Shown: piece after piece, positions 1 through 64,000 of the stretch
Position numbering within the stretch: position 1 is the first letter of the stretch
How the letters are laid out: each line of letters begins with the position of its first letter
Made by a program: the position numbers and the translations under genes
Virus record (IMG/VR): IMGVR_UViG_3300025715_000009
Coordinates: 96,001 to 160,000 of that record
Length of the DNA stretch: 64,000 nt
DNA from: a virus
Lineage: Duplodnaviria > Caudoviricetes
Strand: one strand, 5' to 3'
Notes under the pieces: model-generated
What the model saw: the letters and a program-made list of their open reading frames with translations, nothing else
Database searches by the model: none
What the model was told of the DNA's origin: nothing

Positions 1-2466
1 CCAACAAATCAAAACGCAACTGCTGGTTATCAAAAATTTGTACCAACAGCTGATGTACAACCAGGGATGTTTAGTAGTGGGGCATCTTATGGTTTCAAAG
101 TTTTGGCAGACTTTAGAGCATTTAAGACACCAAAATATCTTGAAAAATGGAATGGTATGGCTGTAGAAACAGCAAACTCTTTAGGTCCATCTCCAATGAC
201 AAGTATATATGAGACTGTCTTTAAAACAGCTTTCACATCTTCATCAGCTTCTGCATTTGAAGCTAATTACAAGAGAAAGCATTCTGCAGGATCAACTGCT
301 GAATACTATGGTACAGGTACAAAATCAGGTTCAAGCTTTGGTGATACAGTTTCTGCAACTTTATATAAATATAGAGATAACGATACATATGCTGATGATC
401 CAACTGACTTTATTGTGTTAAATGGTAGTTATGCCGCTAATGCTGTTGGTAGTGTAAATATTCTTGATGGAAAAGATTTCAGTACAACAAGTGGAACATT
501 GGTTATTACTCTTGGTGCAGTAGCTTATACTGTTACATTAGATGAAGCATTTGCAAATGCTGATGCTCTTGCTGCTGGAATCAATACAGCACTAGAAACT
601 GCTGATGATGGCACTGGTGTTGTTGATATTTCTAATAGAATAGAAGCATCAGTTCTTAAACAAACAGCAACAACTGCTTATTTAAGATTAGTTAAGAAAT
701 CAAGCACAAATACTGGATTTACTCTTGGTGGAACTGCATTAGCAACACTTGGATTAACTTCAGGAGAATATCTTGATTCAAAAGGCATAATCGGTACTTG
801 GCATGCTGAAACTGTTTTATCTGGAACACCACAAACATTTAGCGGTGTGTTTAGTTATACATTACAAAAAACAGAAGCTGCCGCTCTTTCATTTGAAGAC
901 TATGCAGAGATCAGTGTAGCCGCTCCTCTTTCAGGAACATGGACATTGAGCGATATTGCTTCTCAAATTCAAACAGGATTAAATACAGCTTTTACTGCCT
1001 ATAACCATCCTCAAGCAAGAGGCATAGCAGCAGTAGCAGGTGATGGTAAGATTACAATTACTGCAAGTGATTTAGCATCTACTATGGCATCAATAGTAAA
1101 AATTGAAGCACCATCATCTGGTAATTCTTTGATTACATTGCTTGGTGGAGTAGAATCACCAGTTAATGGTCTTTCTCCATCTTCAGTTGGTGAAGCAGTT
1201 TATACAATCAAAGCTAAAGAAAAAGGTTCTTATGGCCAAAAACTTATTCTTAGAACAGAAGAAAAGAGAGTTAATTTAGGACCGGAACAAGTTATTTATC
1301 ATAATATCTATGTTCTTTTAGATGGTTACGAAGTTAGAACATATCAAAAGATTAATTGGACAAATCCAGAAGATGCTAATTTCTTCCTTACAAGAATGGC
1401 AAGTGATCCTTATGTTTCAATTGATGCTGAAGATGAAGATGGCGATGAAATATTTGCTCAACTTCCAAATGGTGATTGGGCATTAGGTCAAAGTGAATTA
1501 CCAAATGGTGTAACAACACAACAAGCTGAAATTGTTTCTTATACAGTAGGAACAAATGGTTGGACAGAATCAAATGGTCTTATAACTTCTATGTCTGCTG
1601 ATTTAAAGAAAGCATTAGAGAAATTATACAATCCTGAAGTTTATGATTTCAATCTTGTAGCTGCTCCAGGTTCTGCTGATCCAATAGTACAAAATGCAAT
1701 TCAAGATCTTTGCGAAAGCAGAAAAGATTGTTTTGGAATTGTTGATGCAGCTCCATTTGGATTAGGACTTGGCATTAAAGAAGGACTTAATAGTGTTGTA
1801 GATGTAACATCATCTTGTAACACAATTAATTCTTCTTATGTTGGAGTTTTCTGGCCATGGTGTCAAGATTATGATGCTGATAATGAACAATATGTATGGC
1901 TTCCACCATCAGTCTATGCTCTCAAGAGCATGGTTTATACAGATAATGTTGCTGATCCTTGGTATGCACCAGCTGGTACATCAAGAGGCAAGGTATCTGC
2001 ATTAGATGTAGAATATTCACCATCAAGAGGTGATAGAGATCTTCTTTATGGGGATACAAATATTGTTAACCCAATTGTATACTTTGTAAATGAAGGCATT
2101 ACAATTTGGGGTCAAAAAACAGGACAGAGAGTTAAATCTGCAACTGATAGAATCAATGTAAGAAGATTGATGATTTATGCTGAAAAGTTGATTGCAAATA
2201 TGGCAAGAGGATTCTTATTTGAACCACATGATTCTGCTAATTGGGCTGCATTTACAAGACAAGCAAATGCTATTCTTGAACCAATTAGACAACGTCGTGG
2301 TCTATATCAATACTCTGTTGTTTGTGACTCTTCAACAAATACAGCTGATTTAATTAATCAAAATATTATGGCTGGTAAGATTTATCTTCAACCTCTAAAA
2401 TCGGTCGAGTTTATAGAGGTTGAATTTACAATCAATGCAACTGGAGAAGTCACCGTTGCAGAATAA
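1..2466 (+). CDS. Contractile tail sheath protein (T4 gp18-like), starts upstream of window
   Basis: Frame open from base 1. Sheath C-terminal motifs: WLPPS, PWYAPAGTSRG, GITIWGQKT, DRINVRRL, FLFEPHD, SVEFIEVEF. Confidence 0.95.
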   Translation, partial: PTNQNATAGYQKFVPTADVQPGMFSSGASYGFKVLADFRAFKTPKYLEKWNGMAVETANSLGPSPMTSIYETVFKTAFTSSSASAFEANYKRKHSAGSTAEYYGTGTKSGSSFGDTVSATLYKYRDNDTYADDPTDFIVLNGSYAANAVGSVNILDGKDFSTTSGTLVITLGAVAYTVTLDEAFANADALAAGINTALETADDGTGVVDISNRIEASVLKQTATTAYLRLVKKSSTNTGFTLGGTALATLGLTSGEYLDSKGIIGTWHAETVLSGTPQTFSGVFSYTLQKTEAAALSFEDYAEISVAAPLSGTWTLSDIASQIQTGLNTAFTAYNHPQARGIAAVAGDGKITITASDLASTMASIVKIEAPSSGNSLITLLGGVESPVNGLSPSSVGEAVYTIKAKEKGSYGQKLILRTEEKRVNLGPEQVIYHNIYVLLDGYEVRTYQKINWTNPEDANFFLTRMASDPYVSIDAEDEDGDEIFAQLPNGDWALGQSELPNGVTTQQAEIVSYTVGTNGWTESNGLITSMSADLKKALEKLYNPEVYDFNLVAAPGSADPIVQNAIQDLCESRKDCFGIVDAAPFGLGLGIKEGLNSVVDVTSSCNTINSSYVGVFWPWCQDYDADNEQYVWLPPSVYALKSMVYTDNVADPWYAPAGTSRGKVSALDVEYSPSRGDRDLLYGDTNIVNPIVYFVNEGITIWGQKTGQRVKSATDRINVRRLMIYAEKLIANMARGFLFEPHDSANWAAFTRQANAILEPIRQRRGLYQYSVVCDSSTNTADLINQNIMAGKIYLQPLKSVEFIEVEFTINATGEVTVAE

Positions 2467-3418
2467 TACAGGTATAATCTTTTTCATCTAAAAGAAAAAG
2501 AAATTGTTTATTTAATAAAGCTGCATATTTTTGTGCAGCTTTATTTTTTGCATCTATTTTTCCAGATTTCAAATCTTTATAATACCAAATATGACTTTGT
2601 TTTATTTCAATTAAATATTTTTCTGTTTCAAAATCAATAGTATACTTTAAATTTTGATTATTCAACATATAATCTATTGATGGGCCATTTTTAATAAAAA
2701 TATTATTATGTTCACAAAATTTTATAAAATTTAATTCAGGTTTTGTTTGATATATTAATGGTCCAAATTTAGATTTATAGTGTTTTAATTTCCACGAATC
2801 ATTTCTTGCTTCAATTTGTCTTTTTAATATTTCTGTGTTTTGTGATAAATAATACACACCATATTTTTTTAAAAATGTATATTTTATTTTATTTTTTATA
2901 ATATTTTTTTCTTCTTCTGTTTTATTTTGTTGAGTTCTAGAAATTTTATTTCTAATTTCTTGTTTTTCTAATGCTGATTTATTTTTCATAGTTTCATACC
3001 ATTTTTTATTTCTTTTCTCCCAGTCTAGCGATTTTATCATTTTCTTTGTCATCTCTTGACGTTTTTCTGGTGATAAACTGTTCATTGCCTGTTTTGTTGT
3101 TTCTGATATTTTTTTATTTAGTTCTTGTCTCTTTTCCTTAGACATTTTATTATGAACTTCTTGCACTGTCTTTTTTCTAATACAGGAAGTACATAAATCA
3201 TATTTTCTGTTTTTAAAGTTTGACCAAATCGCAGTCTCTAAATTACCACAACTGCATTCAAATACAATCTTATCAGAAGATATAATAATATAAAAATCAT
3301 TAATTAAATAAGATGAAATGTTTTTTCTTGTTTTCACTTTTAAATTGTTTTTAAATTCAATCTTATCTTTTCCAAAGAAAAACTCACCTTGTGATGTAAT
3401 AAATTTTATTAATTTCAT
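2450..3418 (-). CDS. Free-standing (homing-type) endonuclease, Lys-rich helical/KYGV region plus C-terminal PD-(D/E)xK domain
   Basis: CSC..CTSC Zn motif, KYGV motif, YTIDFE..KYLIEIK nuclease motif. Antisense to the sheath gene. Paralogue of 35457..36407. Confidence 0.7.
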   Translation of the reverse strand: MKLIKFITSQGEFFFGKDKIEFKNNLKVKTRKNISSYLINDFYIIISSDKIVFECSCGNLETAIWSNFKNRKYDLCTSCIRKKTVQEVHNKMSKEKRQELNKKISETTKQAMNSLSPEKRQEMTKKMIKSLDWEKRNKKWYETMKNKSALEKQEIRNKISRTQQNKTEEEKNIIKNKIKYTFLKKYGVYYLSQNTEILKRQIEARNDSWKLKHYKSKFGPLIYQTKPELNFIKFCEHNNIFIKNGPSIDYMLNNQNLKYTIDFETEKYLIEIKQSHIWYYKDLKSGKIDAKNKAAQKYAALLNKQFLFLLDEKDYTCIILQR

Positions 3419-3458
3419 AAAATCCTTTTTGTTGGTTGTATAAATATATTTAATATAA

Positions 3459-3464
3459 ATATGC
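3459..3464 (-). promoter_or_regulatory. GCATAT promoter motif (representative of 7 copies)
   Basis: GCATAT followed by an AT-rich run upstream of starts at 3459(-), 23266(-), 28746(-), 33207(+), 39978(-), 41807(-), 58828(-). Two copies directly follow terminators. Confidence 0.55.
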
Positions 3465-3483
3465 TTTTAATTTAATAAAAGAG

Positions 3484-3491
3484 AAGATAAT
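3484..3491 (+). promoter_or_regulatory. AAGATAAT phage promoter motif (representative of 12 copies)
   Basis: Same 8-mer lies 2-30 nt upstream of starts, in the correct orientation, at 3484(+), 4805(+), 14710(+), 21751(-), 23934(-), 27390(-), 33197(-), 33230(+), 36431(-), 37606(-), 50726(-), 52561(-). Confidence 0.7.
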
Positions 3492-3494
3492 TTC

Positions 3495-3779
3495 ATGGAA
3501 ATATATAAACTTTTATTAGATAATGCTTTTTTAGGAAATGATATTTTTAAACAAGAAATGAATGGTGAACTATTCGATTATTTATCTAATATGTTAGATC
3601 AAGATTATCAAGCCACATATGTTAATGACGTTTCTTTAATTGATGGAAAATTAGTTTTTCAATTACTTGTCAATGATTTTACTCAAACAAAAAGTTGGAA
3701 TACCGATCGTGATCCGTGGATCGAAATAATATTTGATCTTAAAAAAGAAAAGTTTATTATTACAGGCATACAACAATGA
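3495..3779 (+). CDS. Hypothetical protein
   Basis: ORF after AAGATAAT; ATGA-coupled to the next gene. Confidence 0.75.
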   Translation: MEIYKLLLDNAFLGNDIFKQEMNGELFDYLSNMLDQDYQATYVNDVSLIDGKLVFQLLVNDFTQTKSWNTDRDPWIEIIFDLKKEKFIITGIQQ

Positions 3780-4033
3780 AATATATAGCCAGAGAACAAA
3801 TAAAATATTTATTTGGTAATCCAAAACATGTAATGCAAAATGGTCTATGGTTTAGTGGTTATGAAGACGAAGGTGAATATAAAGTATGGCATGATAATGG
3901 TCAATTACGTTTACACTGTTTTGTAAAAAAACTTAAAAAACATGGTGAATATAAATTATGGAATAAAACTGGTGAATTAATATGTCATAGATTATACAAA
4001 AATGATAAAGTGATCAAGGATTATTTAAAATGA
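3776..4033 (+). CDS. MORN-variant (YwqK-like) repeat protein, copy 1
   Basis: GEYKVWHDNGQL..KKHGEYKLW repeats. Confidence 0.8.
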   Translation: MKYIAREQIKYLFGNPKHVMQNGLWFSGYEDEGEYKVWHDNGQLRLHCFVKKLKKHGEYKLWNKTGELICHRLYKNDKVIKDYLK

Positions 4034-4287
4034 AATATGTAGCAAGAAAACAAATTTATGACTTATTTCTTTCTCCAGAAAACACATTGTCTCATGGTCT
4101 ATGGTTTAGTGGATATGAAGAAGAAGGTGAATATAGAGAATGGTATAAAAATGGTCAATTATCAGAAGTTGCATTTTTTAAAAACGGGATAGCACATGGA
4201 GAATGTAAATTATGGGACAAAGACGGTAATTTAACTAATCATTGGTTGTTTGATAATGGTGAAGTAGTAAGGGATTATTTAGAATGA
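4030..4287 (+). CDS. MORN-variant repeat protein, copy 2
   Basis: GEYREWYKNGQL..FKNG..HGE; tandem paralogue. Confidence 0.8.
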   Translation: MKYVARKQIYDLFLSPENTLSHGLWFSGYEEEGEYREWYKNGQLSEVAFFKNGIAHGECKLWDKDGNLTNHWLFDNGEVVRDYLE

Positions 4288-4541
4288 AATACGTAGCTAG
4301 ACAACAAGTTAAAAAATTATTTAAGAATCCTCTAGAAGCTATGGCTAATGGTTTATGGTTTAGTGGTTATGAGGGTGAAGGTGAATATAAAGTTTGGTAT
4401 AATAACAATAAACTGTTTGTACATTCTTTTTATAAGAATGGTGAATTAGATGGTGAGTTTAAACAATGGTGGAGAAATGGTGAATTTATATATCATAAAT
4501 TATATAAAAATGGTGAAGAAATTAAGGATTATTTGAAATGA
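4284..4541 (+). CDS. MORN-variant repeat protein, copy 3
   Basis: YKNGELDGEFKQW; tandem paralogue. Confidence 0.8.
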   Translation: MKYVARQQVKKLFKNPLEAMANGLWFSGYEGEGEYKVWYNNNKLFVHSFYKNGELDGEFKQWWRNGEFIYHKLYKNGEEIKDYLK

Positions 4542-4801
4542 AATACGTAGCAAGAAAACAACTAAAATCATTATTTAATAATCCTTTCGAAGCCATGGAA
4601 GAAGGCTTATGGTTTAGTGGATATATGGGTGAAGGTGAGTATAAAGAGTGGTATGAAAATGGAAAATTATGGGTACATTGTTTTTATAAAAATGGCAAAA
4701 AAAACGGTGAATATAAAGAATGGTGGAAAGATGAAAATGAACTATATGCACATTTATTATTAAAAAACAATGAAGTGGTTGAAGATTATTTAAATAAATA
4801 G
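4538..4801 (+). CDS. MORN-variant repeat protein, copy 4
   Basis: GEYKEWYENGKL..YKNGKKNGEYKEW; tandem paralogue. Confidence 0.8.
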   Translation: MKYVARKQLKSLFNNPFEAMEEGLWFSGYMGEGEYKEWYENGKLWVHCFYKNGKKNGEYKEWWKDENELYAHLLLKNNEVVEDYLNK

Positions 4802-4816
4802 GACAAGATAATTATT

Positions 4817-6526
4817 ATGCAAATAAAAAATTTTAGTTTATTATTAGAAAGTGGAATAAGAATACCACCAGGAACACACGCAGCAAAAATAGTTCATCAC
4901 CAAGATTTGGATGGTGTTTTTTCTGCTATTGTTGTCTATAATCAACTTATCAAACAAGGTATAAATCCAAGAAACATAACAACTCATTGGATACAATATA
5001 GCGAAGATGATAGCTCCTATATTCAAAAATTGAAAAAATCAAAAGGTCAAATGGTAGCATTAGTAGATTTTGCTAAACTACCAGAAGGAGCAGTTAAACC
5101 AGATTTTTGGACAGATCATCATCAATCAACAAAACATATATCTGCAGGCGGGGGAAAAGTAGGAGCAACAGAATTTAAAAGCGATACAGATCATTTAGTT
5201 TTATTACATACAGAAAATTTAGTTGATAGATCAACTGTAGAAGTTATCAATCGTATAGATAGCGCATCTTTTACTAATATAGAAGATATTCTTACTTTAA
5301 AAAAGGATTTTAAAGAGAAGGGTAGATTAGAGCGTTTAGCAATTATTTGTAATGCATTATTAGTAGAATCAGGCATACTGAACGATAATACTTTATTGGA
5401 AAGTTTTATAAAATCAACTAAACCATCAATTGTTTCTTTTTATGTTAATATTCTTGAGTATAATAGATTAAATGAAATACAATTACAAGCAATAAAAGAA
5501 TTGAAAAAACCAGAACCTGACTGGGATTTAGTTGAGAAAGCACGTCGAGCTATGCCAAATTTAAAAGCAAAAAAACGTATATATAAAGGTGCTTCTGTAA
5601 ATGAAGGAGCTATTGAAGATTATCAGGAATTAAAAGACCTAAGATCTAAAAAAAGAACACCAAAAGAAGAAGAACGATACCAAGAATTAGTAAATAAACC
5701 AATAGAGAAGATAAAACATGCAAGACATAGTGCATTACAAAAAGAAAAGGGAAAAGATACGACATTTGAAAAAAGAGGATCAACTCTTATCCAAAATAAT
5801 CCAAGATTACAGAGATATATTTGGACACAGTTGAACACAGCTGGCATAAAATATCCATTTGTTATTAAACGCTATCCGACGTTTATACAAGTAGCAGTTA
5901 ATCCAGATTTGCCAGATGAAATACGTGATAAAATTGATTTAGGAGCAATATCCAACTTAGTGATGAAACAAATAAGATCCAAATTTGAAAATAAGTATAA
6001 TGCATGGGCATTTGATATTATTGAAGGAGATAGTGGTGGACATAAGGGTATAACCAACATCTCATCTCTCGGAACATTAGGTATAATGAATAAGGCAGAT
6101 CGTGATGAGTTAAAATATTTCGAGTCATTAGAAGGAAGAATCAAAGCATTAAAGAAAATCAACAAAGACATGAGTGATGAAGATAAAGAAAAATTATCTC
6201 AAGCTCAAGAAATGTTAGATAAAAAAGAAATACAAGAAGTAGATTATGATAAATTAAAAAAATTGTTATCTTCACCAATGAGAAGATTAATGCCACAGCA
6301 TTTTGCCAAGATGCAAGAATTAAAAGATAAAAAAGCAGAAAGAGCATTAGAAAGAAAGAAAATAATGGATGAAATTGTTGAAGAATTTATTAATCAATTT
6401 GAATTACGCTTTGGTGCATCCAAACAAGAACCAGTTATGAGTAAAAATAAAAATGTAAAACTAACTGGTGGCAAAAAAGAATATGAGTTTGAATCATTAA
6501 ATACCATCTTGGATGAATTATTGTGA
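4817..6526 (+). CDS. DHH-family phosphoesterase-like protein
   Basis: HHQDLDG, LVDF, TDHH and later SGGHKG motifs of DHH/DHHA1. Confidence 0.75.
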   Translation: MQIKNFSLLLESGIRIPPGTHAAKIVHHQDLDGVFSAIVVYNQLIKQGINPRNITTHWIQYSEDDSSYIQKLKKSKGQMVALVDFAKLPEGAVKPDFWTDHHQSTKHISAGGGKVGATEFKSDTDHLVLLHTENLVDRSTVEVINRIDSASFTNIEDILTLKKDFKEKGRLERLAIICNALLVESGILNDNTLLESFIKSTKPSIVSFYVNILEYNRLNEIQLQAIKELKKPEPDWDLVEKARRAMPNLKAKKRIYKGASVNEGAIEDYQELKDLRSKKRTPKEEERYQELVNKPIEKIKHARHSALQKEKGKDTTFEKRGSTLIQNNPRLQRYIWTQLNTAGIKYPFVIKRYPTFIQVAVNPDLPDEIRDKIDLGAISNLVMKQIRSKFENKYNAWAFDIIEGDSGGHKGITNISSLGTLGIMNKADRDELKYFESLEGRIKALKKINKDMSDEDKEKLSQAQEMLDKKEIQEVDYDKLKKLLSSPMRRLMPQHFAKMQELKDKKAERALERKKIMDEIVEEFINQFELRFGASKQEPVMSKNKNVKLTGGKKEYEFESLNTILDELL

Positions 6527-6786
6527 TAAGTTTTAAAGATTTAGAAATAAACAATGTTTACTCATTTTTAATGAATAAAGAGTTTTCATTGTTTTATGTG
6601 AAAAATATAAATAAAAAAAATGTAAATACAATGTTTATAAAATATCATAAAAATAAATTTGATATATATGATGAAACACTTGATCCTAATGAATTTAATC
6701 ATCCAAGTTTAATATTCAAAAGACATGAAAAAACAGATTTTAAAATTATAATAAAGATGATTTTCAACCCACAGGGATTTATATGA
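6523..6786 (+). CDS. Small hypothetical protein with C-terminal IIKMIF tag
   Basis: Coupled ORF in + strand operon. Confidence 0.7.
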   Translation: MISFKDLEINNVYSFLMNKEFSLFYVKNINKKNVNTMFIKYHKNKFDIYDETLDPNEFNHPSLIFKRHEKTDFKIIIKMIFNPQGFI

Positions 6787-7025
6787 TATATTTTGATGAA
6801 AAAGAATTATTACCAATAATTAGATATACTTTTATTTTTACAAAATCAGAAAGTATAGGTGATATATGTTTTATTGATTATTATTCTGGTAGATATGATT
6901 TATTTAGACAAAAAAATATTGCTTTTAAAAATACAATATCTTATAAATATGCCGAAGAAGCAACTGATGCTCACTTACAAAAATTGATTAGAATAGTGTT
7001 TCATCCACATATGAGGCTAAAATGA
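6783..7025 (+). CDS. Small hypothetical protein with C-terminal LIRIVF tag
   Basis: ATGA-coupled ORF. Confidence 0.7.
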   Translation: MIYFDEKELLPIIRYTFIFTKSESIGDICFIDYYSGRYDLFRQKNIAFKNTISYKYAEEATDAHLQKLIRIVFHPHMRLK

Positions 7026-7702
7026 ATCTATTTGAATTATTACAAAAAGAATTAAAGGTTAATACCAAAGAATTATATAAAGTAATACCAACTGCTAGCA
7101 TAACTTTTCATTTAGAAATGGCTTGGGATGAATTAAGCCATAGAAAGAAAGCTGAAGAAATAGCTACAAAACATAAATCTGGCATAGCCAGTGGAAAAGG
7201 ATTGGCTGGATCTCATGACAAAGCAGCTAATTTAGAAGTTCCATGGATTAATTTAGAATTTCATAAAAATGATACAGAAAGAAAATTTTTACAAAAAGAC
7301 ATGATACAAAACATGTTATGTAGAATAGATGCAATAAAAGAAAATAATATCAAACTTGATAAAAAAGAAAGTCCTAATACTAAACTGGTAGTTTTAAATA
7401 ATGTTATTGAAATGATGTTAGGCGGAAAATATTCTTCAGTCGATGATGAAAAAGATTTGGAAGTTTTTGATAAAACTCCAGACTCAAAATATTATACATT
7501 TGAAAACTTTCAAAAGCATTTATATGCCCAAGCAAGTAATTATTTAAACAAAACAATTGTTTTAAATAAACAGAATGAAGGATATCCTGATTTCTCATTT
7601 GATATTAATATTTTTAAAAATGTTTTTCTATACTCAAATATAAAAGTAATTCACCCAACAGAATTTGAGAAAACTGGCAAATCTCACCTATTCATGAAAT
7701 AA
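7022..7702 (+). CDS. Hypothetical protein
   Basis: 226-aa coupled ORF. Confidence 0.75.
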   Translation: MNLFELLQKELKVNTKELYKVIPTASITFHLEMAWDELSHRKKAEEIATKHKSGIASGKGLAGSHDKAANLEVPWINLEFHKNDTERKFLQKDMIQNMLCRIDAIKENNIKLDKKESPNTKLVVLNNVIEMMLGGKYSSVDDEKDLEVFDKTPDSKYYTFENFQKHLYAQASNYLNKTIVLNKQNEGYPDFSFDINIFKNVFLYSNIKVIHPTEFEKTGKSHLFMK

Positions 7703-8223
7703 AAATCTTTAAAATTAAAAGACAAATGCACCATTTCTTGACCACATGCCATCATAGTAAACATTTCGTTTTCATATAGGTCAGGATGTTCATCCCAAAC
7801 AAGACAGAGTTTGTAATACTCATATTCATCAACAACAAAACTGAAATCAAATAATGGATCTTGAACATCTGGGATAGATTTTATTTCTATTCCTAGATCC
7901 TTGAGTTTTGTTATTGTATCATTGAATACTTGAAGTTTTTCTTGCATACAAGGATATTTATCCATGTAAGTAAAGTGTTGATCCTCTTCTCTAATCCAAA
8001 GAGTCCACCCTTGTTCACTTACATATGAACTAATGTTTAGAGTATGATCATGGGGAGTAAGATCATTGGTTAGTTTATCAAAAGCTTGAAAATCTTCAAT
8101 AGAAGCAAAATGAATAAGATGGTTAACATCATCAATGGATAGATAAGGTAAACCACTTTTGAGTAATGTTCTTTTATATGCCCAAAATGCTTCTTTTAAA
8201 TTCATGCTTGAATTATACTCCAT
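7684..8223 (-). CDS. Hypothetical protein
   Basis: 179-aa ORF. Confidence 0.7.
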   Translation of the reverse strand: MEYNSSMNLKEAFWAYKRTLLKSGLPYLSIDDVNHLIHFASIEDFQAFDKLTNDLTPHDHTLNISSYVSEQGWTLWIREEDQHFTYMDKYPCMQEKLQVFNDTITKLKDLGIEIKSIPDVQDPLFDFSFVVDEYEYYKLCLVWDEHPDLYENEMFTMMACGQEMVHLSFNFKDFYFMNR

Positions 8224-8276
8224 TATATACTTTTTCTAAACTCTATAGTAGTAATATATTTATTCTATATTTATAC

Positions 8277-8333
8277 GTTCACATGGTGAACTCCAGAGTT
8301 CATGTAGTGAACAGCCCTGTTCATTTAATAAAC
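8277..8333. repeat. Three tandem palindromic 15-bp elements GTTCAY-N3-RTRAAC at 21-bp period
   Basis: gttcacatggtgaac (8277), gttcatgtagtgaac (8298), gttcatttaataaac (8319). The junctions are also palindromic (tgaactccagagttca, tgaacagccctgttca). Next to an AT-rich tract. Confidence 0.8.
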
Positions 8334-8336
8334 AGC

Positions 8337-8708
8337 CTAACTTAGTAATGATTTAGCAAACATTACTAATGTCTCATCATTAATTGGGTGGAATTTAAAA
8401 TCAGTATATTCTTTTTGAGATAGTTTAAACCATTCAATATAATCCTGTGGATAGGCAAGAAAATAGGCCATTTCATCTTCTTTTAGAATAGATGGGACAG
8501 CAATTCCACACCCCCAATATCCTTGGAAATTAGGATCACTTTCTCTTGGACCTATATTATCCAACTCATAAGAAACGCATCCATCATGATGCCTATAGCC
8601 TGCTTTTACTGTTCCATTATACCAACCATTATGTTTTTCAATATAAACAACAATTCTATCGCCTATATTGAAATGATCAAATGGTCTTTCATAGGGTAGA
8701 ACAATCAT
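8337..8708 (-). CDS. SH3-like hypothetical protein, C-terminal AKSLL tag
   Basis: FNIGDRIVVY..GTV beta-barrel pattern. Confidence 0.7.
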   Translation of the reverse strand: MIVLPYERPFDHFNIGDRIVVYIEKHNGWYNGTVKAGYRHHDGCVSYELDNIGPRESDPNFQGYWGCGIAVPSILKEDEMAYFLAYPQDYIEWFKLSQKEYTDFKFHPINDETLVMFAKSLLS

Positions 8709-8710
8709 AT

Positions 8711-8872
8711 TTAATCCTTGATATATTCAACAAATTCTACATTATAGAGAGAAAAATCCTTGGTTTTATTTGGTAGTTTGATGCGAACAATATGTTCAAT
8801 ATATTCTACTGCATCAAGTGTAAGATCTTCAAAATCATATTTATTACCATGGGTGGTACAAACACGAATCAT
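8711..8872 (-). CDS. Small hypothetical protein (53 aa, MIRVCTTHG...)
   Basis: Translated manually; GGAGG RBS upstream. Confidence 0.65.
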   Translation of the reverse strand: MIRVCTTHGNKYDFEDLTLDAVEYIEHIVRIKLPNKTKDFSLYNVEFVEYIKD

Positions 8873-8881
8873 AATATCCTC

Positions 8882-9115
8882 CTAATAATACATATCAAAA
8901 ATCACCTTGTTATCAAGATGTGGAATTCGAGATTTCGGAATCCAAAGCTCTACATCAATCATTGATGATCTTGTAAGTTCATATTTTACTGATACAACTT
9001 CTAGTTCACAATCTTTAACAACAACAAGATCGCCAACAGATGGCTTAAATTCCATATCTTGTGAACCAAGACGAGTTTTAAATTTATCCAGATTTGTATG
9101 AAAGTTAATGCGCAT
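8882..9115 (-). CDS. Hypothetical protein (start likely MRINFH at 9115)
   Basis: GGAGG RBS before 9115. Confidence 0.65.
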   Translation of the reverse strand: MRINFHTNLDKFKTRLGSQDMEFKPSVGDLVVVKDCELEVVSVKYELTRSSMIDVELWIPKSRIPHLDNKVIFDMYY

Positions 9116-9675
9116 TATTCCTCCACATAAACAAGAATAACAAAATCCCCAAACCAACGCCAAGTCCACTTTCCTTCAATACAACCATCCTTGATCTTGT
9201 CTGCATGCTTAGCAAGAACATTGGTGGGAACCAGATAAATTCCATTATCATCTTCAGCCCAAAAGAGGCGAGAATCAATTGGTTCTTTGATCTTGAGTGT
9301 AGCATCAAAAACCTTGTTGACATGCCAATCAATTTTATATGTTTCTTTCTTATAAGGTAAAGCTACTGCAAGACCATGAACATATGGGACAAGACCCTTC
9401 TTTTTTTCATAATCAAAGATAGAAATCTTGAATTGTGATTGCCATAGAGCAAGAGCAATAAACCAACACACCATACCAGATATAATTGTGGGGAAAAGAA
9501 TCCACAGCTTACCTGGTCCAAAAGCTGAATCAACAGTCTTTGTCCAATATTCAGGGCTATTAAATAATGCCCAAGACATCCCGAGTGTCATTACAAAAAC
9601 TGCAACAAATGACACAACTAGAACAATAAGAAATCGAAAAAGATTCTTATACCAAAAAACAGGCCTAGTTTTCAT
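9115..9675 (-). CDS. Membrane protein (2 TM)
   Basis: Two hydrophobic segments. Confidence 0.7.
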   Translation of the reverse strand: MKTRPVFWYKNLFRFLIVLVVSFVAVFVMTLGMSWALFNSPEYWTKTVDSAFGPGKLWILFPTIISGMVCWFIALALWQSQFKISIFDYEKKKGLVPYVHGLAVALPYKKETYKIDWHVNKVFDATLKIKEPIDSRLFWAEDDNGIYLVPTNVLAKHADKIKDGCIEGKWTWRWFGDFVILVYVEE

Positions 9676-10210
9676 TCATAACCTCCTCAAACAAATCATA
9701 AATCCAAGGATCACACCACTCTGGAGATTTACTTACTCCAATTCCAACTATATCATTAGAAATTATACCACAAGTGCCTTGACCTCTAATGATTTTTTTA
9801 TACCCCATGCGTCTTTTTTCAAATTTTCCTATTTCATGATCTGGCCATAACCACTCACATCTACCCCACCCCTGACGAAAACAAAGTTCAACATTGGGAT
9901 ATCTCCATTCAAATATAGAGCTTTTTCTATATTTGTAATAATTAGCCCAAGTCCCTTCATTTAATTCCTTGGGGTCATCATAGTTGATACGATCTTCATA
10001 TACTACATCTGAGTGGAAGTCAACATTGATAACCTTGTCAACTTTATATTTATTAAGATGAGAAAGAATCTCTTCATGTGAAGAACATAGAAAAATAGGC
10101 TTTTTTAAGGATTTAACTTTTTGAAGAAAATTACGGGCATTAACTTGAGAGAGTTGTTTTTCATATTTATTTGCCCAATAATCAAGATCAATAGACAGAT
10201 AAGTTTTCAA
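9665..10210 (-). CDS. UPF0489/arginase-fold protein
   Basis: LSIDLDYW, SHEE, INVDFHSD, NEGTW, SPEW motifs. Confidence 0.7.
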   Translation of the reverse strand: MKTYLSIDLDYWANKYEKQLSQVNARNFLQKVKSLKKPIFLCSSHEEILSHLNKYKVDKVINVDFHSDVVYEDRINYDDPKELNEGTWANYYKYRKSSIFEWRYPNVELCFRQGWGRCEWLWPDHEIGKFEKRRMGYKKIIRGQGTCGIISNDIVGIGVSKSPEWCDPWIYDLFEEVMNEN

Positions 10211-11079
10211 AACAGAAGGCTCCCCTTATCATCCCACTTGGTATAGAGCTTACAATTCTCTCTAAGAATAAGATATTTGATTTCTTCTTTGTCAGATGAT
10301 GTGCTCATGCAATCATCATCAACTACTACGGACATCTCATCAATAGAATATCTAACCGCCCCAAAGGGAAGCCTTTCAAGACGCCGCCCATGAGCTAAAA
10401 TATACTGATTTAGAAGAGTAAAGAAAGAAGGATTAACCTGATGGTTATTAATCCACTTATCCTGAGGAGTATCATTACCAGAAGTATATAGCTTACGAAA
10501 GGTGATCTGATCAGCCCCAAGAGACCTACAGACTTTAAAGATATGCTTAATATCAATGTTGTTATATTCGTCTGTCATGTTGAGAGAAAGACGAAGATTA
10601 AAATCATAACGCTTGATTTCAGAGCAGATATGAGAAATGTCTACTTTGATATTATCAGGAGTGCCATTATATTCTGCATTCTTGTCATCATCGAAAAGAG
10701 AGGAGAGGGATAGAGAGATGGTGTTGATACGAACATCATTACGCATCCAGCGTAGAGATTCATCATTGATAAACACACCAGAAGTCTGAAGTTCAAGCAT
10801 CCTAAAGGGCTTTTCAAGACCCTTATTCATCTCACCAACCATTTCAATAAACGACTGATTGGCCATGGGCTCACCATCACCAGTGAACATTAGAGTGTTG
10901 CAACCATTATCTCTGGCAAAAGCAAGACGCTCTTTATAATCAGTCTTATATAGATCTCTAAAACGCTTATTATCTTCTATCTGATTAGTATAGTCTCCTC
11001 TATGCATCTTGGAGACACAGAATTTGCAGTTGTTAGGGCATCCAGCAGGAACACAAACTGACAATGACTGAATCTGCAT
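10207..11079 (-). CDS. Radical SAM protein
   Basis: CPNNCKFC and FTGDGEP motifs. Confidence 0.9.
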   Translation of the reverse strand: MQIQSLSVCVPAGCPNNCKFCVSKMHRGDYTNQIEDNKRFRDLYKTDYKERLAFARDNGCNTLMFTGDGEPMANQSFIEMVGEMNKGLEKPFRMLELQTSGVFINDESLRWMRNDVRINTISLSLSSLFDDDKNAEYNGTPDNIKVDISHICSEIKRYDFNLRLSLNMTDEYNNIDIKHIFKVCRSLGADQITFRKLYTSGNDTPQDKWINNHQVNPSFFTLLNQYILAHGRRLERLPFGAVRYSIDEMSVVVDDDCMSTSSDKEEIKYLILRENCKLYTKWDDKGSLLF

Positions 11080-11121
11080 AGAGGATCCTCCTATACAGAT
11101 TATATAATATAATCTTCTGTT

Positions 11122-11472
11122 CTAAATTAAGAATGGATTTTTATAGTCATGTCTATCAAGTAATAACATGTGAGCAGCATTTTTCATTAAAATATCTTGA
11201 ACAAATTGATAAACAAATTCTGCTGATTGTTCACTACAATGTAGTTTTTCTGCTATATATGATAATGAGCATGGATTGGTAAATTCTGATAATCGGAAAC
11301 GATATATAGAGTTATTAAGCATTATTAAGACATGTTCTGTTCCTGCTTCTGGGAAATATATATCACACCCATCTTTATAATTAGCTACACCAATAAAAAC
11401 GCATTGACCACCTATTTCAACTTTATGAATTATACCTTTAAATGGAGATGTATCAAGGATTTTATATTCCAT
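11122..11472 (-). CDS. Hypothetical protein
   Basis: ORF in operon. Confidence 0.65.
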   Translation of the reverse strand: MEYKILDTSPFKGIIHKVEIGGQCVFIGVANYKDGCDIYFPEAGTEHVLIMLNNSIYRFRLSEFTNPCSLSYIAEKLHCSEQSAEFVYQFVQDILMKNAAHMLLLDRHDYKNPFLI

Positions 11473-11944
11473 ATTCTACTACTGTTATATTTAAGTTTGG
11501 TGTTACTGATTGAATAATTGAGACGATCTCATCCCAATTTCCTCTTGCTAATCCTGCTCCTATTTTTGGTATGCCTACTTTTTTACCAGCATATTCTTTA
11601 TTTAATTGGGAAAATATCTTTTCCACTGCATCTAAATTTACCAATTGTCCAGATCCACGATAATCATACTGAGTATAAGCATTGATAATTGTAAGGTCTT
11701 GATTTTTATATCCTGATCCATCTGGAACTTGCAAAATGATTTCTACTTTTGAGTATGTTCCAAGTTTTGATCTATCAGCATATTTAGTTTTTTTATCTAC
11801 CTCATATGCTTTAGGCCAATTTAATTTTATTTGTTTGGCTATACCCGCTCCCATTGTGCAGAAACAATTACACCCATGAACAATTATATCAAATTGACCT
11901 TTTTTGGTCAAGAGAATAAGATCCCCTCTTTTAGTCTGGATCAT
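11462..11944 (-). CDS. Macro-domain protein (ADP-ribose binding/hydrolase, T4 Tk.4-like)
   Basis: HGCNCFCTMGAGIAKQI and PKIGAGLARGNW motifs. Confidence 0.9.
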   Translation of the reverse strand: MIQTKRGDLILLTKKGQFDIIVHGCNCFCTMGAGIAKQIKLNWPKAYEVDKKTKYADRSKLGTYSKVEIILQVPDGSGYKNQDLTIINAYTQYDYRGSGQLVNLDAVEKIFSQLNKEYAGKKVGIPKIGAGLARGNWDEIVSIIQSVTPNLNITVVEYGI

Positions 11945-12221
11945 CAGCTTTTTCTAAAATTTGAATTTGTTCACGAATTGCCTTTACAGCCAATTCATTA
12001 AAAGTTATATCCTGCCTATGGGCTTCTTTAGCAAGCTCTAAAAACAGATCGTCTGGGATGTCTACATCTATTTTTCTTTGAACAGTAAACATATCATTAA
12101 ATGCTTGATTATCAACAACTTTAAGAATAACATCTTTATGAGTAAGAACATCACTCAACTCTTCGGTAATAAATTGAAGATTTGATTTGCTAGTAATCAT
12201 TACTACTTTAACATTGTCCAT
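11931..12221 (-). CDS. Hypothetical protein, C-terminal ribbon-helix-helix-like
   Basis: IDVDIPDDLFLELAKEAHRQDITFNEL; likely start MDNVKV. Confidence 0.6.
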   Translation of the reverse strand: MDNVKVVMITSKSNLQFITEELSDVLTHKDVILKVVDNQAFNDMFTVQRKIDVDIPDDLFLELAKEAHRQDITFNELAVKAIREQIQILEKADDPD

Positions 12222-12399
12222 CTTCTTCCTCCTTGCAGATAATATAACCACCATTTTCAAAAACAGATTTAATTTCACATTTTATGCCATCACATTTGCC
12301 AATATGAACTGACCCATTTACTGTTTTACCAGATATAATATATCCATATTTATTACAAAGAGCTGTTAGCTCCTGTGTGAACTCTTCTAAATTACTCAT
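12208..12399 (-). CDS. Small hypothetical protein
   Basis: ORF with RBS. Confidence 0.6.
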   Translation of the reverse strand: MSNLEEFTQELTALCNKYGYIISGKTVNGSVHIGKCDGIKCEIKSVFENGGYIICKEEEDGQC

Positions 12400-12413
12400 T
12401 TTTTACCTCTTAA

Positions 12414-12677
12414 TTATATATGCTTTTCTTCAAAGAATTTTACCCACATCGGTTCAATGGTCATAAGCACATGATTTTGTTTTTCAACCTGACCAGTTAT
12501 GTCATAATAATTCTCTCCAATTTTGGTAATAACATGATCACTGTCATAATATGGTTCTGCTTCTGGATACTCCTCTTTTAATATCTTGTAAAAATCATAA
12601 CATCCACCTTGTGTAAAGATGACAACACTATTTGGGTGTGATTCTCTTATCTGCTCAATAAAGTTAAGTATTTCCAT
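12414..12677 (-). CDS. Conserved phage hypothetical (GGC..H..YDITG, papain/transglutaminase-like triad)
   Basis: FTQGGCY, DHVITKI, YYDITG. Confidence 0.6.
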   Translation of the reverse strand: MEILNFIEQIRESHPNSVVIFTQGGCYDFYKILKEEYPEAEPYYDSDHVITKIGENYYDITGQVEKQNHVLMTIEPMWVKFFEEKHI

Positions 12678-13200
12678 CTAACACCTTATTTACTGCTCTT
12701 GAAATAATATCAAAATCATTATTAAAAACATATACTAATCCACATTTGCTTGGGGTATCAGAATCAAATTTATCAAAAAGTCTATCAAACCACTCAGAGC
12801 GATATTCCCACTCCTCTTCTGATATCCCTTCTTCTGGATCTGTATTATTCCAATAATCAAATGATGGGAGAGAGTAGAGTTGCTTATAAACATTGGGGAA
12901 CTTATATTCACTTAATCCAAAAAATTGGATAACAATATCTCCTTCATTTTGATATACCACACAGCTAAGATCAATATCAAATGGTTCGCCTTTATTTGGT
13001 GAGATTCTGGCTGCTGGAATAATTTTCATGAGCTCACTAATTTTTTGGAATTTATTCTCTTTTGTAATATCATGTAGCCCCTTGGCTATAAAATTAATGC
13101 CATCTAAGGTGTAATCTTCTGATAAAAGTTTATTTAACCATTTTAGAAGTTCATCATATCCTTTATTCCATCTCCAGGCATAATAAATTTTTGTAGACAT
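12664..13200 (-). CDS. Hypothetical protein
   Basis: 178-aa ORF, MSTKIY start. Confidence 0.7.
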   Translation of the reverse strand: MSTKIYYAWRWNKGYDELLKWLNKLLSEDYTLDGINFIAKGLHDITKENKFQKISELMKIIPAARISPNKGEPFDIDLSCVVYQNEGDIVIQFFGLSEYKFPNVYKQLYSLPSFDYWNNTDPEEGISEEEWEYRSEWFDRLFDKFDSDTPSKCGLVYVFNNDFDIISRAVNKVLDGNT

Positions 13201-13202
13201 AA

Positions 13203-13361
13203 TTACCCCCTAAAAAAAGTAAATGGAATTGACAAGAAAATAATTGCACACCCTATAAACAATGTCATTATGCCTAAACCAAGAGACAGAATAGCAGTCC
13301 CAGAAATAATAAAGCTTGAAAAGATAAAAACACTTGTTAATTCTCTTGATCTATATGACAT
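13203..13361 (-). CDS. Small membrane protein (52 aa)
   Basis: Translated manually; two hydrophobic stretches; GGAGGAG RBS. Confidence 0.6.
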   Translation of the reverse strand: MSYRSRELTSVFIFSSFIISGTAILSLGLGIMTLFIGCAIIFLSIPFTFFRG

Positions 13362-13373
13362 AATCTCCTCCAA

Positions 13374-13817
13374 TTATACTAACCCATTCATCGCTTCTAA
13401 AACATCTGTCATAGTATCTATACTCTCTTTTTTCAAAGAAGAATAGTATTTTATATAATTTAAAGCAACTTGTTTAAAAGTAATAAAAACTTCATAGTTA
13501 TTAGAAATACAACACATATCATAGTGTAAGCTTTTGCTAATTATTATTGTTTCTTTAAATTGTTTTCTAAATTTTTTATCTCTTATAGAAATTTGTTCAG
13601 TACTATCAAACACATCAAAAATAGTTTCTGCTTTAAACATTTTTTGATAAGAATTAAATGTTCTTTTATCCAAGAAAATAATAGAACAAAGATCTTTAAT
13701 TTCTTGGACAAGTTGATTTCTAAATTCTTTAACCCCTTGAAGAGTTTCTTCTACTTTTTGTAAATTTTGTTTTTCATCATCACTTAACAGCATCATCTTC
13801 TCCAAATTTGAAATCAT
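13374..13817 (-). CDS. Hypothetical protein
   Basis: ORF. Confidence 0.6.
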   Translation of the reverse strand: MISNLEKMMLLSDDEKQNLQKVEETLQGVKEFRNQLVQEIKDLCSIIFLDKRTFNSYQKMFKAETIFDVFDSTEQISIRDKKFRKQFKETIIISKSLHYDMCCISNNYEVFITFKQVALNYIKYYSSLKKESIDTMTDVLEAMNGLV

Positions 13818-14247
13818 CTTTTATCCACTGTTCTAATGTTTTGGCTTTTTTCAAACCAGCCAATTGTTCTTTAGTAAATCTTATGCCTGTATCTCCTGAA
13901 GATAAAGCTACTAATTTAGATCCTCTTTCTTCACATGTTTTTTTATATTTTCTCATGCTTGCTACTGGAAAAATGTAAAACTCATCCATATAGTGGTCTG
14001 TTATAGCAAACACATCTCCAATAAAAGAATTTATGCTTTTAATTGATACACCACTTCTTTTCACATCTACTTTAATAATTTCATCATTATTATATATATA
14101 AAAATCTCCATTCTTTAAATCAAAATATGTTGTATACTCTGGAAAACTTCTTGTTGATCTATATTCAACATTATGTTTCTTTAATAGATTAGAAAATTTT
14201 ACTTCTGCTTCTTGACCATAGGTAAGTCTTTCTTCAAATTCTTTCAT
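13780..14247 (-). CDS. PD-(D/E)xK nuclease-like protein
   Basis: GQEAE..GDF..KVDVK restriction-fold motif order. Confidence 0.6.
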   Translation of the reverse strand: MKEFEERLTYGQEAEVKFSNLLKKHNVEYRSTRSFPEYTTYFDLKNGDFYIYNNDEIIKVDVKRSGVSIKSINSFIGDVFAITDHYMDEFYIFPVASMRKYKKTCEERGSKLVALSSGDTGIRFTKEQLAGLKKAKTLEQWIKDDFKFGEDDAVK

Positions 14248-14249
14248 GA

Positions 14250-14699
14250 TTAAATCCCCAATAGGGGTTGCCGAACCCCCATATCCCCAAATAAATCATT
14301 TGTCTTTGTAATAATAAATTTTATACGAACACTACTCAAAGTAAATGTATTATTTCTGCGAGTAATAGAAACATCATTTATTACCTTCTCTTCATTCTTT
14401 CCAACATAGAAAAGTTTAAGTGTTCTATTATCATAATCATAAAGCATAATTGTATCATTTATAGGTTCTACATTGATTACATATAAAATAAAAGTATTTC
14501 CACTTTGATAAATAAGGCTAAGTGTTGTATTTCCTTCTTGTTTAAGTAAATCTCTCATCAGTTTATAATATAGTTCAGTGTTCTCTTTTAATTCTTTTAC
14601 ATCATTTGAAGTCATATCCCAACAATAAAGTTCAGGATAATTTTGAGCAAAGGCTAGGCAAGAAATAAAAATAAATAGTAAAACAAGAAGCTTTTTCAT
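14250..14699 (-). CDS. Secreted protein with signal peptide
   Basis: MKKLLVLLFIFISCLAFA-Q. Confidence 0.7.
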   Translation of the reverse strand: MKKLLVLLFIFISCLAFAQNYPELYCWDMTSNDVKELKENTELYYKLMRDLLKQEGNTTLSLIYQSGNTFILYVINVEPINDTIMLYDYDNRTLKLFYVGKNEEKVINDVSITRRNNTFTLSSVRIKFIITKTNDLFGDMGVRQPLLGI

Positions 14700-14720
14700 T
14701 TATCCTCCAAAGATAATAAT

Positions 14721-14990
14721 ATGTACATGCTAAGAATCAATTATTCAGGGGCTCCTCTTTTGTTCGAGGTGGAAATAGGTAAAGATACAGCCACTATTAT
14801 AAAGGAGTTGTCCAATTACTTTAAAAAAAGGTATGAGTCTACACAAGAATTTAAAAAACAATGGCTCATCTCCTCTACTACAAACATACCCAAGACAACT
14901 GACTTTGGTCATTTATTATACTCACAAGATTTAGCAATCTTACAAGCGCTCATCATCAAATATGTGTTTAATGATTTAAAGATTACTTAA
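14721..14990 (+). CDS. Small hypothetical protein with C-terminal IIKYVF tag; lone + strand gene with its own AAGATAAT motif
   Basis: AAGATAAT ends 3 nt before the ATG. Confidence 0.7.
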   Translation: MYMLRINYSGAPLLFEVEIGKDTATIIKELSNYFKKRYESTQEFKKQWLISSTTNIPKTTDFGHLLYSQDLAILQALIIKYVFNDLKIT

Positions 14991-15071
14991 TCTTTTTGCC
15001 AAGGCCAACAACCAAGAGCCAAGCGTATAATCAATAACATAACAACAAAAATCCCAATAGCTATTATTATT

Positions 15072-15224
15072 CTACTGATCATTTGGTGTATAGTTCCATG
15101 TTTCTTTAACTTGTTCAATTGCTTCTTTTAGTATCTTACCAGTTGTTCCAACATATTGAACACCATCTTTCCACCATGCAAAACAAGTCATGCCATCAAT
15201 AAAACCCTCCATGTATTCATCCAT
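15072..15224 (-). CDS. Small hypothetical protein (MDEYMEGFIDGMTCFAWWKDG...)
   Basis: Translated manually; AAGGAG RBS. Confidence 0.65.
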   Translation of the reverse strand: MDEYMEGFIDGMTCFAWWKDGVQYVGTTGKILKEAIEQVKETWNYTPNDQ

Positions 15225-15225
15225 A

Positions 15226-15534
15226 TTATACTCCTTCAAGATTATCAATTACTACTAAAATTGTTGCTGGATTTACGCCAGTTTTTAACAATTTTCGCGC
15301 TTTTTCTAAATAAGAAAAATGTGATCCTCCAGTCCAATCATGAACACCATCATGAATTTCATAATACCATCCACACTCATCTGTGTGGTTATAATGACAT
15401 AATTTAGCATGTAGAGAAAATGCTAATAGATATTCAGGACAAAGAGATTCAATATCATGAGCTTCTTTTTTAAGTTTTTCTAATTCTTTTTGTTTTTCAT
15501 TAATCTCTTGTTGTAATTTTTCCATATAATTCAT
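15226..15534 (-). CDS. Hypothetical protein, His/Cys metal motif
   Basis: LHAKLCHYNHTDECGWYYE. Confidence 0.7.
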   Translation of the reverse strand: MNYMEKLQQEINEKQKELEKLKKEAHDIESLCPEYLLAFSLHAKLCHYNHTDECGWYYEIHDGVHDWTGGSHFSYLEKARKLLKTGVNPATILVVIDNLEGV

Positions 15535-15549
15535 ACCACACCTCCTATA

Positions 15550-15849
15550 TTAGATACACTCTCTTAATCTTTTCCATTTTTCAGCTGCTTTATTTTTATC
15601 ACTATCAAAATTAAAAGTTAACTTTATAATAAAAATTCTATTATCGTGAAAATCAAAATAAAAGCTTTTTTTATCTCTAATTCCAGATGTTCCATCAATT
15701 AAATATTCTGATAGTTGATTAAAAAATTTTTTGTCTTTTCTTGACCCATTAGATCTTGTATAAAAAAATATATTATTATCATTAAATTCTATTGCTTTTA
15801 TTAATTCTTTTCCATTTAATAAATCTTTAGCCGCTAAAGCATAGTCCAT
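15550..15849 (-). CDS. Hypothetical protein, N-terminal AKDLL tag
   Basis: Likely start MDYALAAKDLL. Confidence 0.65.
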   Translation of the reverse strand: MDYALAAKDLLNGKELIKAIEFNDNNIFFYTRSNGSRKDKKFFNQLSEYLIDGTSGIRDKKSFYFDFHDNRIFIIKLTFNFDSDKNKAAEKWKRLRECI

Positions 15850-15850
15850 T

Positions 15851-16114
15851 TTAATGCCTTCGTTGTTTTTTCTCAAAAATTTCTTGTGTTTGTATAAACA
15901 AACATAAAATATTTTCTTCTACTTTGAAATATTTTGCAACTACAATATATACTATATCATTTAGATAAACACATTCATTGATACTCGGAATATATTCTGG
16001 ATATTCTTGATCAAGAAAATTTTTCACAACATCATCGTTTTCTTGAACCACTGCATAGCTTGCAATAAATGGTTTCCCAAGAAGACAATTTTTAGCTTTT
16101 ACTGCATCATTCAT
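15851..16114 (-). CDS. Hypothetical protein, N-terminal AKNCLL tag
   Basis: ORF in operon. Confidence 0.65.
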   Translation of the reverse strand: MNDAVKAKNCLLGKPFIASYAVVQENDDVVKNFLDQEYPEYIPSINECVYLNDIVYIVVAKYFKVEENILCLFIQTQEIFEKKQRRH

Positions 16115-16500
16115 TATTCACCTTCTGGGAAAACAACTTCATATATAGTCTCTTTGCCACCAAATTTCCAAAATGTTCGTTTATATACTATATTGCGCTC
16201 AATAAGAACAGGAGCTATCTTTACTGCATTTTCTGGTATAGCCATATTGCTTACTTTTGATCTGATATTATTAGCTGTAATAAAATTACCATCATGATCA
16301 ACATAATATCCATTGATTGCAATAAGCTCATGCTGTACTTTTTCATCTGAGTAAATAACTTTTTCATTTGATGCAATAAGACCACCAAACATTATACCCA
16401 GAGCAAACATAATTGGAAGAAAGAGTGGACTTTCCGTAATTATAGATCCTAAAGTTCCAATTATTACACATATAACAATAATAATTATTAAGCTACCCAT
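16114..16500 (-). CDS. Membrane protein (2 TM)
   Basis: Hydrophobic N-terminus. Confidence 0.7.
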   Translation of the reverse strand: MGSLIIIIVICVIIGTLGSIITESPLFLPIMFALGIMFGGLIASNEKVIYSDEKVQHELIAINGYYVDHDGNFITANNIRSKVSNMAIPENAVKIAPVLIERNIVYKRTFWKFGGKETIYEVVFPEGE

Positions 16501-16861
16501 TATTCCTCTCCTGCTTTAAAATTATATACAGGTCGCATAGTAAGATGAATATCTACCGTATACTTAATATATTCTTTTATCTTTTCAGGATCTTTGTAAG
16601 CCATAGGAGACCCATCAAAAATTGAAGTTGAAATGTAAGAAGACTAAACATCCCTCCTATAATACCAATTAAAGAAAATATAACAATAATAATTATTAAG
16701 CTACCCATTATTCCTCTCCTGCTTTAAAATTATAAACAGGTCGCATAGTAAGATGAATATCTACAGTGTCCTTAATATATTCTTTGATCTTTTCAGGGTC
16801 TTTGTAAGCCATAGGAGACTCATCAAGAGTTGAAGTTGAAACACAAGAAGACCAAACCTCC
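16471..16861. repeat. Diverged tandem duplication (~180 bp, period 208) of the rtcB 3' end plus the start of the downstream gene
   Basis: 16471-16653 aligns with 16679-16861 with scattered substitutions. Confidence 0.9.
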
Positions 16862-18909
16862 TTCATGCTATCCTTGAAATCTTCCATTTTGAGAGTTCGC
16901 TTTGCTTCTCCTCTACCCATAGTTCTGCCAGCTCCATGAGGAGCTGAGCAGTTCCAATCATCATTACCTTTTCCTTTACAGATAATAATGCCGTCTCGCA
17001 TATTCCAAGGGATAATCAGATCATCACCTGCATAAGCAGCTACTGCGCCCTTTCGAATGATTGAGTGTTCAATATCTACATAGTTATGAAGAGTCTCAAT
17101 TCTCTCAAGCTTGTTAAAGTTCTCCTTGAAGAAATCTACAGCAACAGTCTTGAGTATGATTTTACGAGAGAGGCATGCAAATTCATGAGCTGCTTTAGTA
17201 GCCTCAATATAATCTTGCATAGCTTGTCCAGTAATATATTCAAGCCCATTTACTGAACCTTGAGACTTGTTTGTTTCCTTTTTGGCAATATTCTGATAAA
17301 AGTTAGCAATCTTTAATCCAAAGTTTCTTGAACCAGTATGAACAGTAAACCAATAGTCTCCATTATCATCAAGGTTAAGCTCCATGAAGTGGTTTCCACC
17401 GCCTAAAGTTCCACATGATGCAAGAACATAGTCAAGCTTCTGAGCAGTTGAGTGAGCAATTCGAGTGATGAAATCAAGATCAATCTCTTCAATCATCTTG
17501 TGAGGCTTTTGTCGAATATCAAAACCAGCAGGGATATTTTGTCTAATGAATTTATCAAGGTGATCCATTTGAAGACCAGAAATTTTTCCAATCTTTACAG
17601 ATGCTACACCACAATTATGAACAAATACACCAGCAGAAAGTGCAAAATTATGAGAATCATTATCTACAGTGAGACAATAGACTGGGATAATATCGGTTTT
17701 AATTCTAATTGATGTTACCTTATGATTTAAACATTTATGATTCTTGAAATAAAAATTTGATCTAAATTTTCTTCCACACTTCTCACAGGTAATATATATA
17801 GGATTATGAGATTTAATATGTTTGTTATAGTTTCCACTTCCAAGAATGGTTCTACCACAAATATCACACGTGTATGAAGTAGGGTTTTTATTGTATTCTA
17901 TTAAATATTTTTTCCCCCTCTCACCATTCTTCATGAATGGAATTTTATCTATGAATTTTTTTCCTTTTCTCTTCTTTCCACCTTCTATAACAGCATTTCT
18001 AAAATTGTCATTCTTCCAGTTTTTCTTCATATTATCTGAACCCATTTTTGCAAAAAACTTTGGATTTTTCCTATGTGCTGCTCCAAATCCACTTATTCCC
18101 AATTCATTTATTTCTTTGGCGTGAGATGCATGAATTTTCCAATGGGCTTTCCAATCTAAAATTTCTATATTTGATGGATTATTATTATATTTATTAAAAT
18201 CCTTATGATGACGAATCCCCCTTGAGTTATAAATGCCATTTTTGAGATTATATTCATCTGAAAGATAATGAATATATTTCCACTTATTTGACAGTGGATC
18301 ATAAACAACATAATATTCTGACAATTTATTTCTCTTATCTCTAAGTAAGAGATCTTTGTCTGATATTTCTGATGATTTTTTAATATAAAGAGGCATTAGA
18401 GATAATCCCTCTGTTAAATCTTTTGCAAGAATTTGATTGTTTTGTCTATCATAGAAAATATGATCTGGTGTACACTCGATAATTTCACCATTATCAAGGG
18501 TTATTTCTACTATTTTCATAGATTCACCATATTGAGAAACATCTGTTATTTGTGAAATAATTACTTCTGAATTGCTATTTATTGAAAAACAATAATTTAT
18601 TTTTCCAGATTTATATTCTTCTAAAAGCTGTATGAACGAAATATCTCTCCCATCAGCAAGACGGACTTTTGTATTTCCAGAAAAACAAGAGATATCAACA
18701 CCTACGACATTGGGAACAATCTTGTCAGAATAAGTAGAAGTAAACCCAATTACAGATCCTGCACCTGCATGAACATCTGGCATTATACGGATCTTGGATC
18801 CTTCAAATGCTTGGCAGTTGACGAATGAGTAGATTTGAGAAATAGCTGTCTGTTCTATTTCATCATTATATACATGAGCTTCTGAATACTTTCCCTTAAT
18901 TATCTGCAT
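16708..18909 (-). CDS. rtcB: RtcB RNA ligase, intein-interrupted
   Basis: MPDVHAG, VGVDI(S)C, GTLGGGNHF, HTGSR, HNY, RKGA, SAPHGAGR, DESPMAYK motifs. Confidence 0.95.
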   Translation of the reverse strand: MQIIKGKYSEAHVYNDEIEQTAISQIYSFVNCQAFEGSKIRIMPDVHAGAGSVIGFTSTYSDKIVPNVVGVDISCFSGNTKVRLADGRDISFIQLLEEYKSGKINYCFSINSNSEVIISQITDVSQYGESMKIVEITLDNGEIIECTPDHIFYDRQNNQILAKDLTEGLSLMPLYIKKSSEISDKDLLLRDKRNKLSEYYVVYDPLSNKWKYIHYLSDEYNLKNGIYNSRGIRHHKDFNKYNNNPSNIEILDWKAHWKIHASHAKEINELGISGFGAAHRKNPKFFAKMGSDNMKKNWKNDNFRNAVIEGGKKRKGKKFIDKIPFMKNGERGKKYLIEYNKNPTSYTCDICGRTILGSGNYNKHIKSHNPIYITCEKCGRKFRSNFYFKNHKCLNHKVTSIRIKTDIIPVYCLTVDNDSHNFALSAGVFVHNCGVASVKIGKISGLQMDHLDKFIRQNIPAGFDIRQKPHKMIEEIDLDFITRIAHSTAQKLDYVLASCGTLGGGNHFMELNLDDNGDYWFTVHTGSRNFGLKIANFYQNIAKKETNKSQGSVNGLEYITGQAMQDYIEATKAAHEFACLSRKIILKTVAVDFFKENFNKLERIETLHNYVDIEHSIIRKGAVAAYAGDDLIIPWNMRDGIIICKGKGNDDWNCSAPHGAGRTMGRGEAKRTLKMEDFKDSMKEVWSSCVSTSTLDESPMAYKDPEKIKEYIKDTVDIHLTMRPVYNFKAGEE
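17614..18687 (-). mobile_element. Intein (358 aa) with HNH endonuclease and two C2H2-like Zn fingers
   Basis: CFSGNT start, CTPDH block B, HHKDFNKYNN HNH, HNFALSAGVFVHN|C end. Confidence 0.92.
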
Positions 18910-19231
18910 CTTCCATTCCTTTTACAAGATTTTTAATTGTTTCTGCTTCTTCAATTTTATTATCAAGTGCATTATAATATTTATCACTCATATAAGAATA
19001 TGAACTTTCTTTTTTGAGATTTTCTATTTCTTTTTCAATCATATCCAAGATATTTTCTTTGGTCATTTTTTCTCCATACTTGCCTTTAATATAGCAAGAT
19101 CTCTAACAACAAGGATGTTTGCATAGATTAAACCAAAAACATAGCTTGTCCAAACCGGCAAATGAAAATATGCTGTAGCAAATGTGATAAAAAACGCTGA
19201 AATGGCAAATCTACTAAAGAAAATAATCAGA

Positions 19232-19624
19232 TTAAGAATCACTTAAATGCTCCTTTTTAACCTCTCCACAATACTTACAAGTATAAATTGTAATTATATC
19301 AATGTCTATATTGTCTTGTTTTAGTGAATATTGTTTAGTCTGTTCCCAAAAGTGAAGACATTCAACTTCACCACAGATTGAACAAATTTTCTTATTGTCC
19401 TTAATCTCCCATTTATGATTGCAAGTAATGGGGATAGTTTTAATCTCTCCACATCTTAGGCAAGTTTGAATCCCTTTTTCAAAATTGTTTTCCCATTGAT
19501 GAATACAAGTAGGTAAGCCAACAAATTTTGCCTCATTACACTCTATACAAAATTGATAACCGCGATCATCTACGGCGGACCAATATTTGTGTTTACAGCG
19601 TAATAGCTTATTAATAAACTTCAT
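19232..19624 (-). CDS. Cys/His-rich protein with four CxHxW..CxxC repeats
   Basis: CKHKY, CIHQW, CNHKW, CLHFW, each followed by CxxC. Confidence 0.7.
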   Translation of the reverse strand: MKFINKLLRCKHKYWSAVDDRGYQFCIECNEAKFVGLPTCIHQWENNFEKGIQTCLRCGEIKTIPITCNHKWEIKDNKKICSICGEVECLHFWEQTKQYSLKQDNIDIDIITIYTCKYCGEVKKEHLSDS

Positions 19625-20139
19625 TCTGAAAAAATGCTCCCATTGCTATCAATGATTACTACTTTCTTACAAGAAGGGCATCTAAACTTGCCGCTCTTGC
19701 TTGCCTTAAGCTTATGAAAACAAGCTGGGCAAGATAGAACAGCTGGAAAGATAGGATTGAGCCCAGACTTGAAATAAGAAACAGCATTGCTGATGTTATC
19801 AAACTTGTTAAAGAAAGTAGAAAATCCCAGGAGTTGGAAAACCTCAAAGACTCTTGGACTTACATCAGTAAGAGCCATTTCTCGCCCAGGGGTTTTAGAG
19901 ACTGCCCGGAGGATCCCACTAAATGCGCCAATTCCAGTTGAGGCAACATAAGAGATTTTTGCCATGCTAAAGATAAACTTGTTGTATGAGCTATTAAGCA
20001 GAAGCTGAACTCGCTTGGTGAAAAAATCGGAGTTATAGGTGCTCAGCTCACCACTCATATGAACAATTACGATGTCCTCAAACTCTTCAAGCCTAAGGTC
20101 CAAAAGCTTATCCTTCACATCATAAAAACCATTAATCAT
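19621..20139 (-). CDS. Anti-sigma-factor antagonist (STAS) with C-terminal Zn ribbon
   Basis: GELSTYNS, ISYVASTGIG, VFEVFQLLGF, CPAC..CPSC. Confidence 0.9.
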   Translation of the reverse strand: MINGFYDVKDKLLDLRLEEFEDIVIVHMSGELSTYNSDFFTKRVQLLLNSSYNKFIFSMAKISYVASTGIGAFSGILRAVSKTPGREMALTDVSPRVFEVFQLLGFSTFFNKFDNISNAVSYFKSGLNPIFPAVLSCPACFHKLKASKSGKFRCPSCKKVVIIDSNGSIFSE

Positions 20140-20175
20140 AGAGGTCCTCCTGATAAGATTATATACTTATTTTAT

Positions 20176-20349
20176 CTACTCTAAATTGCTTTTCCACCAT
20201 CTGCATGTTTTTTCTTTGGGTGGTTTTTTTAATCCAGATTGAGCATAGCACCACCCATAAGATTTAGCTACAATAGAAGTAAATCTTTTTGAGCAATTAT
20301 CACACGTATGGTTTAATAATAAATTTTTAGCTAATTCTAAATCGTCCAT
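20176..20349 (-). CDS. Small Cys-rich protein, N-terminal AKNLLL tag
   Basis: Likely start MDDLELAKNLLL; paralogue of the next ORF. Confidence 0.7.
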   Translation of the reverse strand: MDDLELAKNLLLNHTCDNCSKRFTSIVAKSYGWCYAQSGLKKPPKEKTCRWWKSNLE

Positions 20350-20509
20350 ATATTTTTTGCCAAAAAGGACATGTGTTTTCTGCTGGTTGTTGTTCATAAA
20401 CAAAACACCATCTTTCTGGATCGCTAGAAAATGCTACATGTATTTTCCTGCAACAATTTTCACATGTGTTTTCTAATAATAAATTTTTAACAATAGTTAT
20501 TTCGTCCAT
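20327..20509 (-). CDS. Small Cys-rich protein, N-terminal VKNLLL tag
   Basis: TCENC..WC..P.ENTC.FW shared with the neighbour. Confidence 0.7.
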   Translation of the reverse strand: MDEITIVKNLLLENTCENCCRKIHVAFSSDPERWCFVYEQQPAENTCPFWQKIYGRFRIS

Positions 20510-20877
20510 AATAGAAATGGTGTAGTAAAGGCGTCTTGATATTCTAGTCGATCATCAATATGAAGATCTAGTTTTAAGTCTTGGGCAATTTCTGCTTTTG
20601 CTCCCCACCAAATAGAATCAGCAAATGATGGTCTATTATACTTATCATATTCCCAAGGATAACCTTTTTCTAGCAAATAATCTGTTGTACTAATTATTTT
20701 AGTAATTTTAATGGGATTGATTTTTAATTGTTTTAATTCTTTTTCTGCATCTTTATGAGATGATCCGGTCATGATATAAATATCATGACCTTGTAAAATC
20801 ATGTCATCAATATAATTCTTGAATTCCTTGGGGCTTTTGTCTAGGGTGCCGTGTAAATCGATACTGATTCTCATCAA
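20497..20877 (-). CDS. HAD-superfamily phosphatase-like protein
   Basis: ISIDLHGTLD, IMTG, K, HIDD motifs. Confidence 0.7.
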   Translation of the reverse strand: MMRISIDLHGTLDKSPKEFKNYIDDMILQGHDIYIMTGSSHKDAEKELKQLKINPIKITKIISTTDYLLEKGYPWEYDKYNRPSFADSIWWGAKAEIAQDLKLDLHIDDRLEYQDAFTTPFLLWTK

Positions 20878-21217
20878 ACTCTCCTAAAAGGATTTTTTTA
20901 GCCAATAGCTCTAATCCATCATCTATATTATATACCTTATATAAAGCATATATCCCAGCCAAGGAAATTCTCCAGAAATTTCCTCTTTCCATATAATGAT
21001 CAGCTTCAATTCCAGATCCATCTCTATTGATTAGATTTTCATTCCATTTTTCTTTCTCCACCCCTTTTAAAAAAAGTTCATATATCTTTGTAGGTCTTTG
21101 AAAAAGAGTTTTAAAATATCTTGTAGGAATCCAATTATACCCAAATTTATCATATATCAACTTTATTGATTCTGCATCGAGGCTTATTTTATATGGCATG
21201 GTTTCTAAAGTAATCAT
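20807..21217 (-). CDS. Hypothetical protein, near-C-terminal AKKILL tag
   Basis: ORF. Confidence 0.65.
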   Translation of the reverse strand: MITLETMPYKISLDAESIKLIYDKFGYNWIPTRYFKTLFQRPTKIYELFLKGVEKEKWNENLINRDGSGIEADHYMERGNFWRISLAGIYALYKVYNIDDGLELLAKKILLGEFDENQYRFTRHPRQKPQGIQELY

Positions 21218-21738
21218 CTAAATCTAATTCCTAACGCCAATCCAAATATATACGGCGAACCCATATCAAATTCTACGCTTTCTGTATGGTCTGCATTAAG
21301 ATTCAATTCCATTCCACCAAAATGAGCTCCACCTGAAAAATCAAAAAACATAATTTTAAAAAAATTGAATCTAAATCCTCCACCAATATATGGATAAACA
21401 GCAGAATCAACACCAAACACAGTGTTTAAAACAACACCACCACCTGCATAAACAGACATAGATTGAGATAGTGGAATCATAATCCTACTAGATAGATCAA
21501 ATGTATGAACAGTTCCACCCTCAAAAACAGGTTCATGTCCATAAATATATGGAATATATTGCCAATCACTATTGGCATACATCATAGACATATTAAATAT
21601 CTTATAGTTAGTTTCTAGTCCCCACCCCGGAACTAGGGCAATCCCAGAAAACAAACCTACTCCTGTTTTAATGCCTACTTGAGAATAGGCAGAGAGAGCA
21701 AGACAAAATAACATAAAAATAATAAAAACTTTTTTCAT
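21214..21738 (-). CDS. Outer-membrane beta-barrel protein
   Basis: Signal peptide, alternating beta pattern (YAGGG, PYIGGGFRF), terminal LGIRFR. Confidence 0.7.
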   Translation of the reverse strand: MKKVFIIFMLFCLALSAYSQVGIKTGVGLFSGIALVPGWGLETNYKIFNMSMMYANSDWQYIPYIYGHEPVFEGGTVHTFDLSSRIMIPLSQSMSVYAGGGVVLNTVFGVDSAVYPYIGGGFRFNFFKIMFFDFSGGAHFGGMELNLNADHTESVEFDMGSPYIFGLALGIRFR

Positions 21739-21760
21739 TTATACCCCTGAATTATCTTGG

Positions 21761-22018
21761 CTAATTCCACCCATTCTCTACTTTTTCATCAAGATATTCC
21801 ATAGCTGCATCACATAGATCTGCTCCAGCTATTTGATTTCCAATCTTTATACCCTGAAAAGTAGAAATAGAAATTTCTAATTCTGGAAATTCTTGAGCAA
21901 TGATCTGACCAATCATCCCCCACCCAATTTCCTGCTTAATTCTTAACTGTTTTACTCTTTTTGCGAGTTGAGGATTTTTCTGCATTGCTTGAATGAACTT
22001 CAGTTTTCCCATTTTCAC
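21761..22018 (-). CDS. Hypothetical protein
   Basis: ORF. Confidence 0.65.
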   Translation of the reverse strand: MKMGKLKFIQAMQKNPQLAKRVKQLRIKQEIGWGMIGQIIAQEFPELEISISTFQGIKIGNQIAGADLCDAAMEYLDEKVENGWN

Positions 22019-22181
22019 CTGCCTTCACCAAATGAAGCTTGGTGTTTGATTTATTAACGTGTTCTCCACCACACCACCCACAATTAATCCTTCTTCCTTT
22101 GGTAATCATCTTGTATGAGATAAAGAAGACCTTTTTACAATAAAGACAAGTTGCCTCTTTGATAGGATTAAGAATAGCCAT
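21936..22181 (-). CDS. Small Zn-ribbon protein
   Basis: CLYC..CGWC; GGAGG RBS. Confidence 0.6.
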   Translation of the reverse strand: MAILNPIKEATCLYCKKVFFISYKMITKGRRINCGWCGGEHVNKSNTKLHLVKAGENGKTEVHSSNAEKSSTRKKSKTVKN

Positions 22182-22197
22182 AAGTCCTCCTATTAAA

Positions 22198-22458
22198 TTA
22201 TACTAATAAAAGTTGTTTTGCTAAAATACAATTTAAATCATTGAGTATTTTTTTATCTATTACTTCTTGAGCATCATACATGGGCATTACAAATCCGTTG
22301 ATATCTACTTTTTCATCAATTAGTAATAATTGGCCATGATTAGATTCTATTACAACTACTTCAGATGGGAAATCTAAAACCTTGAAAAAGATTTTTTGAT
22401 CTGATTCAAAAAACCACTTGTCTTTGAGGAAATAATTTATATTATCAATTAGAGTCAT
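22198..22458 (-). CDS. Hypothetical protein, C-terminal AKQLLL tag
   Basis: ORF. Confidence 0.65.
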   Translation of the reverse strand: MTLIDNINYFLKDKWFFESDQKIFFKVLDFPSEVVVIESNHGQLLLIDEKVDINGFVMPMYDAQEVIDKKILNDLNCILAKQLLLV

Positions 22459-23050
22459 AATTTAATATGTCCTTTTCATTCCAAACAACACCATCATAAT
22501 CAAAAATATTCTCAAGCATATTATTAAAATAAACAGAATCAGATACCATTATTTTTGTAGAGCATGAAAATTGTTTTACAAAATTATATATATAAGGTAT
22601 TGAATTATTTATATAATATTTAGGGAAATAAATATAATTTGTACCATATAAAATAGAATTAATTATTACCTGAATTCCATCAGAATAAGATGTTTTTGAT
22701 GTAAGATGATTACCAGCTATTGCCGTAGCAAGATTCATAGGTTCTAGGAAACTAGTAATAGAAAAACAAGTGGAGATATGGGGCAAATCTTCTTTATTAT
22801 TGGAAATTTGACGGATGATCTCCAAACCCGTCTTGGTATTTTCTATATTAACTATCCAAGATTTGTTCCGGTCTAATAATGATATTGCCTCTATTGCTTC
22901 AAAAACTGTATCTTGTTTTAAATCTACAATTCGTGTTGAACAAAGAGGGTGATCATCTAAAGAATAAATAGCATTATAAAGACGACATGCTAAGAAATCG
23001 TTTTTTTGTTCTTTGGATAAATCTGGTTTCCAAAGCCAGTTTTCAATCAT
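22445..23050 (-). CDS. Hypothetical protein
   Basis: 201-aa ORF. Confidence 0.7.
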   Translation of the reverse strand: MIENWLWKPDLSKEQKNDFLACRLYNAIYSLDDHPLCSTRIVDLKQDTVFEAIEAISLLDRNKSWIVNIENTKTGLEIIRQISNNKEDLPHISTCFSITSFLEPMNLATAIAGNHLTSKTSYSDGIQVIINSILYGTNYIYFPKYYINNSIPYIYNFVKQFSCSTKIMVSDSVYFNNMLENIFDYDGVVWNEKDILNYDSN

Positions 23051-23247
23051 TTATTGGCTTCTTTAATCTCTTGTTGGATAGTATCCAGGTTTTTAATCAT
23101 CTCATCCCACTCTTCAAGAGTTAGATTGATTCCTTTATTGCCTGGTCTCTCTTCGCCTTCATATTCATACCATTGGCGAATACTAATATACATTTTACCT
23201 TTAAATTCACTTGGGGTGATTTTTATATTACGGCTTCCTATATTCAT
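23047..23247 (-). CDS. PC4/p15-like ssDNA-binding transcriptional coactivator
   Basis: SEFKGKMYISIRQWY..PGNKGINLTLEEW. Confidence 0.9.
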   Translation of the reverse strand: MNIGSRNIKITPSEFKGKMYISIRQWYEYEGEERPGNKGINLTLEEWDEMIKNLDTIQQEIKEANK

Positions 23248-23272
23248 ATTTTCTCCTTATAATATATATGCT

Positions 23273-23298
23273 AAAAAAAGAGCCGCATTAGCGGCTCT
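23273..23298 (-). terminator. Intrinsic terminator
   Basis: agagccgc-taat-gcggctct plus T-run on the minus strand. Confidence 0.8.
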
Positions 23299-23474
23299 GA
23301 ATTTAATTTACTGGTAAAAATTCTGGACATCTATATATTACAATTTCCATTTCATTATCATTTTTATCATTAATTTTATGAATCAAATTTCTTGTAATTG
23401 TTTGCTGTATATGACAATCACGATGATTTTGACATAAAGAACAAGCTCCAGTTTCTTTAGCAGAGAAACTTATT

Positions 23475-23918
23475 TTAACCATTTTTCTGTTCAGCTCTTA
23501 TCTTTTGATCAATTTTTTGAAATAAACGTGTTTCAGTTTGTCTCAAAATGGATGTAATTTGATCGCCAAGAGTTGTTTTACTGGCAGATGCTATAATTGT
23601 CTGGAAGGCAGATCTAACTACTGATTTAACAAGATTAAAATCTTGATTTTTAGACAATTCTATTTTGTCTTGTCTTTTAATTATTGAAGTTGATTTTCCA
23701 CCATAAACATATTCTCTGGCCGCCTTAGTTTTATTTAATGGTTCAAGTTTAGCATCCCCAGTATTAGTTGGTTGAACATTAGAATATGGAGCCATAATTT
23801 GATTGAAAGCCTCAATTAAATCTTTTTCCAATGATTCATAGAATTCTTGTTCTGATAAAGAAGCCAACTTATTAGGTAATTCTGGGTCTTGAAGGAAGTC
23901 ATCTATATTTCTTTCCAT
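23475..23918 (-). CDS. Hypothetical (possible virion) protein
   Basis: AAGATAAT plus AAGGAG upstream; MERNIDDFL leader shared with 36624..37577. Confidence 0.7.
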   Translation of the reverse strand: MERNIDDFLQDPELPNKLASLSEQEFYESLEKDLIEAFNQIMAPYSNVQPTNTGDAKLEPLNKTKAAREYVYGGKSTSIIKRQDKIELSKNQDFNLVKSVVRSAFQTIIASASKTTLGDQITSILRQTETRLFQKIDQKIRAEQKNG

Positions 23919-24002
23919 TGTAATCTCCTTTTAATTATCTTGTTATTTCTTTAAAGTCTAATGAATTAATGGCATTAATTATTGCTTTTTTTGAATTTAA
24001 TT

Positions 24003-24332
24003 TTATCCCCATAAAATCTTTACCATATGCTGTATTATATTTACCACCCCATAATAATCTTCCATTAACACATACATTTTATTATTAAATTCGATATAAA
24101 TTTTATTGCTATCTACTTCTGGATATATAATTCTTGCATATGTGTAATTTAAATCAGGATTGTGTGATGGAACAACTGTAATTAAATTATAATGTAAAAA
24201 AACTCTTACATCTTTATCAGCATCTTGAAATATTTTACCTGCAGGTGCATGATTAAAAACAAAATGTTCAAATTTTGAAATTTGAAAACACTTTTTTATT
24301 AAGTGTTTAAATAAAGATTCAACATCATTCAT
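24003..24332 (-). CDS. Hypothetical protein, N-terminal LIKKCF tag
   Basis: ORF. Confidence 0.65.
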   Translation of the reverse strand: MNDVESLFKHLIKKCFQISKFEHFVFNHAPAGKIFQDADKDVRVFLHYNLITVVPSHNPDLNYTYARIIYPEVDSNKIYIEFNNKMYVLMEDYYGVVNIIQHMVKILWG

Positions 24333-25146
24333 CTTTCATCTCTTTTCTAATTTTTTCATACTTGTTCAATTTGTCAAAATAGCCAAATTTTTCTAATAAT
24401 TTATATACAACATTATTTATAGATTTATTTGGGTGTGATGCTTTTATATCAATTAAAAAATCAGCTTCTTCTCCTTCAAAAGCTTCTTTTCTAAATGATT
24501 TAGCCATTTTGTGTCCAATATATATACTGTCTAAATCAGCTTTTATTTCTTCTTCTTTTAAAACTATTTTTTGTTGTATATCATTTTTATCTACTGCAAT
24601 ATCATTCTCTTTTAAATAATCTTGAAGCATATCAAGCTCTTTTTTATCTCTTTCATATTCTGATATTCTTAGATCAATTCCATCCATAAAAAATTTACTT
24701 ATTTCTAAAGCATAAGCTACTGGAACTTCAATACTTTCTTTCATTGGTTTCTTTATCCATTTATCTTCTAATAAATCATATATTGCTTCTGCTGCCATTA
24801 TATTCTTATCATTAATAGTCAAATAATAATTAACTGGGTGATTCTGCCACAAATTACCATTTGGAAGAATTTTGGCTAATTTACTAATTTCATTTTCTGT
24901 TGCATCAAGAACAACATTAACATCGATATCACTAAATTCTGTATATTGATAACCTGTAATAGAACCAATAACACACATCTTCTTAATTTCAAAATCATCA
25001 TCAAGCCATTGATTAAAATTATCCATTATCATCTTTCTTAACTCTTTTTTTAATGTCATCCCATTAAAAACATCTTTACATAAATCTTGATGAACAGGGT
25101 CAAGAGCTGATTCTATTAAATTTTGTAAATCCATATTATACCTCAC
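24325..25146 (-). CDS. Pol-beta-superfamily nucleotidyltransferase
   Basis: IGSITGYQY..SDIDVNV (GS..DxD). Confidence 0.8.
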   Translation of the reverse strand: MRYNMDLQNLIESALDPVHQDLCKDVFNGMTLKKELRKMIMDNFNQWLDDDFEIKKMCVIGSITGYQYTEFSDIDVNVVLDATENEISKLAKILPNGNLWQNHPVNYYLTINDKNIMAAEAIYDLLEDKWIKKPMKESIEVPVAYALEISKFFMDGIDLRISEYERDKKELDMLQDYLKENDIAVDKNDIQQKIVLKEEEIKADLDSIYIGHKMAKSFRKEAFEGEEADFLIDIKASHPNKSINNVVYKLLEKFGYFDKLNKYEKIRKEMKDE

Positions 25147-26992
25147 TTACAGTTCTTTTTAATCGTTTATATTCTTCTGGCACATCATCTCCTTGAAGCC
25201 AATAATATTCTTCTAAGCTTACACCATACTCATCTTGAATTCTATCTTCTTGTTCTTGCCATTTTAAATCAACTAATTCAGAATTTAAATCAGCAGCTGA
25301 AGTTCTATTTGAAGAAATATTCACTGGTTGAGCGGAGAAGACATAATCTTTATTATGACAATAGATGGCATAAGCAATTACTAAGTCATCATTATTACCA
25401 TTCATTGCTTCTGCTCTACCACTATCATGCCACACAAATGTTTTTATTTCCTCAATTAACCTTTCAGAATATATTCTTGTATATTCATTTTCAAGATCTT
25501 TAAAATAAGCATCTGTCAATAATACTCTTGATTTAGGCGTTGTCTCCCATGATACATATCCATTACCTTTTCTTTTAACATACACATTACTATAAGGATC
25601 AACTTTAGATCTAAACACTTCATTAAACACAGCAGGCCCAGGATGATTTGTTTCAATCATAACATAAGCATTATTATAATATCTTGCTACTTTTTTGATT
25701 ATTTCACCCATAGTATCAGTAGGAATTTGACCTTTATATTCTGCTACTTGTTCTTTTTTATATACATCAATTACTTGAAATGTTGAATAATCCTTGCCAT
25801 GGCCTGTTGCAGTATCTGCAGTAAGCATATATTGACCACCATCATATCTATCTCTCCAACACCAAAGACCTTTTATTGGATGTTCTATTATTTCTGATGG
25901 CAGAGTATCTACCCATGTTGGTGTTCTTTTCCATTCTTCAAGTCTTTCAAGAGTTTTAATAGTCACAACTGTTTCTCCAGAACCAAGAAATTCTGCTAAT
26001 ATTTCTTGATTAAAGTCTCTTTCATGTTTAGCATTTGCTCTTCTTTTCCAAAGCCATGGAGCGGATTTTGCATCACCTTCATATGATAATTGTTTTCTTT
26101 TTTCTGACTCAATAAAATTTTCTAATTCTTCTTGAGATATTGTTTTATTATTTATTTTTTCTAATAATTCGTCAAGCCAAGGATTAGAACGATTAGGATA
26201 ACGCCACCATGGAATATATATTGGATAAAACTCATTTAACCCCTCTATTGCATTTTTATATGTTGTGTGATACCAGTTTCCTACACCATTAGTTGTAGAA
26301 ATAATTATACAATCTCCACCTTTGTCCAATGATGGTTCAAGAGCTTTCCAAATGTCATCCATCCACATATTGAATGCTGCTTCATCAACAATTATTAAAG
26401 ATGGAGTATCACCACGACCAGCATCTTTAGTTGTTGATTTAACAATAATTTGTGATAAATTTGATAATTTTAACTTTGTTTTACTGTATCCATCTCTTGT
26501 CGCTTTACATTTCAAAAATCCAGGCATATCATGATAATTGATATCAATTGTCTTTTCTTTAAAAGACATGGCATCTAATTGTGTTAAAGATATAATAGTT
26601 ATTTTTTGAGCTTTTTGAAAATTAGCTCTCCATAAAGCATATGCTCCAGATATAACAGAGGCACCTACCTGCCTGGATTTACGGAATATAACTTTACTAT
26701 GTTCTTGAAATGATTGTAAGGCTGTTTTCTGGAAATCATGTAATTTAAATGGGATGGGGCCTTTTTGTGGATCTAAAGTATAACAATAACGATCAATAAA
26801 ATAGTATGAATATAAAGAACAAAGAGTAAATTCGACCATACGATCTACTAATTCTACAGTTCCATCGTTTAATTTGACATCAATCAATTCACCAGACCAT
26901 AATTGTGAAATTAATTCTTCATATGGAATTAATATATTATAATGAGAATATTTTCCTTTTAATAATGCTTTAGCATGTTCTTCTCGTGTCAT
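25136..26992 (-). CDS. terL: Terminase large subunit (T4 gp17-like)
   Basis: KSRQVGAS Walker A, IIVDEAAF Walker B, STTNG, ADTATGHGKDYS, IETN, NDDLV nuclease motifs. Confidence 0.95.
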   Translation of the reverse strand: MTREEHAKALLKGKYSHYNILIPYEELISQLWSGELIDVKLNDGTVELVDRMVEFTLCSLYSYYFIDRYCYTLDPQKGPIPFKLHDFQKTALQSFQEHSKVIFRKSRQVGASVISGAYALWRANFQKAQKITIISLTQLDAMSFKEKTIDINYHDMPGFLKCKATRDGYSKTKLKLSNLSQIIVKSTTKDAGRGDTPSLIIVDEAAFNMWMDDIWKALEPSLDKGGDCIIISTTNGVGNWYHTTYKNAIEGLNEFYPIYIPWWRYPNRSNPWLDELLEKINNKTISQEELENFIESEKRKQLSYEGDAKSAPWLWKRRANAKHERDFNQEILAEFLGSGETVVTIKTLERLEEWKRTPTWVDTLPSEIIEHPIKGLWCWRDRYDGGQYMLTADTATGHGKDYSTFQVIDVYKKEQVAEYKGQIPTDTMGEIIKKVARYYNNAYVMIETNHPGPAVFNEVFRSKVDPYSNVYVKRKGNGYVSWETTPKSRVLLTDAYFKDLENEYTRIYSERLIEEIKTFVWHDSGRAEAMNGNNDDLVIAYAIYCHNKDYVFSAQPVNISSNRTSAADLNSELVDLKWQEQEDRIQDEYGVSLEEYYWLQGDDVPEEYKRLKRTVSEV

Positions 26993-27387
26993 AATTCTTC
27001 AAATAAATATTTTATAGGATAATGATAAGCTACATCTGTCATGCCTGCTTCAATTTGTAAAACAGGATAAATAAATAATATTGATAATTCTCTTAATCCT
27101 CTTATTTTACCAAAAGGAATTTCTTCTAAAGAAAAAAGTTTATGGTGGCCTATTTTATGCTTACCCATATAATCAGTAGTATATTCATTAGAATTATATT
27201 CTATGTGAAAATTTATATCCAAAAAAGATAATTCCCAAACTGCTTTAACATCATAATTTAATATTTCATGATGTTCAATTTCATGTGGTTTGCCTAATAT
27301 TTTTACCATTTTAGTATATGGGATGTTAATATTAGTTATACTCATTACGAGACCAGATTTTGTTTGTTTTTTAAATAAAGAAATCAT
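26989..27387 (-). CDS. Hypothetical protein, C-terminal IKYLF tag
   Basis: AAGATAAT ends 2 nt before the ATG. Confidence 0.65.
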   Translation of the reverse strand: MISLFKKQTKSGLVMSITNINIPYTKMVKILGKPHEIEHHEILNYDVKAVWELSFLDINFHIEYNSNEYTTDYMGKHKIGHHKLFSLEEIPFGKIRGLRELSILFIYPVLQIEAGMTDVAYHYPIKYLFEEL

Positions 27388-27399
27388 ATATTATCTTAC

Positions 27400-27427
27400 A
27401 AAAAAAGCGGCTTAGTGCCGCTTTTTT
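27400..27427. terminator. Bidirectional-type intrinsic terminator
   Basis: aaaaaagcggc-ttagt-gccgctttttt. Confidence 0.8.
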
Positions 27428-28028
27428 ACCAAACATGAATTATTTTAGTAAAATCTTCTATCATCCCTTGATTAACTATACTTATATCTGGATTTGTAAT
27501 AATAGTTAAATATTTAATTTCATAATCACCCCACTGCCAATCAGACCATTGAATAGATTTTACATTAACATTAGGATAAAAAGATAAATCAGGCAATTTA
27601 GCATCTACATAATCTGGATGAACCCAGATAATGTTTTCTGCCCAATCTAATTGTAGTGGAGCGAGCATTGCTTCAAATGGTGAATATGCCGCTATACCAT
27701 CTTTAGCTAAATAATATTCTGCATCATTCCACATATACATATCATGATGAGCATCAAAATATATAATATCAAATTTCTTTTTTTCAACCCAATGAGTATT
27801 GATTAAATTTGCCCAGTGAAAAAGAGGTTGTTGGTCTTGTTGAACTATACATCCTCTTACAAATTCATCAATTGGTAATTTTGATATAAAATCTTCAGTG
27901 TGAATCCATTTATTTGCTTTTGCTTTAAAATCTGATTTACTTACCCAATCACTATTTTCATAATGACATCCCTTATAATACGGTTTGGTAAAAAAATCAA
28001 AATCCACACTTACTAATGCTTGTTTCAC
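27426..28028 (-). CDS. UPF0489/arginase-fold protein (second paralogue)
   Basis: VSVDFDFF, YFDAHHD, IIWVHP. Confidence 0.65.
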   Translation of the reverse strand: MKQALVSVDFDFFTKPYYKGCHYENSDWVSKSDFKAKANKWIHTEDFISKLPIDEFVRGCIVQQDQQPLFHWANLINTHWVEKKKFDIIYFDAHHDMYMWNDAEYYLAKDGIAAYSPFEAMLAPLQLDWAENIIWVHPDYVDAKLPDLSFYPNVNVKSIQWSDWQWGDYEIKYLTIITNPDISIVNQGMIEDFTKIIHVW

Positions 28029-28306
28029 TCATATACTCCAATAAGAGCAGATTCATCAATCATTTCGTATGTCTCTTCTCCAACTTTGAATGGAGCAGGC
28101 CCTGTTTTGTGATAAATAATAATTTGCCCTGGTTTTACTTTAGAACATTCATCTCCTATCCCTATAACTTCTGCTTTTTTTAAATTCTTCATTGGTGAAT
28201 TTGTTTGCGGAAGATAAAGACCACCTGGTGTTTTTTCTAAATCAGAATTTTTAGTATCAAAATCTTTGATTAAAATTCTTGTTCCGAATAATTTTAATTT
28301 TTCCAT
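28025..28306 (-). CDS. groES: Co-chaperonin GroES-like
   Basis: LKLFGTRILIK..TPGGLYLP..AEVIGIG..VKPG. Confidence 0.85.
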   Translation of the reverse strand: MEKLKLFGTRILIKDFDTKNSDLEKTPGGLYLPQTNSPMKNLKKAEVIGIGDECSKVKPGQIIIYHKTGPAPFKVGEETYEMIDESALIGVYE

Positions 28307-28307
28307 A

Positions 28308-28676
28308 TTAACCCCTTTTAAAAATATAAATTGACCATTTCATTTCAATCATATGATAATTCATTTTGTTTAATCTTTTTGTATAAAATGCTATTCTTTT
28401 TGCAAAATCTTCTTCATATGCACTTATTGCTAAATATTCAGGTTTTGTTTCATCTAAATATTTTTTAATAACATTTTCTATGCTTTGTATAGTTTTAATG
28501 TTAAATGTTTTTCTTAATAAAGAATATTGTGAGATGTTTAATCTTTTTGAACTTTTATAACTTATACGAATATCAAACCATGGAATATCCAGTCGACCAT
28601 ATTCATGCCTAACTGAAAATATAATATATTCCACCTCTGGTGTTTTAACTCTTCCTATTTCTCCAAATCTTCTCAT
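28308..28676 (-). CDS. Hypothetical protein
   Basis: Start codon lies in a hairpin arm. Confidence 0.7.
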   Translation of the reverse strand: MRRFGEIGRVKTPEVEYIIFSVRHEYGRLDIPWFDIRISYKSSKRLNISQYSLLRKTFNIKTIQSIENVIKKYLDETKPEYLAISAYEEDFAKRIAFYTKRLNKMNYHMIEMKWSIYIFKRG

Positions 28677-28722
28677 TGAAGTAGCCTCCTTTGCTACTTC
28701 AATGCCAATCTCCTTTATTCAT
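28674..28722 (-). promoter_or_regulatory. Leader peptide MNKGDWH* (28699-28722) plus 12-bp hairpin (28674-28704) holding the SD in its loop and the AUG in its stem
   Basis: Minus strand: AAGGAG-ataat-ATG AAT AAA GGA GAT TGG CAT TGA; CATTGAAGTAGC-AAAGGAG-GCTACTTCAATG. Confidence 0.7.
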
Positions 28723-28752
28723 ATTATCTCCTTTTTGTATATTAAATATGCT

Positions 28753-29616
28753 TTATTTAACTTTAATCCAAACTCTACCATTAACTTTTAAACTATTCCA
28801 CTCCTCTTTTTCTTTTCTTGCATAAAATCCAATTACACGATCATAAAAGAATATTTTCTCATACCATCTTGCCTTTGTTAATTTTCCATTTTTATCATTA
28901 ATTAAAGCAGTTCCTGGTTTATAATCTTTATCAACATGTGCTAAAACCCATCCTGATACTGCCATTGGAATTTGATGTTTGTTTGAATCTTGACCAACAC
29001 TTATACCAAAAGTATCAGAACAAACACCAACCACGCCTCTTTGTCTTCTTTTAAAACATTTTTTTATACCTGAACCAGTTTCATAATAACAATAACCTGG
29101 GATATAAATATCTTCTAATAGTGGTTGATAATCTGCAAAGTCATTCCACACAGCATTATATACTCTTGTAGCATAAAAATACCCATCATAATTAATTCTT
29201 GTGCTATTTGTAGGATTAGATGTTCCAGAATAAAATTCACCGTCAGCAGCGCTTGATTTAAGAGTTAATATTTTTGCCAAACTGCCTTTTATTCCTGCTT
29301 TCCAAATATCATTAGTATCATCCCAATAAAGTTGGGCATCATTTTCACCTTCATTAGTTGACCACACTCTTCTTACATTGTATGCTCCATCACTATTAGT
29401 TGCAGGAGTAGTTACCTTAACAGTATAATTATCAATAGATGTGCTATTTCCACCACTTAAAGATATATTAGTTATCCAACCACTAGATTGAGATATTTTA
29501 GATTGATCAATAGCAGCATCTGATGCAATATCAGCATTTGTTATTGATCCATCTTTTATATCTACACCCTCTATTGTTCCATCTTGAACATCTCTTGAAC
29601 CATGAATTTTAGCCAT
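28753..29616 (-). CDS. Tail fibre/structural protein with C-terminal chaperone/peptidase-G2-like domain
   Basis: DGSITNADI, RVYNAVWNDFAD, GVCSDTFG, PMAVSGWV, RVWIKVK. Confidence 0.7.
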   Translation of the reverse strand: MAKIHGSRDVQDGTIEGVDIKDGSITNADIASDAAIDQSKISQSSGWITNISLSGGNSTSIDNYTVKVTTPATNSDGAYNVRRVWSTNEGENDAQLYWDDTNDIWKAGIKGSLAKILTLKSSAADGEFYSGTSNPTNSTRINYDGYFYATRVYNAVWNDFADYQPLLEDIYIPGYCYYETGSGIKKCFKRRQRGVVGVCSDTFGISVGQDSNKHQIPMAVSGWVLAHVDKDYKPGTALINDKNGKLTKARWYEKIFFYDRVIGFYARKEKEEWNSLKVNGRVWIKVK

Positions 29617-29627
29617 ATATCCTCTCT

Positions 29628-29909
29628 TTAAAATAATTGTTCAAAAATACTTTTTTTTGCTTCATCAAATGATTCATATATGTGTTTTGGTTTAACAAAC
29701 CAAAAAGAATGATTATCAGTAGGATCTAATTTTTTATTTTTTATAATTTCTTTACTTGCAGAAAAATATGAATAATAAATATAAATCATACCAACTCTTA
29801 TTTTTATTGCATAAGGATCATTTATATAATTAATATAATGTTTTTCTGTAGATCCAAAAATAATTTCAAATTCATCATCAATTTTAGTTACTTCACATAT
29901 ATAAACCAT
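29628..29909 (-). CDS. Small hypothetical protein, C-terminal IFEQLF tag
   Basis: ORF. Confidence 0.65.
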   Translation of the reverse strand: MVYICEVTKIDDEFEIIFGSTEKHYINYINDPYAIKIRVGMIYIYYSYFSASKEIIKNKKLDPTDNHSFWFVKPKHIYESFDEAKKSIFEQLF

Positions 29910-29918
29910 TTATCCCTC

Positions 29919-30230
29919 TTATATTGGAAGTCTTGCAATCTCTCTTCCATTATCTGCTGTTATAACGACCTCTCCGCCTTTAACAGATATATCCATATAT
30001 TTAGGATCATTATAATGTAAAAACTGTAAATTCTGGCTAACTATTTTTCTAACTTTATCTTGTTGTAAGATATTAGCCAATCTATTATAAATAAAATTTT
30101 TAGATGATTTCAGATCATATATACTATATGGTCCTTTACCATCTATTGAAAATGATTTTTGTGCTCCATAATCAGTCATAAGACCTTTATTTACAATTTC
30201 TATTCCCTCTATTACTTTATCAAACTTCAT
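29919..30230 (-). CDS. Possible head-internal protein (MKFDKVIE leader)
   Basis: AGGAGG RBS before 30230. Confidence 0.6.
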   Translation of the reverse strand: MKFDKVIEGIEIVNKGLMTDYGAQKSFSIDGKGPYSIYDLKSSKNFIYNRLANILQQDKVRKIVSQNLQFLHYNDPKYMDISVKGGEVVITADNGREIARLPI

Positions 30231-30555
30231 ATTCCCTCCTATTTTCCTCCCACTCTGTTTCACTTGAAGGAACATCATACATTTTTATTGCCATATCCCA
30301 AGCATCTTTGCCATATTGTTTTATCATTAATTTTTTATATTTTACAAATGAAATACTGAAATATAAATCTATGTTTTTATATATGTGTTTAGCGCGTATT
30401 TCAAGTGGGTCCATAGGTGTTATAGCTCCACCAGAGTGAATTTGTGATGTCAATTTTCTATCATCTAAAGTTAACCATTGATCTATTTCTTTATCTGACC
30501 ACTTATTTTCTTTTTTCTTGAATAATTTTTCATCAAGAATTTTATCAAATTTCAT
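30220..30555 (-). CDS. Possible head-internal protein (MKFDKILDE leader)
   Basis: Leader shared with neighbour. Confidence 0.6.
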   Translation of the reverse strand: MKFDKILDEKLFKKKENKWSDKEIDQWLTLDDRKLTSQIHSGGAITPMDPLEIRAKHIYKNIDLYFSISFVKYKKLMIKQYGKDAWDMAIKMYDVPSSETEWEENRREYEV

Positions 30556-30857
30556 TAATACCCCCTAAAAACCGGAAAACCAGGTCTACTATAATCAATT
30601 TTTAATCTGAATTTATTTGTTAAAAAAATAGTTTTATCTTTACCATTATGTTTTTTACTAAGATCTATGTTTAACATATTATCTTCTTTTCTTATTAATA
30701 TATAGTCTGCACCTGGAACATCAATTAAAAAATCATCTTCTATATCATAAGCATCTCCACCTAAGGATATATCTTCAAATACGCCTTGAAGAATATATCT
30801 GTTTAAAGTAGAAGATGAGTTTATAATATCTTTTAAAAAACCTATTTGTGTTGCCAT
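30555..30857 (-). CDS. Hypothetical protein
   Basis: Coupled ORF. Confidence 0.65.
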   Translation of the reverse strand: MATQIGFLKDIINSSSTLNRYILQGVFEDISLGGDAYDIEDDFLIDVPGADYILIRKEDNMLNIDLSKKHNGKDKTIFLTNKFRLKIDYSRPGFPVFRGY

Positions 30858-31132
30858 TATTCCTTCTTAAAAATAAATTTTACTATTATTCTTTTTTCCA
30901 TTCCTTCAACTAAAGAAAATCCTTCAACTGAATAATCTCGTGAACTAACGACAAAAGTTATTTGGTCAAATAATTTTTTCATAAGAATAGCATCTGCATT
31001 TTCATCTGTATATACTACTTTTCCACCTACTTTTTCTTTATATCCTTGTTTTATATCTAATACGAGATAAAGATTAAGATTGGCTAATGATGTTCCATGC
31101 CTATAAACTTGACCAATTTGAAATTTACTCAT
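30857..31132 (-). CDS. SH3-like small protein, C-terminal IIVKFIF tag
   Basis: KFQIGQVY start. Confidence 0.65.
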   Translation of the reverse strand: MSKFQIGQVYRHGTSLANLNLYLVLDIKQGYKEKVGGKVVYTDENADAILMKKLFDQITFVVSSRDYSVEGFSLVEGMEKRIIVKFIFKKE

Positions 31133-32867
31133 TTATTTTTTTATCTATTTTTTCCATTATAGAATCTACACTTACTTTTTCTAGTAAAACTTCATTAAGT
31201 GTTTTTGTTTCTTCTTCATTAGAAATTCTACCACCAACAGTAAGTGAACTTTGATTCCAAGAATATTGATTATTAAATGTAAACCAAACATCTTTATAAC
31301 AATTATTATATCCGCCATTTTTTGCCAATGGTTTTTTTAAAATTGGTGTTTTACTATCTTCATAATAACAATTATGAACTAAATTCCCATTAACAAAATA
31401 ATTATTAAATGGTTCACAATGCATATTCCAAACAGTTGTTCCATTTTTATATTTTGAAGAATTCATTGCATTTATTGGTGTAATTTTTTTTATTTTATTT
31501 CCATTCATTATAAATTGATTAATTTCTTTTATGTCATTTGGTTCTATAATATTATTATAATGATTATCATATAAAACGAATAAGGTTTTAAAACCTTTTT
31601 CTTCAAATATTTCTTTTCTTTCTTTTTTATATTCTTCCCAATTTCTTAAATTATTCATCCATTCACATGAAACTTCAATTAATTTATTTTCATCTTTTAC
31701 TTTAAAATCTGGATTTTTTGATCCTAATTTAGTTCTAATCCAAAATTTAGCATTACCAAAAAAATCTACTGGTAAATTATTATATTTGCAATATTCAATA
31801 AATTTCTTTTCAGCTCCAGAAACATGATTATTTTCTCTATTCCCATAATTTTTCTCTACTATTTCTGGTCTTTTCATACAATTGTTTTCTGATAATTTTT
31901 TTCTTACATCTTCTCGCGTCCAAATATTGTTTAATTTTTGTCTAATTGATAATTTTTCATATGTCCCATTTTCTTTTAATGTTTGAGTAGTTTTTATATG
32001 AGCTATCTTTCTCCAAAGATCAGATCTATGATCATGTAACATATGATATAATACACCTGGCTTAATATAATATGGCTCATCACCAACAACTAATTCGTCC
32101 GTTTTTTTCCATTTTCCTTTGACATAAAAAGGATGTTCTCCTGTAGCATATAGTGGATCACCATTTTCAAATTCTATTTTAAAAATATTAGTTGCATATC
32201 TATTTCCTAATTTTTTAATTTGTGTCAATGCTGGTTTTTGATTTTCTTCATCATAACCAATTACCCAATCACCATCTTTTAATTTAGATATTCTTTTACT
32301 TCCATTAGGAGTTTGAATTAATGTTCTTTTATTATCTACAATACACCAATCACATACTCTCCAATCTCCATCACTTGCTAAATAGATATTGTATGCATGT
32401 CCACCTTGAGGAGCAGTTGGTGATGCTTGAACATAACCAGCAGCAACTTTTGTTCTCCAGGTAGGAACACCTGCTGCTACACATAAGGATGTAATTAATA
32501 TAGCTCCATCTTCACAATCACCATGTTGAGATTGTAATGTCTCAAATGGAAATTGCCAAAATTCTGGTGTTTGATTTAAATCATCATCATACTTATATGT
32601 TAAAAATTTTACTACCCATTTTTGGACTTCCCAAGCAGTATCATCTGGATTAGATTTTTGTAGTTTGTATTTTTTTACTATTTCATTTAATATTTCATCA
32701 TTGGTAGAAATAAAGTTTTTTACATCTACATTTATTCTATCTTTTTTACCTCTTAATGCTCTACCTGAATAGATAATTGGTGCTTTTGGCCATTTATTGT
32801 TATAATGCTCTTCATTTAATAATCCCATTTTCTTTATCTCCTTTTTCTTAAATAAATTAAAAAACAT
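31125..32867 (-). CDS. Transglutaminase-like cysteine protease, intein-interrupted
   Basis: WQFPFETL..GDCED, GHAY, DW catalytic triad. Confidence 0.85.
   Translation of the reverse strand: MFFNLFKKKEIKKMGLLNEEHYNNKWPKAPIIYSGRALRGKKDRINVDVKNFISTNDEILNEIVKKYKLQKSNPDDTAWEVQKWVVKFLTYKYDDDLNQTPEFWQFPFETLQSQHGDCEDGAILITSLCVAAGVPTWRTKVAAGYVQASPTAPQGGHAYNIYLASDGDWRVCDWCIVDNKRTLIQTPNGSKRISKLKDGDWVIGYDEENQKPALTQIKKLGNRYATNIFKIEFENGDPLYATGEHPFYVKGKWKKTDELVVGDEPYYIKPGVLYHMLHDHRSDLWRKIAHIKTTQTLKENGTYEKLSIRQKLNNIWTREDVRKKLSENNCMKRPEIVEKNYGNRENNHVSGAEKKFIEYCKYNNLPVDFFGNAKFWIRTKLGSKNPDFKVKDENKLIEVSCEWMNNLRNWEEYKKERKEIFEEKGFKTLFVLYDNHYNNIIEPNDIKEINQFIMNGNKIKKITPINAMNSSKYKNGTTVWNMHCEPFNNYFVNGNLVHNCYYEDSKTPILKKPLAKNGGYNNCYKDVWFTFNNQYSWNQSSLTVGGRISNEEETKTLNEVLLEKVSVDSIMEKIDKKINE
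31371..32345 (-). mobile_element. Intein (325 aa) with PD-(D/E)xK/Vsr-like endonuclease
   Basis: CIVDNK start, ATGEHPF block B, NPDF..LIEV, NYFVNGNLVHN|C end. Confidence 0.9.
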
Positions 32868-32869
32868 AA

Positions 32870-33193
32870 TTATTTTACTCCTTTAGGAGGATATTTTTTG
32901 TTTTTTCTAAAATCAAAAATACATGCTATCATTCTATGTCTTGTTAAATCTACTTTTGCCCACTCTTTTTTTAATAATTTTAATTTTTCATTATTAATAG
33001 AACATATATTACCAGTCCCTATATCTGTATATATTCTTTGTAGATTTTCATAATCTTGATATATATGAAGAACTGTTGTATTATTTACATTTTTAAAAAA
33101 TCGTCCTAAATTCCAATAAGTTTTACCTACTTTCAAATAAATAATTTCATTATCTTGAGTAAATGCATTTTCTGTAAAAACAAAATCATTCAT
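32870..33193 (-). CDS. Hypothetical protein, C-terminal MIACIF tag
   Basis: AAGATAAT ends 3 nt before the ATG. Confidence 0.65.
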   Translation of the reverse strand: MNDFVFTENAFTQDNEIIYLKVGKTYWNLGRFFKNVNNTTVLHIYQDYENLQRIYTDIGTGNICSINNEKLKLLKKEWAKVDLTRHRMIACIFDFRKNKKYPPKGVK

Positions 33194-33263
33194 ATTATTA
33201 TCTTAAGCATATTTATATAGAAAGTTATAAAGATAATTAAAATTACAATTGGGAGTATTATGA

Positions 33264-34133
33264 TTGAATTTATTTAAAAAACTGTTCTTATCAAAACCTA
33301 TTTTTACTGTAGTTTTAACTACTATTTTATTTATTGCTATTACAGCATCTACTATTATGGTAGGAAATGTTATTATAGAAGGCAGACATAAAGCTGAAAT
33401 AGTATCTTTAAATGCTATTATTAACACTCTAGAAATTGAAAAAGAACAATATCATGAACAGATCATCAGTTTTATAAAAAAACAATCTGAAATTAGATCT
33501 TATATTAATGAATTAGTTGCATTATTATATGCTCGAGAATCTTCTCTTGGCGAAGGTGTTGGTGGTTCTGGTGAAACTTTTGCCATCAATGAACAAACTC
33601 CACTATTTCAATTAAAACAAGCAATCAATGAACTAAATGACGATGAACAAGCTATGAAAATGGTGAGAGACTATTTAGTAAGTAGAAGAAATTTCGCTGA
33701 ATCTTTCCCATTTATTTGGCCAGTAAAAGGCGGAGTTCCTAGAATTTCATCTGGGTATGGTGTAAGATCAAACGAAGAAGTTGGATCAGTTTTAGGTCGC
33801 CCAAAACAAGGAATTCACTTTCATGCTGGCATAGACATCCCAGGTAAATTAGCAGATCCAATTTTGGCAACAGCTGATGGTAGAGTTGCTTGGATTGATT
33901 TAAATAATAAGGTGTATGGCAATGTTGTTGTAATTCAACATAATTATGGATTTCAAACACTATATGGGCATTGTAATAAAGTAATTGTAAAATCAGGGCA
34001 ATATATTAAACGTGGAGATATAATTGCTTATATGGGGAATACGGGTGCATCATATGGTGTTCACTTACACTATGAAATAAAGAAAGATGGTTATCATATT
34101 GATCCTATGGATCTATTGGGTCTTAATATGTAA
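33264..34133 (+). CDS. M23 metallopeptidase with N-terminal membrane anchor and coiled coil
   Basis: HAGID, YGH, HLHYE motifs. Confidence 0.92.
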   Translation: MNLFKKLFLSKPIFTVVLTTILFIAITASTIMVGNVIIEGRHKAEIVSLNAIINTLEIEKEQYHEQIISFIKKQSEIRSYINELVALLYARESSLGEGVGGSGETFAINEQTPLFQLKQAINELNDDEQAMKMVRDYLVSRRNFAESFPFIWPVKGGVPRISSGYGVRSNEEVGSVLGRPKQGIHFHAGIDIPGKLADPILATADGRVAWIDLNNKVYGNVVVIQHNYGFQTLYGHCNKVIVKSGQYIKRGDIIAYMGNTGASYGVHLHYEIKKDGYHIDPMDLLGLNM

Positions 34134-34162
34134 TTTAAGGTAATATAATATAAGGAGAAAAC

Positions 34163-35029
34163 ATGGCACAAATTAATGGAAATGGTAAAAAAGATGATGT
34201 TGAAAAAACAGATTTAGCAGAAGCTATCTTGGCAAAATTAGGTCAATTTGATAATCCACCAAAACCACCAAAATGGTCAATTACAACTTTTTCTGTAGTG
34301 GTTTCAGTTTTTGTTCTTGTTTTATTATCTACGACATTCTTTTTTATTAAAACAATGAACAATATGAATGCTACGTATATTCAAAAAACAGAACAAATTA
34401 TTATTGGTAGAGAAAATATTGAAATGGCCAACTCATGGGAGAGAATGCCAGCACAGCAAAGAAAAGAAATGTTAAGATCTCAATATTTTAAAATTATTAG
34501 ATATTACACTGAAGGTGTGCCAGAAGAGCAGAGAATGAATGATGATCTGTTATTAGAATCTTTTAATAGTATTTGGTTGGCATCAGAAAGAGTTAATCAA
34601 AATTTCTTTTTGTCTTTGGCTTATATGAAAGTAGCTACTAATTTTAATCCAATTTATAATGTTGAATATAAAAGAGGAATTGGTGGATTTTATCTAAGAA
34701 CCTATGAACAAATTGCAAATCTTCCACTTGTTAGAACAGATCCTGTTTTCCAAGTAGTTTATAAAGGATCAGAAACTGCAAATAATCCAGTTTTTGCTAT
34801 GAAGTTAGTTGTAGCAAGAATTTATGATTTAATGACTACGTTTAATAATCGAGCAGATTGGGTATTATTATCTATGTTTACAAATGAATATGATGTAATC
34901 AATAAATATTGGGCAAATGGTGAAGGATCTATACCAGATGAATTTTATAAGACTGGTCAATTAGCTGAAGCTTTAAGATATTATCATGCATTTAGCAATT
35001 GGGAAATTCCAAAATCAAGAAAATTATAA
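34163..35029 (+). CDS. Membrane-anchored SLT/lytic-transglycosylase-like protein, apparently degenerate
   Basis: TM helix; LAYMKVATNFNP resembles the SLT motif A..ES.FNP but has no Glu. Confidence 0.45.
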   Translation: MAQINGNGKKDDVEKTDLAEAILAKLGQFDNPPKPPKWSITTFSVVVSVFVLVLLSTTFFFIKTMNNMNATYIQKTEQIIIGRENIEMANSWERMPAQQRKEMLRSQYFKIIRYYTEGVPEEQRMNDDLLLESFNSIWLASERVNQNFFLSLAYMKVATNFNPIYNVEYKRGIGGFYLRTYEQIANLPLVRTDPVFQVVYKGSETANNPVFAMKLVVARIYDLMTTFNNRADWVLLSMFTNEYDVINKYWANGEGSIPDEFYKTGQLAEALRYYHAFSNWEIPKSRKL

Positions 35030-35060
35030 AAAATATGGGGCGTTGAACGCCCCATATTTT
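35029..35060. terminator. Bidirectional terminator between convergent genes
   Basis: aaaaatatggggcg-ttgaa-cgccccatattttt. Confidence 0.85.
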
Positions 35061-35457
35061 ATCCATATTGCTTTCTATATTTTTCTGCAATATCTATCAT
35101 CGGGTTAGTATCACCACCCTTTCTTTCATCATATTCACCTAAATTAATATTTACATTCATACCATCTTTATTAGGATTAATTAATTTAGCCTTGATTTTC
35201 AATAATTCTATTTTTTGATCTGTTCCTTTCATTTTTAATTCTAGAGCTTTTGCCATAGCTTCTCGGGTAGCTGGATTTTTATCACCGTCTATATCACACA
35301 AATCTCTCATAAAGTCGTATAATTCATCTCCCTTATCCCTATCATCTTCAACAGACTTAATAACATCTGCAGCTAGTTCATTCATTTGTTGAATCTGTTG
35401 TTTGTGTAAATCTATTAATGAGTTTTCTTTTGTTGTTATATCTTTTGATTCTTCCAT
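35059..35457 (-). CDS. Coiled-coil protein (possible small terminase-like)
   Basis: Helical ORF with NVNINL tail; function is a guess. Confidence 0.5.
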   Translation of the reverse strand: MEESKDITTKENSLIDLHKQQIQQMNELAADVIKSVEDDRDKGDELYDFMRDLCDIDGDKNPATREAMAKALELKMKGTDQKIELLKIKAKLINPNKDGMNVNINLGEYDERKGGDTNPMIDIAEKYRKQYG

Positions 35458-36407
35458 TATAAAACCCCACTATAATCTTTGATATTTAATAAAAATAAAA
35501 ATTCTTTTCCAACTGAGGCTGCATAATCATGTGCAGCCTTGTTTTTAGCATCTATTTTACCACTCTCCAAATCTTTTTTATACCACCCATGTGATGATTT
35601 TATTTCAATGATATATTTATTTGTTTCAAAATCTACGTAGTATATGTGGTTTTTATTATTCCACTGATAAGGAAGAGAAGGACCATCCCATATATCTATA
35701 TTATTTTTTTTACAATATTGAATAAATTGCAATTCTGGTTTTGTTTGATAATGTAAAGTATCGCAGATTGTTTTTAATGATACAGATTTACCATAATTTG
35801 ATTGTATTTGTTTGAATAGTTTAGTGTTTTGTATTGGATTTTCTACTCCATAGTTTTTAAAACATGTTTCTTTTTTCTTTTTCTTAATTTCATCTAATTG
35901 AGATACATTGCTAACTCCATACCTTTCTTTTACTGTTCTTATAGCCTTATTACGATTATTATCATATATTCCATTTTTATAAATTTTTTGTCTAATTTCA
36001 GGTCTCAACAAATTGGTTTCTACACCATAATTTTTTAACATTATTTGTTTAATTTTTTCTTTTATTTCTTCTAGTTGCGAAATATTTTCAACACCATATT
36101 TTTCCTTAACAGCTTTCTTTATTTGACTTATTGCATTAGTAGATCCATATTTTTTTTGTTTTGTGCGTGCAATATCACATTCTCTGCAATTTTGCATACT
36201 AGTAAAAAATTTTTTATTAAAAGCAAATTTCTCTTCTATTTCTTTTCCACATGTATCACAAATAAATATAATTTTATCACGTTGATTTAATTTAATTTGA
36301 TTATTTATTAACAGAGTTTGAAACATTTTATTTCTATATTTATTATCAATTATTTCTGAAGAAAAAACATTTATTTTTTCTTCATTTTTTATAATAAATT
36401 TTAGCAT
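35457..36407 (-). CDS. Free-standing endonuclease with KYGVEN repeats and PD-(D/E)xK domain
   Basis: Five K/NYGV-type repeats; C-terminal YQTKPEL..DFET.KYIIEIKSSH.WY shared with 2450..3418. Confidence 0.75.
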   Translation of the reverse strand: MLKFIIKNEEKINVFSSEIIDNKYRNKMFQTLLINNQIKLNQRDKIIFICDTCGKEIEEKFAFNKKFFTSMQNCRECDIARTKQKKYGSTNAISQIKKAVKEKYGVENISQLEEIKEKIKQIMLKNYGVETNLLRPEIRQKIYKNGIYDNNRNKAIRTVKERYGVSNVSQLDEIKKKKKETCFKNYGVENPIQNTKLFKQIQSNYGKSVSLKTICDTLHYQTKPELQFIQYCKKNNIDIWDGPSLPYQWNNKNHIYYVDFETNKYIIEIKSSHGWYKKDLESGKIDAKNKAAHDYAASVGKEFLFLLNIKDYSGVL

Positions 36408-36469
36408 TTCACATCCTTTATAAAATCATAATTATCTTATAGAAACGTATGTTTTAAATAATAATATTT

Positions 36470-36679
36470 TTAAAAAATAGCTCCATTTTCTTGATATAAC
36501 TTCTTTAGCGCTTTATAATGGGAATGTTTAATATTAAATGTCGAACACACATAATTAGCTGGCTGTTCTTGTTCAAACATTGTGTTTAACAACTCCCATT
36601 GATCATCAGTATATTTAGCAGATTTAAAGAATCTGGCCAATATTTTTCCAGAATTTAACATTCTTGGTAAGACCCTCAT
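36470..36679 (-). CDS. Small HTH-like protein
   Basis: KYTDDQWELL..VCSTFNI; start uncertain. Confidence 0.45.
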   Translation of the reverse strand: MRVLPRMLNSGKILARFFKSAKYTDDQWELLNTMFEQEQPANYVCSTFNIKHSHYKALKKLYQENGAIF

Positions 36680-37577
36680 TAATAATTAAATCTTGTTCTT
36701 CTGGCTTTAATTCTTCTTCAATCATATCATCTAATTTAATTTTATTTATAACGTCTTCCACACCTTTTAATGCTCCACGTTTAACAAAATTATCTGTTTT
36801 AAAAGATACTCCTGCATCTTCTAATGCTTGAATAACTCTTTTTTTAGCAGCTGGTGAATCATCAAAATCAAAATCTATGCTATCATTCTCACCTTGAAAA
36901 CGACTCATGAATTCTCCAAAAGCATCTGCTCCTCTTTTTACTTTAAAATCTGGTTTTGCATAACTTCCAACATTCATAATTGGCATCTTTACAGGAACAC
37001 CTATCTCTTTTGCTTTAGCTCTTGCTGTTGGACCTTGCCATGTTATCATACCAGTTGGTGGTCTTACTAAACCATAATATGCATCATTACCGACGGTTAA
37101 TTTTACTGGGAATGATTGCTCAAATTTAATTTTAAAAGTATTAACCCCAGTTTCTTTATATTCAGTAGATACTTCTAAATTAAATTTTTTAAATTCATCT
37201 GCAAGTTTATCAGCAACATCTTGAATCTTTTTCATTTCTGCTTCAGTGATTTCGTCTTTTGGCTTATTTAATAATTTTTCTACTTCTTTTATGGCTTTTT
37301 GTAAAGACGTTGGAACTTCAAATTTTACTTCATCTTCTTCAAATTCAGGATCATCAATTAATTCTGCTGGGCTTTTTTCTTTATATCTTTGCACATCATG
37401 AATTACAGATTTAAGTCCATCAAAATCAGAAATTTTATTTTCAAATTCTATAATTTTAGCAAGTCTTTCTGCCATTTTTTCTGCATCTTCTTTGCTTAAA
37501 ACAAATCCAGGAGTTGCTTCAAATCCTTCTTTTGCTTCAGCAATATCACTTAAAAAATCATCTATTGTTCTTTCCAT
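36624..37577 (-). CDS. Acidic hypothetical (possible virion/core) protein; likely start MERTIDDFL
   Basis: GGAGG RBS and AAGATAAT before 37577. Confidence 0.7.
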   Translation of the reverse strand: MERTIDDFLSDIAEAKEGFEATPGFVLSKEDAEKMAERLAKIIEFENKISDFDGLKSVIHDVQRYKEKSPAELIDDPEFEEDEVKFEVPTSLQKAIKEVEKLLNKPKDEITEAEMKKIQDVADKLADEFKKFNLEVSTEYKETGVNTFKIKFEQSFPVKLTVGNDAYYGLVRPPTGMITWQGPTARAKAKEIGVPVKMPIMNVGSYAKPDFKVKRGADAFGEFMSRFQGENDSIDFDFDDSPAAKKRVIQALEDAGVSFKTDNFVKRGALKGVEDVINKIKLDDMIEEELKPEEQDLIINEGLTKNVKFWKNIGQIL

Positions 37578-37650
37578 AATTTTCCTCCAGGTATAAATTC
37601 CTAGAATTATCTTTATTCTATTTGTTAAAAGATCTAATTTTATGTTAATT

Positions 37651-37676
37651 AAAACAGGCAATCTCATGATTGCCTG
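37651..37676 (-). terminator. Intrinsic terminator after sigma gene
   Basis: caggcaatc-atga-gattgcctg-tttt on the minus strand. Confidence 0.7.
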
Positions 37677-37681
37677 ATAAT

Positions 37682-38458
37682 TTATTCATTAGATGCTTTA
37701 TAAATTATACTAGTAGCTCCTGCATAAATATCTTCTTTATGTTCAAACATTATTTTTAAAAATTTGCGAATTAAATTTGGGCTCCAACCATAACTTTTAG
37801 CAAATCTAAAAAAATCTCGTTTGTTATATTCACCTATTTTTTCTAGATATTCTTGTAATATTTCTACTAATGGTATAAATTTTTTATATTTATTTATTTC
37901 AAAAACACGTTTCATATTGATTATTATTTCATTATGAATAAAATTTTGTGAAACATGATTACCATCACCATATGTCATCTCATGAGCATAGTCAGAAATA
38001 TCATAATTATCACGATGTTTTTTGTTTTTTATAGTATAAAACTTTAAACATCTTTTAGCTGTCAAAGAAAAATAATTAAAAGCAGTTGCTTTTTGACCAC
38101 TACTTGTAATAAAATTAGGATCAAATTTAGGTAAAGCTTTTAAACACGCTTCTGATGCTTCTTGATATAAATCATCATAGTTTTCCCAGGCAGTAAATCT
38201 ATGTGTAAAAATTATACCATTAATTATTTTACCTATTTCTTTAAATATCTTTTCTTTTAAAACTTCCATTTGCCACTTTTCTTGCCAATCTATTGTTTTT
38301 ATAAACCCCTCTTCACAGAATTCAACCCCTTTATCTTCAGCAGTTAATTTAGCATCTTTTCTTTTGGTATCTATTCTTTTATAATAATCCAAGTAATCCT
38401 GTATCCAACTTTCAACAACATCATTGTTGAAATAATTACTCACTAGACTCCTCATCAT
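37682..38458 (-). CDS. Phage sigma factor (sigma70 region 2, T4 gp55-like)
   Basis: YDDLYQEASEACLKALPKFDP..AFNYFS. Confidence 0.8.
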   Translation of the reverse strand: MMRSLVSNYFNNDVVESWIQDYLDYYKRIDTKRKDAKLTAEDKGVEFCEEGFIKTIDWQEKWQMEVLKEKIFKEIGKIINGIIFTHRFTAWENYDDLYQEASEACLKALPKFDPNFITSSGQKATAFNYFSLTAKRCLKFYTIKNKKHRDNYDISDYAHEMTYGDGNHVSQNFIHNEIIINMKRVFEINKYKKFIPLVEILQEYLEKIGEYNKRDFFRFAKSYGWSPNLIRKFLKIMFEHKEDIYAGATSIIYKASNE

Positions 38459-39113
38459 CTAATTCTTCACGTATTCTTGCAATGATATCATTGTAATATA
38501 TACGATCAAATGTAGATATTGCAGAATTTAGTGGATCTGGACTATCATTAAATGGCATAGAACCATTAGCTGTAACTACTTCTGCTGTTTCAATTGCTGA
38601 TTCACCTTCTCCATCTCTTCTCCAAGTTAATTCAACTTTTTCATTCCCAGCACCTGATGTAATAAATTCTTTAACTATAAGCTTAAATTTATTAAATTCT
38701 GGTTTTTCTTCAATCTTTTCTGGAGCTTCTGTAGGCTGTTCTAATTCTGTGGGTTCCTGAGCTTTTTTAGTAATTTGGTCTAGATCATAACCAAATTGTT
38801 TTAGAATTGCTTGAAAATTGAGTGGCAAATTATCAGCAAATTCTTCTTTATTAAATCGTTTTAATTTTTTTTCTTCATTGATATGAAGGGCCATTTTTAA
38901 TATGGTGTCTTCTTCTTCAGTTTTTTCTTTTTCAGGTGAAAGATCATCTTGATCATCTTTTTCTTTTGCTTTTTCAGTATCAACAACTGATTTATCAGCT
39001 TCAAAAATAGAAGAAATATTTACTGGCTTATCTTCAATAACCTTTTTTTTCTTTTTAGGTTTCCTGTTTTCTAAACACTCATCTATGAAGTCTTCCATAG
39101 TGATATCAGGCAT
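38436..39113 (-). CDS. Acidic hypothetical protein
   Basis: ORF. Confidence 0.7.
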   Translation of the reverse strand: MPDITMEDFIDECLENRKPKKKKKVIEDKPVNISSIFEADKSVVDTEKAKEKDDQDDLSPEKEKTEEEDTILKMALHINEEKKLKRFNKEEFADNLPLNFQAILKQFGYDLDQITKKAQEPTELEQPTEAPEKIEEKPEFNKFKLIVKEFITSGAGNEKVELTWRRDGEGESAIETAEVVTANGSMPFNDSPDPLNSAISTFDRIYYNDIIARIREELDDEESSE

Positions 39114-39537
39114 TTTGATCCCCCTTGTTGGGTTTTTTTAAATTCTGTTTTACTTCTGATGTATAAAAACTATGTTTTTTGTTTTCAATTTCTTCAGCTT
39201 TTTGCATCTCTTGAACTATTTTCCAAGATTCATAGCTTTCTCTACTTACTGTTTTGCCATTAATCTTGTAAAATTTTCCAATAATAGGAAGACCAGAAAT
39301 TGCACAATAATGTCTATCAAATCCGAAAATGTTTAGAATGTTTCCTAGTTGACTGCTTGCTATACTTTTTCCTTCTTCTAATGATGTTTTAAATTCTTTT
39401 AATTGTCTGTTAAATTCTTGATAAATGTTTTCTTCTGATTCTGAAAGTTTTGTTTCTAATTTGTTTTTTAATTGATTGTATCTTAGGAAAATATAAACTT
39501 CTCTTGTTATATTTCCATCTTTATCAAAAATATCCAT
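39106..39537 (-). CDS. Hypothetical protein
   Basis: ORF with YCAISGLP. Confidence 0.7.
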   Translation of the reverse strand: MDIFDKDGNITREVYIFLRYNQLKNKLETKLSESEENIYQEFNRQLKEFKTSLEEGKSIASSQLGNILNIFGFDRHYCAISGLPIIGKFYKINGKTVSRESYESWKIVQEMQKAEEIENKKHSFYTSEVKQNLKKPNKGDQNA

Positions 39538-39545
39538 GTTTTCTC

Positions 39546-39947
39546 CTATACTCTTTTTACAACCTGAATATCATAATTCATAGATGATGATAATAAATAA
39601 CCTGTTGCTATAATATCACCTTTTTTAATATTACATAATGCATCGGTTGTATTCCAAAGAGTTATATTAATGTAATCATTTGTTTTTGAAGATATGACTT
39701 GTTGTAGGACCATTATCCCATTAGATCTTGCTAAACTTTCATTGTTCATAATCATAAAAATATGATTTTCATCAACTGATAATTTAAATTCTAATGAAAC
39801 TATTTTTCTTTCTTTGGGTCTTAAAATTACGTCTTGAATTGCATATAAATCAACATTATTACACCCAAATCTTTTAGATGGAGTATATTTCATAAAATCA
39901 AGAGTATATTGTGGATTTATTTCTATTTTTAAATTTTCTAAAGACAT
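39546..39947 (-). CDS. dut: dUTPase-like protein, degenerate
   Basis: DLYA, LRPKERKIV, SLA..GI, IKKGDIIA fold motifs; catalytic motifs III and V altered or missing. Confidence 0.7.
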   Translation of the reverse strand: MSLENLKIEINPQYTLDFMKYTPSKRFGCNNVDLYAIQDVILRPKERKIVSLEFKLSVDENHIFMIMNNESLARSNGIMVLQQVISSKTNDYINITLWNTTDALCNIKKGDIIATGYLLSSSMNYDIQVVKRV

Positions 39948-40010
39948 ATTTATATTACCTTTATTATATAGTATTAAATATGCATTTTAGAGGTAATATT
40001 TTATGTAATG

Positions 40011-40640
40011 TTATGATATTTTCATATTCTCTTTGGCTGTTGTCAAAAAGTTAAATATGAATTCTTCTTTTTTCATATCACCAGCTTTTTCTAATGGTTT
40101 TAACTTTGGAGCTCTTGATGTATTGCCATTAGAATTATATGCTCCCATCCCATTAACCCATTCAATTAGGTTGTTTCTATCTCTTAAAGATAAATCGCCC
40201 CAAGCATTTTTTATCAACTCTTCTGCTATCATAAAATTACCACCAGAAACAGCATTTCTAATATGAAGAAGAATATCTCTATCTTCACCTTCAATAACAC
40301 TCTCCATAGCATTTGATCTATCAGCTATTGGAAAATATGATTGACCGATTGTTGTCATAATAGTTCCATCTTTTTTATTTCTTTCTATACCACCACCCAT
40401 ACTATGAATTAATTCTTCTGCTAATGCTTTTTTTTGTTCTACTATTCCAGATCCATACTTTTCTTTATTCTCATTAAACAATTTATCTAAGGTTGATCCA
40501 TCTTCACCCATAAGTTGAACTAAATTGTTGTAATAAGTTGATCTTTTCTGCCCAGTAGAAAGAATTATTTTAGCTTCATTAATTTTGTCTTTTTTTTGAG
40601 CTGATAACCAATCACTAAAAAGTTTTGATATTCTTGACAT
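40011..40640 (-). CDS. Hypothetical (possible virion) protein
   Basis: ORF with INE motif. Confidence 0.7.
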   Translation of the reverse strand: MSRISKLFSDWLSAQKKDKINEAKIILSTGQKRSTYYNNLVQLMGEDGSTLDKLFNENKEKYGSGIVEQKKALAEELIHSMGGGIERNKKDGTIMTTIGQSYFPIADRSNAMESVIEGEDRDILLHIRNAVSGGNFMIAEELIKNAWGDLSLRDRNNLIEWVNGMGAYNSNGNTSRAPKLKPLEKAGDMKKEEFIFNFLTTAKENMKIS

Positions 40641-40653
40641 ATTATACCTCTTT

Positions 40654-40899
40654 CTATTTATAATTTATATATGACCAAGAAATTTTATTATCATCTAATA
40701 TATCCAAAAATTCATTCACTCTCATAGAACGAACTTGAAAAATAATAAAATCTCCATTTACTATCTTATCATTTATATGAAAATCATATACTGATTTTGA
40801 CCAAAAAATGTCTTTAAATTTCTGCAATTCTTCTAAAGGAATTGCTATGCTTGTTGTTTGAGCAGTTGGAACTATTGTTTGTTGTTCTACATGGCTCAT
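40654..40899 (-). CDS. Small hypothetical protein
   Basis: ORF. Confidence 0.65.
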   Translation of the reverse strand: MSHVEQQTIVPTAQTTSIAIPLEELQKFKDIFWSKSVYDFHINDKIVNGDFIIFQVRSMRVNEFLDILDDNKISWSYINYK

Positions 40900-41168
40900 T
40901 TTTCTATTATAAATGAATTATTGATTAATGTATCTAAATCCATTGGGTCTTTTTGTTTTGAGGTTAAAATAACAAAGGGTTCATCTTCCATTATTTTAAT
41001 TGCTTCATTCAAATCATCTTTTCTTATGTTGAAACCTTTTGTTTTTAAAATGCCAAATAATTTTTTAGAATCCCAAGATTCAGCTATACATTCACCAATG
41101 TTATTATTTATCTCATCCCAAAAACGAACCTGATAACCACTTTCTTCAACAAGCATTATAAATTTCAT
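40896..41168 (-). CDS. Small hypothetical protein
   Basis: ORF. Confidence 0.65.
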   Translation of the reverse strand: MKFIMLVEESGYQVRFWDEINNNIGECIAESWDSKKLFGILKTKGFNIRKDDLNEAIKIMEDEPFVILTSKQKDPMDLDTLINNSFIIEK

Positions 41169-41515
41169 TTGCTTTCTCCGTACTTTTTTGTAACATAATT
41201 TTTGAATCCTCTACCTGCTCCAACTGCAACAACTAAAGGAGCCCAAATATAAGCAAAAACTTCAAGGAAAGAAACAAACTTAACCATATCAAAAGCATCC
41301 CAAAACGATCCAACAACACCCATTGCAGCAAAAACTATATAACTTACATTAATAATTAATTTAGATATTGATTCTGATTTTGCAGATGGTGGGGTTGGAG
41401 ATGCTTCTATTTCTACTTGGCTTGATTGTTCTCTCAATCTTTGGGCTTGTTCTGATAAAGCATCAGCTCTAGCTCGCATTTGTTCTGGAGTAAGTGATTC
41501 TGTAGATTTTGGCAT
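41165..41515 (-). CDS. Holin-like 2-TM membrane protein
   Basis: Two C-terminal TM segments and a basic tail. Confidence 0.5.
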   Translation of the reverse strand: MPKSTESLTPEQMRARADALSEQAQRLREQSSQVEIEASPTPPSAKSESISKLIINVSYIVFAAMGVVGSFWDAFDMVKFVSFLEVFAYIWAPLVVAVGAGRGFKNYVTKKYGESK

Positions 41516-41520
41516 ATATT

Positions 41521-41561
41521 TCCTCCATTTATATCTTTAATATATCTTTATAAATGGAGGA
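41521..41561 (-). promoter_or_regulatory. 13-bp hairpin occluding the SD of the holin-like gene; loop carries tandem AAGATA
   Basis: TCCTCCATTTATA-aagatatattaaaga-TATAAATGGAGGA-aatat-ATG. Confidence 0.7.
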
Positions 41562-41567
41562 GTAAAG

Positions 41568-41798
41568 TTATGATTGTAGTAATTTTTCTTTAGCATTACT
41601 TGAAGTAATTGCATCAACTACTTCATCTGGCAAAAAGATTTCATTCTTTTCAGCAAATGGCGAATCTACATTATAATGTAATCTGGTAATCCACCAACCA
41701 CCATCTGTTTTAAAATACTCAAATTGATAGATGTCTTTTTCAGTTCTTTTTTCAGAGATATATATTTTTTTATTGTCTTCAATTGTCTTATAACTCAT
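41568..41798 (-). CDS. Small hypothetical protein
   Basis: GCATAT ends 8 nt before the ATG. Confidence 0.65.
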   Translation of the reverse strand: MSYKTIEDNKKIYISEKRTEKDIYQFEYFKTDGGWWITRLHYNVDSPFAEKNEIFLPDEVVDAITSSNAKEKLLQS

Positions 41799-41812
41799 AT
41801 ATTAAAATATGC

Positions 41813-42706
41813 CTATTGTGGTGGCCATTGTACCATTTTAGACGCTGAAACTTCTTCTGGACCCTTTGTGCCAGTAGATATTCTATACATTTCTAATGCC
41901 CAATGTCCATGAGTTTGTTCATATCCAGTAACATCTGGGACACAAATCTGAGCTCTCCACATAAAAAAACTTGGAGATGCATTATCAGAAGCTGATTCTG
42001 TATTTAATTCATCACCCATTGGGGCTGATCCTTCAAAGTTATAATGGGCAAGCCATTGAATAAATGCAATCCATTTATTATTTGTAGGGAGTGTTCGTTT
42101 GGCTACAGTTAAATCCTCTTGAGAAAACTTTTCTATATAACCTGTTCCTGGAGGAGCTACAACAAAGAAATTCATAAATGATCCTTTAGGAGCATTATAA
42201 TAAAACAATGTTCCTTCTTTTATATACACCCAGTCACAAAATCTCCAATCAATTGTTTGCATTTTATATCCAGCAGGAGCATGTTCATTGTCCCATCTAA
42301 GATCATCTGCAGGAGCTGAAAAATCAAATGTAAATGGTGTTCCTTTCCCGACTTCACCTGTTGTTAGATCATCAGCAGCACCTTGAAAAATTGCATCCCA
42401 ATCTGTTTTTCTTGAATCTGATCTTATAACCCATCTTCCCAAGTTATCAACTTCTGTTGGTCGTTGAATCTTTCTAATTAAATCTATTGCTTCAGATTTA
42501 GATAAATCTCTTATACCATCATTTACCTGATAAGATTCTGTTCCAAGCGATATAGCATCTAACAAATCATCTGAAGCTGATAATTCAATAAGTCTAACTT
42601 CATTTCCACCTATATCTAATGCACCATTTGCTGGTATAACTATATCTCCAAGATCTGCTATTACTAAATTTTGATCAGTATAATTTTTAATTATTCTTTG
42701 TGCCAT
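41813..42706 (-). CDS. Virion structural protein (shared IIKN..DLG N-terminal module)
   Basis: N-terminus similar to 42716, 47802 and 50772. Confidence 0.6.
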   Translation of the reverse strand: MAQRIIKNYTDQNLVIADLGDIVIPANGALDIGGNEVRLIELSASDDLLDAISLGTESYQVNDGIRDLSKSEAIDLIRKIQRPTEVDNLGRWVIRSDSRKTDWDAIFQGAADDLTTGEVGKGTPFTFDFSAPADDLRWDNEHAPAGYKMQTIDWRFCDWVYIKEGTLFYYNAPKGSFMNFFVVAPPGTGYIEKFSQEDLTVAKRTLPTNNKWIAFIQWLAHYNFEGSAPMGDELNTESASDNASPSFFMWRAQICVPDVTGYEQTHGHWALEMYRISTGTKGPEEVSASKMVQWPPQ

Positions 42707-42715
42707 ATTTTACTC

Positions 42716-44608
42716 CTATAATCTTCTTCTTACGTATAATGTTATACATGGTTTTTTAGGCTTTGTATTACCAGAGGCTGATAAATATATATTAATATCA
42801 TCTTCGGCATTAAAATCTATATTTAACCAATCAGCGTTTAAATGTTCATCCCACCCTTGCTGATCCCAATATACTGTTTCTACAACTTGGTCGTTAATTC
42901 TAATTTCAACACTTGCATTTGGAGAGTTTTGACATCTTCCACTAATTCCAATTATTACTCCATTCCACGGCATTGAAAAACCAGTAAGAGAGTTAGTTTG
43001 AGCAGATCCATAATACATATATCCAGATGCACTATTATTATTGTTAGAAAACTGTGCAGCCATAGATGAAAAACTAACCCATTTTGCTCTCACAGGATCT
43101 CTAAACCACATTTCTTGATCTTTGAAACAAATCTCTCCACCTGCAAGCCATTGATTTGGTGTATAATCTATCTCTTTTAATTTTAATGGAGCAAATCCCC
43201 CAGAAGCTCTTAATTCAACTGGACCATAATCAACATCAACAATTCTGCCATTGCCCCAATCCCCATATGCTTCATCTAACGTTGATGCTCCACCGCCTAA
43301 ACCAGAATGTGTGTGGAGCCCATCGGCATTACTTCCATTTGTCAATTGTTCTAACTCAGAACCAGTAACATCAGTTGATGAATCATTTGAACTTATTGTT
43401 GCATAAGTAATTTGAGTTAATTTACAATCAACTTGCTGTTTAGTATAATATCTATCATCATGTGTATGAGATAATAGAGAATATTTATTATCTGATTCGC
43501 TTTCCGTATAATATCTATCATCGTGATTATGACTTATATTAGATTTATTAGATAATAAAGTATCAGCCTCTGTTTCTGTATAATAGCGATTATCTAACTG
43601 CCCATTATTAAGCTGTGTCTTAGTATAATAGTTATTGTTTATTTCTATTTCAGTGTAATATCTATCATCATGATTATGGGTAGATGGAGTAAATGTTGCA
43701 GGCTTATCAACAATATCTGCCCATAAATGATTATGATTAAAATCAGTAATATCTGCTTTAATATGAGTATGAGAAAGTGGAGAAGCGCCTACGTCGCTGT
43801 AATTTAATGTTACAACACCTGTTTTTCCATTAACACTTGTCACAGCATCAAGTGGAGTTAATAGTTCTTGCCATGAAGATATGATGCTATAATCAGAAGA
43901 TTTTAATATAAATGATTTATTAATATCTGTTCTAATTGCAATATCACCAATTTCTGCCGCGTTTATATTTAACATGGCAGATTCACTATTAACAACAAAA
44001 GTATCTGTTATAGCAGTTGCTGGTATTTGATTAACATAAATCTTACCAGAAGAATCTAAAGAAGCAAGTCCATTAATTTGGCCTTTTTTAGAGTTTATTT
44101 GTGTATTAATTGTAGTGTTGATATCTGTAATATCATTTGATACGTGTGTGTGATTTGATGGAAGAAAAGTTTCAGGCTTATTTGTAATATCTGCCCATAA
44201 ATGATCATGTTCAAAATCAGTAATATTTGTTTTAATATGAGTATGATTATTTAAAGAATATATAACATCAGATTGTTCTTTTGTATAATACTTATCATCA
44301 TGGTTGTGATCAAAATCAGATATTTCTGTTCTAATATGTAAGTGTTGTTTTTCTGCAAAAATATCTTCTGCAATTGGCTGTAAAAATACTCTTGATTCAT
44401 TTACAGTTAAATCTTTTGATCCATTATTAACTATTATTGAATTAGATTCTATTGTAGTGAAAAGTTCTTCATTCATACAAAATCTTGATAATTCAGAACT
44501 ATCAATTTGAACGTTTTCATTTTTTAGAATAGTTAATCCTAATGAGCTGATTGTGATATCATTATTTGTATTATTTTTTAATATAATCGTCTTCATTATT
44601 TTCTCCAC
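42716..44608 (-). CDS. Fibre protein with HxH/HDDRYYTE repeats
   Basis: H-x-H repeats, VTSVNGKTG, C-terminal module shared with 44596 and 50772. Confidence 0.75.
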   Translation of the reverse strand: MEKIMKTIILKNNTNNDITISSLGLTILKNENVQIDSSELSRFCMNEELFTTIESNSIIVNNGSKDLTVNESRVFLQPIAEDIFAEKQHLHIRTEISDFDHNHDDKYYTKEQSDVIYSLNNHTHIKTNITDFEHDHLWADITNKPETFLPSNHTHVSNDITDINTTINTQINSKKGQINGLASLDSSGKIYVNQIPATAITDTFVVNSESAMLNINAAEIGDIAIRTDINKSFILKSSDYSIISSWQELLTPLDAVTSVNGKTGVVTLNYSDVGASPLSHTHIKADITDFNHNHLWADIVDKPATFTPSTHNHDDRYYTEIEINNNYYTKTQLNNGQLDNRYYTETEADTLLSNKSNISHNHDDRYYTESESDNKYSLLSHTHDDRYYTKQQVDCKLTQITYATISSNDSSTDVTGSELEQLTNGSNADGLHTHSGLGGGASTLDEAYGDWGNGRIVDVDYGPVELRASGGFAPLKLKEIDYTPNQWLAGGEICFKDQEMWFRDPVRAKWVSFSSMAAQFSNNNNSASGYMYYGSAQTNSLTGFSMPWNGVIIGISGRCQNSPNASVEIRINDQVVETVYWDQQGWDEHLNADWLNIDFNAEDDINIYLSASGNTKPKKPCITLYVRRRL

Positions 44609-47470
44609 GCAAACTCTAATACTGATACCGCTTCTTGCAATGATGATCCTGCTGCATTTACATATATAGATATAACATCATTTGCTGAAAAGTTTATATT
44701 CAATGATGAATTAAATACTCCACCAACAATGCCCATAGTATAAGCAGAAGATTCATTAATGCGAATATCAACATTTTTATTAACACTTGTATTAGATTGT
44801 AAAGTAGCACTTATTATTGTTCCATTTTTAGCCATTCTATACCCAGTAGTAGATGTAGGACATTGTCCAACTGGGCGTAGATTTGTTCCATCTGAAAAAC
44901 CATCTTTTCCAAATAATAATGTCTTAGATGGAGTAAGCCATTTTTCTCTACCACCGTCATAAATATATAATTCATTATCAATAACAGCAATTTGACCTGC
45001 TGCTAAATTAGTAGTAGGCGTAGTTGAACGATTAGTTAATTCTAATGGTGAGTTTGTATTTGTAGATTCTATTTTAACTGGAGCTGTTGATATATTAATT
45101 GTCTTGCCTGCATCATATGCGTCTTGTAAAGTTGAACTTATATTTGCAGTTTTATCATTTAATTCTTCTAATGCATCTTGAACATTGTCTGATGTTAATC
45201 CTACTATTTGATCAATTCCAATATATCCAGCACCAGATGTTGAATTCAACTCTGTCTCTGTGTAATAACGATTATCTAATTGACCATTATTTAATTCTGT
45301 TTTGGTATAATAATTATTATTTATCTCTGTCTCTGTATAATATCTATTATCTAATTGTCCATTGTTTAATTCTGTTTCAGTATAATATCTATTATCTAAT
45401 TGACCATTATCAAGCTGTACTTTTGTATAATATCCAGCTAAAAATCCATCAACTTGTAATTTTGTATATATGTTATTATTTATCTCTGTTTCAGTATAGT
45501 AGCGATCATCATGTGTATGTCCGACATCTGATTTATTACTTAATAAATTATTTACTTCTGTCTCTGTATAATATCTATCATCATGAATATGTCCAACATC
45601 TGATTTATTACTTAATAAATTATTTATTTCAGTTTCAGTATAGTAACGATCATCATGGGTGTGAGTAGATAAAGAATAATTGCTTAATAAGGCATTTATT
45701 TCTGTTTCAGTATAGTAGCGATTATCTAATTGCCCATTGTTTAATTCTGTTTCAGTATAGTAACGATCATCATGATTATGGGTAGATGGAGTGAATGTTG
45801 TAGGCTTATTGGTTAAATTATCCCAATGAACTGAAGATAGCCCAGATGTTTGTAGCTCTGTTTCTGTATAATATCTATCATCATGCGTGTGAGTAATATC
45901 TGATTTATTAGAAAGTAAAGTATCAACTTCCGTTTCTGTATAGTAGCGATCATCGTGAATATGGGTTAATAAAGAATATCTCGCGTCACTTTCACTTTCT
46001 GTATAATAAAGATCATCATGATCATGAACAAGAGGTGAAAATAAAGTATCACATTCTGTTTTAGTATAAACTTCAGTTTTATTGTAATAATTATCTAACA
46101 AATCATCTATTTCAGTTTCAGTATAATATCTATCATCATGCGCGTGAGTAGATAAAGAATAATTATTTAATAATGTATCTACTTCTGTTTCAGTATAATA
46201 TCTATCATCATGTGTATGTCCTAATGTTGATATTTCTATTAAAGATGATCCAATTCCTATTTTCCATTTATCATCCGTTTCATCAAATCTTAAAGCTGCA
46301 TCATCTAATGTTCCTCTATCTATTAAAAGACCAGAATATCCATCTGATATACCTGCTCCTGTCTCACCTGAATTAAGAATTATTTCATTATCACTGACAG
46401 TTAAATCTGTTGAATTGATTGTTGTCAATGTTCCTTGAATTGTTACATCACCAGAAAATGTTTTATTTCCAGTGATAGTTTCATTTCCAGCAATATGAAC
46501 ATAATCACTCTCATTAAAATTTGTTATATTAGATTTTGTATGAGTATGATTAGATAGTGAAAAACTTGTTGAATCATATACTGATGATGCTATTTTTGAT
46601 CCATCATATATTAAAAACTTGTTGCTTGTATAAGCAGTGTTATTTGTTCCACCTCTTGCTATAACTAATGTTCCTGAAGTTATATTTGCTGCAGAGTGAT
46701 TGTGAGATGCTGAAGCAAACGATGAATTAGAATATGATGTTGATGCAAGCTTTGTTCCATCAAACGCAATAAATCTTGCTGATGTATAAGTGGTGTTGTT
46801 TGTTCCACCTCTAACAATTGGTAATATACCAGAAGTAATATCATCAGCAGAATGCGTGTGAATAGCTTGAGCAAAAGAAGAGATATTAACTGCTGCATCA
46901 GATAAACTACCATCTGATGTCTGAATTACAAAATTATTAACAACAGGAGAAGATACCTTATTTATTTTACTACTTAAAAAGACATCAGATCCTGTTTCAG
47001 TATAATAGCGATTATCTAATTGACCACTGTTTAATTCAGTTTCTGTATAATAACGATCATCGTGGATGTGAGTAGATAGAGAATAGTTGTTTAATAAAGT
47101 ATCAATTTCAGTTTCAGTATAATATCTATCATCATGGATGTGTCCAACATCTGATTTATTATCTAACAGGTCGTTAATCTCTGTTTCTGTGTAATATCTA
47201 TTATCATGTGTATGGGTGATGTCTGATTTGTTAGAAAGTAGAGTATCAACTTCAGTTTCTGTATAATAGCGATTATCTAATTGCCCATTATTTAATTCTA
47301 TCTTTGTATATATATTAGTATCTATTTCTGTTTCTGTATAATATCTGTCATCATGGTTATGAGCCGATGGAGTAAAGGTTGCTGGAACATTTGTTAAATT
47401 GTCCCAATGAACTAAGGATGATCCTGATGTTGATAATTCATTTTTTCTATAATACCAAGTATCATGATGA
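43420..47470 (-). repeat. Intragenic coding repeats HxHDDRYYTETE / GQLDNRYYTETE
   Basis: Visible as recurring 'tttcagtatagtagcgatcatc'-type units on the + strand. Confidence 0.9.
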
Positions 47471-47787
47471 TGCCATGAAGAGTGGCTGCCACCTGTTAAA
47501 GATTGGGCTTGTTGATCTGTAAGATTATTTACTTCAGCCCCTGGCTCTATTGTATCTAATTTTTCGCCATCTTGACTTACATCTCTTCCATCTATTATCA
47601 TAGTATGAGGATCATTTTGATGCGCAATGGTTCGCATAATAGATGTTGGAATTTGATTATCATCTAATGTACCAGTATGAACAGTTATATCATTCAAAGC
47701 ATGTGGATCAACTTGTATTTCTACTGGGAAGCGTTTAGATATTTTATTAATTCTTACGCCATCTATTGATACGATATCATAAGCCAT
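44596..47787 (-). CDS. Long fibre protein with >20 (H)D[DN]RYYTETE repeats
   Basis: Repeats, RGGTN motifs, shared C-terminal module. Confidence 0.8.
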   Translation of the reverse strand: MAYDIVSIDGVRINKISKRFPVEIQVDPHALNDITVHTGTLDDNQIPTSIMRTIAHQNDPHTMIIDGRDVSQDGEKLDTIEPGAEVNNLTDQQAQSLTGGSHSSWHHHDTWYYRKNELSTSGSSLVHWDNLTNVPATFTPSAHNHDDRYYTETEIDTNIYTKIELNNGQLDNRYYTETEVDTLLSNKSDITHTHDNRYYTETEINDLLDNKSDVGHIHDDRYYTETEIDTLLNNYSLSTHIHDDRYYTETELNSGQLDNRYYTETGSDVFLSSKINKVSSPVVNNFVIQTSDGSLSDAAVNISSFAQAIHTHSADDITSGILPIVRGGTNNTTYTSARFIAFDGTKLASTSYSNSSFASASHNHSAANITSGTLVIARGGTNNTAYTSNKFLIYDGSKIASSVYDSTSFSLSNHTHTKSNITNFNESDYVHIAGNETITGNKTFSGDVTIQGTLTTINSTDLTVSDNEIILNSGETGAGISDGYSGLLIDRGTLDDAALRFDETDDKWKIGIGSSLIEISTLGHTHDDRYYTETEVDTLLNNYSLSTHAHDDRYYTETEIDDLLDNYYNKTEVYTKTECDTLFSPLVHDHDDLYYTESESDARYSLLTHIHDDRYYTETEVDTLLSNKSDITHTHDDRYYTETELQTSGLSSVHWDNLTNKPTTFTPSTHNHDDRYYTETELNNGQLDNRYYTETEINALLSNYSLSTHTHDDRYYTETEINNLLSNKSDVGHIHDDRYYTETEVNNLLSNKSDVGHTHDDRYYTETEINNNIYTKLQVDGFLAGYYTKVQLDNGQLDNRYYTETELNNGQLDNRYYTETEINNNYYTKTELNNGQLDNRYYTETELNSTSGAGYIGIDQIVGLTSDNVQDALEELNDKTANISSTLQDAYDAGKTINISTAPVKIESTNTNSPLELTNRSTTPTTNLAAGQIAVIDNELYIYDGGREKWLTPSKTLLFGKDGFSDGTNLRPVGQCPTSTTGYRMAKNGTIISATLQSNTSVNKNVDIRINESSAYTMGIVGGVFNSSLNINFSANDVISIYVNAAGSSLQEAVSVLEFAWRK

Positions 47788-47801
47788 TCTTATTCCCCAT
47801 A

Positions 47802-48308
47802 TTAAGTGGTAATTGTTTCAATTGAAATTACATCACCATCTAATCTATTTATTATTTGTGTTTCTGTTTGTAAAATAACACCATTTTCATATTGTCTTTT
47901 AATCATCTGAATAACATCACCCTCATTATTACGAACAATTTCATCTTCTCTTATCTTTACAGCAAGTGTATTATCTTTGTAATAAACTATTTTTTTAACA
48001 TCATCATTTATATCTCTTTCTACTTGAAAGAAAGATTGTTCAGATAATTCATGCTTCAAGGTGTTTAATTTCCCATGCTTATACTCTGATAGACCAGTAA
48101 GAGATTGAATTATTTGTACAAGTGTTGCATCTTCATTATCTAACATAAAAGATATTAATGAACTATTATATAATGGTTCTAAATCTTGTGATTGAACTAT
48201 TTCTTGTGGAGAAAAACATTCCAACAAATTAACCTGTTGATTTAATTCTAATTCTAATCCAAGATCATTAATCATAACAGAATCTAAACTTTTTAAAATT
48301 ATTTCCAT
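47802..48308 (-). CDS. Virion structural protein (shared N-terminal module)
   Basis: MEIILK..INDLGL..SQDL. Confidence 0.6.
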   Translation of the reverse strand: MEIILKSLDSVMINDLGLELELNQQVNLLECFSPQEIVQSQDLEPLYNSSLISFMLDNEDATLVQIIQSLTGLSEYKHGKLNTLKHELSEQSFFQVERDINDDVKKIVYYKDNTLAVKIREDEIVRNNEGDVIQMIKRQYENGVILQTETQIINRLDGDVISIETITT

Positions 48309-48727
48309 ACAAACTTTCCATCTTTTATTATATATAAATCACTATTAAAATGATCAATGTATATATTTTCTATTTTATAGTTTTTTACACTTACAACTGT
48401 TTGGAACATTTCTGTCTCTTCATCAACTTCACCACTTAATCCTACATGAAATTGAAAATTACCATTTACAATATCCATTAAATTATCTGTATCCCAATAG
48501 TCATAATGCCAATTTTTCTTATTATAATTATCACCATAAAGTATAAAATTATGACCGCGTATTGTTTTTTCTTTCATGTATACTTTATTCATTATTTGTT
48601 GCATTGAATAGTGTATAGGAAAATAAGTTAACCAATCAGGGTCTAAATCTTGATAACCTTTTAAATTACCAGATAATTCGCCAGAGAAAATCAAATCTAA
48701 TATGATTTTTATATATTTATATCTCAT
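48299..48727 (-). CDS. Hypothetical protein, N-terminal IILDLIF tag
   Basis: ORF. Confidence 0.65.
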   Translation of the reverse strand: MRYKYIKIILDLIFSGELSGNLKGYQDLDPDWLTYFPIHYSMQQIMNKVYMKEKTIRGHNFILYGDNYNKKNWHYDYWDTDNLMDIVNGNFQFHVGLSGEVDEETEMFQTVVSVKNYKIENIYIDHFNSDLYIIKDGKFVWK

Positions 48728-49010
48728 ATAGATCCATGTCCTTGGGATGACGAGAGATATAATTTTTTATATAACCTTTCATCCATGTCTCTCGTCTTTG
48801 TTTGTGAAAATCTTTTTCGGCTTTTTCTGCAAATTTTTCAACTTCATCATTTGTAGTTGTGTGAACAACATCAGACGAAAAATGTATATCTTGTATTTCT
48901 TTGGGTGTTTTCTTTGCTCCCCAAATTTTCTTTAACATTTCTTGTGGTATATTCTTAAAATATATGCTATCTCTTTCACTTGTTCTTGTGAATCCAGGAT
49001 TTGTTGTCAT
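48717..49010 (-). CDS. Hypothetical protein
   Basis: ORF. Confidence 0.65.
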   Translation of the reverse strand: MTTNPGFTRTSERDSIYFKNIPQEMLKKIWGAKKTPKEIQDIHFSSDVVHTTTNDEVEKFAEKAEKDFHKQRRETWMKGYIKNYISRHPKDMDLYEI

Positions 49011-49456
49011 TAAATAACCTCTTTTATTATTTTTCTATAATTTGGATCTATTTTTTTATATTCAACTTCAATTGAATCATTTTCAAGACAATATCCACCA
49101 AAATGATAACAAATTAATCGCATTATTACAGTTGATAGTCCCCATTTTCCTATGGATATTCTCAATCCTTTTGTTTTATCTGGTAGTTTATTATTTTTAA
49201 TATGTAAATAATCATCTGTATCTGTATAATTCCACCCTTCTTGCTTTGCTTTTTGTTTTGCCTTAATAGAATTAATTTCCATATTTTGCATCGTCAATTT
49301 ACGATCTTCACCATAAAAATTAAAATTTATATAGTGTATAAACCTATCACCTATATCTACTTTAGATTGACTTGCTTTATTATCAAATATGTAAATAAAT
49401 TTATATAATGAATCGAGTTTTAATTCAGGACAATATAATATTGTATTTACACTCAT
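49010..49456 (-). CDS. Hypothetical protein
   Basis: ORF ending KIIKEVI. Confidence 0.65.
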   Translation of the reverse strand: MSVNTILYCPELKLDSLYKFIYIFDNKASQSKVDIGDRFIHYINFNFYGEDRKLTMQNMEINSIKAKQKAKQEGWNYTDTDDYLHIKNNKLPDKTKGLRISIGKWGLSTVIMRLICYHFGGYCLENDSIEVEYKKIDPNYRKIIKEVI

Positions 49457-50409
49457 GATCTATCCCTAAATAATTTTCTAATAACTATGTGATAATTATC
49501 CTCTACTGATGCATAAAATTTAGCAAAAAAATTATCCATATTTGACAACATATTTTCTTGATTTTTCTTCCAAGATACATAATTTTTAACTTCTTTTTGA
49601 TCACCATATCCACCTGTTGCTGTATTTGGTTCTGCTAAAATAAATCTTAACCATGCACCATCACTCATTGTGCCATATGACACAAGTAAATAACCAAGAC
49701 TATTTGCTCTTGGAATTATTTTATCAAATAATTTTTGTATTTCTTTTACTTGATGTGTAAATATTTTTCTATCAGTAATATTTTCATCCATATCCTCTCT
49801 TGGGTGGGCTTCAAATGATATATATTTTTCATTTTTATTAAAAATCAATAATATATTTTTCTTTTTTGCAAATTCTATAAGAGGCGTAAAAATATTCTTC
49901 TTTTTTTCATTCTTCTCATGTTTATATAAAACGTCCCATCTATTGCTTTTTTCTTCTTTTGATTTAACCAACAAATCCCCTATTTTATTTATAGAAGAGA
50001 CTATTGGGTTGAGAACATCACTAACAGATTGTCTAAGATCTCCTTCACTACTTTTAACTGTATTATAATATACATCGCTTTTAATTTTTATTTTTGTGCC
50101 TGTAATATAAAAATATATATCTAATGGTATTTCTTTATATGATTTATATTCACAATCTTTAAACTCTATTTTGTTTGTATTTGCTGAATCAAACCATTTG
50201 TTTTTAGTATTATGAATATCATCTTTTCTAAATGTATCTATTGCACCTTGTACTTGATGATATGGTATTTTCCATCCGCTTTTCTCAAGTAAATAAAATA
50301 ATGCACGAGCAAATTTAACTGGCTGTTCTTGAATCACATCCAAGGCACTTTTATCGAGTATTCTCTCTATTTGCTTTGTTCTTGATTCTGTTAGTTTATC
50401 CAAGATCAT
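49453..50409 (-). CDS. Hypothetical protein (LTE leader, C-terminal VIRKLF tag)
   Basis: 318-aa ORF. Confidence 0.7.
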   Translation of the reverse strand: MILDKLTESRTKQIERILDKSALDVIQEQPVKFARALFYLLEKSGWKIPYHQVQGAIDTFRKDDIHNTKNKWFDSANTNKIEFKDCEYKSYKEIPLDIYFYITGTKIKIKSDVYYNTVKSSEGDLRQSVSDVLNPIVSSINKIGDLLVKSKEEKSNRWDVLYKHEKNEKKKNIFTPLIEFAKKKNILLIFNKNEKYISFEAHPREDMDENITDRKIFTHQVKEIQKLFDKIIPRANSLGYLLVSYGTMSDGAWLRFILAEPNTATGGYGDQKEVKNYVSWKKNQENMLSNMDNFFAKFYASVEDNYHIVIRKLFRDRS

Positions 50410-50710
50410 TATGTCCTTTAGAAAAATTTATTTTATCTATTTCAAAAATTCTTTTAATGAAAAATCTTAATCTATTTTGTTTTTCTTCAATTTTCCAATC
50501 TTTGACAGTATTAAGTATTTGTTTTTTATCAGACCAAGTATAAATAAATTCTTTTTGAAAACAAACTTCATCATCTGCAATATAAAATCTTCTTAAATTC
50601 ATTGAATTAGAGGTTATTGATTTAATATATAAACAATTGTATATATATATTGTATTACCATCATAGGAATAAAAAAATGTCATCCCAGGTTTAATATCAT
50701 CAAACTTCAT
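50396..50710 (-). CDS. SH3-like small protein, C-terminal FIKRIF tag
   Basis: MKFDDIKPG start. Confidence 0.65.
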   Translation of the reverse strand: MKFDDIKPGMTFFYSYDGNTIYIYNCLYIKSITSNSMNLRRFYIADDEVCFQKEFIYTWSDKKQILNTVKDWKIEEKQNRLRFFIKRIFEIDKINFSKGHNDLG

Positions 50711-50711
50711 T

Positions 50712-50746
50712 AAAAAACCTCCATGATTATCTTATCATGGAGGTTT
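50712..50746 (-). terminator. Terminator/RBS-occluding hairpin with AAGATAAT in the loop
   Basis: AAACCTCCATGAT-AAGATA-ATCATGGAGGTTT-TTTA-ATG. Confidence 0.75.
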
Positions 50747-50771
50747 AAATAGTTATACTTTAATTAAAAAA

Positions 50772-52538
50772 TCAAACTCTCCAAGCCAAATAGACAGAGA
50801 CTACAGGGTCATGAATTGCTTCACCAGAACCAGAAACATATGCCTGAATATAATCACCTGCTGTTATATTGATATTATCATTTGTTGAAGTGTATTCACC
50901 AGCAGTAAGATTAAACGTTTTAATAGAAGCAGGAAGACCATTTTTTCTAATTTGTATTTCTTTAGTTAAATTACCACCAGTTGTACGAGCAGTCACCTTA
51001 GTTATTACAGCATTCAATGGAATCTTAAATCCTACTTCAGTTCCTAAAGCAGAACCAACTTTTAGATATTTACCACTTGCTGCTTGGTCTGCCCAATCAT
51101 ATCTTTGCTCATCAACACTTATCCATTTTGCTCTTGTTCCATCATAGTTATATAAGTGGCCATTAATAAATGCAATTTGTCCAGCAGCAAGACCAGATGT
51201 TGGGGCTGCTGTTTGTTGTGTCAATTCTAATGGTGCATAAGTAGCAGATGTGGCATCTAATTTAACAGAACCAGAATCAACTATTACTACTCTACCAGAA
51301 CCACCACCTGTAGGACCATCATAAACTTCATCTAATGTATCAGCACCTGATGCTAATGAACGAACTTCATTCAATGCACCAATGATTGATGTTGCTGTAT
51401 AACCAACAAGACCAGTTGTTCCTGTTTGTGATAATGCAATAGGAGAAGACAAGAATTGATCTTTAAAAGTTAATGCACTTGCAGATGAGATAGCAATGTT
51501 GCCAGAAGTGAGAGTTGATAAGGTTAATGTATTACCAGTAACAGACAAATTAGAAGCAGATGTAGCATCTAAAGTTATTGCTCCACCATTCACATCTAAT
51601 GATCCATTAATTTGAGTAGTTGTTCCAGTTACTTTTAATGATTGTGTAGCACCAGAAGATACAATAAATGATCTGCCAGATGATAATTGGAAATCAACAT
51701 CAGTTGTGTCTACTGTTACAATTGATCCATCATCATAAGCATCATTCAATGAATGAGTAATATCCAAAGTTCCATTAACTATATTATCAATATCACCTTG
51801 TAATTCATATAAAGCAGATTGAACATTAGTTGATGCTAAATTACCAGATGGGGTGACAGAAATAGAATTTGATGCTCCCCAATCAATATCGGCTATTTTA
51901 ACCCATTGATCTGACCAAGCACCAGAAGTAGCCACGCAAACATATTGAGCTGGCTTGCCATCACCATCATCAGCTACCATTCTGGCATCATTTACTACGT
52001 TACCAGTAACAGGAAGAACAGTTCCAGAACCATAACTTGTATCTGTTCTATCAACTGGTTCTTTCCAACTTAACGCACCAAATTGTGGAGCATTAGTAAT
52101 ATTATCCCAGTGAACAGCTACTGTACCTGTATTGGAATTACTTAGTTGTGTTTTTGTGTAATATCTTGTATCGTGATTGTGTAATGCAGTACCAGAAGAA
52201 GCATCTCCGCCATTTGTTAGTCTTTCTAACTCTGCACCAGTTACATCAGTATCATCATCTTTGCCAGAAACATAAGCAAAATCAATTTTATCAAATTTAG
52301 TAAGAGCAGTTAAATAATCAATAAGTTGAGTATAAGTAAGTGTTACTGCCCCAGATCCTTGATCAAGAGTTACCTCACCATCTCCTGCCATTGCTGTTTG
52401 GATGTCAGTAGATTCAACAATATCTTCATTTCTATAATTTAATAAAAGATCTGTTTCTTCCCCTGCTTCCAAATAGATACCAAGATCAGAAACTTCTAAA
52501 GCAACTGATCCTGTATTTTTAAATAATAGTATATCCAT
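50772..52538 (-). CDS. Fibre/structural protein (paralogue of 42716 and 44596)
   Basis: Shared N-module, DVTGAELERLTNG, HNHDTRYYT, TLDEVY..APLEL..LAAGQI..KW C-module. Confidence 0.75.
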   Translation of the reverse strand: MDILLFKNTGSVALEVSDLGIYLEAGEETDLLLNYRNEDIVESTDIQTAMAGDGEVTLDQGSGAVTLTYTQLIDYLTALTKFDKIDFAYVSGKDDDTDVTGAELERLTNGGDASSGTALHNHDTRYYTKTQLSNSNTGTVAVHWDNITNAPQFGALSWKEPVDRTDTSYGSGTVLPVTGNVVNDARMVADDGDGKPAQYVCVATSGAWSDQWVKIADIDWGASNSISVTPSGNLASTNVQSALYELQGDIDNIVNGTLDITHSLNDAYDDGSIVTVDTTDVDFQLSSGRSFIVSSGATQSLKVTGTTTQINGSLDVNGGAITLDATSASNLSVTGNTLTLSTLTSGNIAISSASALTFKDQFLSSPIALSQTGTTGLVGYTATSIIGALNEVRSLASGADTLDEVYDGPTGGGSGRVVIVDSGSVKLDATSATYAPLELTQQTAAPTSGLAAGQIAFINGHLYNYDGTRAKWISVDEQRYDWADQAASGKYLKVGSALGTEVGFKIPLNAVITKVTARTTGGNLTKEIQIRKNGLPASIKTFNLTAGEYTSTNDNINITAGDYIQAYVSGSGEAIHDPVVSVYLAWRV

Positions 52539-52589
52539 ATATCCTCCATATAAGATTTATATTATCTTATATCTTTTGAGGATAATGTT

Positions 52590-52826
52590 TTATTTAGATA
52601 GTAATAATAATTTAGCAATTAAAAATTCAGAATCTTGAGTTGGTTTATACCGCTTTTTAAATGCATCATAATCTTTGTTGGATATAAATACTTTCTCTTT
52701 TACTATAACAGTGTTATTTAATTTATTATATTTGAGACGACTAGCCCAAAATCCAGATTCAGTATCCTCTAATTTATTAAATAGAGTTATATGAGTCGTT
52801 GTTTCTTTGTAAAAAATTAACATCAA
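52590..52826 (-). CDS. Small hypothetical protein, C-terminal AKLLLL tag
   Basis: ORF. Confidence 0.6.
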   Translation of the reverse strand: MMLIFYKETTTHITLFNKLEDTESGFWASRLKYNKLNNTVIVKEKVFISNKDYDAFKKRYKPTQDSEFLIAKLLLLSK

Positions 52827-53088
52827 AAAATTCTCTTAATTGATCATTTTGAAGGATTGCTTTTGCAACAACATCTGATCCTTCATTTAATTCTTGAAAA
52901 GGTTTAATACGAGATAAAAATTTATCTATATCTTTAGCTTGAATTCTTGAAATATGTTTTTTGACAGCTTTTGTTTTACGATCAATATAAACACTAATGA
53001 TAACTGGGCCCATAGAAAGCATAAGAGGTCTATAAATTACTACATATCGTGGAGTGATTTTATGATAAATTTTATTTTCTAATTGCAT
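52777..53088 (-). CDS. Hypothetical protein, near-C-terminal AKAIL tag
   Basis: Likely start MQLENK after GAGGAG. Confidence 0.6.
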   Translation of the reverse strand: MQLENKIYHKITPRYVVIYRPLMLSMGPVIISVYIDRKTKAVKKHISRIQAKDIDKFLSRIKPFQELNEGSDVVAKAILQNDQLREFFDVNFLQRNNDSYNSI

Positions 53089-53089
53089 A

Positions 53090-53395
53090 TTATCTCCTCT
53101 CCAATAGTAGTAATTCTTTGGCTGCCAGAATTTTATCTGGATAAGATTCAACTATATCTCTTGCTTGAGGATAATAATCACAAGATGGATCTTTATTCTT
53201 CATATAGAGCAGAGACAGCCAAAGCTTCTCTTCTGGGATTAGTTCCTCATTAGTAAAATCAAGCATTACAGATTGATGATTTATCTCAAGTATTAAAGTT
53301 CCAGCAATATAACATCCTCCAAACCCTGGGATATTATGATACATATTCTTTAGATGATAAATAAGATCTTTATGCTCTACTGTAATCTTACTCAT
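53090..53395 (-). CDS. Hypothetical protein, C-terminal AKELLLL tag
   Basis: ORF. Confidence 0.65.
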   Translation of the reverse strand: MSKITVEHKDLIYHLKNMYHNIPGFGGCYIAGTLILEINHQSVMLDFTNEELIPEEKLWLSLLYMKNKDPSCDYYPQARDIVESYPDKILAAKELLLLERR

Positions 53396-54716
53396 AATTC
53401 CTCACAATTGTAAGACACTCATCAATAGTATGAACTTCGCCCTCAAGCTGTTTGTCCATAACAAATCCAAGAATCTCTTTGAATTTAGGACCAGGTTTCA
53501 TACCAAGATCAATAAGGTGTTTTCCGGTAAGAATAGGCTTAGGTAGCTGTTTCTCATTCTTCATCTTATCAGCAAGAGACTTGACAAAAGTAACACCATC
53601 CATTTTAGTATGAGCTCTCTCAGAATCAGCAGGATGACAAGAAAGGCAGTCAGCCTCAAAAAGAGTAATCAATTTATCAAAATGAGGTTGAGCAATGAAC
53701 TTGCGAACCGTTGCCTTGCGCATATCCTGCATAGTTCCAATCTGCATGTGGTAAGCTACAAGAGAAGTAATCATCTCTTTATCAAAATTTGAAGACTTCA
53801 TTCTCTCCATAATGGAAAGAGCAATATCAGCCCCAACTTTATCATGATTATGACAAGAAATATTACCATCAGCATTTACAACTGAAGTAGCAGGCTTGCC
53901 AACATCATGAAGAAGAGCTGCCCAAAGAAGATTAAGGTCATTAGTTCTCTCTCGAGTAGCATCTAAAACCATCATGGTATGTATGCCGCAGTTACCCTCA
54001 CTATGCCACTTGGCAGATTGCTCACAATTCCAGAGAGTAGATACCTCAGGAAGAATTTGATCAAGCAACCCAAGAGATCTGAGCATTTCAAAAGCAATTG
54101 AAGGCTTATCAGAGATAAGCATCTTATCAAGCTCATCTTTGATCCTCTCAATAGAGACATCATGTATGCGATGAGCATTTTTGCGGATTATATTTTTAGT
54201 ATCCTCGTCCATTGAGAAATCAAGTTTGGCAGCAAATCTTACAGCTCTAAGAATACGAAGTCTATCCTCATCAATTCTATCTTGAGCATTGCCAATAAAG
54301 CGGATAACCTTATTCTCAATATCCTGTTTTCCACCAACAAAATCCATGATCTTATCATTAAGAGGATCGTAGAATAAACCGTTGATGGTAAGATCTCGAC
54401 GTTGAGCATCTTCTTTAGGCGAGGAAAAAGAGATTGACTTAGGCCTACGACCATCTATATAATTACCATCATTTCTGAAAGTGGCAACTTCATACTCTTG
54501 ACCATCTATGAGAACCACAATAATACCAAATTGCTTGCCAACAGGGATGGTTTTTGAGAAAATAGACTCAACTTTATTAGGAGTAGCATCAGTAACTATA
54601 TCAATATCATGAGGCTCAAGACCTAAAAGCATGTCTCTGACACACCCACCTGCATAATAGGCAACATGTCCGTGAGAGGAAAGAGTTTTTACAATTTGAA
54701 GTGCTCTTAAATCCAT
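53388..54716 (-). CDS. cca: CCA tRNA nucleotidyltransferase with HD domain
   Basis: GGCVRD..DIDI, EVATFR, RRDLTIN, EDRLRILRAVRF, HDVGKP. Confidence 0.92.
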   Translation of the reverse strand: MDLRALQIVKTLSSHGHVAYYAGGCVRDMLLGLEPHDIDIVTDATPNKVESIFSKTIPVGKQFGIIVVLIDGQEYEVATFRNDGNYIDGRRPKSISFSSPKEDAQRRDLTINGLFYDPLNDKIMDFVGGKQDIENKVIRFIGNAQDRIDEDRLRILRAVRFAAKLDFSMDEDTKNIIRKNAHRIHDVSIERIKDELDKMLISDKPSIAFEMLRSLGLLDQILPEVSTLWNCEQSAKWHSEGNCGIHTMMVLDATRERTNDLNLLWAALLHDVGKPATSVVNADGNISCHNHDKVGADIALSIMERMKSSNFDKEMITSLVAYHMQIGTMQDMRKATVRKFIAQPHFDKLITLFEADCLSCHPADSERAHTKMDGVTFVKSLADKMKNEKQLPKPILTGKHLIDLGMKPGPKFKEILGFVMDKQLEGEVHTIDECLTIVRNYE

Positions 54717-54751
54717 ATAGTTATTATATTACATAAATTCAAGCTCTAAAA

Positions 54752-55009
54752 CTAAAGGAAATACATTTCTCTTATTGAAACAAATGGTATGATAATTACA
54801 TCATCTTTAGTTGTTCTAAAAACACAATAATCATCTCCTACCATAATAAATTTTCCGCTATATTCGTTTTTATCTAAAATAATATAAACTGCTTGATTTT
54901 GAGAATATAGTTTATATATTAAAGAAGGAAATTCTCTTGGATAAGAGAATGTTTGAGCAGACAAAGATAATGATAAGATTAAAAACAAGAGAAAGATTAT
55001 TTTTTTCAA
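54752..55009 (-). CDS. Small secreted protein (Sm/Hfq-like beta pattern)
   Basis: Signal peptide MKKIIFLLFLILSLSLSA-Q. Confidence 0.6.
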   Translation of the reverse strand: MKKIIFLLFLILSLSLSAQTFSYPREFPSLIYKLYSQNQAVYIILDKNEYSGKFIMVGDDYCVFRTTKDDVIIIPFVSIREMYFL

Positions 55010-55377
55010 GCATATTCCTTTTCAATGATTGAAATAGCATGTTGAACACCAAGAGAGAAATCATCATTACCTGAAAATTCTTTTTTAAGATTTTCCAAGA
55101 TATTTTTCTTTGGTTTCTTTAACTCTTCTAATCTTTTAATAAAAGATTCTGCTTCTGGTTGAAGATGATATTTGTTAAGATCTTTGTATCTTTCAAAAGA
55201 GTAGACAGTTGTTTTTCTGGTTATTTTACCAAATAAACTTCTTTTATTCCAATAAACTTTAATATCATCAAACACATCTTCTGAAAAAGCATTGCGCGAT
55301 TCTCTTCTGATACAAACATCAAAATCAATAAAATTCTTTTCAATCTCTAATGGCAGAATCACACTACACCTCCACAA
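55006..55377 (-). CDS. Hypothetical protein
   Basis: ORF; start uncertain. Confidence 0.6.
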   Translation of the reverse strand: MWRCSVILPLEIEKNFIDFDVCIRRESRNAFSEDVFDDIKVYWNKRSLFGKITRKTTVYSFERYKDLNKYHLQPEAESFIKRLEELKKPKKNILENLKKEFSGNDDFSLGVQHAISIIEKEYA

Positions 55378-56107
55378 ATTTAACTAAAGCATCAGCTTGA
55401 CGAGTTCCAGGGATGGGTACCATCTCATTAGTATTTACCACTACTTCTGCATGACCATAAAGGCGTTTTGCTTCATCATCAGCATGTTTGACAACTTGAG
55501 TATAATTATAATGAAGGCTTGCTCTCTCAATCAAAACATGATATCCACTCTTTGTCTGAATTACATGATAAATAACACCATGATTTTTGAAATCAGAACA
55601 TGCTTCTTGAACAAGCGCAATCTCTGGAACATCAAGATCAATATCAAGCAAAGAAAGTGTTCCTCTTGCCCTTTGATAACAGTTCATAAGCATGGTATCT
55701 AATTTAGCCAAGTTACCATAAGCCTCTGGATTGTCAGAGAGGTCAAAGAGAAGTTGATTTGTCTTCTCATAGAATTCCTTGAGAGCCTTTTTGCCAGACA
55801 CAGGATTGATGTTGGCATATACTACAAGACACTTGCTTGGAAGACGAATATCAGATCGAGAAGTATAAGCATCCTCATGAACTTCATAAGATCTTAGCAC
55901 CCTGAGAAAAGTAGAAAAGTCAGTCTTCTTGACCAACTTGCGGGCAAACATTTCTGTCCTTCCAAGATCAATCTCTTTCCTCTCTTCTGGTGTTAGATAT
56001 TTGTTTCGAGCAGATAGAGAGAGAAAGTAAGCCTCTTCTGGTTTAAGAGGAGAAAGAAGAGAATGGAAAAGCTTTACTTGTTCAATGTCATAAATAAATT
56101 CAGTCAT
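55364..56107 (-). CDS. AEP/primase-polymerase-like protein
   Basis: LLDIDLD (DxD) and QTKSGYHVL (SGxH) motifs. Confidence 0.55.
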   Translation of the reverse strand: MTEFIYDIEQVKLFHSLLSPLKPEEAYFLSLSARNKYLTPEERKEIDLGRTEMFARKLVKKTDFSTFLRVLRSYEVHEDAYTSRSDIRLPSKCLVVYANINPVSGKKALKEFYEKTNQLLFDLSDNPEAYGNLAKLDTMLMNCYQRARGTLSLLDIDLDVPEIALVQEACSDFKNHGVIYHVIQTKSGYHVLIERASLHYNYTQVVKHADDEAKRLYGHAEVVVNTNEMVPIPGTRQADALVKFVEV

Positions 56108-56109
56108 AT

Positions 56110-57144
56110 TTACCTCTCAATGGTTCCACTTCCAATTACAATATTATTCTGATATAAAGCAACAATTTGACCTGGTGTAACACCTTTTTGTGGGATAGAG
56201 AAAACAATCTCATCTCCTACAACAGAAGACAAAATAGGAGTATGATTCTGCCTAATCTTGGCATAAATAGGATCATTTGTAATAGGAGAGAAAAAGAATT
56301 TGTTCATCTTTAATGAAGATGAAAAGATCTCTGCCTCTGTGGCTACAACAATTCTATTATTAACAGAATCAATCTCTTTGACAAAAAGAGGAGTAGTAGA
56401 TCCTACATTTATCCCCTTCCTCTGACCAATAGTATAATTAGTAATGCCAACATGGCGACCAAGAATCTTGCCAGTAGTATCAATGATGTCTCCTGGTATA
56501 GAAGGAAATAAAATCTTATATCCTGTTCCAATAAAATCTTGTGAATCTTTCTTGTCAGCAGTCTCAAGACCAAAATCTGCAGCCATCTTTCTGGTCTGCT
56601 CCTTGGTATATTCACCAAGAGGGAACATAACCTTATTTAAGATAAAAGGAGAAAGCTTGCTAAGAAAATAGGACTGATCCTTTTTAGAATCTAGAGCCTT
56701 ACAAACAAAAGACTTATCACCACATCTCTTAATACGAGCATAATGACCAGTAGCAAAATAATCAAATTCTATTCCACTCTTGAATACCTTATCCAAAAAA
56801 ACACCAAACTTGATTTTGTCATTACACATAACACAAGGATTAGGTGTCCTACCTGCATTATACTCAGAAGTAAAGTAGTTCATTACCTCAACACTAAACT
56901 CAGCAGATACATCAATTACATGATAAGGGATATCATGTTTAGCACATATACTCTTACAGGTGTCAATATCCTTGAGTTTGTCTGACCCATAGCAAGAAGT
57001 AGAATTAGCCAATTTATCACGAAGAGGATTATTAGGATTATATGTTTTCATAGTAATGCCGACAACATCATAACCTTGATTCTTGAGCAGAATTAAAGTA
57101 GTAGTAGAGTCAACACCACCAGATAGGCCTACGGCAATCTTCAT
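56110..57144 (-). CDS. mnmA: tRNA 2-thiouridine(34) synthase MnmA
   Basis: SGGVDS, TPNPCVMCN, ATGHY, KDQSYFL, YTIGQRKG, TPGQ. Confidence 0.93.
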   Translation of the reverse strand: MKIAVGLSGGVDSTTTLILLKNQGYDVVGITMKTYNPNNPLRDKLANSTSCYGSDKLKDIDTCKSICAKHDIPYHVIDVSAEFSVEVMNYFTSEYNAGRTPNPCVMCNDKIKFGVFLDKVFKSGIEFDYFATGHYARIKRCGDKSFVCKALDSKKDQSYFLSKLSPFILNKVMFPLGEYTKEQTRKMAADFGLETADKKDSQDFIGTGYKILFPSIPGDIIDTTGKILGRHVGITNYTIGQRKGINVGSTTPLFVKEIDSVNNRIVVATEAEIFSSSLKMNKFFFSPITNDPIYAKIRQNHTPILSSVVGDEIVFSIPQKGVTPGQIVALYQNNIVIGSGTIER

Positions 57145-57316
57145 AGTATCTTTATTTTATATCGATCTAGCCAATCTCTAAAATTAAGTTTATCAGAATA
57201 AAATCCAATACTAACCCTTACTGGGAATTCTTTTCCTCCAAGCTTATATAGTTCTTCAGCTTGGTCATTAGTCATATATTTAATTTCTGGTAGGTTTTTA
57301 AGTTTGAATAGGGTTT

Positions 57317-57643
57317 TCATTTCTTCTCCTTGGTTAGAATATATTTTTTACTATTATCATGTCCATAAGCTGGAATTAAAAAGATCTTGTCTTTAAAAGT
57401 AGAAATATAAAACCCATGATCTGCCATAAATACCATTTCTTCTTTTTGGATCCAAGAAGCAGAAAAAGTAGAATCTTTTAAATAAACTTTATATATTCCA
57501 TCAGATTGAAATACGATTATTCCTAAATTGGTTGTCAACCCATCCCATCTTTCTGCTGATAAATTCCACTTGCCAGTAAGATTAACTTGAGCAAATAAAA
57601 AAACAGAAAGAAAAAGAAATAGGATAAAGAAAACCTTTTTCAT
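57317..57643 (-). CDS. Secreted protein (lipocalin-like LTGKW)
   Basis: Signal peptide plus LTGKW. Confidence 0.65.
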   Translation of the reverse strand: MKKVFFILFLFLSVFLFAQVNLTGKWNLSAERWDGLTTNLGIIVFQSDGIYKVYLKDSTFSASWIQKEEMVFMADHGFYISTFKDKIFLIPAYGHDNSKKYILTKEKK

Positions 57644-57652
57644 GCTATCTCC

Positions 57653-58318
57653 TTATTTAAGAACAATGATTGGAGTGTTAGTATATATATCTTCATTTTC
57701 ATAAAATAATTCTATATTTAAATAATCAATGTTTGAAATTTGTTCATTTATTGCCATGTGAATAAAATCTTTCCAAGATTTATATTCTATCATAACATCT
57801 TGTTTATCAAAAGATTGGTTTCGCCATTTAAAAACATCTAAATTAGTCATACTAGAATGAAAGACAGAAGATATAATTGCTGCTTTTTTATTTTCATTAT
57901 TAATGTTTAAAATAGCAACTGGTATAATCATTCGACTAGATTCTGAAAAAATATGATATCCACCGTTTTTTAATTTATAGTCAGTAATAATTTTATTTAT
58001 GCCTTGAACAAGTTTTGTATTAAAATATTTTATATCCCTTGGTTTCCAATTTGGCAAATCACAAAATTTTATTTTAAATGATTGATCTTTATTATTACAC
58101 CATCCTTGACCAGTGATGAATCTTTCTTCAAATCTATCGTCAAAATGTGGTACTTTAACATATATCTGTAGAGATAAACCAGTTTTAGAATTTATTATTT
58201 TTTCATTACCAATTTTTCTAAAATTAGAACTATTTAACTCCTGTTGCGAGATTGTTTTATCTAATTGTTCTTCATTTAATGAAAAATTAATTATATCATC
58301 TAGAGTATATAGATTCAT
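57653..58318 (-). CDS. Hypothetical protein (LNE leader; HFDDRFEER)
   Basis: The H..DR..ER pattern recalls RelE/BECR-like RNase folds; weak. Confidence 0.6.
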   Translation of the reverse strand: MNLYTLDDIINFSLNEEQLDKTISQQELNSSNFRKIGNEKIINSKTGLSLQIYVKVPHFDDRFEERFITGQGWCNNKDQSFKIKFCDLPNWKPRDIKYFNTKLVQGINKIITDYKLKNGGYHIFSESSRMIIPVAILNINNENKKAAIISSVFHSSMTNLDVFKWRNQSFDKQDVMIEYKSWKDFIHMAINEQISNIDYLNIELFYENEDIYTNTPIIVLK

Positions 58319-58599
58319 ATCTCTCTATAACCCTTATTTATCTTTTCTCTTATTTTTCTTTCTAAAGAGCCGGCTACTTCAGCAGATTGAACAGCTTTAC
58401 CAATCCTTCCCCAATAAGCAAGATATTTAAATTTAGTAATTGGTTGGGCAGACCAGAATTTATAGTGCTCCTCTTGGGTGTTTACGAACACTCTGCCAGG
58501 AAATTGAAGTTTAAGTTTTGCTTCGTCCCAAATCTCAAGCTTTTCTGGTTTATCCATATTATGACAACTGCTCCTTTGCTTTTTTAACAAAGTAATCAT
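58315..58599 (-). CDS. WGR-domain-like protein
   Basis: HYKFW..YWGRIG..EKINKGY. Confidence 0.7.
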   Translation of the reverse strand: MITLLKKQRSSCHNMDKPEKLEIWDEAKLKLQFPGRVFVNTQEEHYKFWSAQPITKFKYLAYWGRIGKAVQSAEVAGSLERKIREKINKGYREI

Positions 58600-58819
58600 T
58601 GATAAATGGCATAATTTTGTTTATTTTCTTTATATTTTCCTCGGGTTCAACTATTTGGAAAAAATCAACCCAGGTAAGAGTTTTTTCTTGTACATGACCA
58701 TTACGCCATTCGATTACATCTACATAATCAGAGTAGATTTGTTGTACATAATACCAGACACCATCAGCCTTGAAGAGAGTAGAGTTATACTTCTCTCTAA
58801 GTATATCAATCAATTTCAT
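58559..58819 (-). CDS. Small hypothetical protein
   Basis: GCATAT ends 8 nt before the ATG. Confidence 0.65.
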   Translation of the reverse strand: MKLIDILREKYNSTLFKADGVWYYVQQIYSDYVDVIEWRNGHVQEKTLTWVDFFQIVEPEENIKKINKIMPFINDYFVKKAKEQLS

Positions 58820-58833
58820 ATTAGGATATATGC

Positions 58834-58863
58834 AAAAAAAGAGGCTTTCAAAGCCTCTTTTTT
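58834..58863. terminator. Intrinsic terminator
   Basis: aaaaaaagaggct-ttca-aagcctctttttt. Confidence 0.8.
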
Positions 58864-58979
58864 AAATTATTTCTTTTTAAACATTTCTTTTATAGAATCA
58901 AGAGCTCGTTGTATATCCTTAGGGAATGTAGCTCCTACAACTACTCCTGCCATAAAGAAAACAAGAATAACTACTACTA

Positions 58980-59597
58980 TCATTGTATTGCCTCCTTTAG
59001 TGTTAATAATATCTTTCTATAATTATGTCTAGTAAACATATATCTTGGAATTAAAAATGGATTTATTTCTGATGTAATAGATCCTGAATCAACAGTATAT
59101 GCTTTTTTATATATTTTTTTTATCATATTAATTGCTTTATCGCAATAACGCCCTGTGGGATATACAAAATCAGTAATAGAAGAAGATAAAATATTTTCTA
59201 AAATAGATTTAGAGACATTTATCTCTTGCTCAAAAAAAGATTCATTTTCTGGAATAAGCCTTATATGATCAAAACCATGAGATGCTATAACACACTTGTT
59301 ATGCAAATCTTGTATTTGTTTTTCACCTAATTCTTTAGAATTAGCTGGAATAGCAAGCAAAGGATAGATCTCTCTAGGAAATAATATTTTTTCACAAACA
59401 TCAATTGTAGAAATAGAACCATCATCAATAGTAATATATATATTGTTTGAAGATAAATCTTCAAATCTAGAAACAAAAGTATATCCAAAATCTGTTAAAA
59501 TATTGATTATATTATTAAATTTATTAAGAGAAAAATCATAAATAGATTCTGTGTTTTGATCAAAAGAATGAAAACATAAAATAAAATTATTCATCAT
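58980..59597 (-). CDS. Polysaccharide deacetylase (CE4)
   Basis: ITIDDG, IASHGFDH, FVYPTG, IPR motifs. Confidence 0.85.
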   Translation of the reverse strand: MMNNFILCFHSFDQNTESIYDFSLNKFNNIINILTDFGYTFVSRFEDLSSNNIYITIDDGSISTIDVCEKILFPREIYPLLAIPANSKELGEKQIQDLHNKCVIASHGFDHIRLIPENESFFEQEINVSKSILENILSSSITDFVYPTGRYCDKAINMIKKIYKKAYTVDSGSITSEINPFLIPRYMFTRHNYRKILLTLKEAIQ

Positions 59598-59624
59598 TAT
59601 AATTACAATTAATTATATTTGGAT

Positions 59625-60392
59625 TCATATTTTATCCTTTTTAAATTTATTATTGACTTCTAACATATTATTTAAAATCTCTGGTAAGTATCCTGCTTTT
59701 TTACTTGCTTCTATAATAGCTGGTATATCTTTATTAAAACAATGTGAATCCCAATATGGAGCCTGTTCATACACATAAGTATTGGCAGGAGAGACACGAG
59801 AATCACAGATAAATAGTTCTCTTAATTCTATATAATCTATATCAAAAATTTTTGCTATTCTATAAAATTCATTTGCAAAACTAACTTGATTTGCTAGCCA
59901 ACAATTCTCCATGTATTTTACTAATTCAGCTGTTTTTGCATCAGTTTGGTTGATACGAAAATAAGCACTATGTATTAACATATATAATTGAGCTACTTGG
60001 TTTGTTAAATATTTATCACCACCTAAAGTTATAAAGTTCATTGGAGGAATGTCATTAGAGTGAGGCGTTATACCATAATATTCAGGCGAAAAGACAATAT
60101 CACAATTATATTTTTTTATTAAGTTATCAGTTGTTCCTGGTGGTATTGTTGATTTAATTATAAAAATTTTTACTCTATCTTTAAACTCTTGAACAACTTT
60201 ATCTACAATAGAAGTATCACAAGATCCATCAGATAATGACTCAGTAGGAACTGAAATAAATGCCAAATCCCAATTTTTGTCTTTATCTTGTAGTTGATAT
60301 AAAGGATCATGAATATCAGCCCATGGAAATTCTTTATATAAATGTTTTCCAACCATTCCATATCCTATAATTAATATTGTAGGTTTTTGCAT
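59625..60392 (-). CDS. UDP-glucose/GDP-mannose dehydrogenase family (short form)
   Basis: GYGMVG, SVPT, KSTIPPG, FSPE, AELVKY, HCFNKD. Confidence 0.85.
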   Translation of the reverse strand: MQKPTILIIGYGMVGKHLYKEFPWADIHDPLYQLQDKDKNWDLAFISVPTESLSDGSCDTSIVDKVVQEFKDRVKIFIIKSTIPPGTTDNLIKKYNCDIVFSPEYYGITPHSNDIPPMNFITLGGDKYLTNQVAQLYMLIHSAYFRINQTDAKTAELVKYMENCWLANQVSFANEFYRIAKIFDIDYIELRELFICDSRVSPANTYVYEQAPYWDSHCFNKDIPAIIEASKKAGYLPEILNNMLEVNNKFKKDKI

Positions 60393-60401
60393 ATTAACTC
60401 C

Positions 60402-61183
60402 TCAAAATAATGTAAGTGAATAATTAGGATCATAATTATCTAATATTTTTTGCCACGTTGCTGTTATTTCTGGATCATTTTTAGATTTTTCTAAATCTAA
60501 ATTACTATGTAATTCCCTAACTTGTCTATAACAATATTTACAAAAAATATCACCTTGCTTTTTCATTAATTCATCAAATGGTAGAAATCGTCTCTCTCCT
60601 ACATCTAAGTGCAAAAGATGAGCAATATATACTGCTCTAGTACAAAGAAATATGCCAAATGGAGTAATTCCAATTCCACATTCTCTTGGCACCCAACATT
60701 TATCAATAGCAAAATTATATGGTTCTACTAATTTATATTTTTCAATTGCATCTGGAAAATCCATAATAGATTGAAAAATAGGAAAATGTTCTTCTACGTT
60801 TTCTGATTTTTCTTTAGTTGAAAAAACAGTAATATTTATTCCGTTGTTTTTTAAATCTTCTATTTTTTTAATTACATCTTTAGTAAATTGACTTCTTCCA
60901 TTAGATCTTAAAAAAATTAATGGTTTTTTTGTAAAACCATTAGATAATAATTTTATTATGTCTATTATTTGTGGGTGAAGTGTCGGTTCTCCACCCATAA
61001 TGTGGATTGAATCTCTTTTTCTATAATGTGGTTTTAAAATTTCAATATATCTTTCAATTTGATCTAAAGACATATATATTGATCTGTGTTTATATTTTGA
61101 CCCACATAAACGATTACACCACTCACAACTTAAATTACACTCATAAGAATATCAAGCTGATAAAGCACCCTTAACCCCCTCAT
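60402..61183 (-). pseudogene. Radical SAM protein with a frameshift near 61149 (or expressed by recoding)
   Basis: CNLSCEWC lies upstream of the first in-frame ATG (61073). The natural N-terminus MRGLRVLYQLDI is in an adjacent frame. GGEP is intact. Confidence 0.7.
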
Positions 61184-61898
61184 ATTGTAAAGTAAAATTT
61201 TTTCTTTCTTCAATTGGACCATTATGATTAGAAAACATTTTAGGATATAATCTTCCTAAATGATTTAAAATTATATCTTCATATTTTCTAGATCTATATG
61301 CTGCTGTTTCTGTTCCATGTCTTCTATACAATAATTTAACTTCAAAACATGGAGCAAAAGTCTTTCCCATAGTAAATAATCTAGTTAACATCTCTCTGTC
61401 TTCGTTTCCATAAATAAATTCTTCATTATATCCACCTACTTCTTTCCATACTTCTCTTCTAAAAAGACAAGTCGGTGGAATAAGGGGTGGGTGTTTTCTT
61501 CTAAGAAAGCTTTTACATATATAGGGTGGTGGTTCAATAATTTTATTTTCACTTCCAAATCTAATGGAGCCTGTATATATTGTATCAGCTTCATCTTTAT
61601 GTTTTAATACTTCCTCTATATAATTATCTAGTAACATATCATCAGCGTCTAATGGAATTACAAATTTAGTTCTAGCTAATGCAAACCCCAAATTCCTAGC
61701 TGCAGGTAATGGCATTTGTTTTTTTAAAATATAATATATATCATTCAGCTGATCTGCTAATTTCCAAGATTCTTCATCCATCAATATTGCAATTACTTGG
61801 TCTGGTTTTACTGTCTGTCTTCTACAACTATTTACTGCATCTAACAAGTACTCTGCTTGACCATAGCATGGTATAATTACTGCAACATCACTTGACAT
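61152..61898 (-). CDS. Glycosyltransferase family 2 (copy 3)
   Basis: IIPCY, ARNLG, LDADD, GGYNE, ED; likely start MSSDV. Confidence 0.9.
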   Translation of the reverse strand: MSSDVAVIIPCYGQAEYLLDAVNSCRRQTVKPDQVIAILMDEESWKLADQLNDIYYILKKQMPLPAARNLGFALARTKFVIPLDADDMLLDNYIEEVLKHKDEADTIYTGSIRFGSENKIIEPPPYICKSFLRRKHPPLIPPTCLFRREVWKEVGGYNEEFIYGNEDREMLTRLFTMGKTFAPCFEVKLLYRRHGTETAAYRSRKYEDIILNHLGRLYPKMFSNHNGPIEERKNFTLQYEGVKGALSA

Positions 61899-62625
61899 AA
61901 ATATTCTCATATTGTAAAGTAAAATTTTTTCTTTCTTCAATTGGACCATTATGATTAGAAAACATTTTAGGATATAATCTTCCTAAATGATTTAAAATTA
62001 TATCTTCATATTTTCTCATTTCATATGACATACAATAAGTACCATGTTTTCTATATAGTAATTTAACTTCAAAACATGGAGCAAAAGTCTTTCCCATAGT
62101 AAATAATCTAAACAATAATTCACTATCTTCATGCCCATAAATAAATTCTTCATTATATCCACCTACTTCTTTCCATACTTCTCTTCTAAAAAGACAAGTA
62201 CATGGAATAGATGGAGCATAGTTTCTTCTAAGAAAGCTTTTACAGATATAATCATATGGCTCAGTTATTCTATTATCTGTTCCAAATCTAATAGAGCCTG
62301 TATATATTGTATCAGCTTCATCTTTATGTTTTAATACTTCTTCTATATAATTATCTGGCAACATATCATCAGCATCTAATGGAATTACAAATTTAGTTCT
62401 AGCTAATGCAAACCCTAAATTCCTAGCTGCAGGCACATCTAATCTTGGTTTTATAACATAATGTATGTCAGATAATTGATTTGCTAATTTCCAAGACTCC
62501 TCGTCCATTAATATTGCAATAATTTCTTTTGGCTTTACTGTCTGTCTTCTACAACTATTTACTGCATCTAATAAATATTCTGCCTGGCCATAGCATGGTA
62601 TAATTACTGTAACATCACTTGACAT
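61888..62625 (-). CDS. Glycosyltransferase family 2 (copy 2)
   Basis: Near-identical to copy 3. Confidence 0.9.
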   Translation of the reverse strand: MSSDVTVIIPCYGQAEYLLDAVNSCRRQTVKPKEIIAILMDEESWKLANQLSDIHYVIKPRLDVPAARNLGFALARTKFVIPLDADDMLPDNYIEEVLKHKDEADTIYTGSIRFGTDNRITEPYDYICKSFLRRNYAPSIPCTCLFRREVWKEVGGYNEEFIYGHEDSELLFRLFTMGKTFAPCFEVKLLYRKHGTYCMSYEMRKYEDIILNHLGRLYPKMFSNHNGPIEERKNFTLQYENIYVK

Positions 62626-63319
62626 AGTTAATCCTTTCTTTTGGTTTATTATTAGATTTAAAATCCTCTGGATATAATTCTTGCATTTGATTGAATATTA
62701 GTTGAAAATTCTTTATAGCATTTTTACCAGCTGATACTTCATTTTGTCTATATCTAAGAAAAGTATTATTACATTTTTTAAAATTTAACCCTAATATAAA
62801 AGCTCTATACATAAATTCCCAGTTTTCATGCCCATAAATAAATTCTTCATTATATCCACCAATTTTTTCCCAAGCTGATTTTTTTATCAATGTAGTAACT
62901 ACAATTTGAGGATGTCTTTCTAAAAACATTGATTTTTCAACATCTAAAATTTTTGTTTTTCCACCATTTGGAAAAGTTCTATAATCTGTATAAACTATAT
63001 CAGCGTCAACTTGCAAAACTCTTAAAATATAATGAGGTGGTAAAATATCATCAGCATCTAATGGTATAATATATTTTGTATTTGACAAAGAGAATAATAA
63101 ATTTCTAGCAACAGCCGGAATTAATTTATCTGACACAATACAAGAAATAATTGGGCTTAATTCTGTTAGATTATGAAACATTGCCTGAGACTCTAAATCC
63201 ATTAAAAGGATAAGAATTTTCTCAGGCAATGTAACTTGTTTTAAACAACTATCAACAGTCTCTAATAAATATTTTGCATGTCCATAGCATGGTATAATTA
63301 TAGTAACATCTGAACTCAA
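62615..63319 (-). CDS. Glycosyltransferase family 2 (copy 1)
   Basis: IIPCY, LDADD, GGYNE; TTG start. Confidence 0.88.
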   Translation of the reverse strand: MSSDVTIIIPCYGHAKYLLETVDSCLKQVTLPEKILILLMDLESQAMFHNLTELSPIISCIVSDKLIPAVARNLLFSLSNTKYIIPLDADDILPPHYILRVLQVDADIVYTDYRTFPNGGKTKILDVEKSMFLERHPQIVVTTLIKKSAWEKIGGYNEEFIYGHENWEFMYRAFILGLNFKKCNNTFLRYRQNEVSAGKNAIKNFQLIFNQMQELYPEDFKSNNKPKERINYVK

Positions 63320-63329
63320 TTATTTACTC

Positions 63330-63530
63330 TTATTCTGGTTGTTCATTTGGGTTTATACCCTTTGTAGCCAAGAAATCAAGCCAAGCTTGTTCTGTATCAT
63401 AGGTGACAAGACTTGGTTGACCTGATGAAACAACTTGACCTACTTCTGCTTTTCCATAATGAATAACAGAAAAGTCGTTGTTGTGTGCTACCCACCATTT
63501 TGCTGATGTTTGATTTTTTAGTTCTTGCAT
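63330..63530 (-). CDS. Small protein downstream of DUF285 protein (possible fibre accessory)
   Basis: AAGGAG RBS. Confidence 0.65.
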   Translation of the reverse strand: MQELKNQTSAKWWVAHNNDFSVIHYGKAEVGQVVSSGQPSLVTYDTEQAWLDFLATKGINPNEQPE

Positions 63531-63557
63531 ATTATTTCTCCTTTGTCAATCGTTTAA

Positions 63558-64000
63558 TTAATCTCCATCTAAAATAGTCCATCCATAAGTATTTATTAAT
63601 GTATTTCTAGCATCAGCTCCTGCTGAAGAATATATAGAATTACCGCCTCCAAAAGATACATTTGTAGGAATTTGTGTTTCTCCTACATCCAATGTAGCCC
63701 AACCATTAAGAATAGCATCATAGTTGGTTGTTGATAATATAACGCCTGCGAACATGCTACTCATATTAGTTACGCTACTAATATCCCAAGATCCAATGTT
63801 TTGATTAAATGCTGTTGTATTATAAAACATACTACCCATATTAGTAACACTACTTACATCCCAACCATTAAGTGGTTGATTAAATGCTTGTGCAAATGTA
63901 AACATATTACTCATATTAGTTACATTACTTACATTCCAGTTATTAAGTGGTTGATTAAAAGCAGATGCACCATTAAACACATCTTGCATATTAGTAACAC
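63558..64000 (-). CDS. BspA/DUF285 repeat protein (starts beyond window)
   Basis: 25-aa FNQPLNNWNVSNVTNMSNMF repeats; NYDAILNGW. Confidence 0.9.
   Translation of the reverse strand, partial: VTNMQDVFNGASAFNQPLNNWNVSNVTNMSNMFTFAQAFNQPLNGWDVSSVTNMGSMFYNTTAFNQNIGSWDISSVTNMSSMFAGVILSTTNYDAILNGWATLDVGETQIPTNVSFGGGNSIYSSAGADARNTLINTYGWTILDGD

Follow-up and report, generated by a model that had tools for sequence, protein, structure and literature searches.

A recurrent C-terminal helix motif on seemingly unrelated small proteins of an uncultured jumbo myophage, tentatively read as a docking element

In bacterial microcompartments, unrelated cargo proteins carry encapsulation peptides, which are short amphipathic terminal helices joined to the cargo by a poorly conserved linker and accompanied by shell genes. 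The motif described here, tag A, is likewise a short amphipathic terminal helix on seemingly unrelated proteins, encoded by an uncultured jumbo myophage (388,268 bp, 30% GC), but unlike the microcompartment peptides it has no linker before it. In phage T4, the internal proteins IPI-III carry the capsid-targeting sequence (CTS) at the N-terminus; it has about 10 residues and is cleaved off at a gp21 site (PMC9026906). Like the CTS, tag A is a short terminal peptide common to small, divergent, fast-evolving phage proteins, and a gp21-type protease is also encoded here; unlike it, tag A is C-terminal, helical and without an enriched cleavage site. T4 also tethers unrelated proteins to one hub by one short hydrophobic C-terminal epitope (PMC2988020). 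Finally, the membrane-targeting sequence of E. coli MinD, EEKKGFLKRLF, is listed as a lipid-binding helix (PMC3189734) and is given as a transplantable C-terminal helix in the part of PMC8155659 that cites its refs 15-17.

Tails were scored with the pattern hh[KRDEQ]x[ILVAC]F within the last 23 residues of each protein. The window is a whole 64,000-nucleotide stretch of this genome, and the 505 proteins encoded outside it, on which the preliminary description had not drawn, formed an independent test set. In this set, 41 tails matched, against 3.5 in within-protein shuffles and 26 internal matches (OR 13.5, p 1e-23), and control patterns that ended in L, I or Y, or that were reversed, gave only 7-11 tail matches. 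Over the whole genome there are 47 carriers, whereas shuffling only the tails yields 4.2±1.9 (maximum 11). Of 360 permutations of the residue order the true one comes first, and an unbiased enumeration of ~67,000 C-terminal patterns placed h+.hF at the top. The anchor is specific for F, which occupies it in 30 of 70 tails but in only 16 of 251 internal instances. C-terminal tag A is real and lies far above chance, and it is stronger than the preliminary description had claimed.

The sequence pattern, in short I-I-K-x-I-F, is approximated by [KR][KR]-x-[IFV]-I-[KD]-x-[IL]-F-[NEK], after which 0-17 residues form a free tail. Position 3 (n=61) is K in 26 cases, D in 10 and E in only 4; a K, R or H stands two residues upstream in 30 of the 47 carriers, and N, E or K is favoured after the F. 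Hydrophobic structural residues occur within 6-11 residues upstream, with no flexible linker in between. Codon usage at tag A equals the genome average and third positions are variable; the constraint acts at the protein level, not on the DNA, and the motif is kept by selection. A DNA-level signal in the gene ends (promoter, RBS or recombination site) is excluded by the variable synonymous positions and the average codon use. Local AT-rich tail composition is excluded as a cause by the tail-only shuffles and the permutations. The L/I/Y and reversed controls, with phage G, exclude a general trait of C-terminal helices or of jumbo phages rich in AT.

The carriers make up 8% of the proteome and ~15% of its 70-130 aa proteins, the size class to which 40 of the 47 belong. 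Most are ORFans in tandem arrays of small genes away from the structural genes: 18 carrier pairs are adjacent where 3.7 are expected, and carriers are commoner on the minority + strand (15 of 73 genes) than elsewhere (32 of 537). A few are proteins of 315-318 aa or a receiver domain, and none of the 50 proteins over 400 aa, including the large replication proteins, carries the tag. When all 47 carriers were searched against Pfam and PHROGs, the only matches were a receiver domain, a MORN_2 hit and a single unnamed PHROG family. Together with a weak link to AAGATAAT, the sizes, tandem arrays and strand bias lend no support to the proposal that the carriers are late-expressed cargo; their reported placement behind AAGATAAT amounts to 8 of the 45 genes directly behind it against 39 of the 565 others (OR 2.9, p 0.016).

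The carrier bodies were described as unrelated, and they show no detectable similarity beyond a few small groups. Paralogy among the bodies was rejected by BLAST, iterative HMM, HH profile and shuffle z-scores, which left only 3 small groups plus a MORN-like family. By iterative HMM, 39 of the 47 bodies are singletons; body similarity is at shuffle level in 14 of the 18 adjacent pairs, and the other four are demonstrable paralogues. Scored with the body profile of the best-sampled carrier family, the other carriers (9.9) do no better than non-carriers (9.5; p 0.14). This family has ~21 true members from 1.84 billion representatives. Its residues F75, I76 and F80 are 96% conserved and, with S22 and K2, are the five best-kept of 84 positions; these figures hold with two rows of alignment A3 included (a neighbour gene and representative P0005) that are probably not true members (z 0.5). 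Within families, the conservation of tag A exceeds that of the protein cores.

Relatives were sought in IMG/VR and by metagenome scans, which provided one whole genome (G001, terminase at 60%) and one 15-kb piece (L022). G001 has 12 tag A carriers against ~2 expected, nine of them without a BLAST hit in our phage. The unrelated Bacillus phage G, used as a composition-matched control genome, has 2 matches where 3.0 are expected. Judged from these genomes, tag A is specific to this phage lineage; a distant relative has it and phage G does not. Orthologs keep the motif while the tail after the F changes: the L022 ortholog of 29628-29909 (42% identity) ends in FFKSLFKQ, and a homologue of 49453-50409 (53% identity) keeps IVI[RK]KLF exactly but differs in the four residues after F.

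The best reading, which we hold tentatively, is that tag A is a shared docking helix. The helix would then serve as a common interaction module, which many small, rapidly evolving accessory proteins might use to dock on one shared partner, of phage or host origin. A selected short helix that recurs on many small proteins without detectable body similarity, even between most neighbours, fits a portable interaction element. The reading draws on the enrichment with its order- and F-specificity (47 against 4.2 expected), the average codon use and variable third positions, the rank of F75, I76 and F80 in the best-sampled family, the orthologs whose tails change after F, and carriers above expectation in G001 with none above it in phage G. 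Further, the solvent-face positions of the helix are biased across families, a bias that a purely core-packing helix would not need. Several observations weigh against it. A search for the partner through clamp profiles and AAA_5/DUF2201_N pairs gave no reader; AAA_5/MoxR plus metallopeptidase-VWA (DUF2201_N) gene pairs are present here and in the tag-less phage G, and were not found in the 63% of G001 searched. No flexible linker precedes the tag, and the one carrier with a CheY-like receiver domain has the motif where helix α5 should be.

AlphaFold gave a confident model for a single carrier family (pLDDT 89.6, pTM 0.78); prediction from 6 sequences was too weak for use (pLDDT 59), and the ESM Atlas returned nothing usable for two carriers. 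The model predicts a compact five-strand barrel on which the C-terminal helix (residues 69-82) packs after the last strand and a 4-residue turn, with a helix pLDDT of ~90, as for a packed helix. Fold searches with the model found weak SH3/Sm/Tudor/WYL-like matches that cover residues 1-84 (Z up to 5.6, Foldseek E 0.01 or worse). In the sole family modelled with confidence, the helix is thus predicted to belong to a barrel-plus-helix domain, not to be free as first supposed. What stands of the original proposal, a portable amphipathic docking helix that loads cargo on one hub, is a short helix under protein-level selection on many small bodies without detectable similarity; its free state, its occurrence at either end, the late cargo and the capsid find no support.

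Because the modelled helix caps a compact β-barrel, a diverged core helix is a serious rival to docking, if a somewhat unlikely one. The carriers would be remnants of one or a few old families with a β-rich body plus C-terminal helix, multiplied in tandem and diverged in their bodies beyond detection, in which the helix was kept as a core-packing element and not as an address. Similar sizes and strong tandem clustering, which also count against docking, fit such common descent, as do the four paralogous pairs, the modelled barrel with its SH3/Sm/Tudor/WYL-like matches, and the β-leaning of most small bodies by a crude propensity score (weak evidence). The MORN-like family also ends in an analogous V-I-K-D-Y-L, or VIKGLF in one truncated member. 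Against this reading, the four kinds of body comparison found no similarity even between neighbours, and some carriers are 315-318 aa long or a receiver domain. Moreover, had its packing surface changed completely, the helix would be expected to drift as well, yet its I and F are stricter than the strand core residues and its exposed positions show a bias. Should common descent be the answer, the helix would still illustrate how far the accessory proteins of a phage can diverge around a single retained element.

An improbable alternative is a MinD-type amphipathic helix that would direct small proteins of the phage to the host membrane, at its inner face. In position, length and pattern the resemblance is near-exact: EEKKGFLKRLF fits every conserved column of tag A (basic, basic, x, F, L, K, R, L, F; that is, basic, basic, x, Φ-Φ-K-x-Φ-F near the C-terminus), the C-terminal helix of MinD can, as noted above, be transplanted, and the mean hydrophobic moment of carriers (0.43) exceeds the background (0.29) and compares with 0.38 for MinD. 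Unlike the MinD sequence, tag A helices are often neutral or acidic. They have no consistently cationic face, the net charge of the 11-mer ranging from -3 to +4 with 22 of 47 at zero or below, and 14 of 47 carry D or E at position 3. Nor would generic lipid binding explain the F-specificity or the strict pairing of I with F and of A with L in two coexisting tags, described below.

Still less probable is that tag A loads late cargo into the capsid or an ejection scaffold, as a C-terminal analogue of the T4 CTS. In its favour, a prohead protease of the T4 gp21 type is encoded (PF03420 match at G000:52696-53151, E 5.5e-22), and the T-even internal proteins already show one short tag in front of diverse small bodies (PMC9026906). 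Three proteins of the window, two of them carriers and the third the I-for-F variant 49010-49456, lie inside the tail/fibre block, and there is the mild carrier excess behind AAGATAAT. Against it, the tag stands at the C-terminus, and the carriers are found mostly in arrays of small genes apart from the structural genes, with an excess on the minority strand. A cleavable tag found no support either, as [LIV]xE within 15 aa upstream of tag A occurs in 30% of carriers and 22% of matched controls (p 0.25). The earlier idea of a capsid-interior tag like the T4 CTS is not borne out by this position and the lack of an enriched cleavage site.

We consider it very unlikely that tag A is a sliding-clamp-binding epitope. 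Its D variants (ILDFIF, LLDDIF) resemble the T4 clamp epitope sequence, which counts for this reading. A precedent is given by the interchangeable hydrophobic C-termini of T4 gp43, gp33 and gp55, read by one hub (PMC2988020). In contrast to that epitope, which occurs on three proteins of known role behind an unstructured linker, tag A is found on ~47 ORFans without a linker and on none of the 50 proteins over 400 aa. Further, in a record rated 98% complete, neither a gp45-type or β-type clamp (PF09116, PF02916 and PF02768 without match) nor a family-B polymerase was detected. A chance outcome of I/K/F-rich composition in a 30% GC genome, which the looseness of the 18 initial examples and the almost generic pattern needed to cover them had suggested, has a negligible probability, being rejected by the tail-only shuffles, the 360 permutations, the independent test set and the composition-matched control genome.

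The same genome has a second C-terminal tag, B (xAKxLL), on bodies that are unrelated to each other. Tags A and B have the same geometry and mutually exclusive anchor residues (I..F 32, A..L 23, I..L 2, A..F 1; Fisher p 8e-13), a clean covariation that favours docking. Conceivably, though the odds are against it, the two tags could act as orthogonal address codes at the C-terminus, Φ-I-[KD]-x-Φ-F and x-A-K-x-L-L, and sort ~70 fast-evolving small effectors to two different readers; if so, it would amount to a type of protein sorting that has not been described in phages. Should tag A have a reader, that reader would be a phage-host interaction hub and the tag a portable device for targeting. 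Most genes of huge phages are small ORFans without a handle for study. Stricter than the protein cores and lineage-specific, tag A offers a single experimental entry: used as bait or fused to GFP, it would allow dozens of them to be probed at once.

Within the window, all 18 peptides named in the preliminary description are present at their genes (Table 1). They lie near the protein ends, although not strictly at them (0-15 residues from the C-terminus, 4-19 from the N-terminus). The consensus first proposed, [IL][IVL]Kx[ILV]F, fits only 3 of the 18, or 4 if R is allowed, and the only pattern that covers nearly all of them, h..[ILVAC]F, is close to generic. Among the C-terminal cases, the genes labelled 6523, 6783, 29628, 30857, 49453 and 50396 are supported as carriers, those labelled 14721, 26989 and 49010 are doubtful and 32870 is not one. 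The first ORFan matched no Pfam or PHROG family, and similarity between its body and that of its neighbour 6783-7025 is not above shuffles (z 1.5). A single homologue of 30857-31132 (93% identity) was found among 5.8 billion clustered proteins, and 26989-27387 has no ortholog in L022. ORF 14721-14990 has non-coding-like codon usage: its score is -0.011 per codon, whereas called small genes reach 0.27±0.09.

Table 1. Tag A and motif-like peptides in the window
Feature	Position	Strand	Gene and remarks
N-terminal KLLLDNAF	3507..3530	+	Gene 3495-3779; chance level
Four tandem MORN-like paralogues	3776..4801	+	N-termini MKY[IV]AR.Q[IVL]K.LF
Tag A FKIIIKMIF, 6-aa tail	6739..6765	+	87-aa ORFan 6523-6786; strict consensus; motif-HMM score 10.7
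Tag A QKLIRIVF, 7-aa tail	6978..7001	+	80-aa ORFan 6783-7025; HMM score 6.2; adjoins carrier 6523-6786
Motif-like ALIIKYVF	14946..14969	+	ORF 14721-14990, doubtful gene; strict pattern
Motif-like N-terminal peptides	24285-24308, 30777-30800, 48686-48709	-	Chance level; same shuffle result
Partial match HYPIKYLF	27001..27024	-	End of 26989-27387; Y-P for two hydrophobics; HMM score 1.7
Tag A KSIFEQLF, very end	29631..29654	-	93-aa protein 29628-29909; motif kept in L022 ortholog
Tag A RIIVKFIF, 3-aa tail	30869..30892	-	91-aa ORFan 30857-31132; strict consensus
HRMIACIF, not a carrier	32915..32938	-	32870-33193; no charge at position 3; 14 aa from end; fits no pattern
Variant RKIIKEVI, I for F	49013..49036	-	End of 49010-49456; HMM score 2.4
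Tag A HIVIRKLF, 4-aa tail	49468..49491	-	318-aa protein 49453-50409, tail/fibre gene block
Tag A RFFIKRIF, 15-aa tail	50444..50467	-	104-aa ORFan 50396-50710; HMM score 10.0

The tag had been thought to occur at either end of its carriers, but the N-terminal cases reflect chance or one MORN-like paralogue family. Without this family, N-terminal matches number 9 against 5.7±2.4 in head-only shuffles (P 0.11), and outside the window there are 4 where 4.8 are expected. The four MORN proteins once counted as N-terminal carriers share their whole N-terminus within a paralogue family of at least 21 members, which also has the C-terminus V[IV]KDYL in common. One truncated member of the family ends in VIKGLF.

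Gene calling by codon-usage score identified about 610 genes, 88% of them on the - strand, in the whole virus record (G000; 388,268 bp, 29.7% GC, 98% complete by rating). The window spans positions 96,001-160,000 of G000. The phage is a jumbo myophage; genes in the window encode a tail sheath, a T4-type large terminase, an intein-bearing RtcB and a CCA-adding enzyme, and the phage also encodes a gp21-type prohead protease. The terminase and protease are T4-like, yet neither a family-B DNA polymerase (PolB) nor a gp45-type or β-type clamp was detected in the whole of G000. The proteome is rich in I, K, L and F (I 8.7%, K 8.7%, F 5.0%).

The C-terminal motif (tag A, roughly I-I-K-x-I-F) is real, as evidenced by shuffles, controls, permutations, enumeration and position counts. 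In 505 proteins outside the window, an independent set unseen when the motif was proposed, the pattern hh[KRDEQ]x[ILVAC]F (h, hydrophobic) matched 41 times in the last 23 residues versus 3.5 in within-protein shuffles and 26 at all internal positions (OR 13.5, p 1e-23). A strict pattern matched 9 tails versus 0.4, and controls with a final L, I or Y, or with the pattern reversed, gave only 7-11 matches. G000 encodes 47 carriers of the tag; tail-only residue shuffles give 4.2±1.9 (maximum 11), and of 360 permutations of its residue classes, the real order scores highest. When about 67,000 reduced-alphabet patterns were enumerated without bias, h+.hF came out as the top C-terminal pattern (45/610 tails vs 17/3,350 internal chunks, p 4e-24). 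Leave-one-position-out counts showed each position to be specific, with I in 24/32 at position 2, K, D and E in 26, 10 and 4 of 61 at position 3, and F in 30/70 tails versus 16/251 internal at position 6. N, E or K follows the F, K/R/H lies two residues upstream in 30/47 carriers, and helix-capping N/P/D is common 4-5 residues upstream. Because synonymous codon usage at the tag matches that of the genome and third positions are variable, the constraint acts on the protein. A literature search found no description of the motif.

The preliminary description had listed 18 peptides at either protein end under the consensus [IL][IVL]Kx[ILV]F. All 18 lie inside their genes, close to the termini but not strictly terminal (C-terminal ones 0-15 residues before the end, N-terminal ones beginning at residues 5-20). 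No more than three fit the consensus (four if K/R is allowed); the sole pattern covering nearly all, h..[ILVAC]F, is almost generic in such a proteome. The C-terminal pattern was confirmed and is more extensive than supposed; several single examples were not confirmed. The codon usage of the + strand ORF at 14721 resembles that of non-coding sequence (-0.011 per codon vs 0.27 in called small genes). The N-terminal copies did not hold up: their signal is one MORN-like paralogue family of small proteins (21 or more members, 29 in iterative HMM searches), which have in common the whole N-terminus (MKYIAREQIKKLFNNPQ...GLWFSGY) and C-terminus (V-I-K-D-Y-L). Without this family, N-terminal matches are at chance level (9 vs 5.7±2.4 expected, P 0.11; outside the window, 4 vs 4.8). 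One truncated member ends in VIKGLF in place of VIKDYL, and no member was found in the 179 kb examined of G001, a relative phage genome.

Coordinates of features in the window, in G000 and in the relative piece L022
Feature	Location	Strand	Remarks
ORF with perfect tag-A end	window 14721-14990	+	isolated + strand ORF, 370-bp gap, - strand genes on both sides
x-A-[KR]-x-L-L proteins	window 8337-8708, 15226-15534, 22198-22458, 52590-52826, 53090-53395	-	
MORN-like family genes	window 3776-4801; G000, e.g. 15247-15946, 39782-44825, 92036-93415, 215768-216790		about 20 more in G000
AAGATAAT sites	window, before starts at 3495, 4817, 21738, 23918, 27387, 33193, 33264, 36407, 50710, 52538		
Two neighbouring gene pairs	G000:275952-278445 and 282174-285894		AAA_5 (dynein/MoxR-like) ATPase + DUF2201_N putative metallopeptidase
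RtcB with intein	window 16708-18909	-	intein with weak sub-threshold C2H2 zinc-finger match
Transglutaminase-like protein	window 31125-32867	-	interrupted by a Hint/intein domain
Terminase frame	L022:2431-5349 (JFJP01037321.1)		

Tag A is lineage-specific and maintained by selection. G001, whose terminase is 60% identical to that of G000, has 12 carriers in 179 kb versus about 2 expected; nine lack a BLAST match in the G000 phage, and one small-gene array holds six. Bacillus phage G, with the same GC and I/K/F content as G000, has 2 versus 3.0 expected. The tag of carrier 29628 is kept at 42% identity in its L022 ortholog, and a homologue of a 318-aa carrier (53% identity) retains IVI[RK]KLF, with a different tail after the F. 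A search of 5.8 billion clustered proteins found just one homologue of carrier 30857 (93% identity). The best-sampled family yielded 19 representatives, each 78-97 aa long, from 1.84 billion proteins; at F75, I76 and F80 conservation is 96%, and these residues rank in the top five of 84 positions, ahead of strand core residues.

Carriers make up 40/258 (15%) of 70-130-aa proteins and 0/50 of those >400 aa. They cluster (18 adjacent pairs vs 3.7 expected) and are over-represented on the minority + strand (15/73 vs 32/537 on the - strand). We tentatively favor tag A as a common interaction helix, bound by a putative reader, on accessory proteins that are unrelated and evolve fast. Once the helix was trimmed off, iterative HMM searches left 43 groups, 39/47 bodies being singletons; similarity in 14/18 adjacent pairs is at shuffle level, and Pfam and PHROGs named almost no carrier. 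The main rival, rather less probable, is that tag A is the surviving core helix of one family otherwise diverged past recognition. An AlphaFold model of the best-sampled family, built on a 23-sequence alignment (pLDDT 89.6, pTM 0.78), predicts five strands and a C-terminal helix (69-82) containing the tag, with no flexible linker before it; the helix seems to belong to a compact domain. One of the two named carriers, a receiver domain (the other is MORN-like), has the tag at the expected place of helix α5. Fold searches gave only weak SH3/Sm/Tudor/WYL-like barrel matches, several with a terminal helix, and against the family's body profile other carriers score no better than non-carriers.

Another tag, x-A-[KR]-x-L-L followed by a short tail, is found at the C-terminus of 23 small G000 proteins whose bodies are unrelated to one another. 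The two tags have identical geometry and mutually exclusive anchor residues (I..F 32, A..L 23, I..L 2, A..F 1; p 8e-13). Such a pairing would be expected from specific recognition or from two old lineages, but not from amphipathicity or lipid binding of a generic kind. Membrane targeting is improbable: the E. coli MinD membrane-targeting sequence matches every conserved column, but 22/47 carrier helices are neutral or acidic. Still less probable is the capsid-cargo version proposed originally; the gp21-type protease is present, but no cleavage site is enriched before tag A.

As for the putative reader of the interaction helix, co-occurrence gave a MoxR/vWA module no clear support here: the AAA_5 + DUF2201_N pairs of G000 also occur in tag-less phage G and were not found in the part of tag-bearing G001 examined. 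Among other candidates for this role, neither a gp45-type or β clamp nor PolB was detected in G000.

The upstream motif AAGATAAT occurs 117 times in G000, with 40% of sites intergenic (intergenic share of the genome, 7%), and lies within 60 nt upstream of 45 genes, in some cases as close as 3-5 nt to the start codon. In L022, a 15-kb piece of another relative, the terminase reading frame spans 972 aa versus 618 aa in G000, which suggests an insertion, e.g., an intein.
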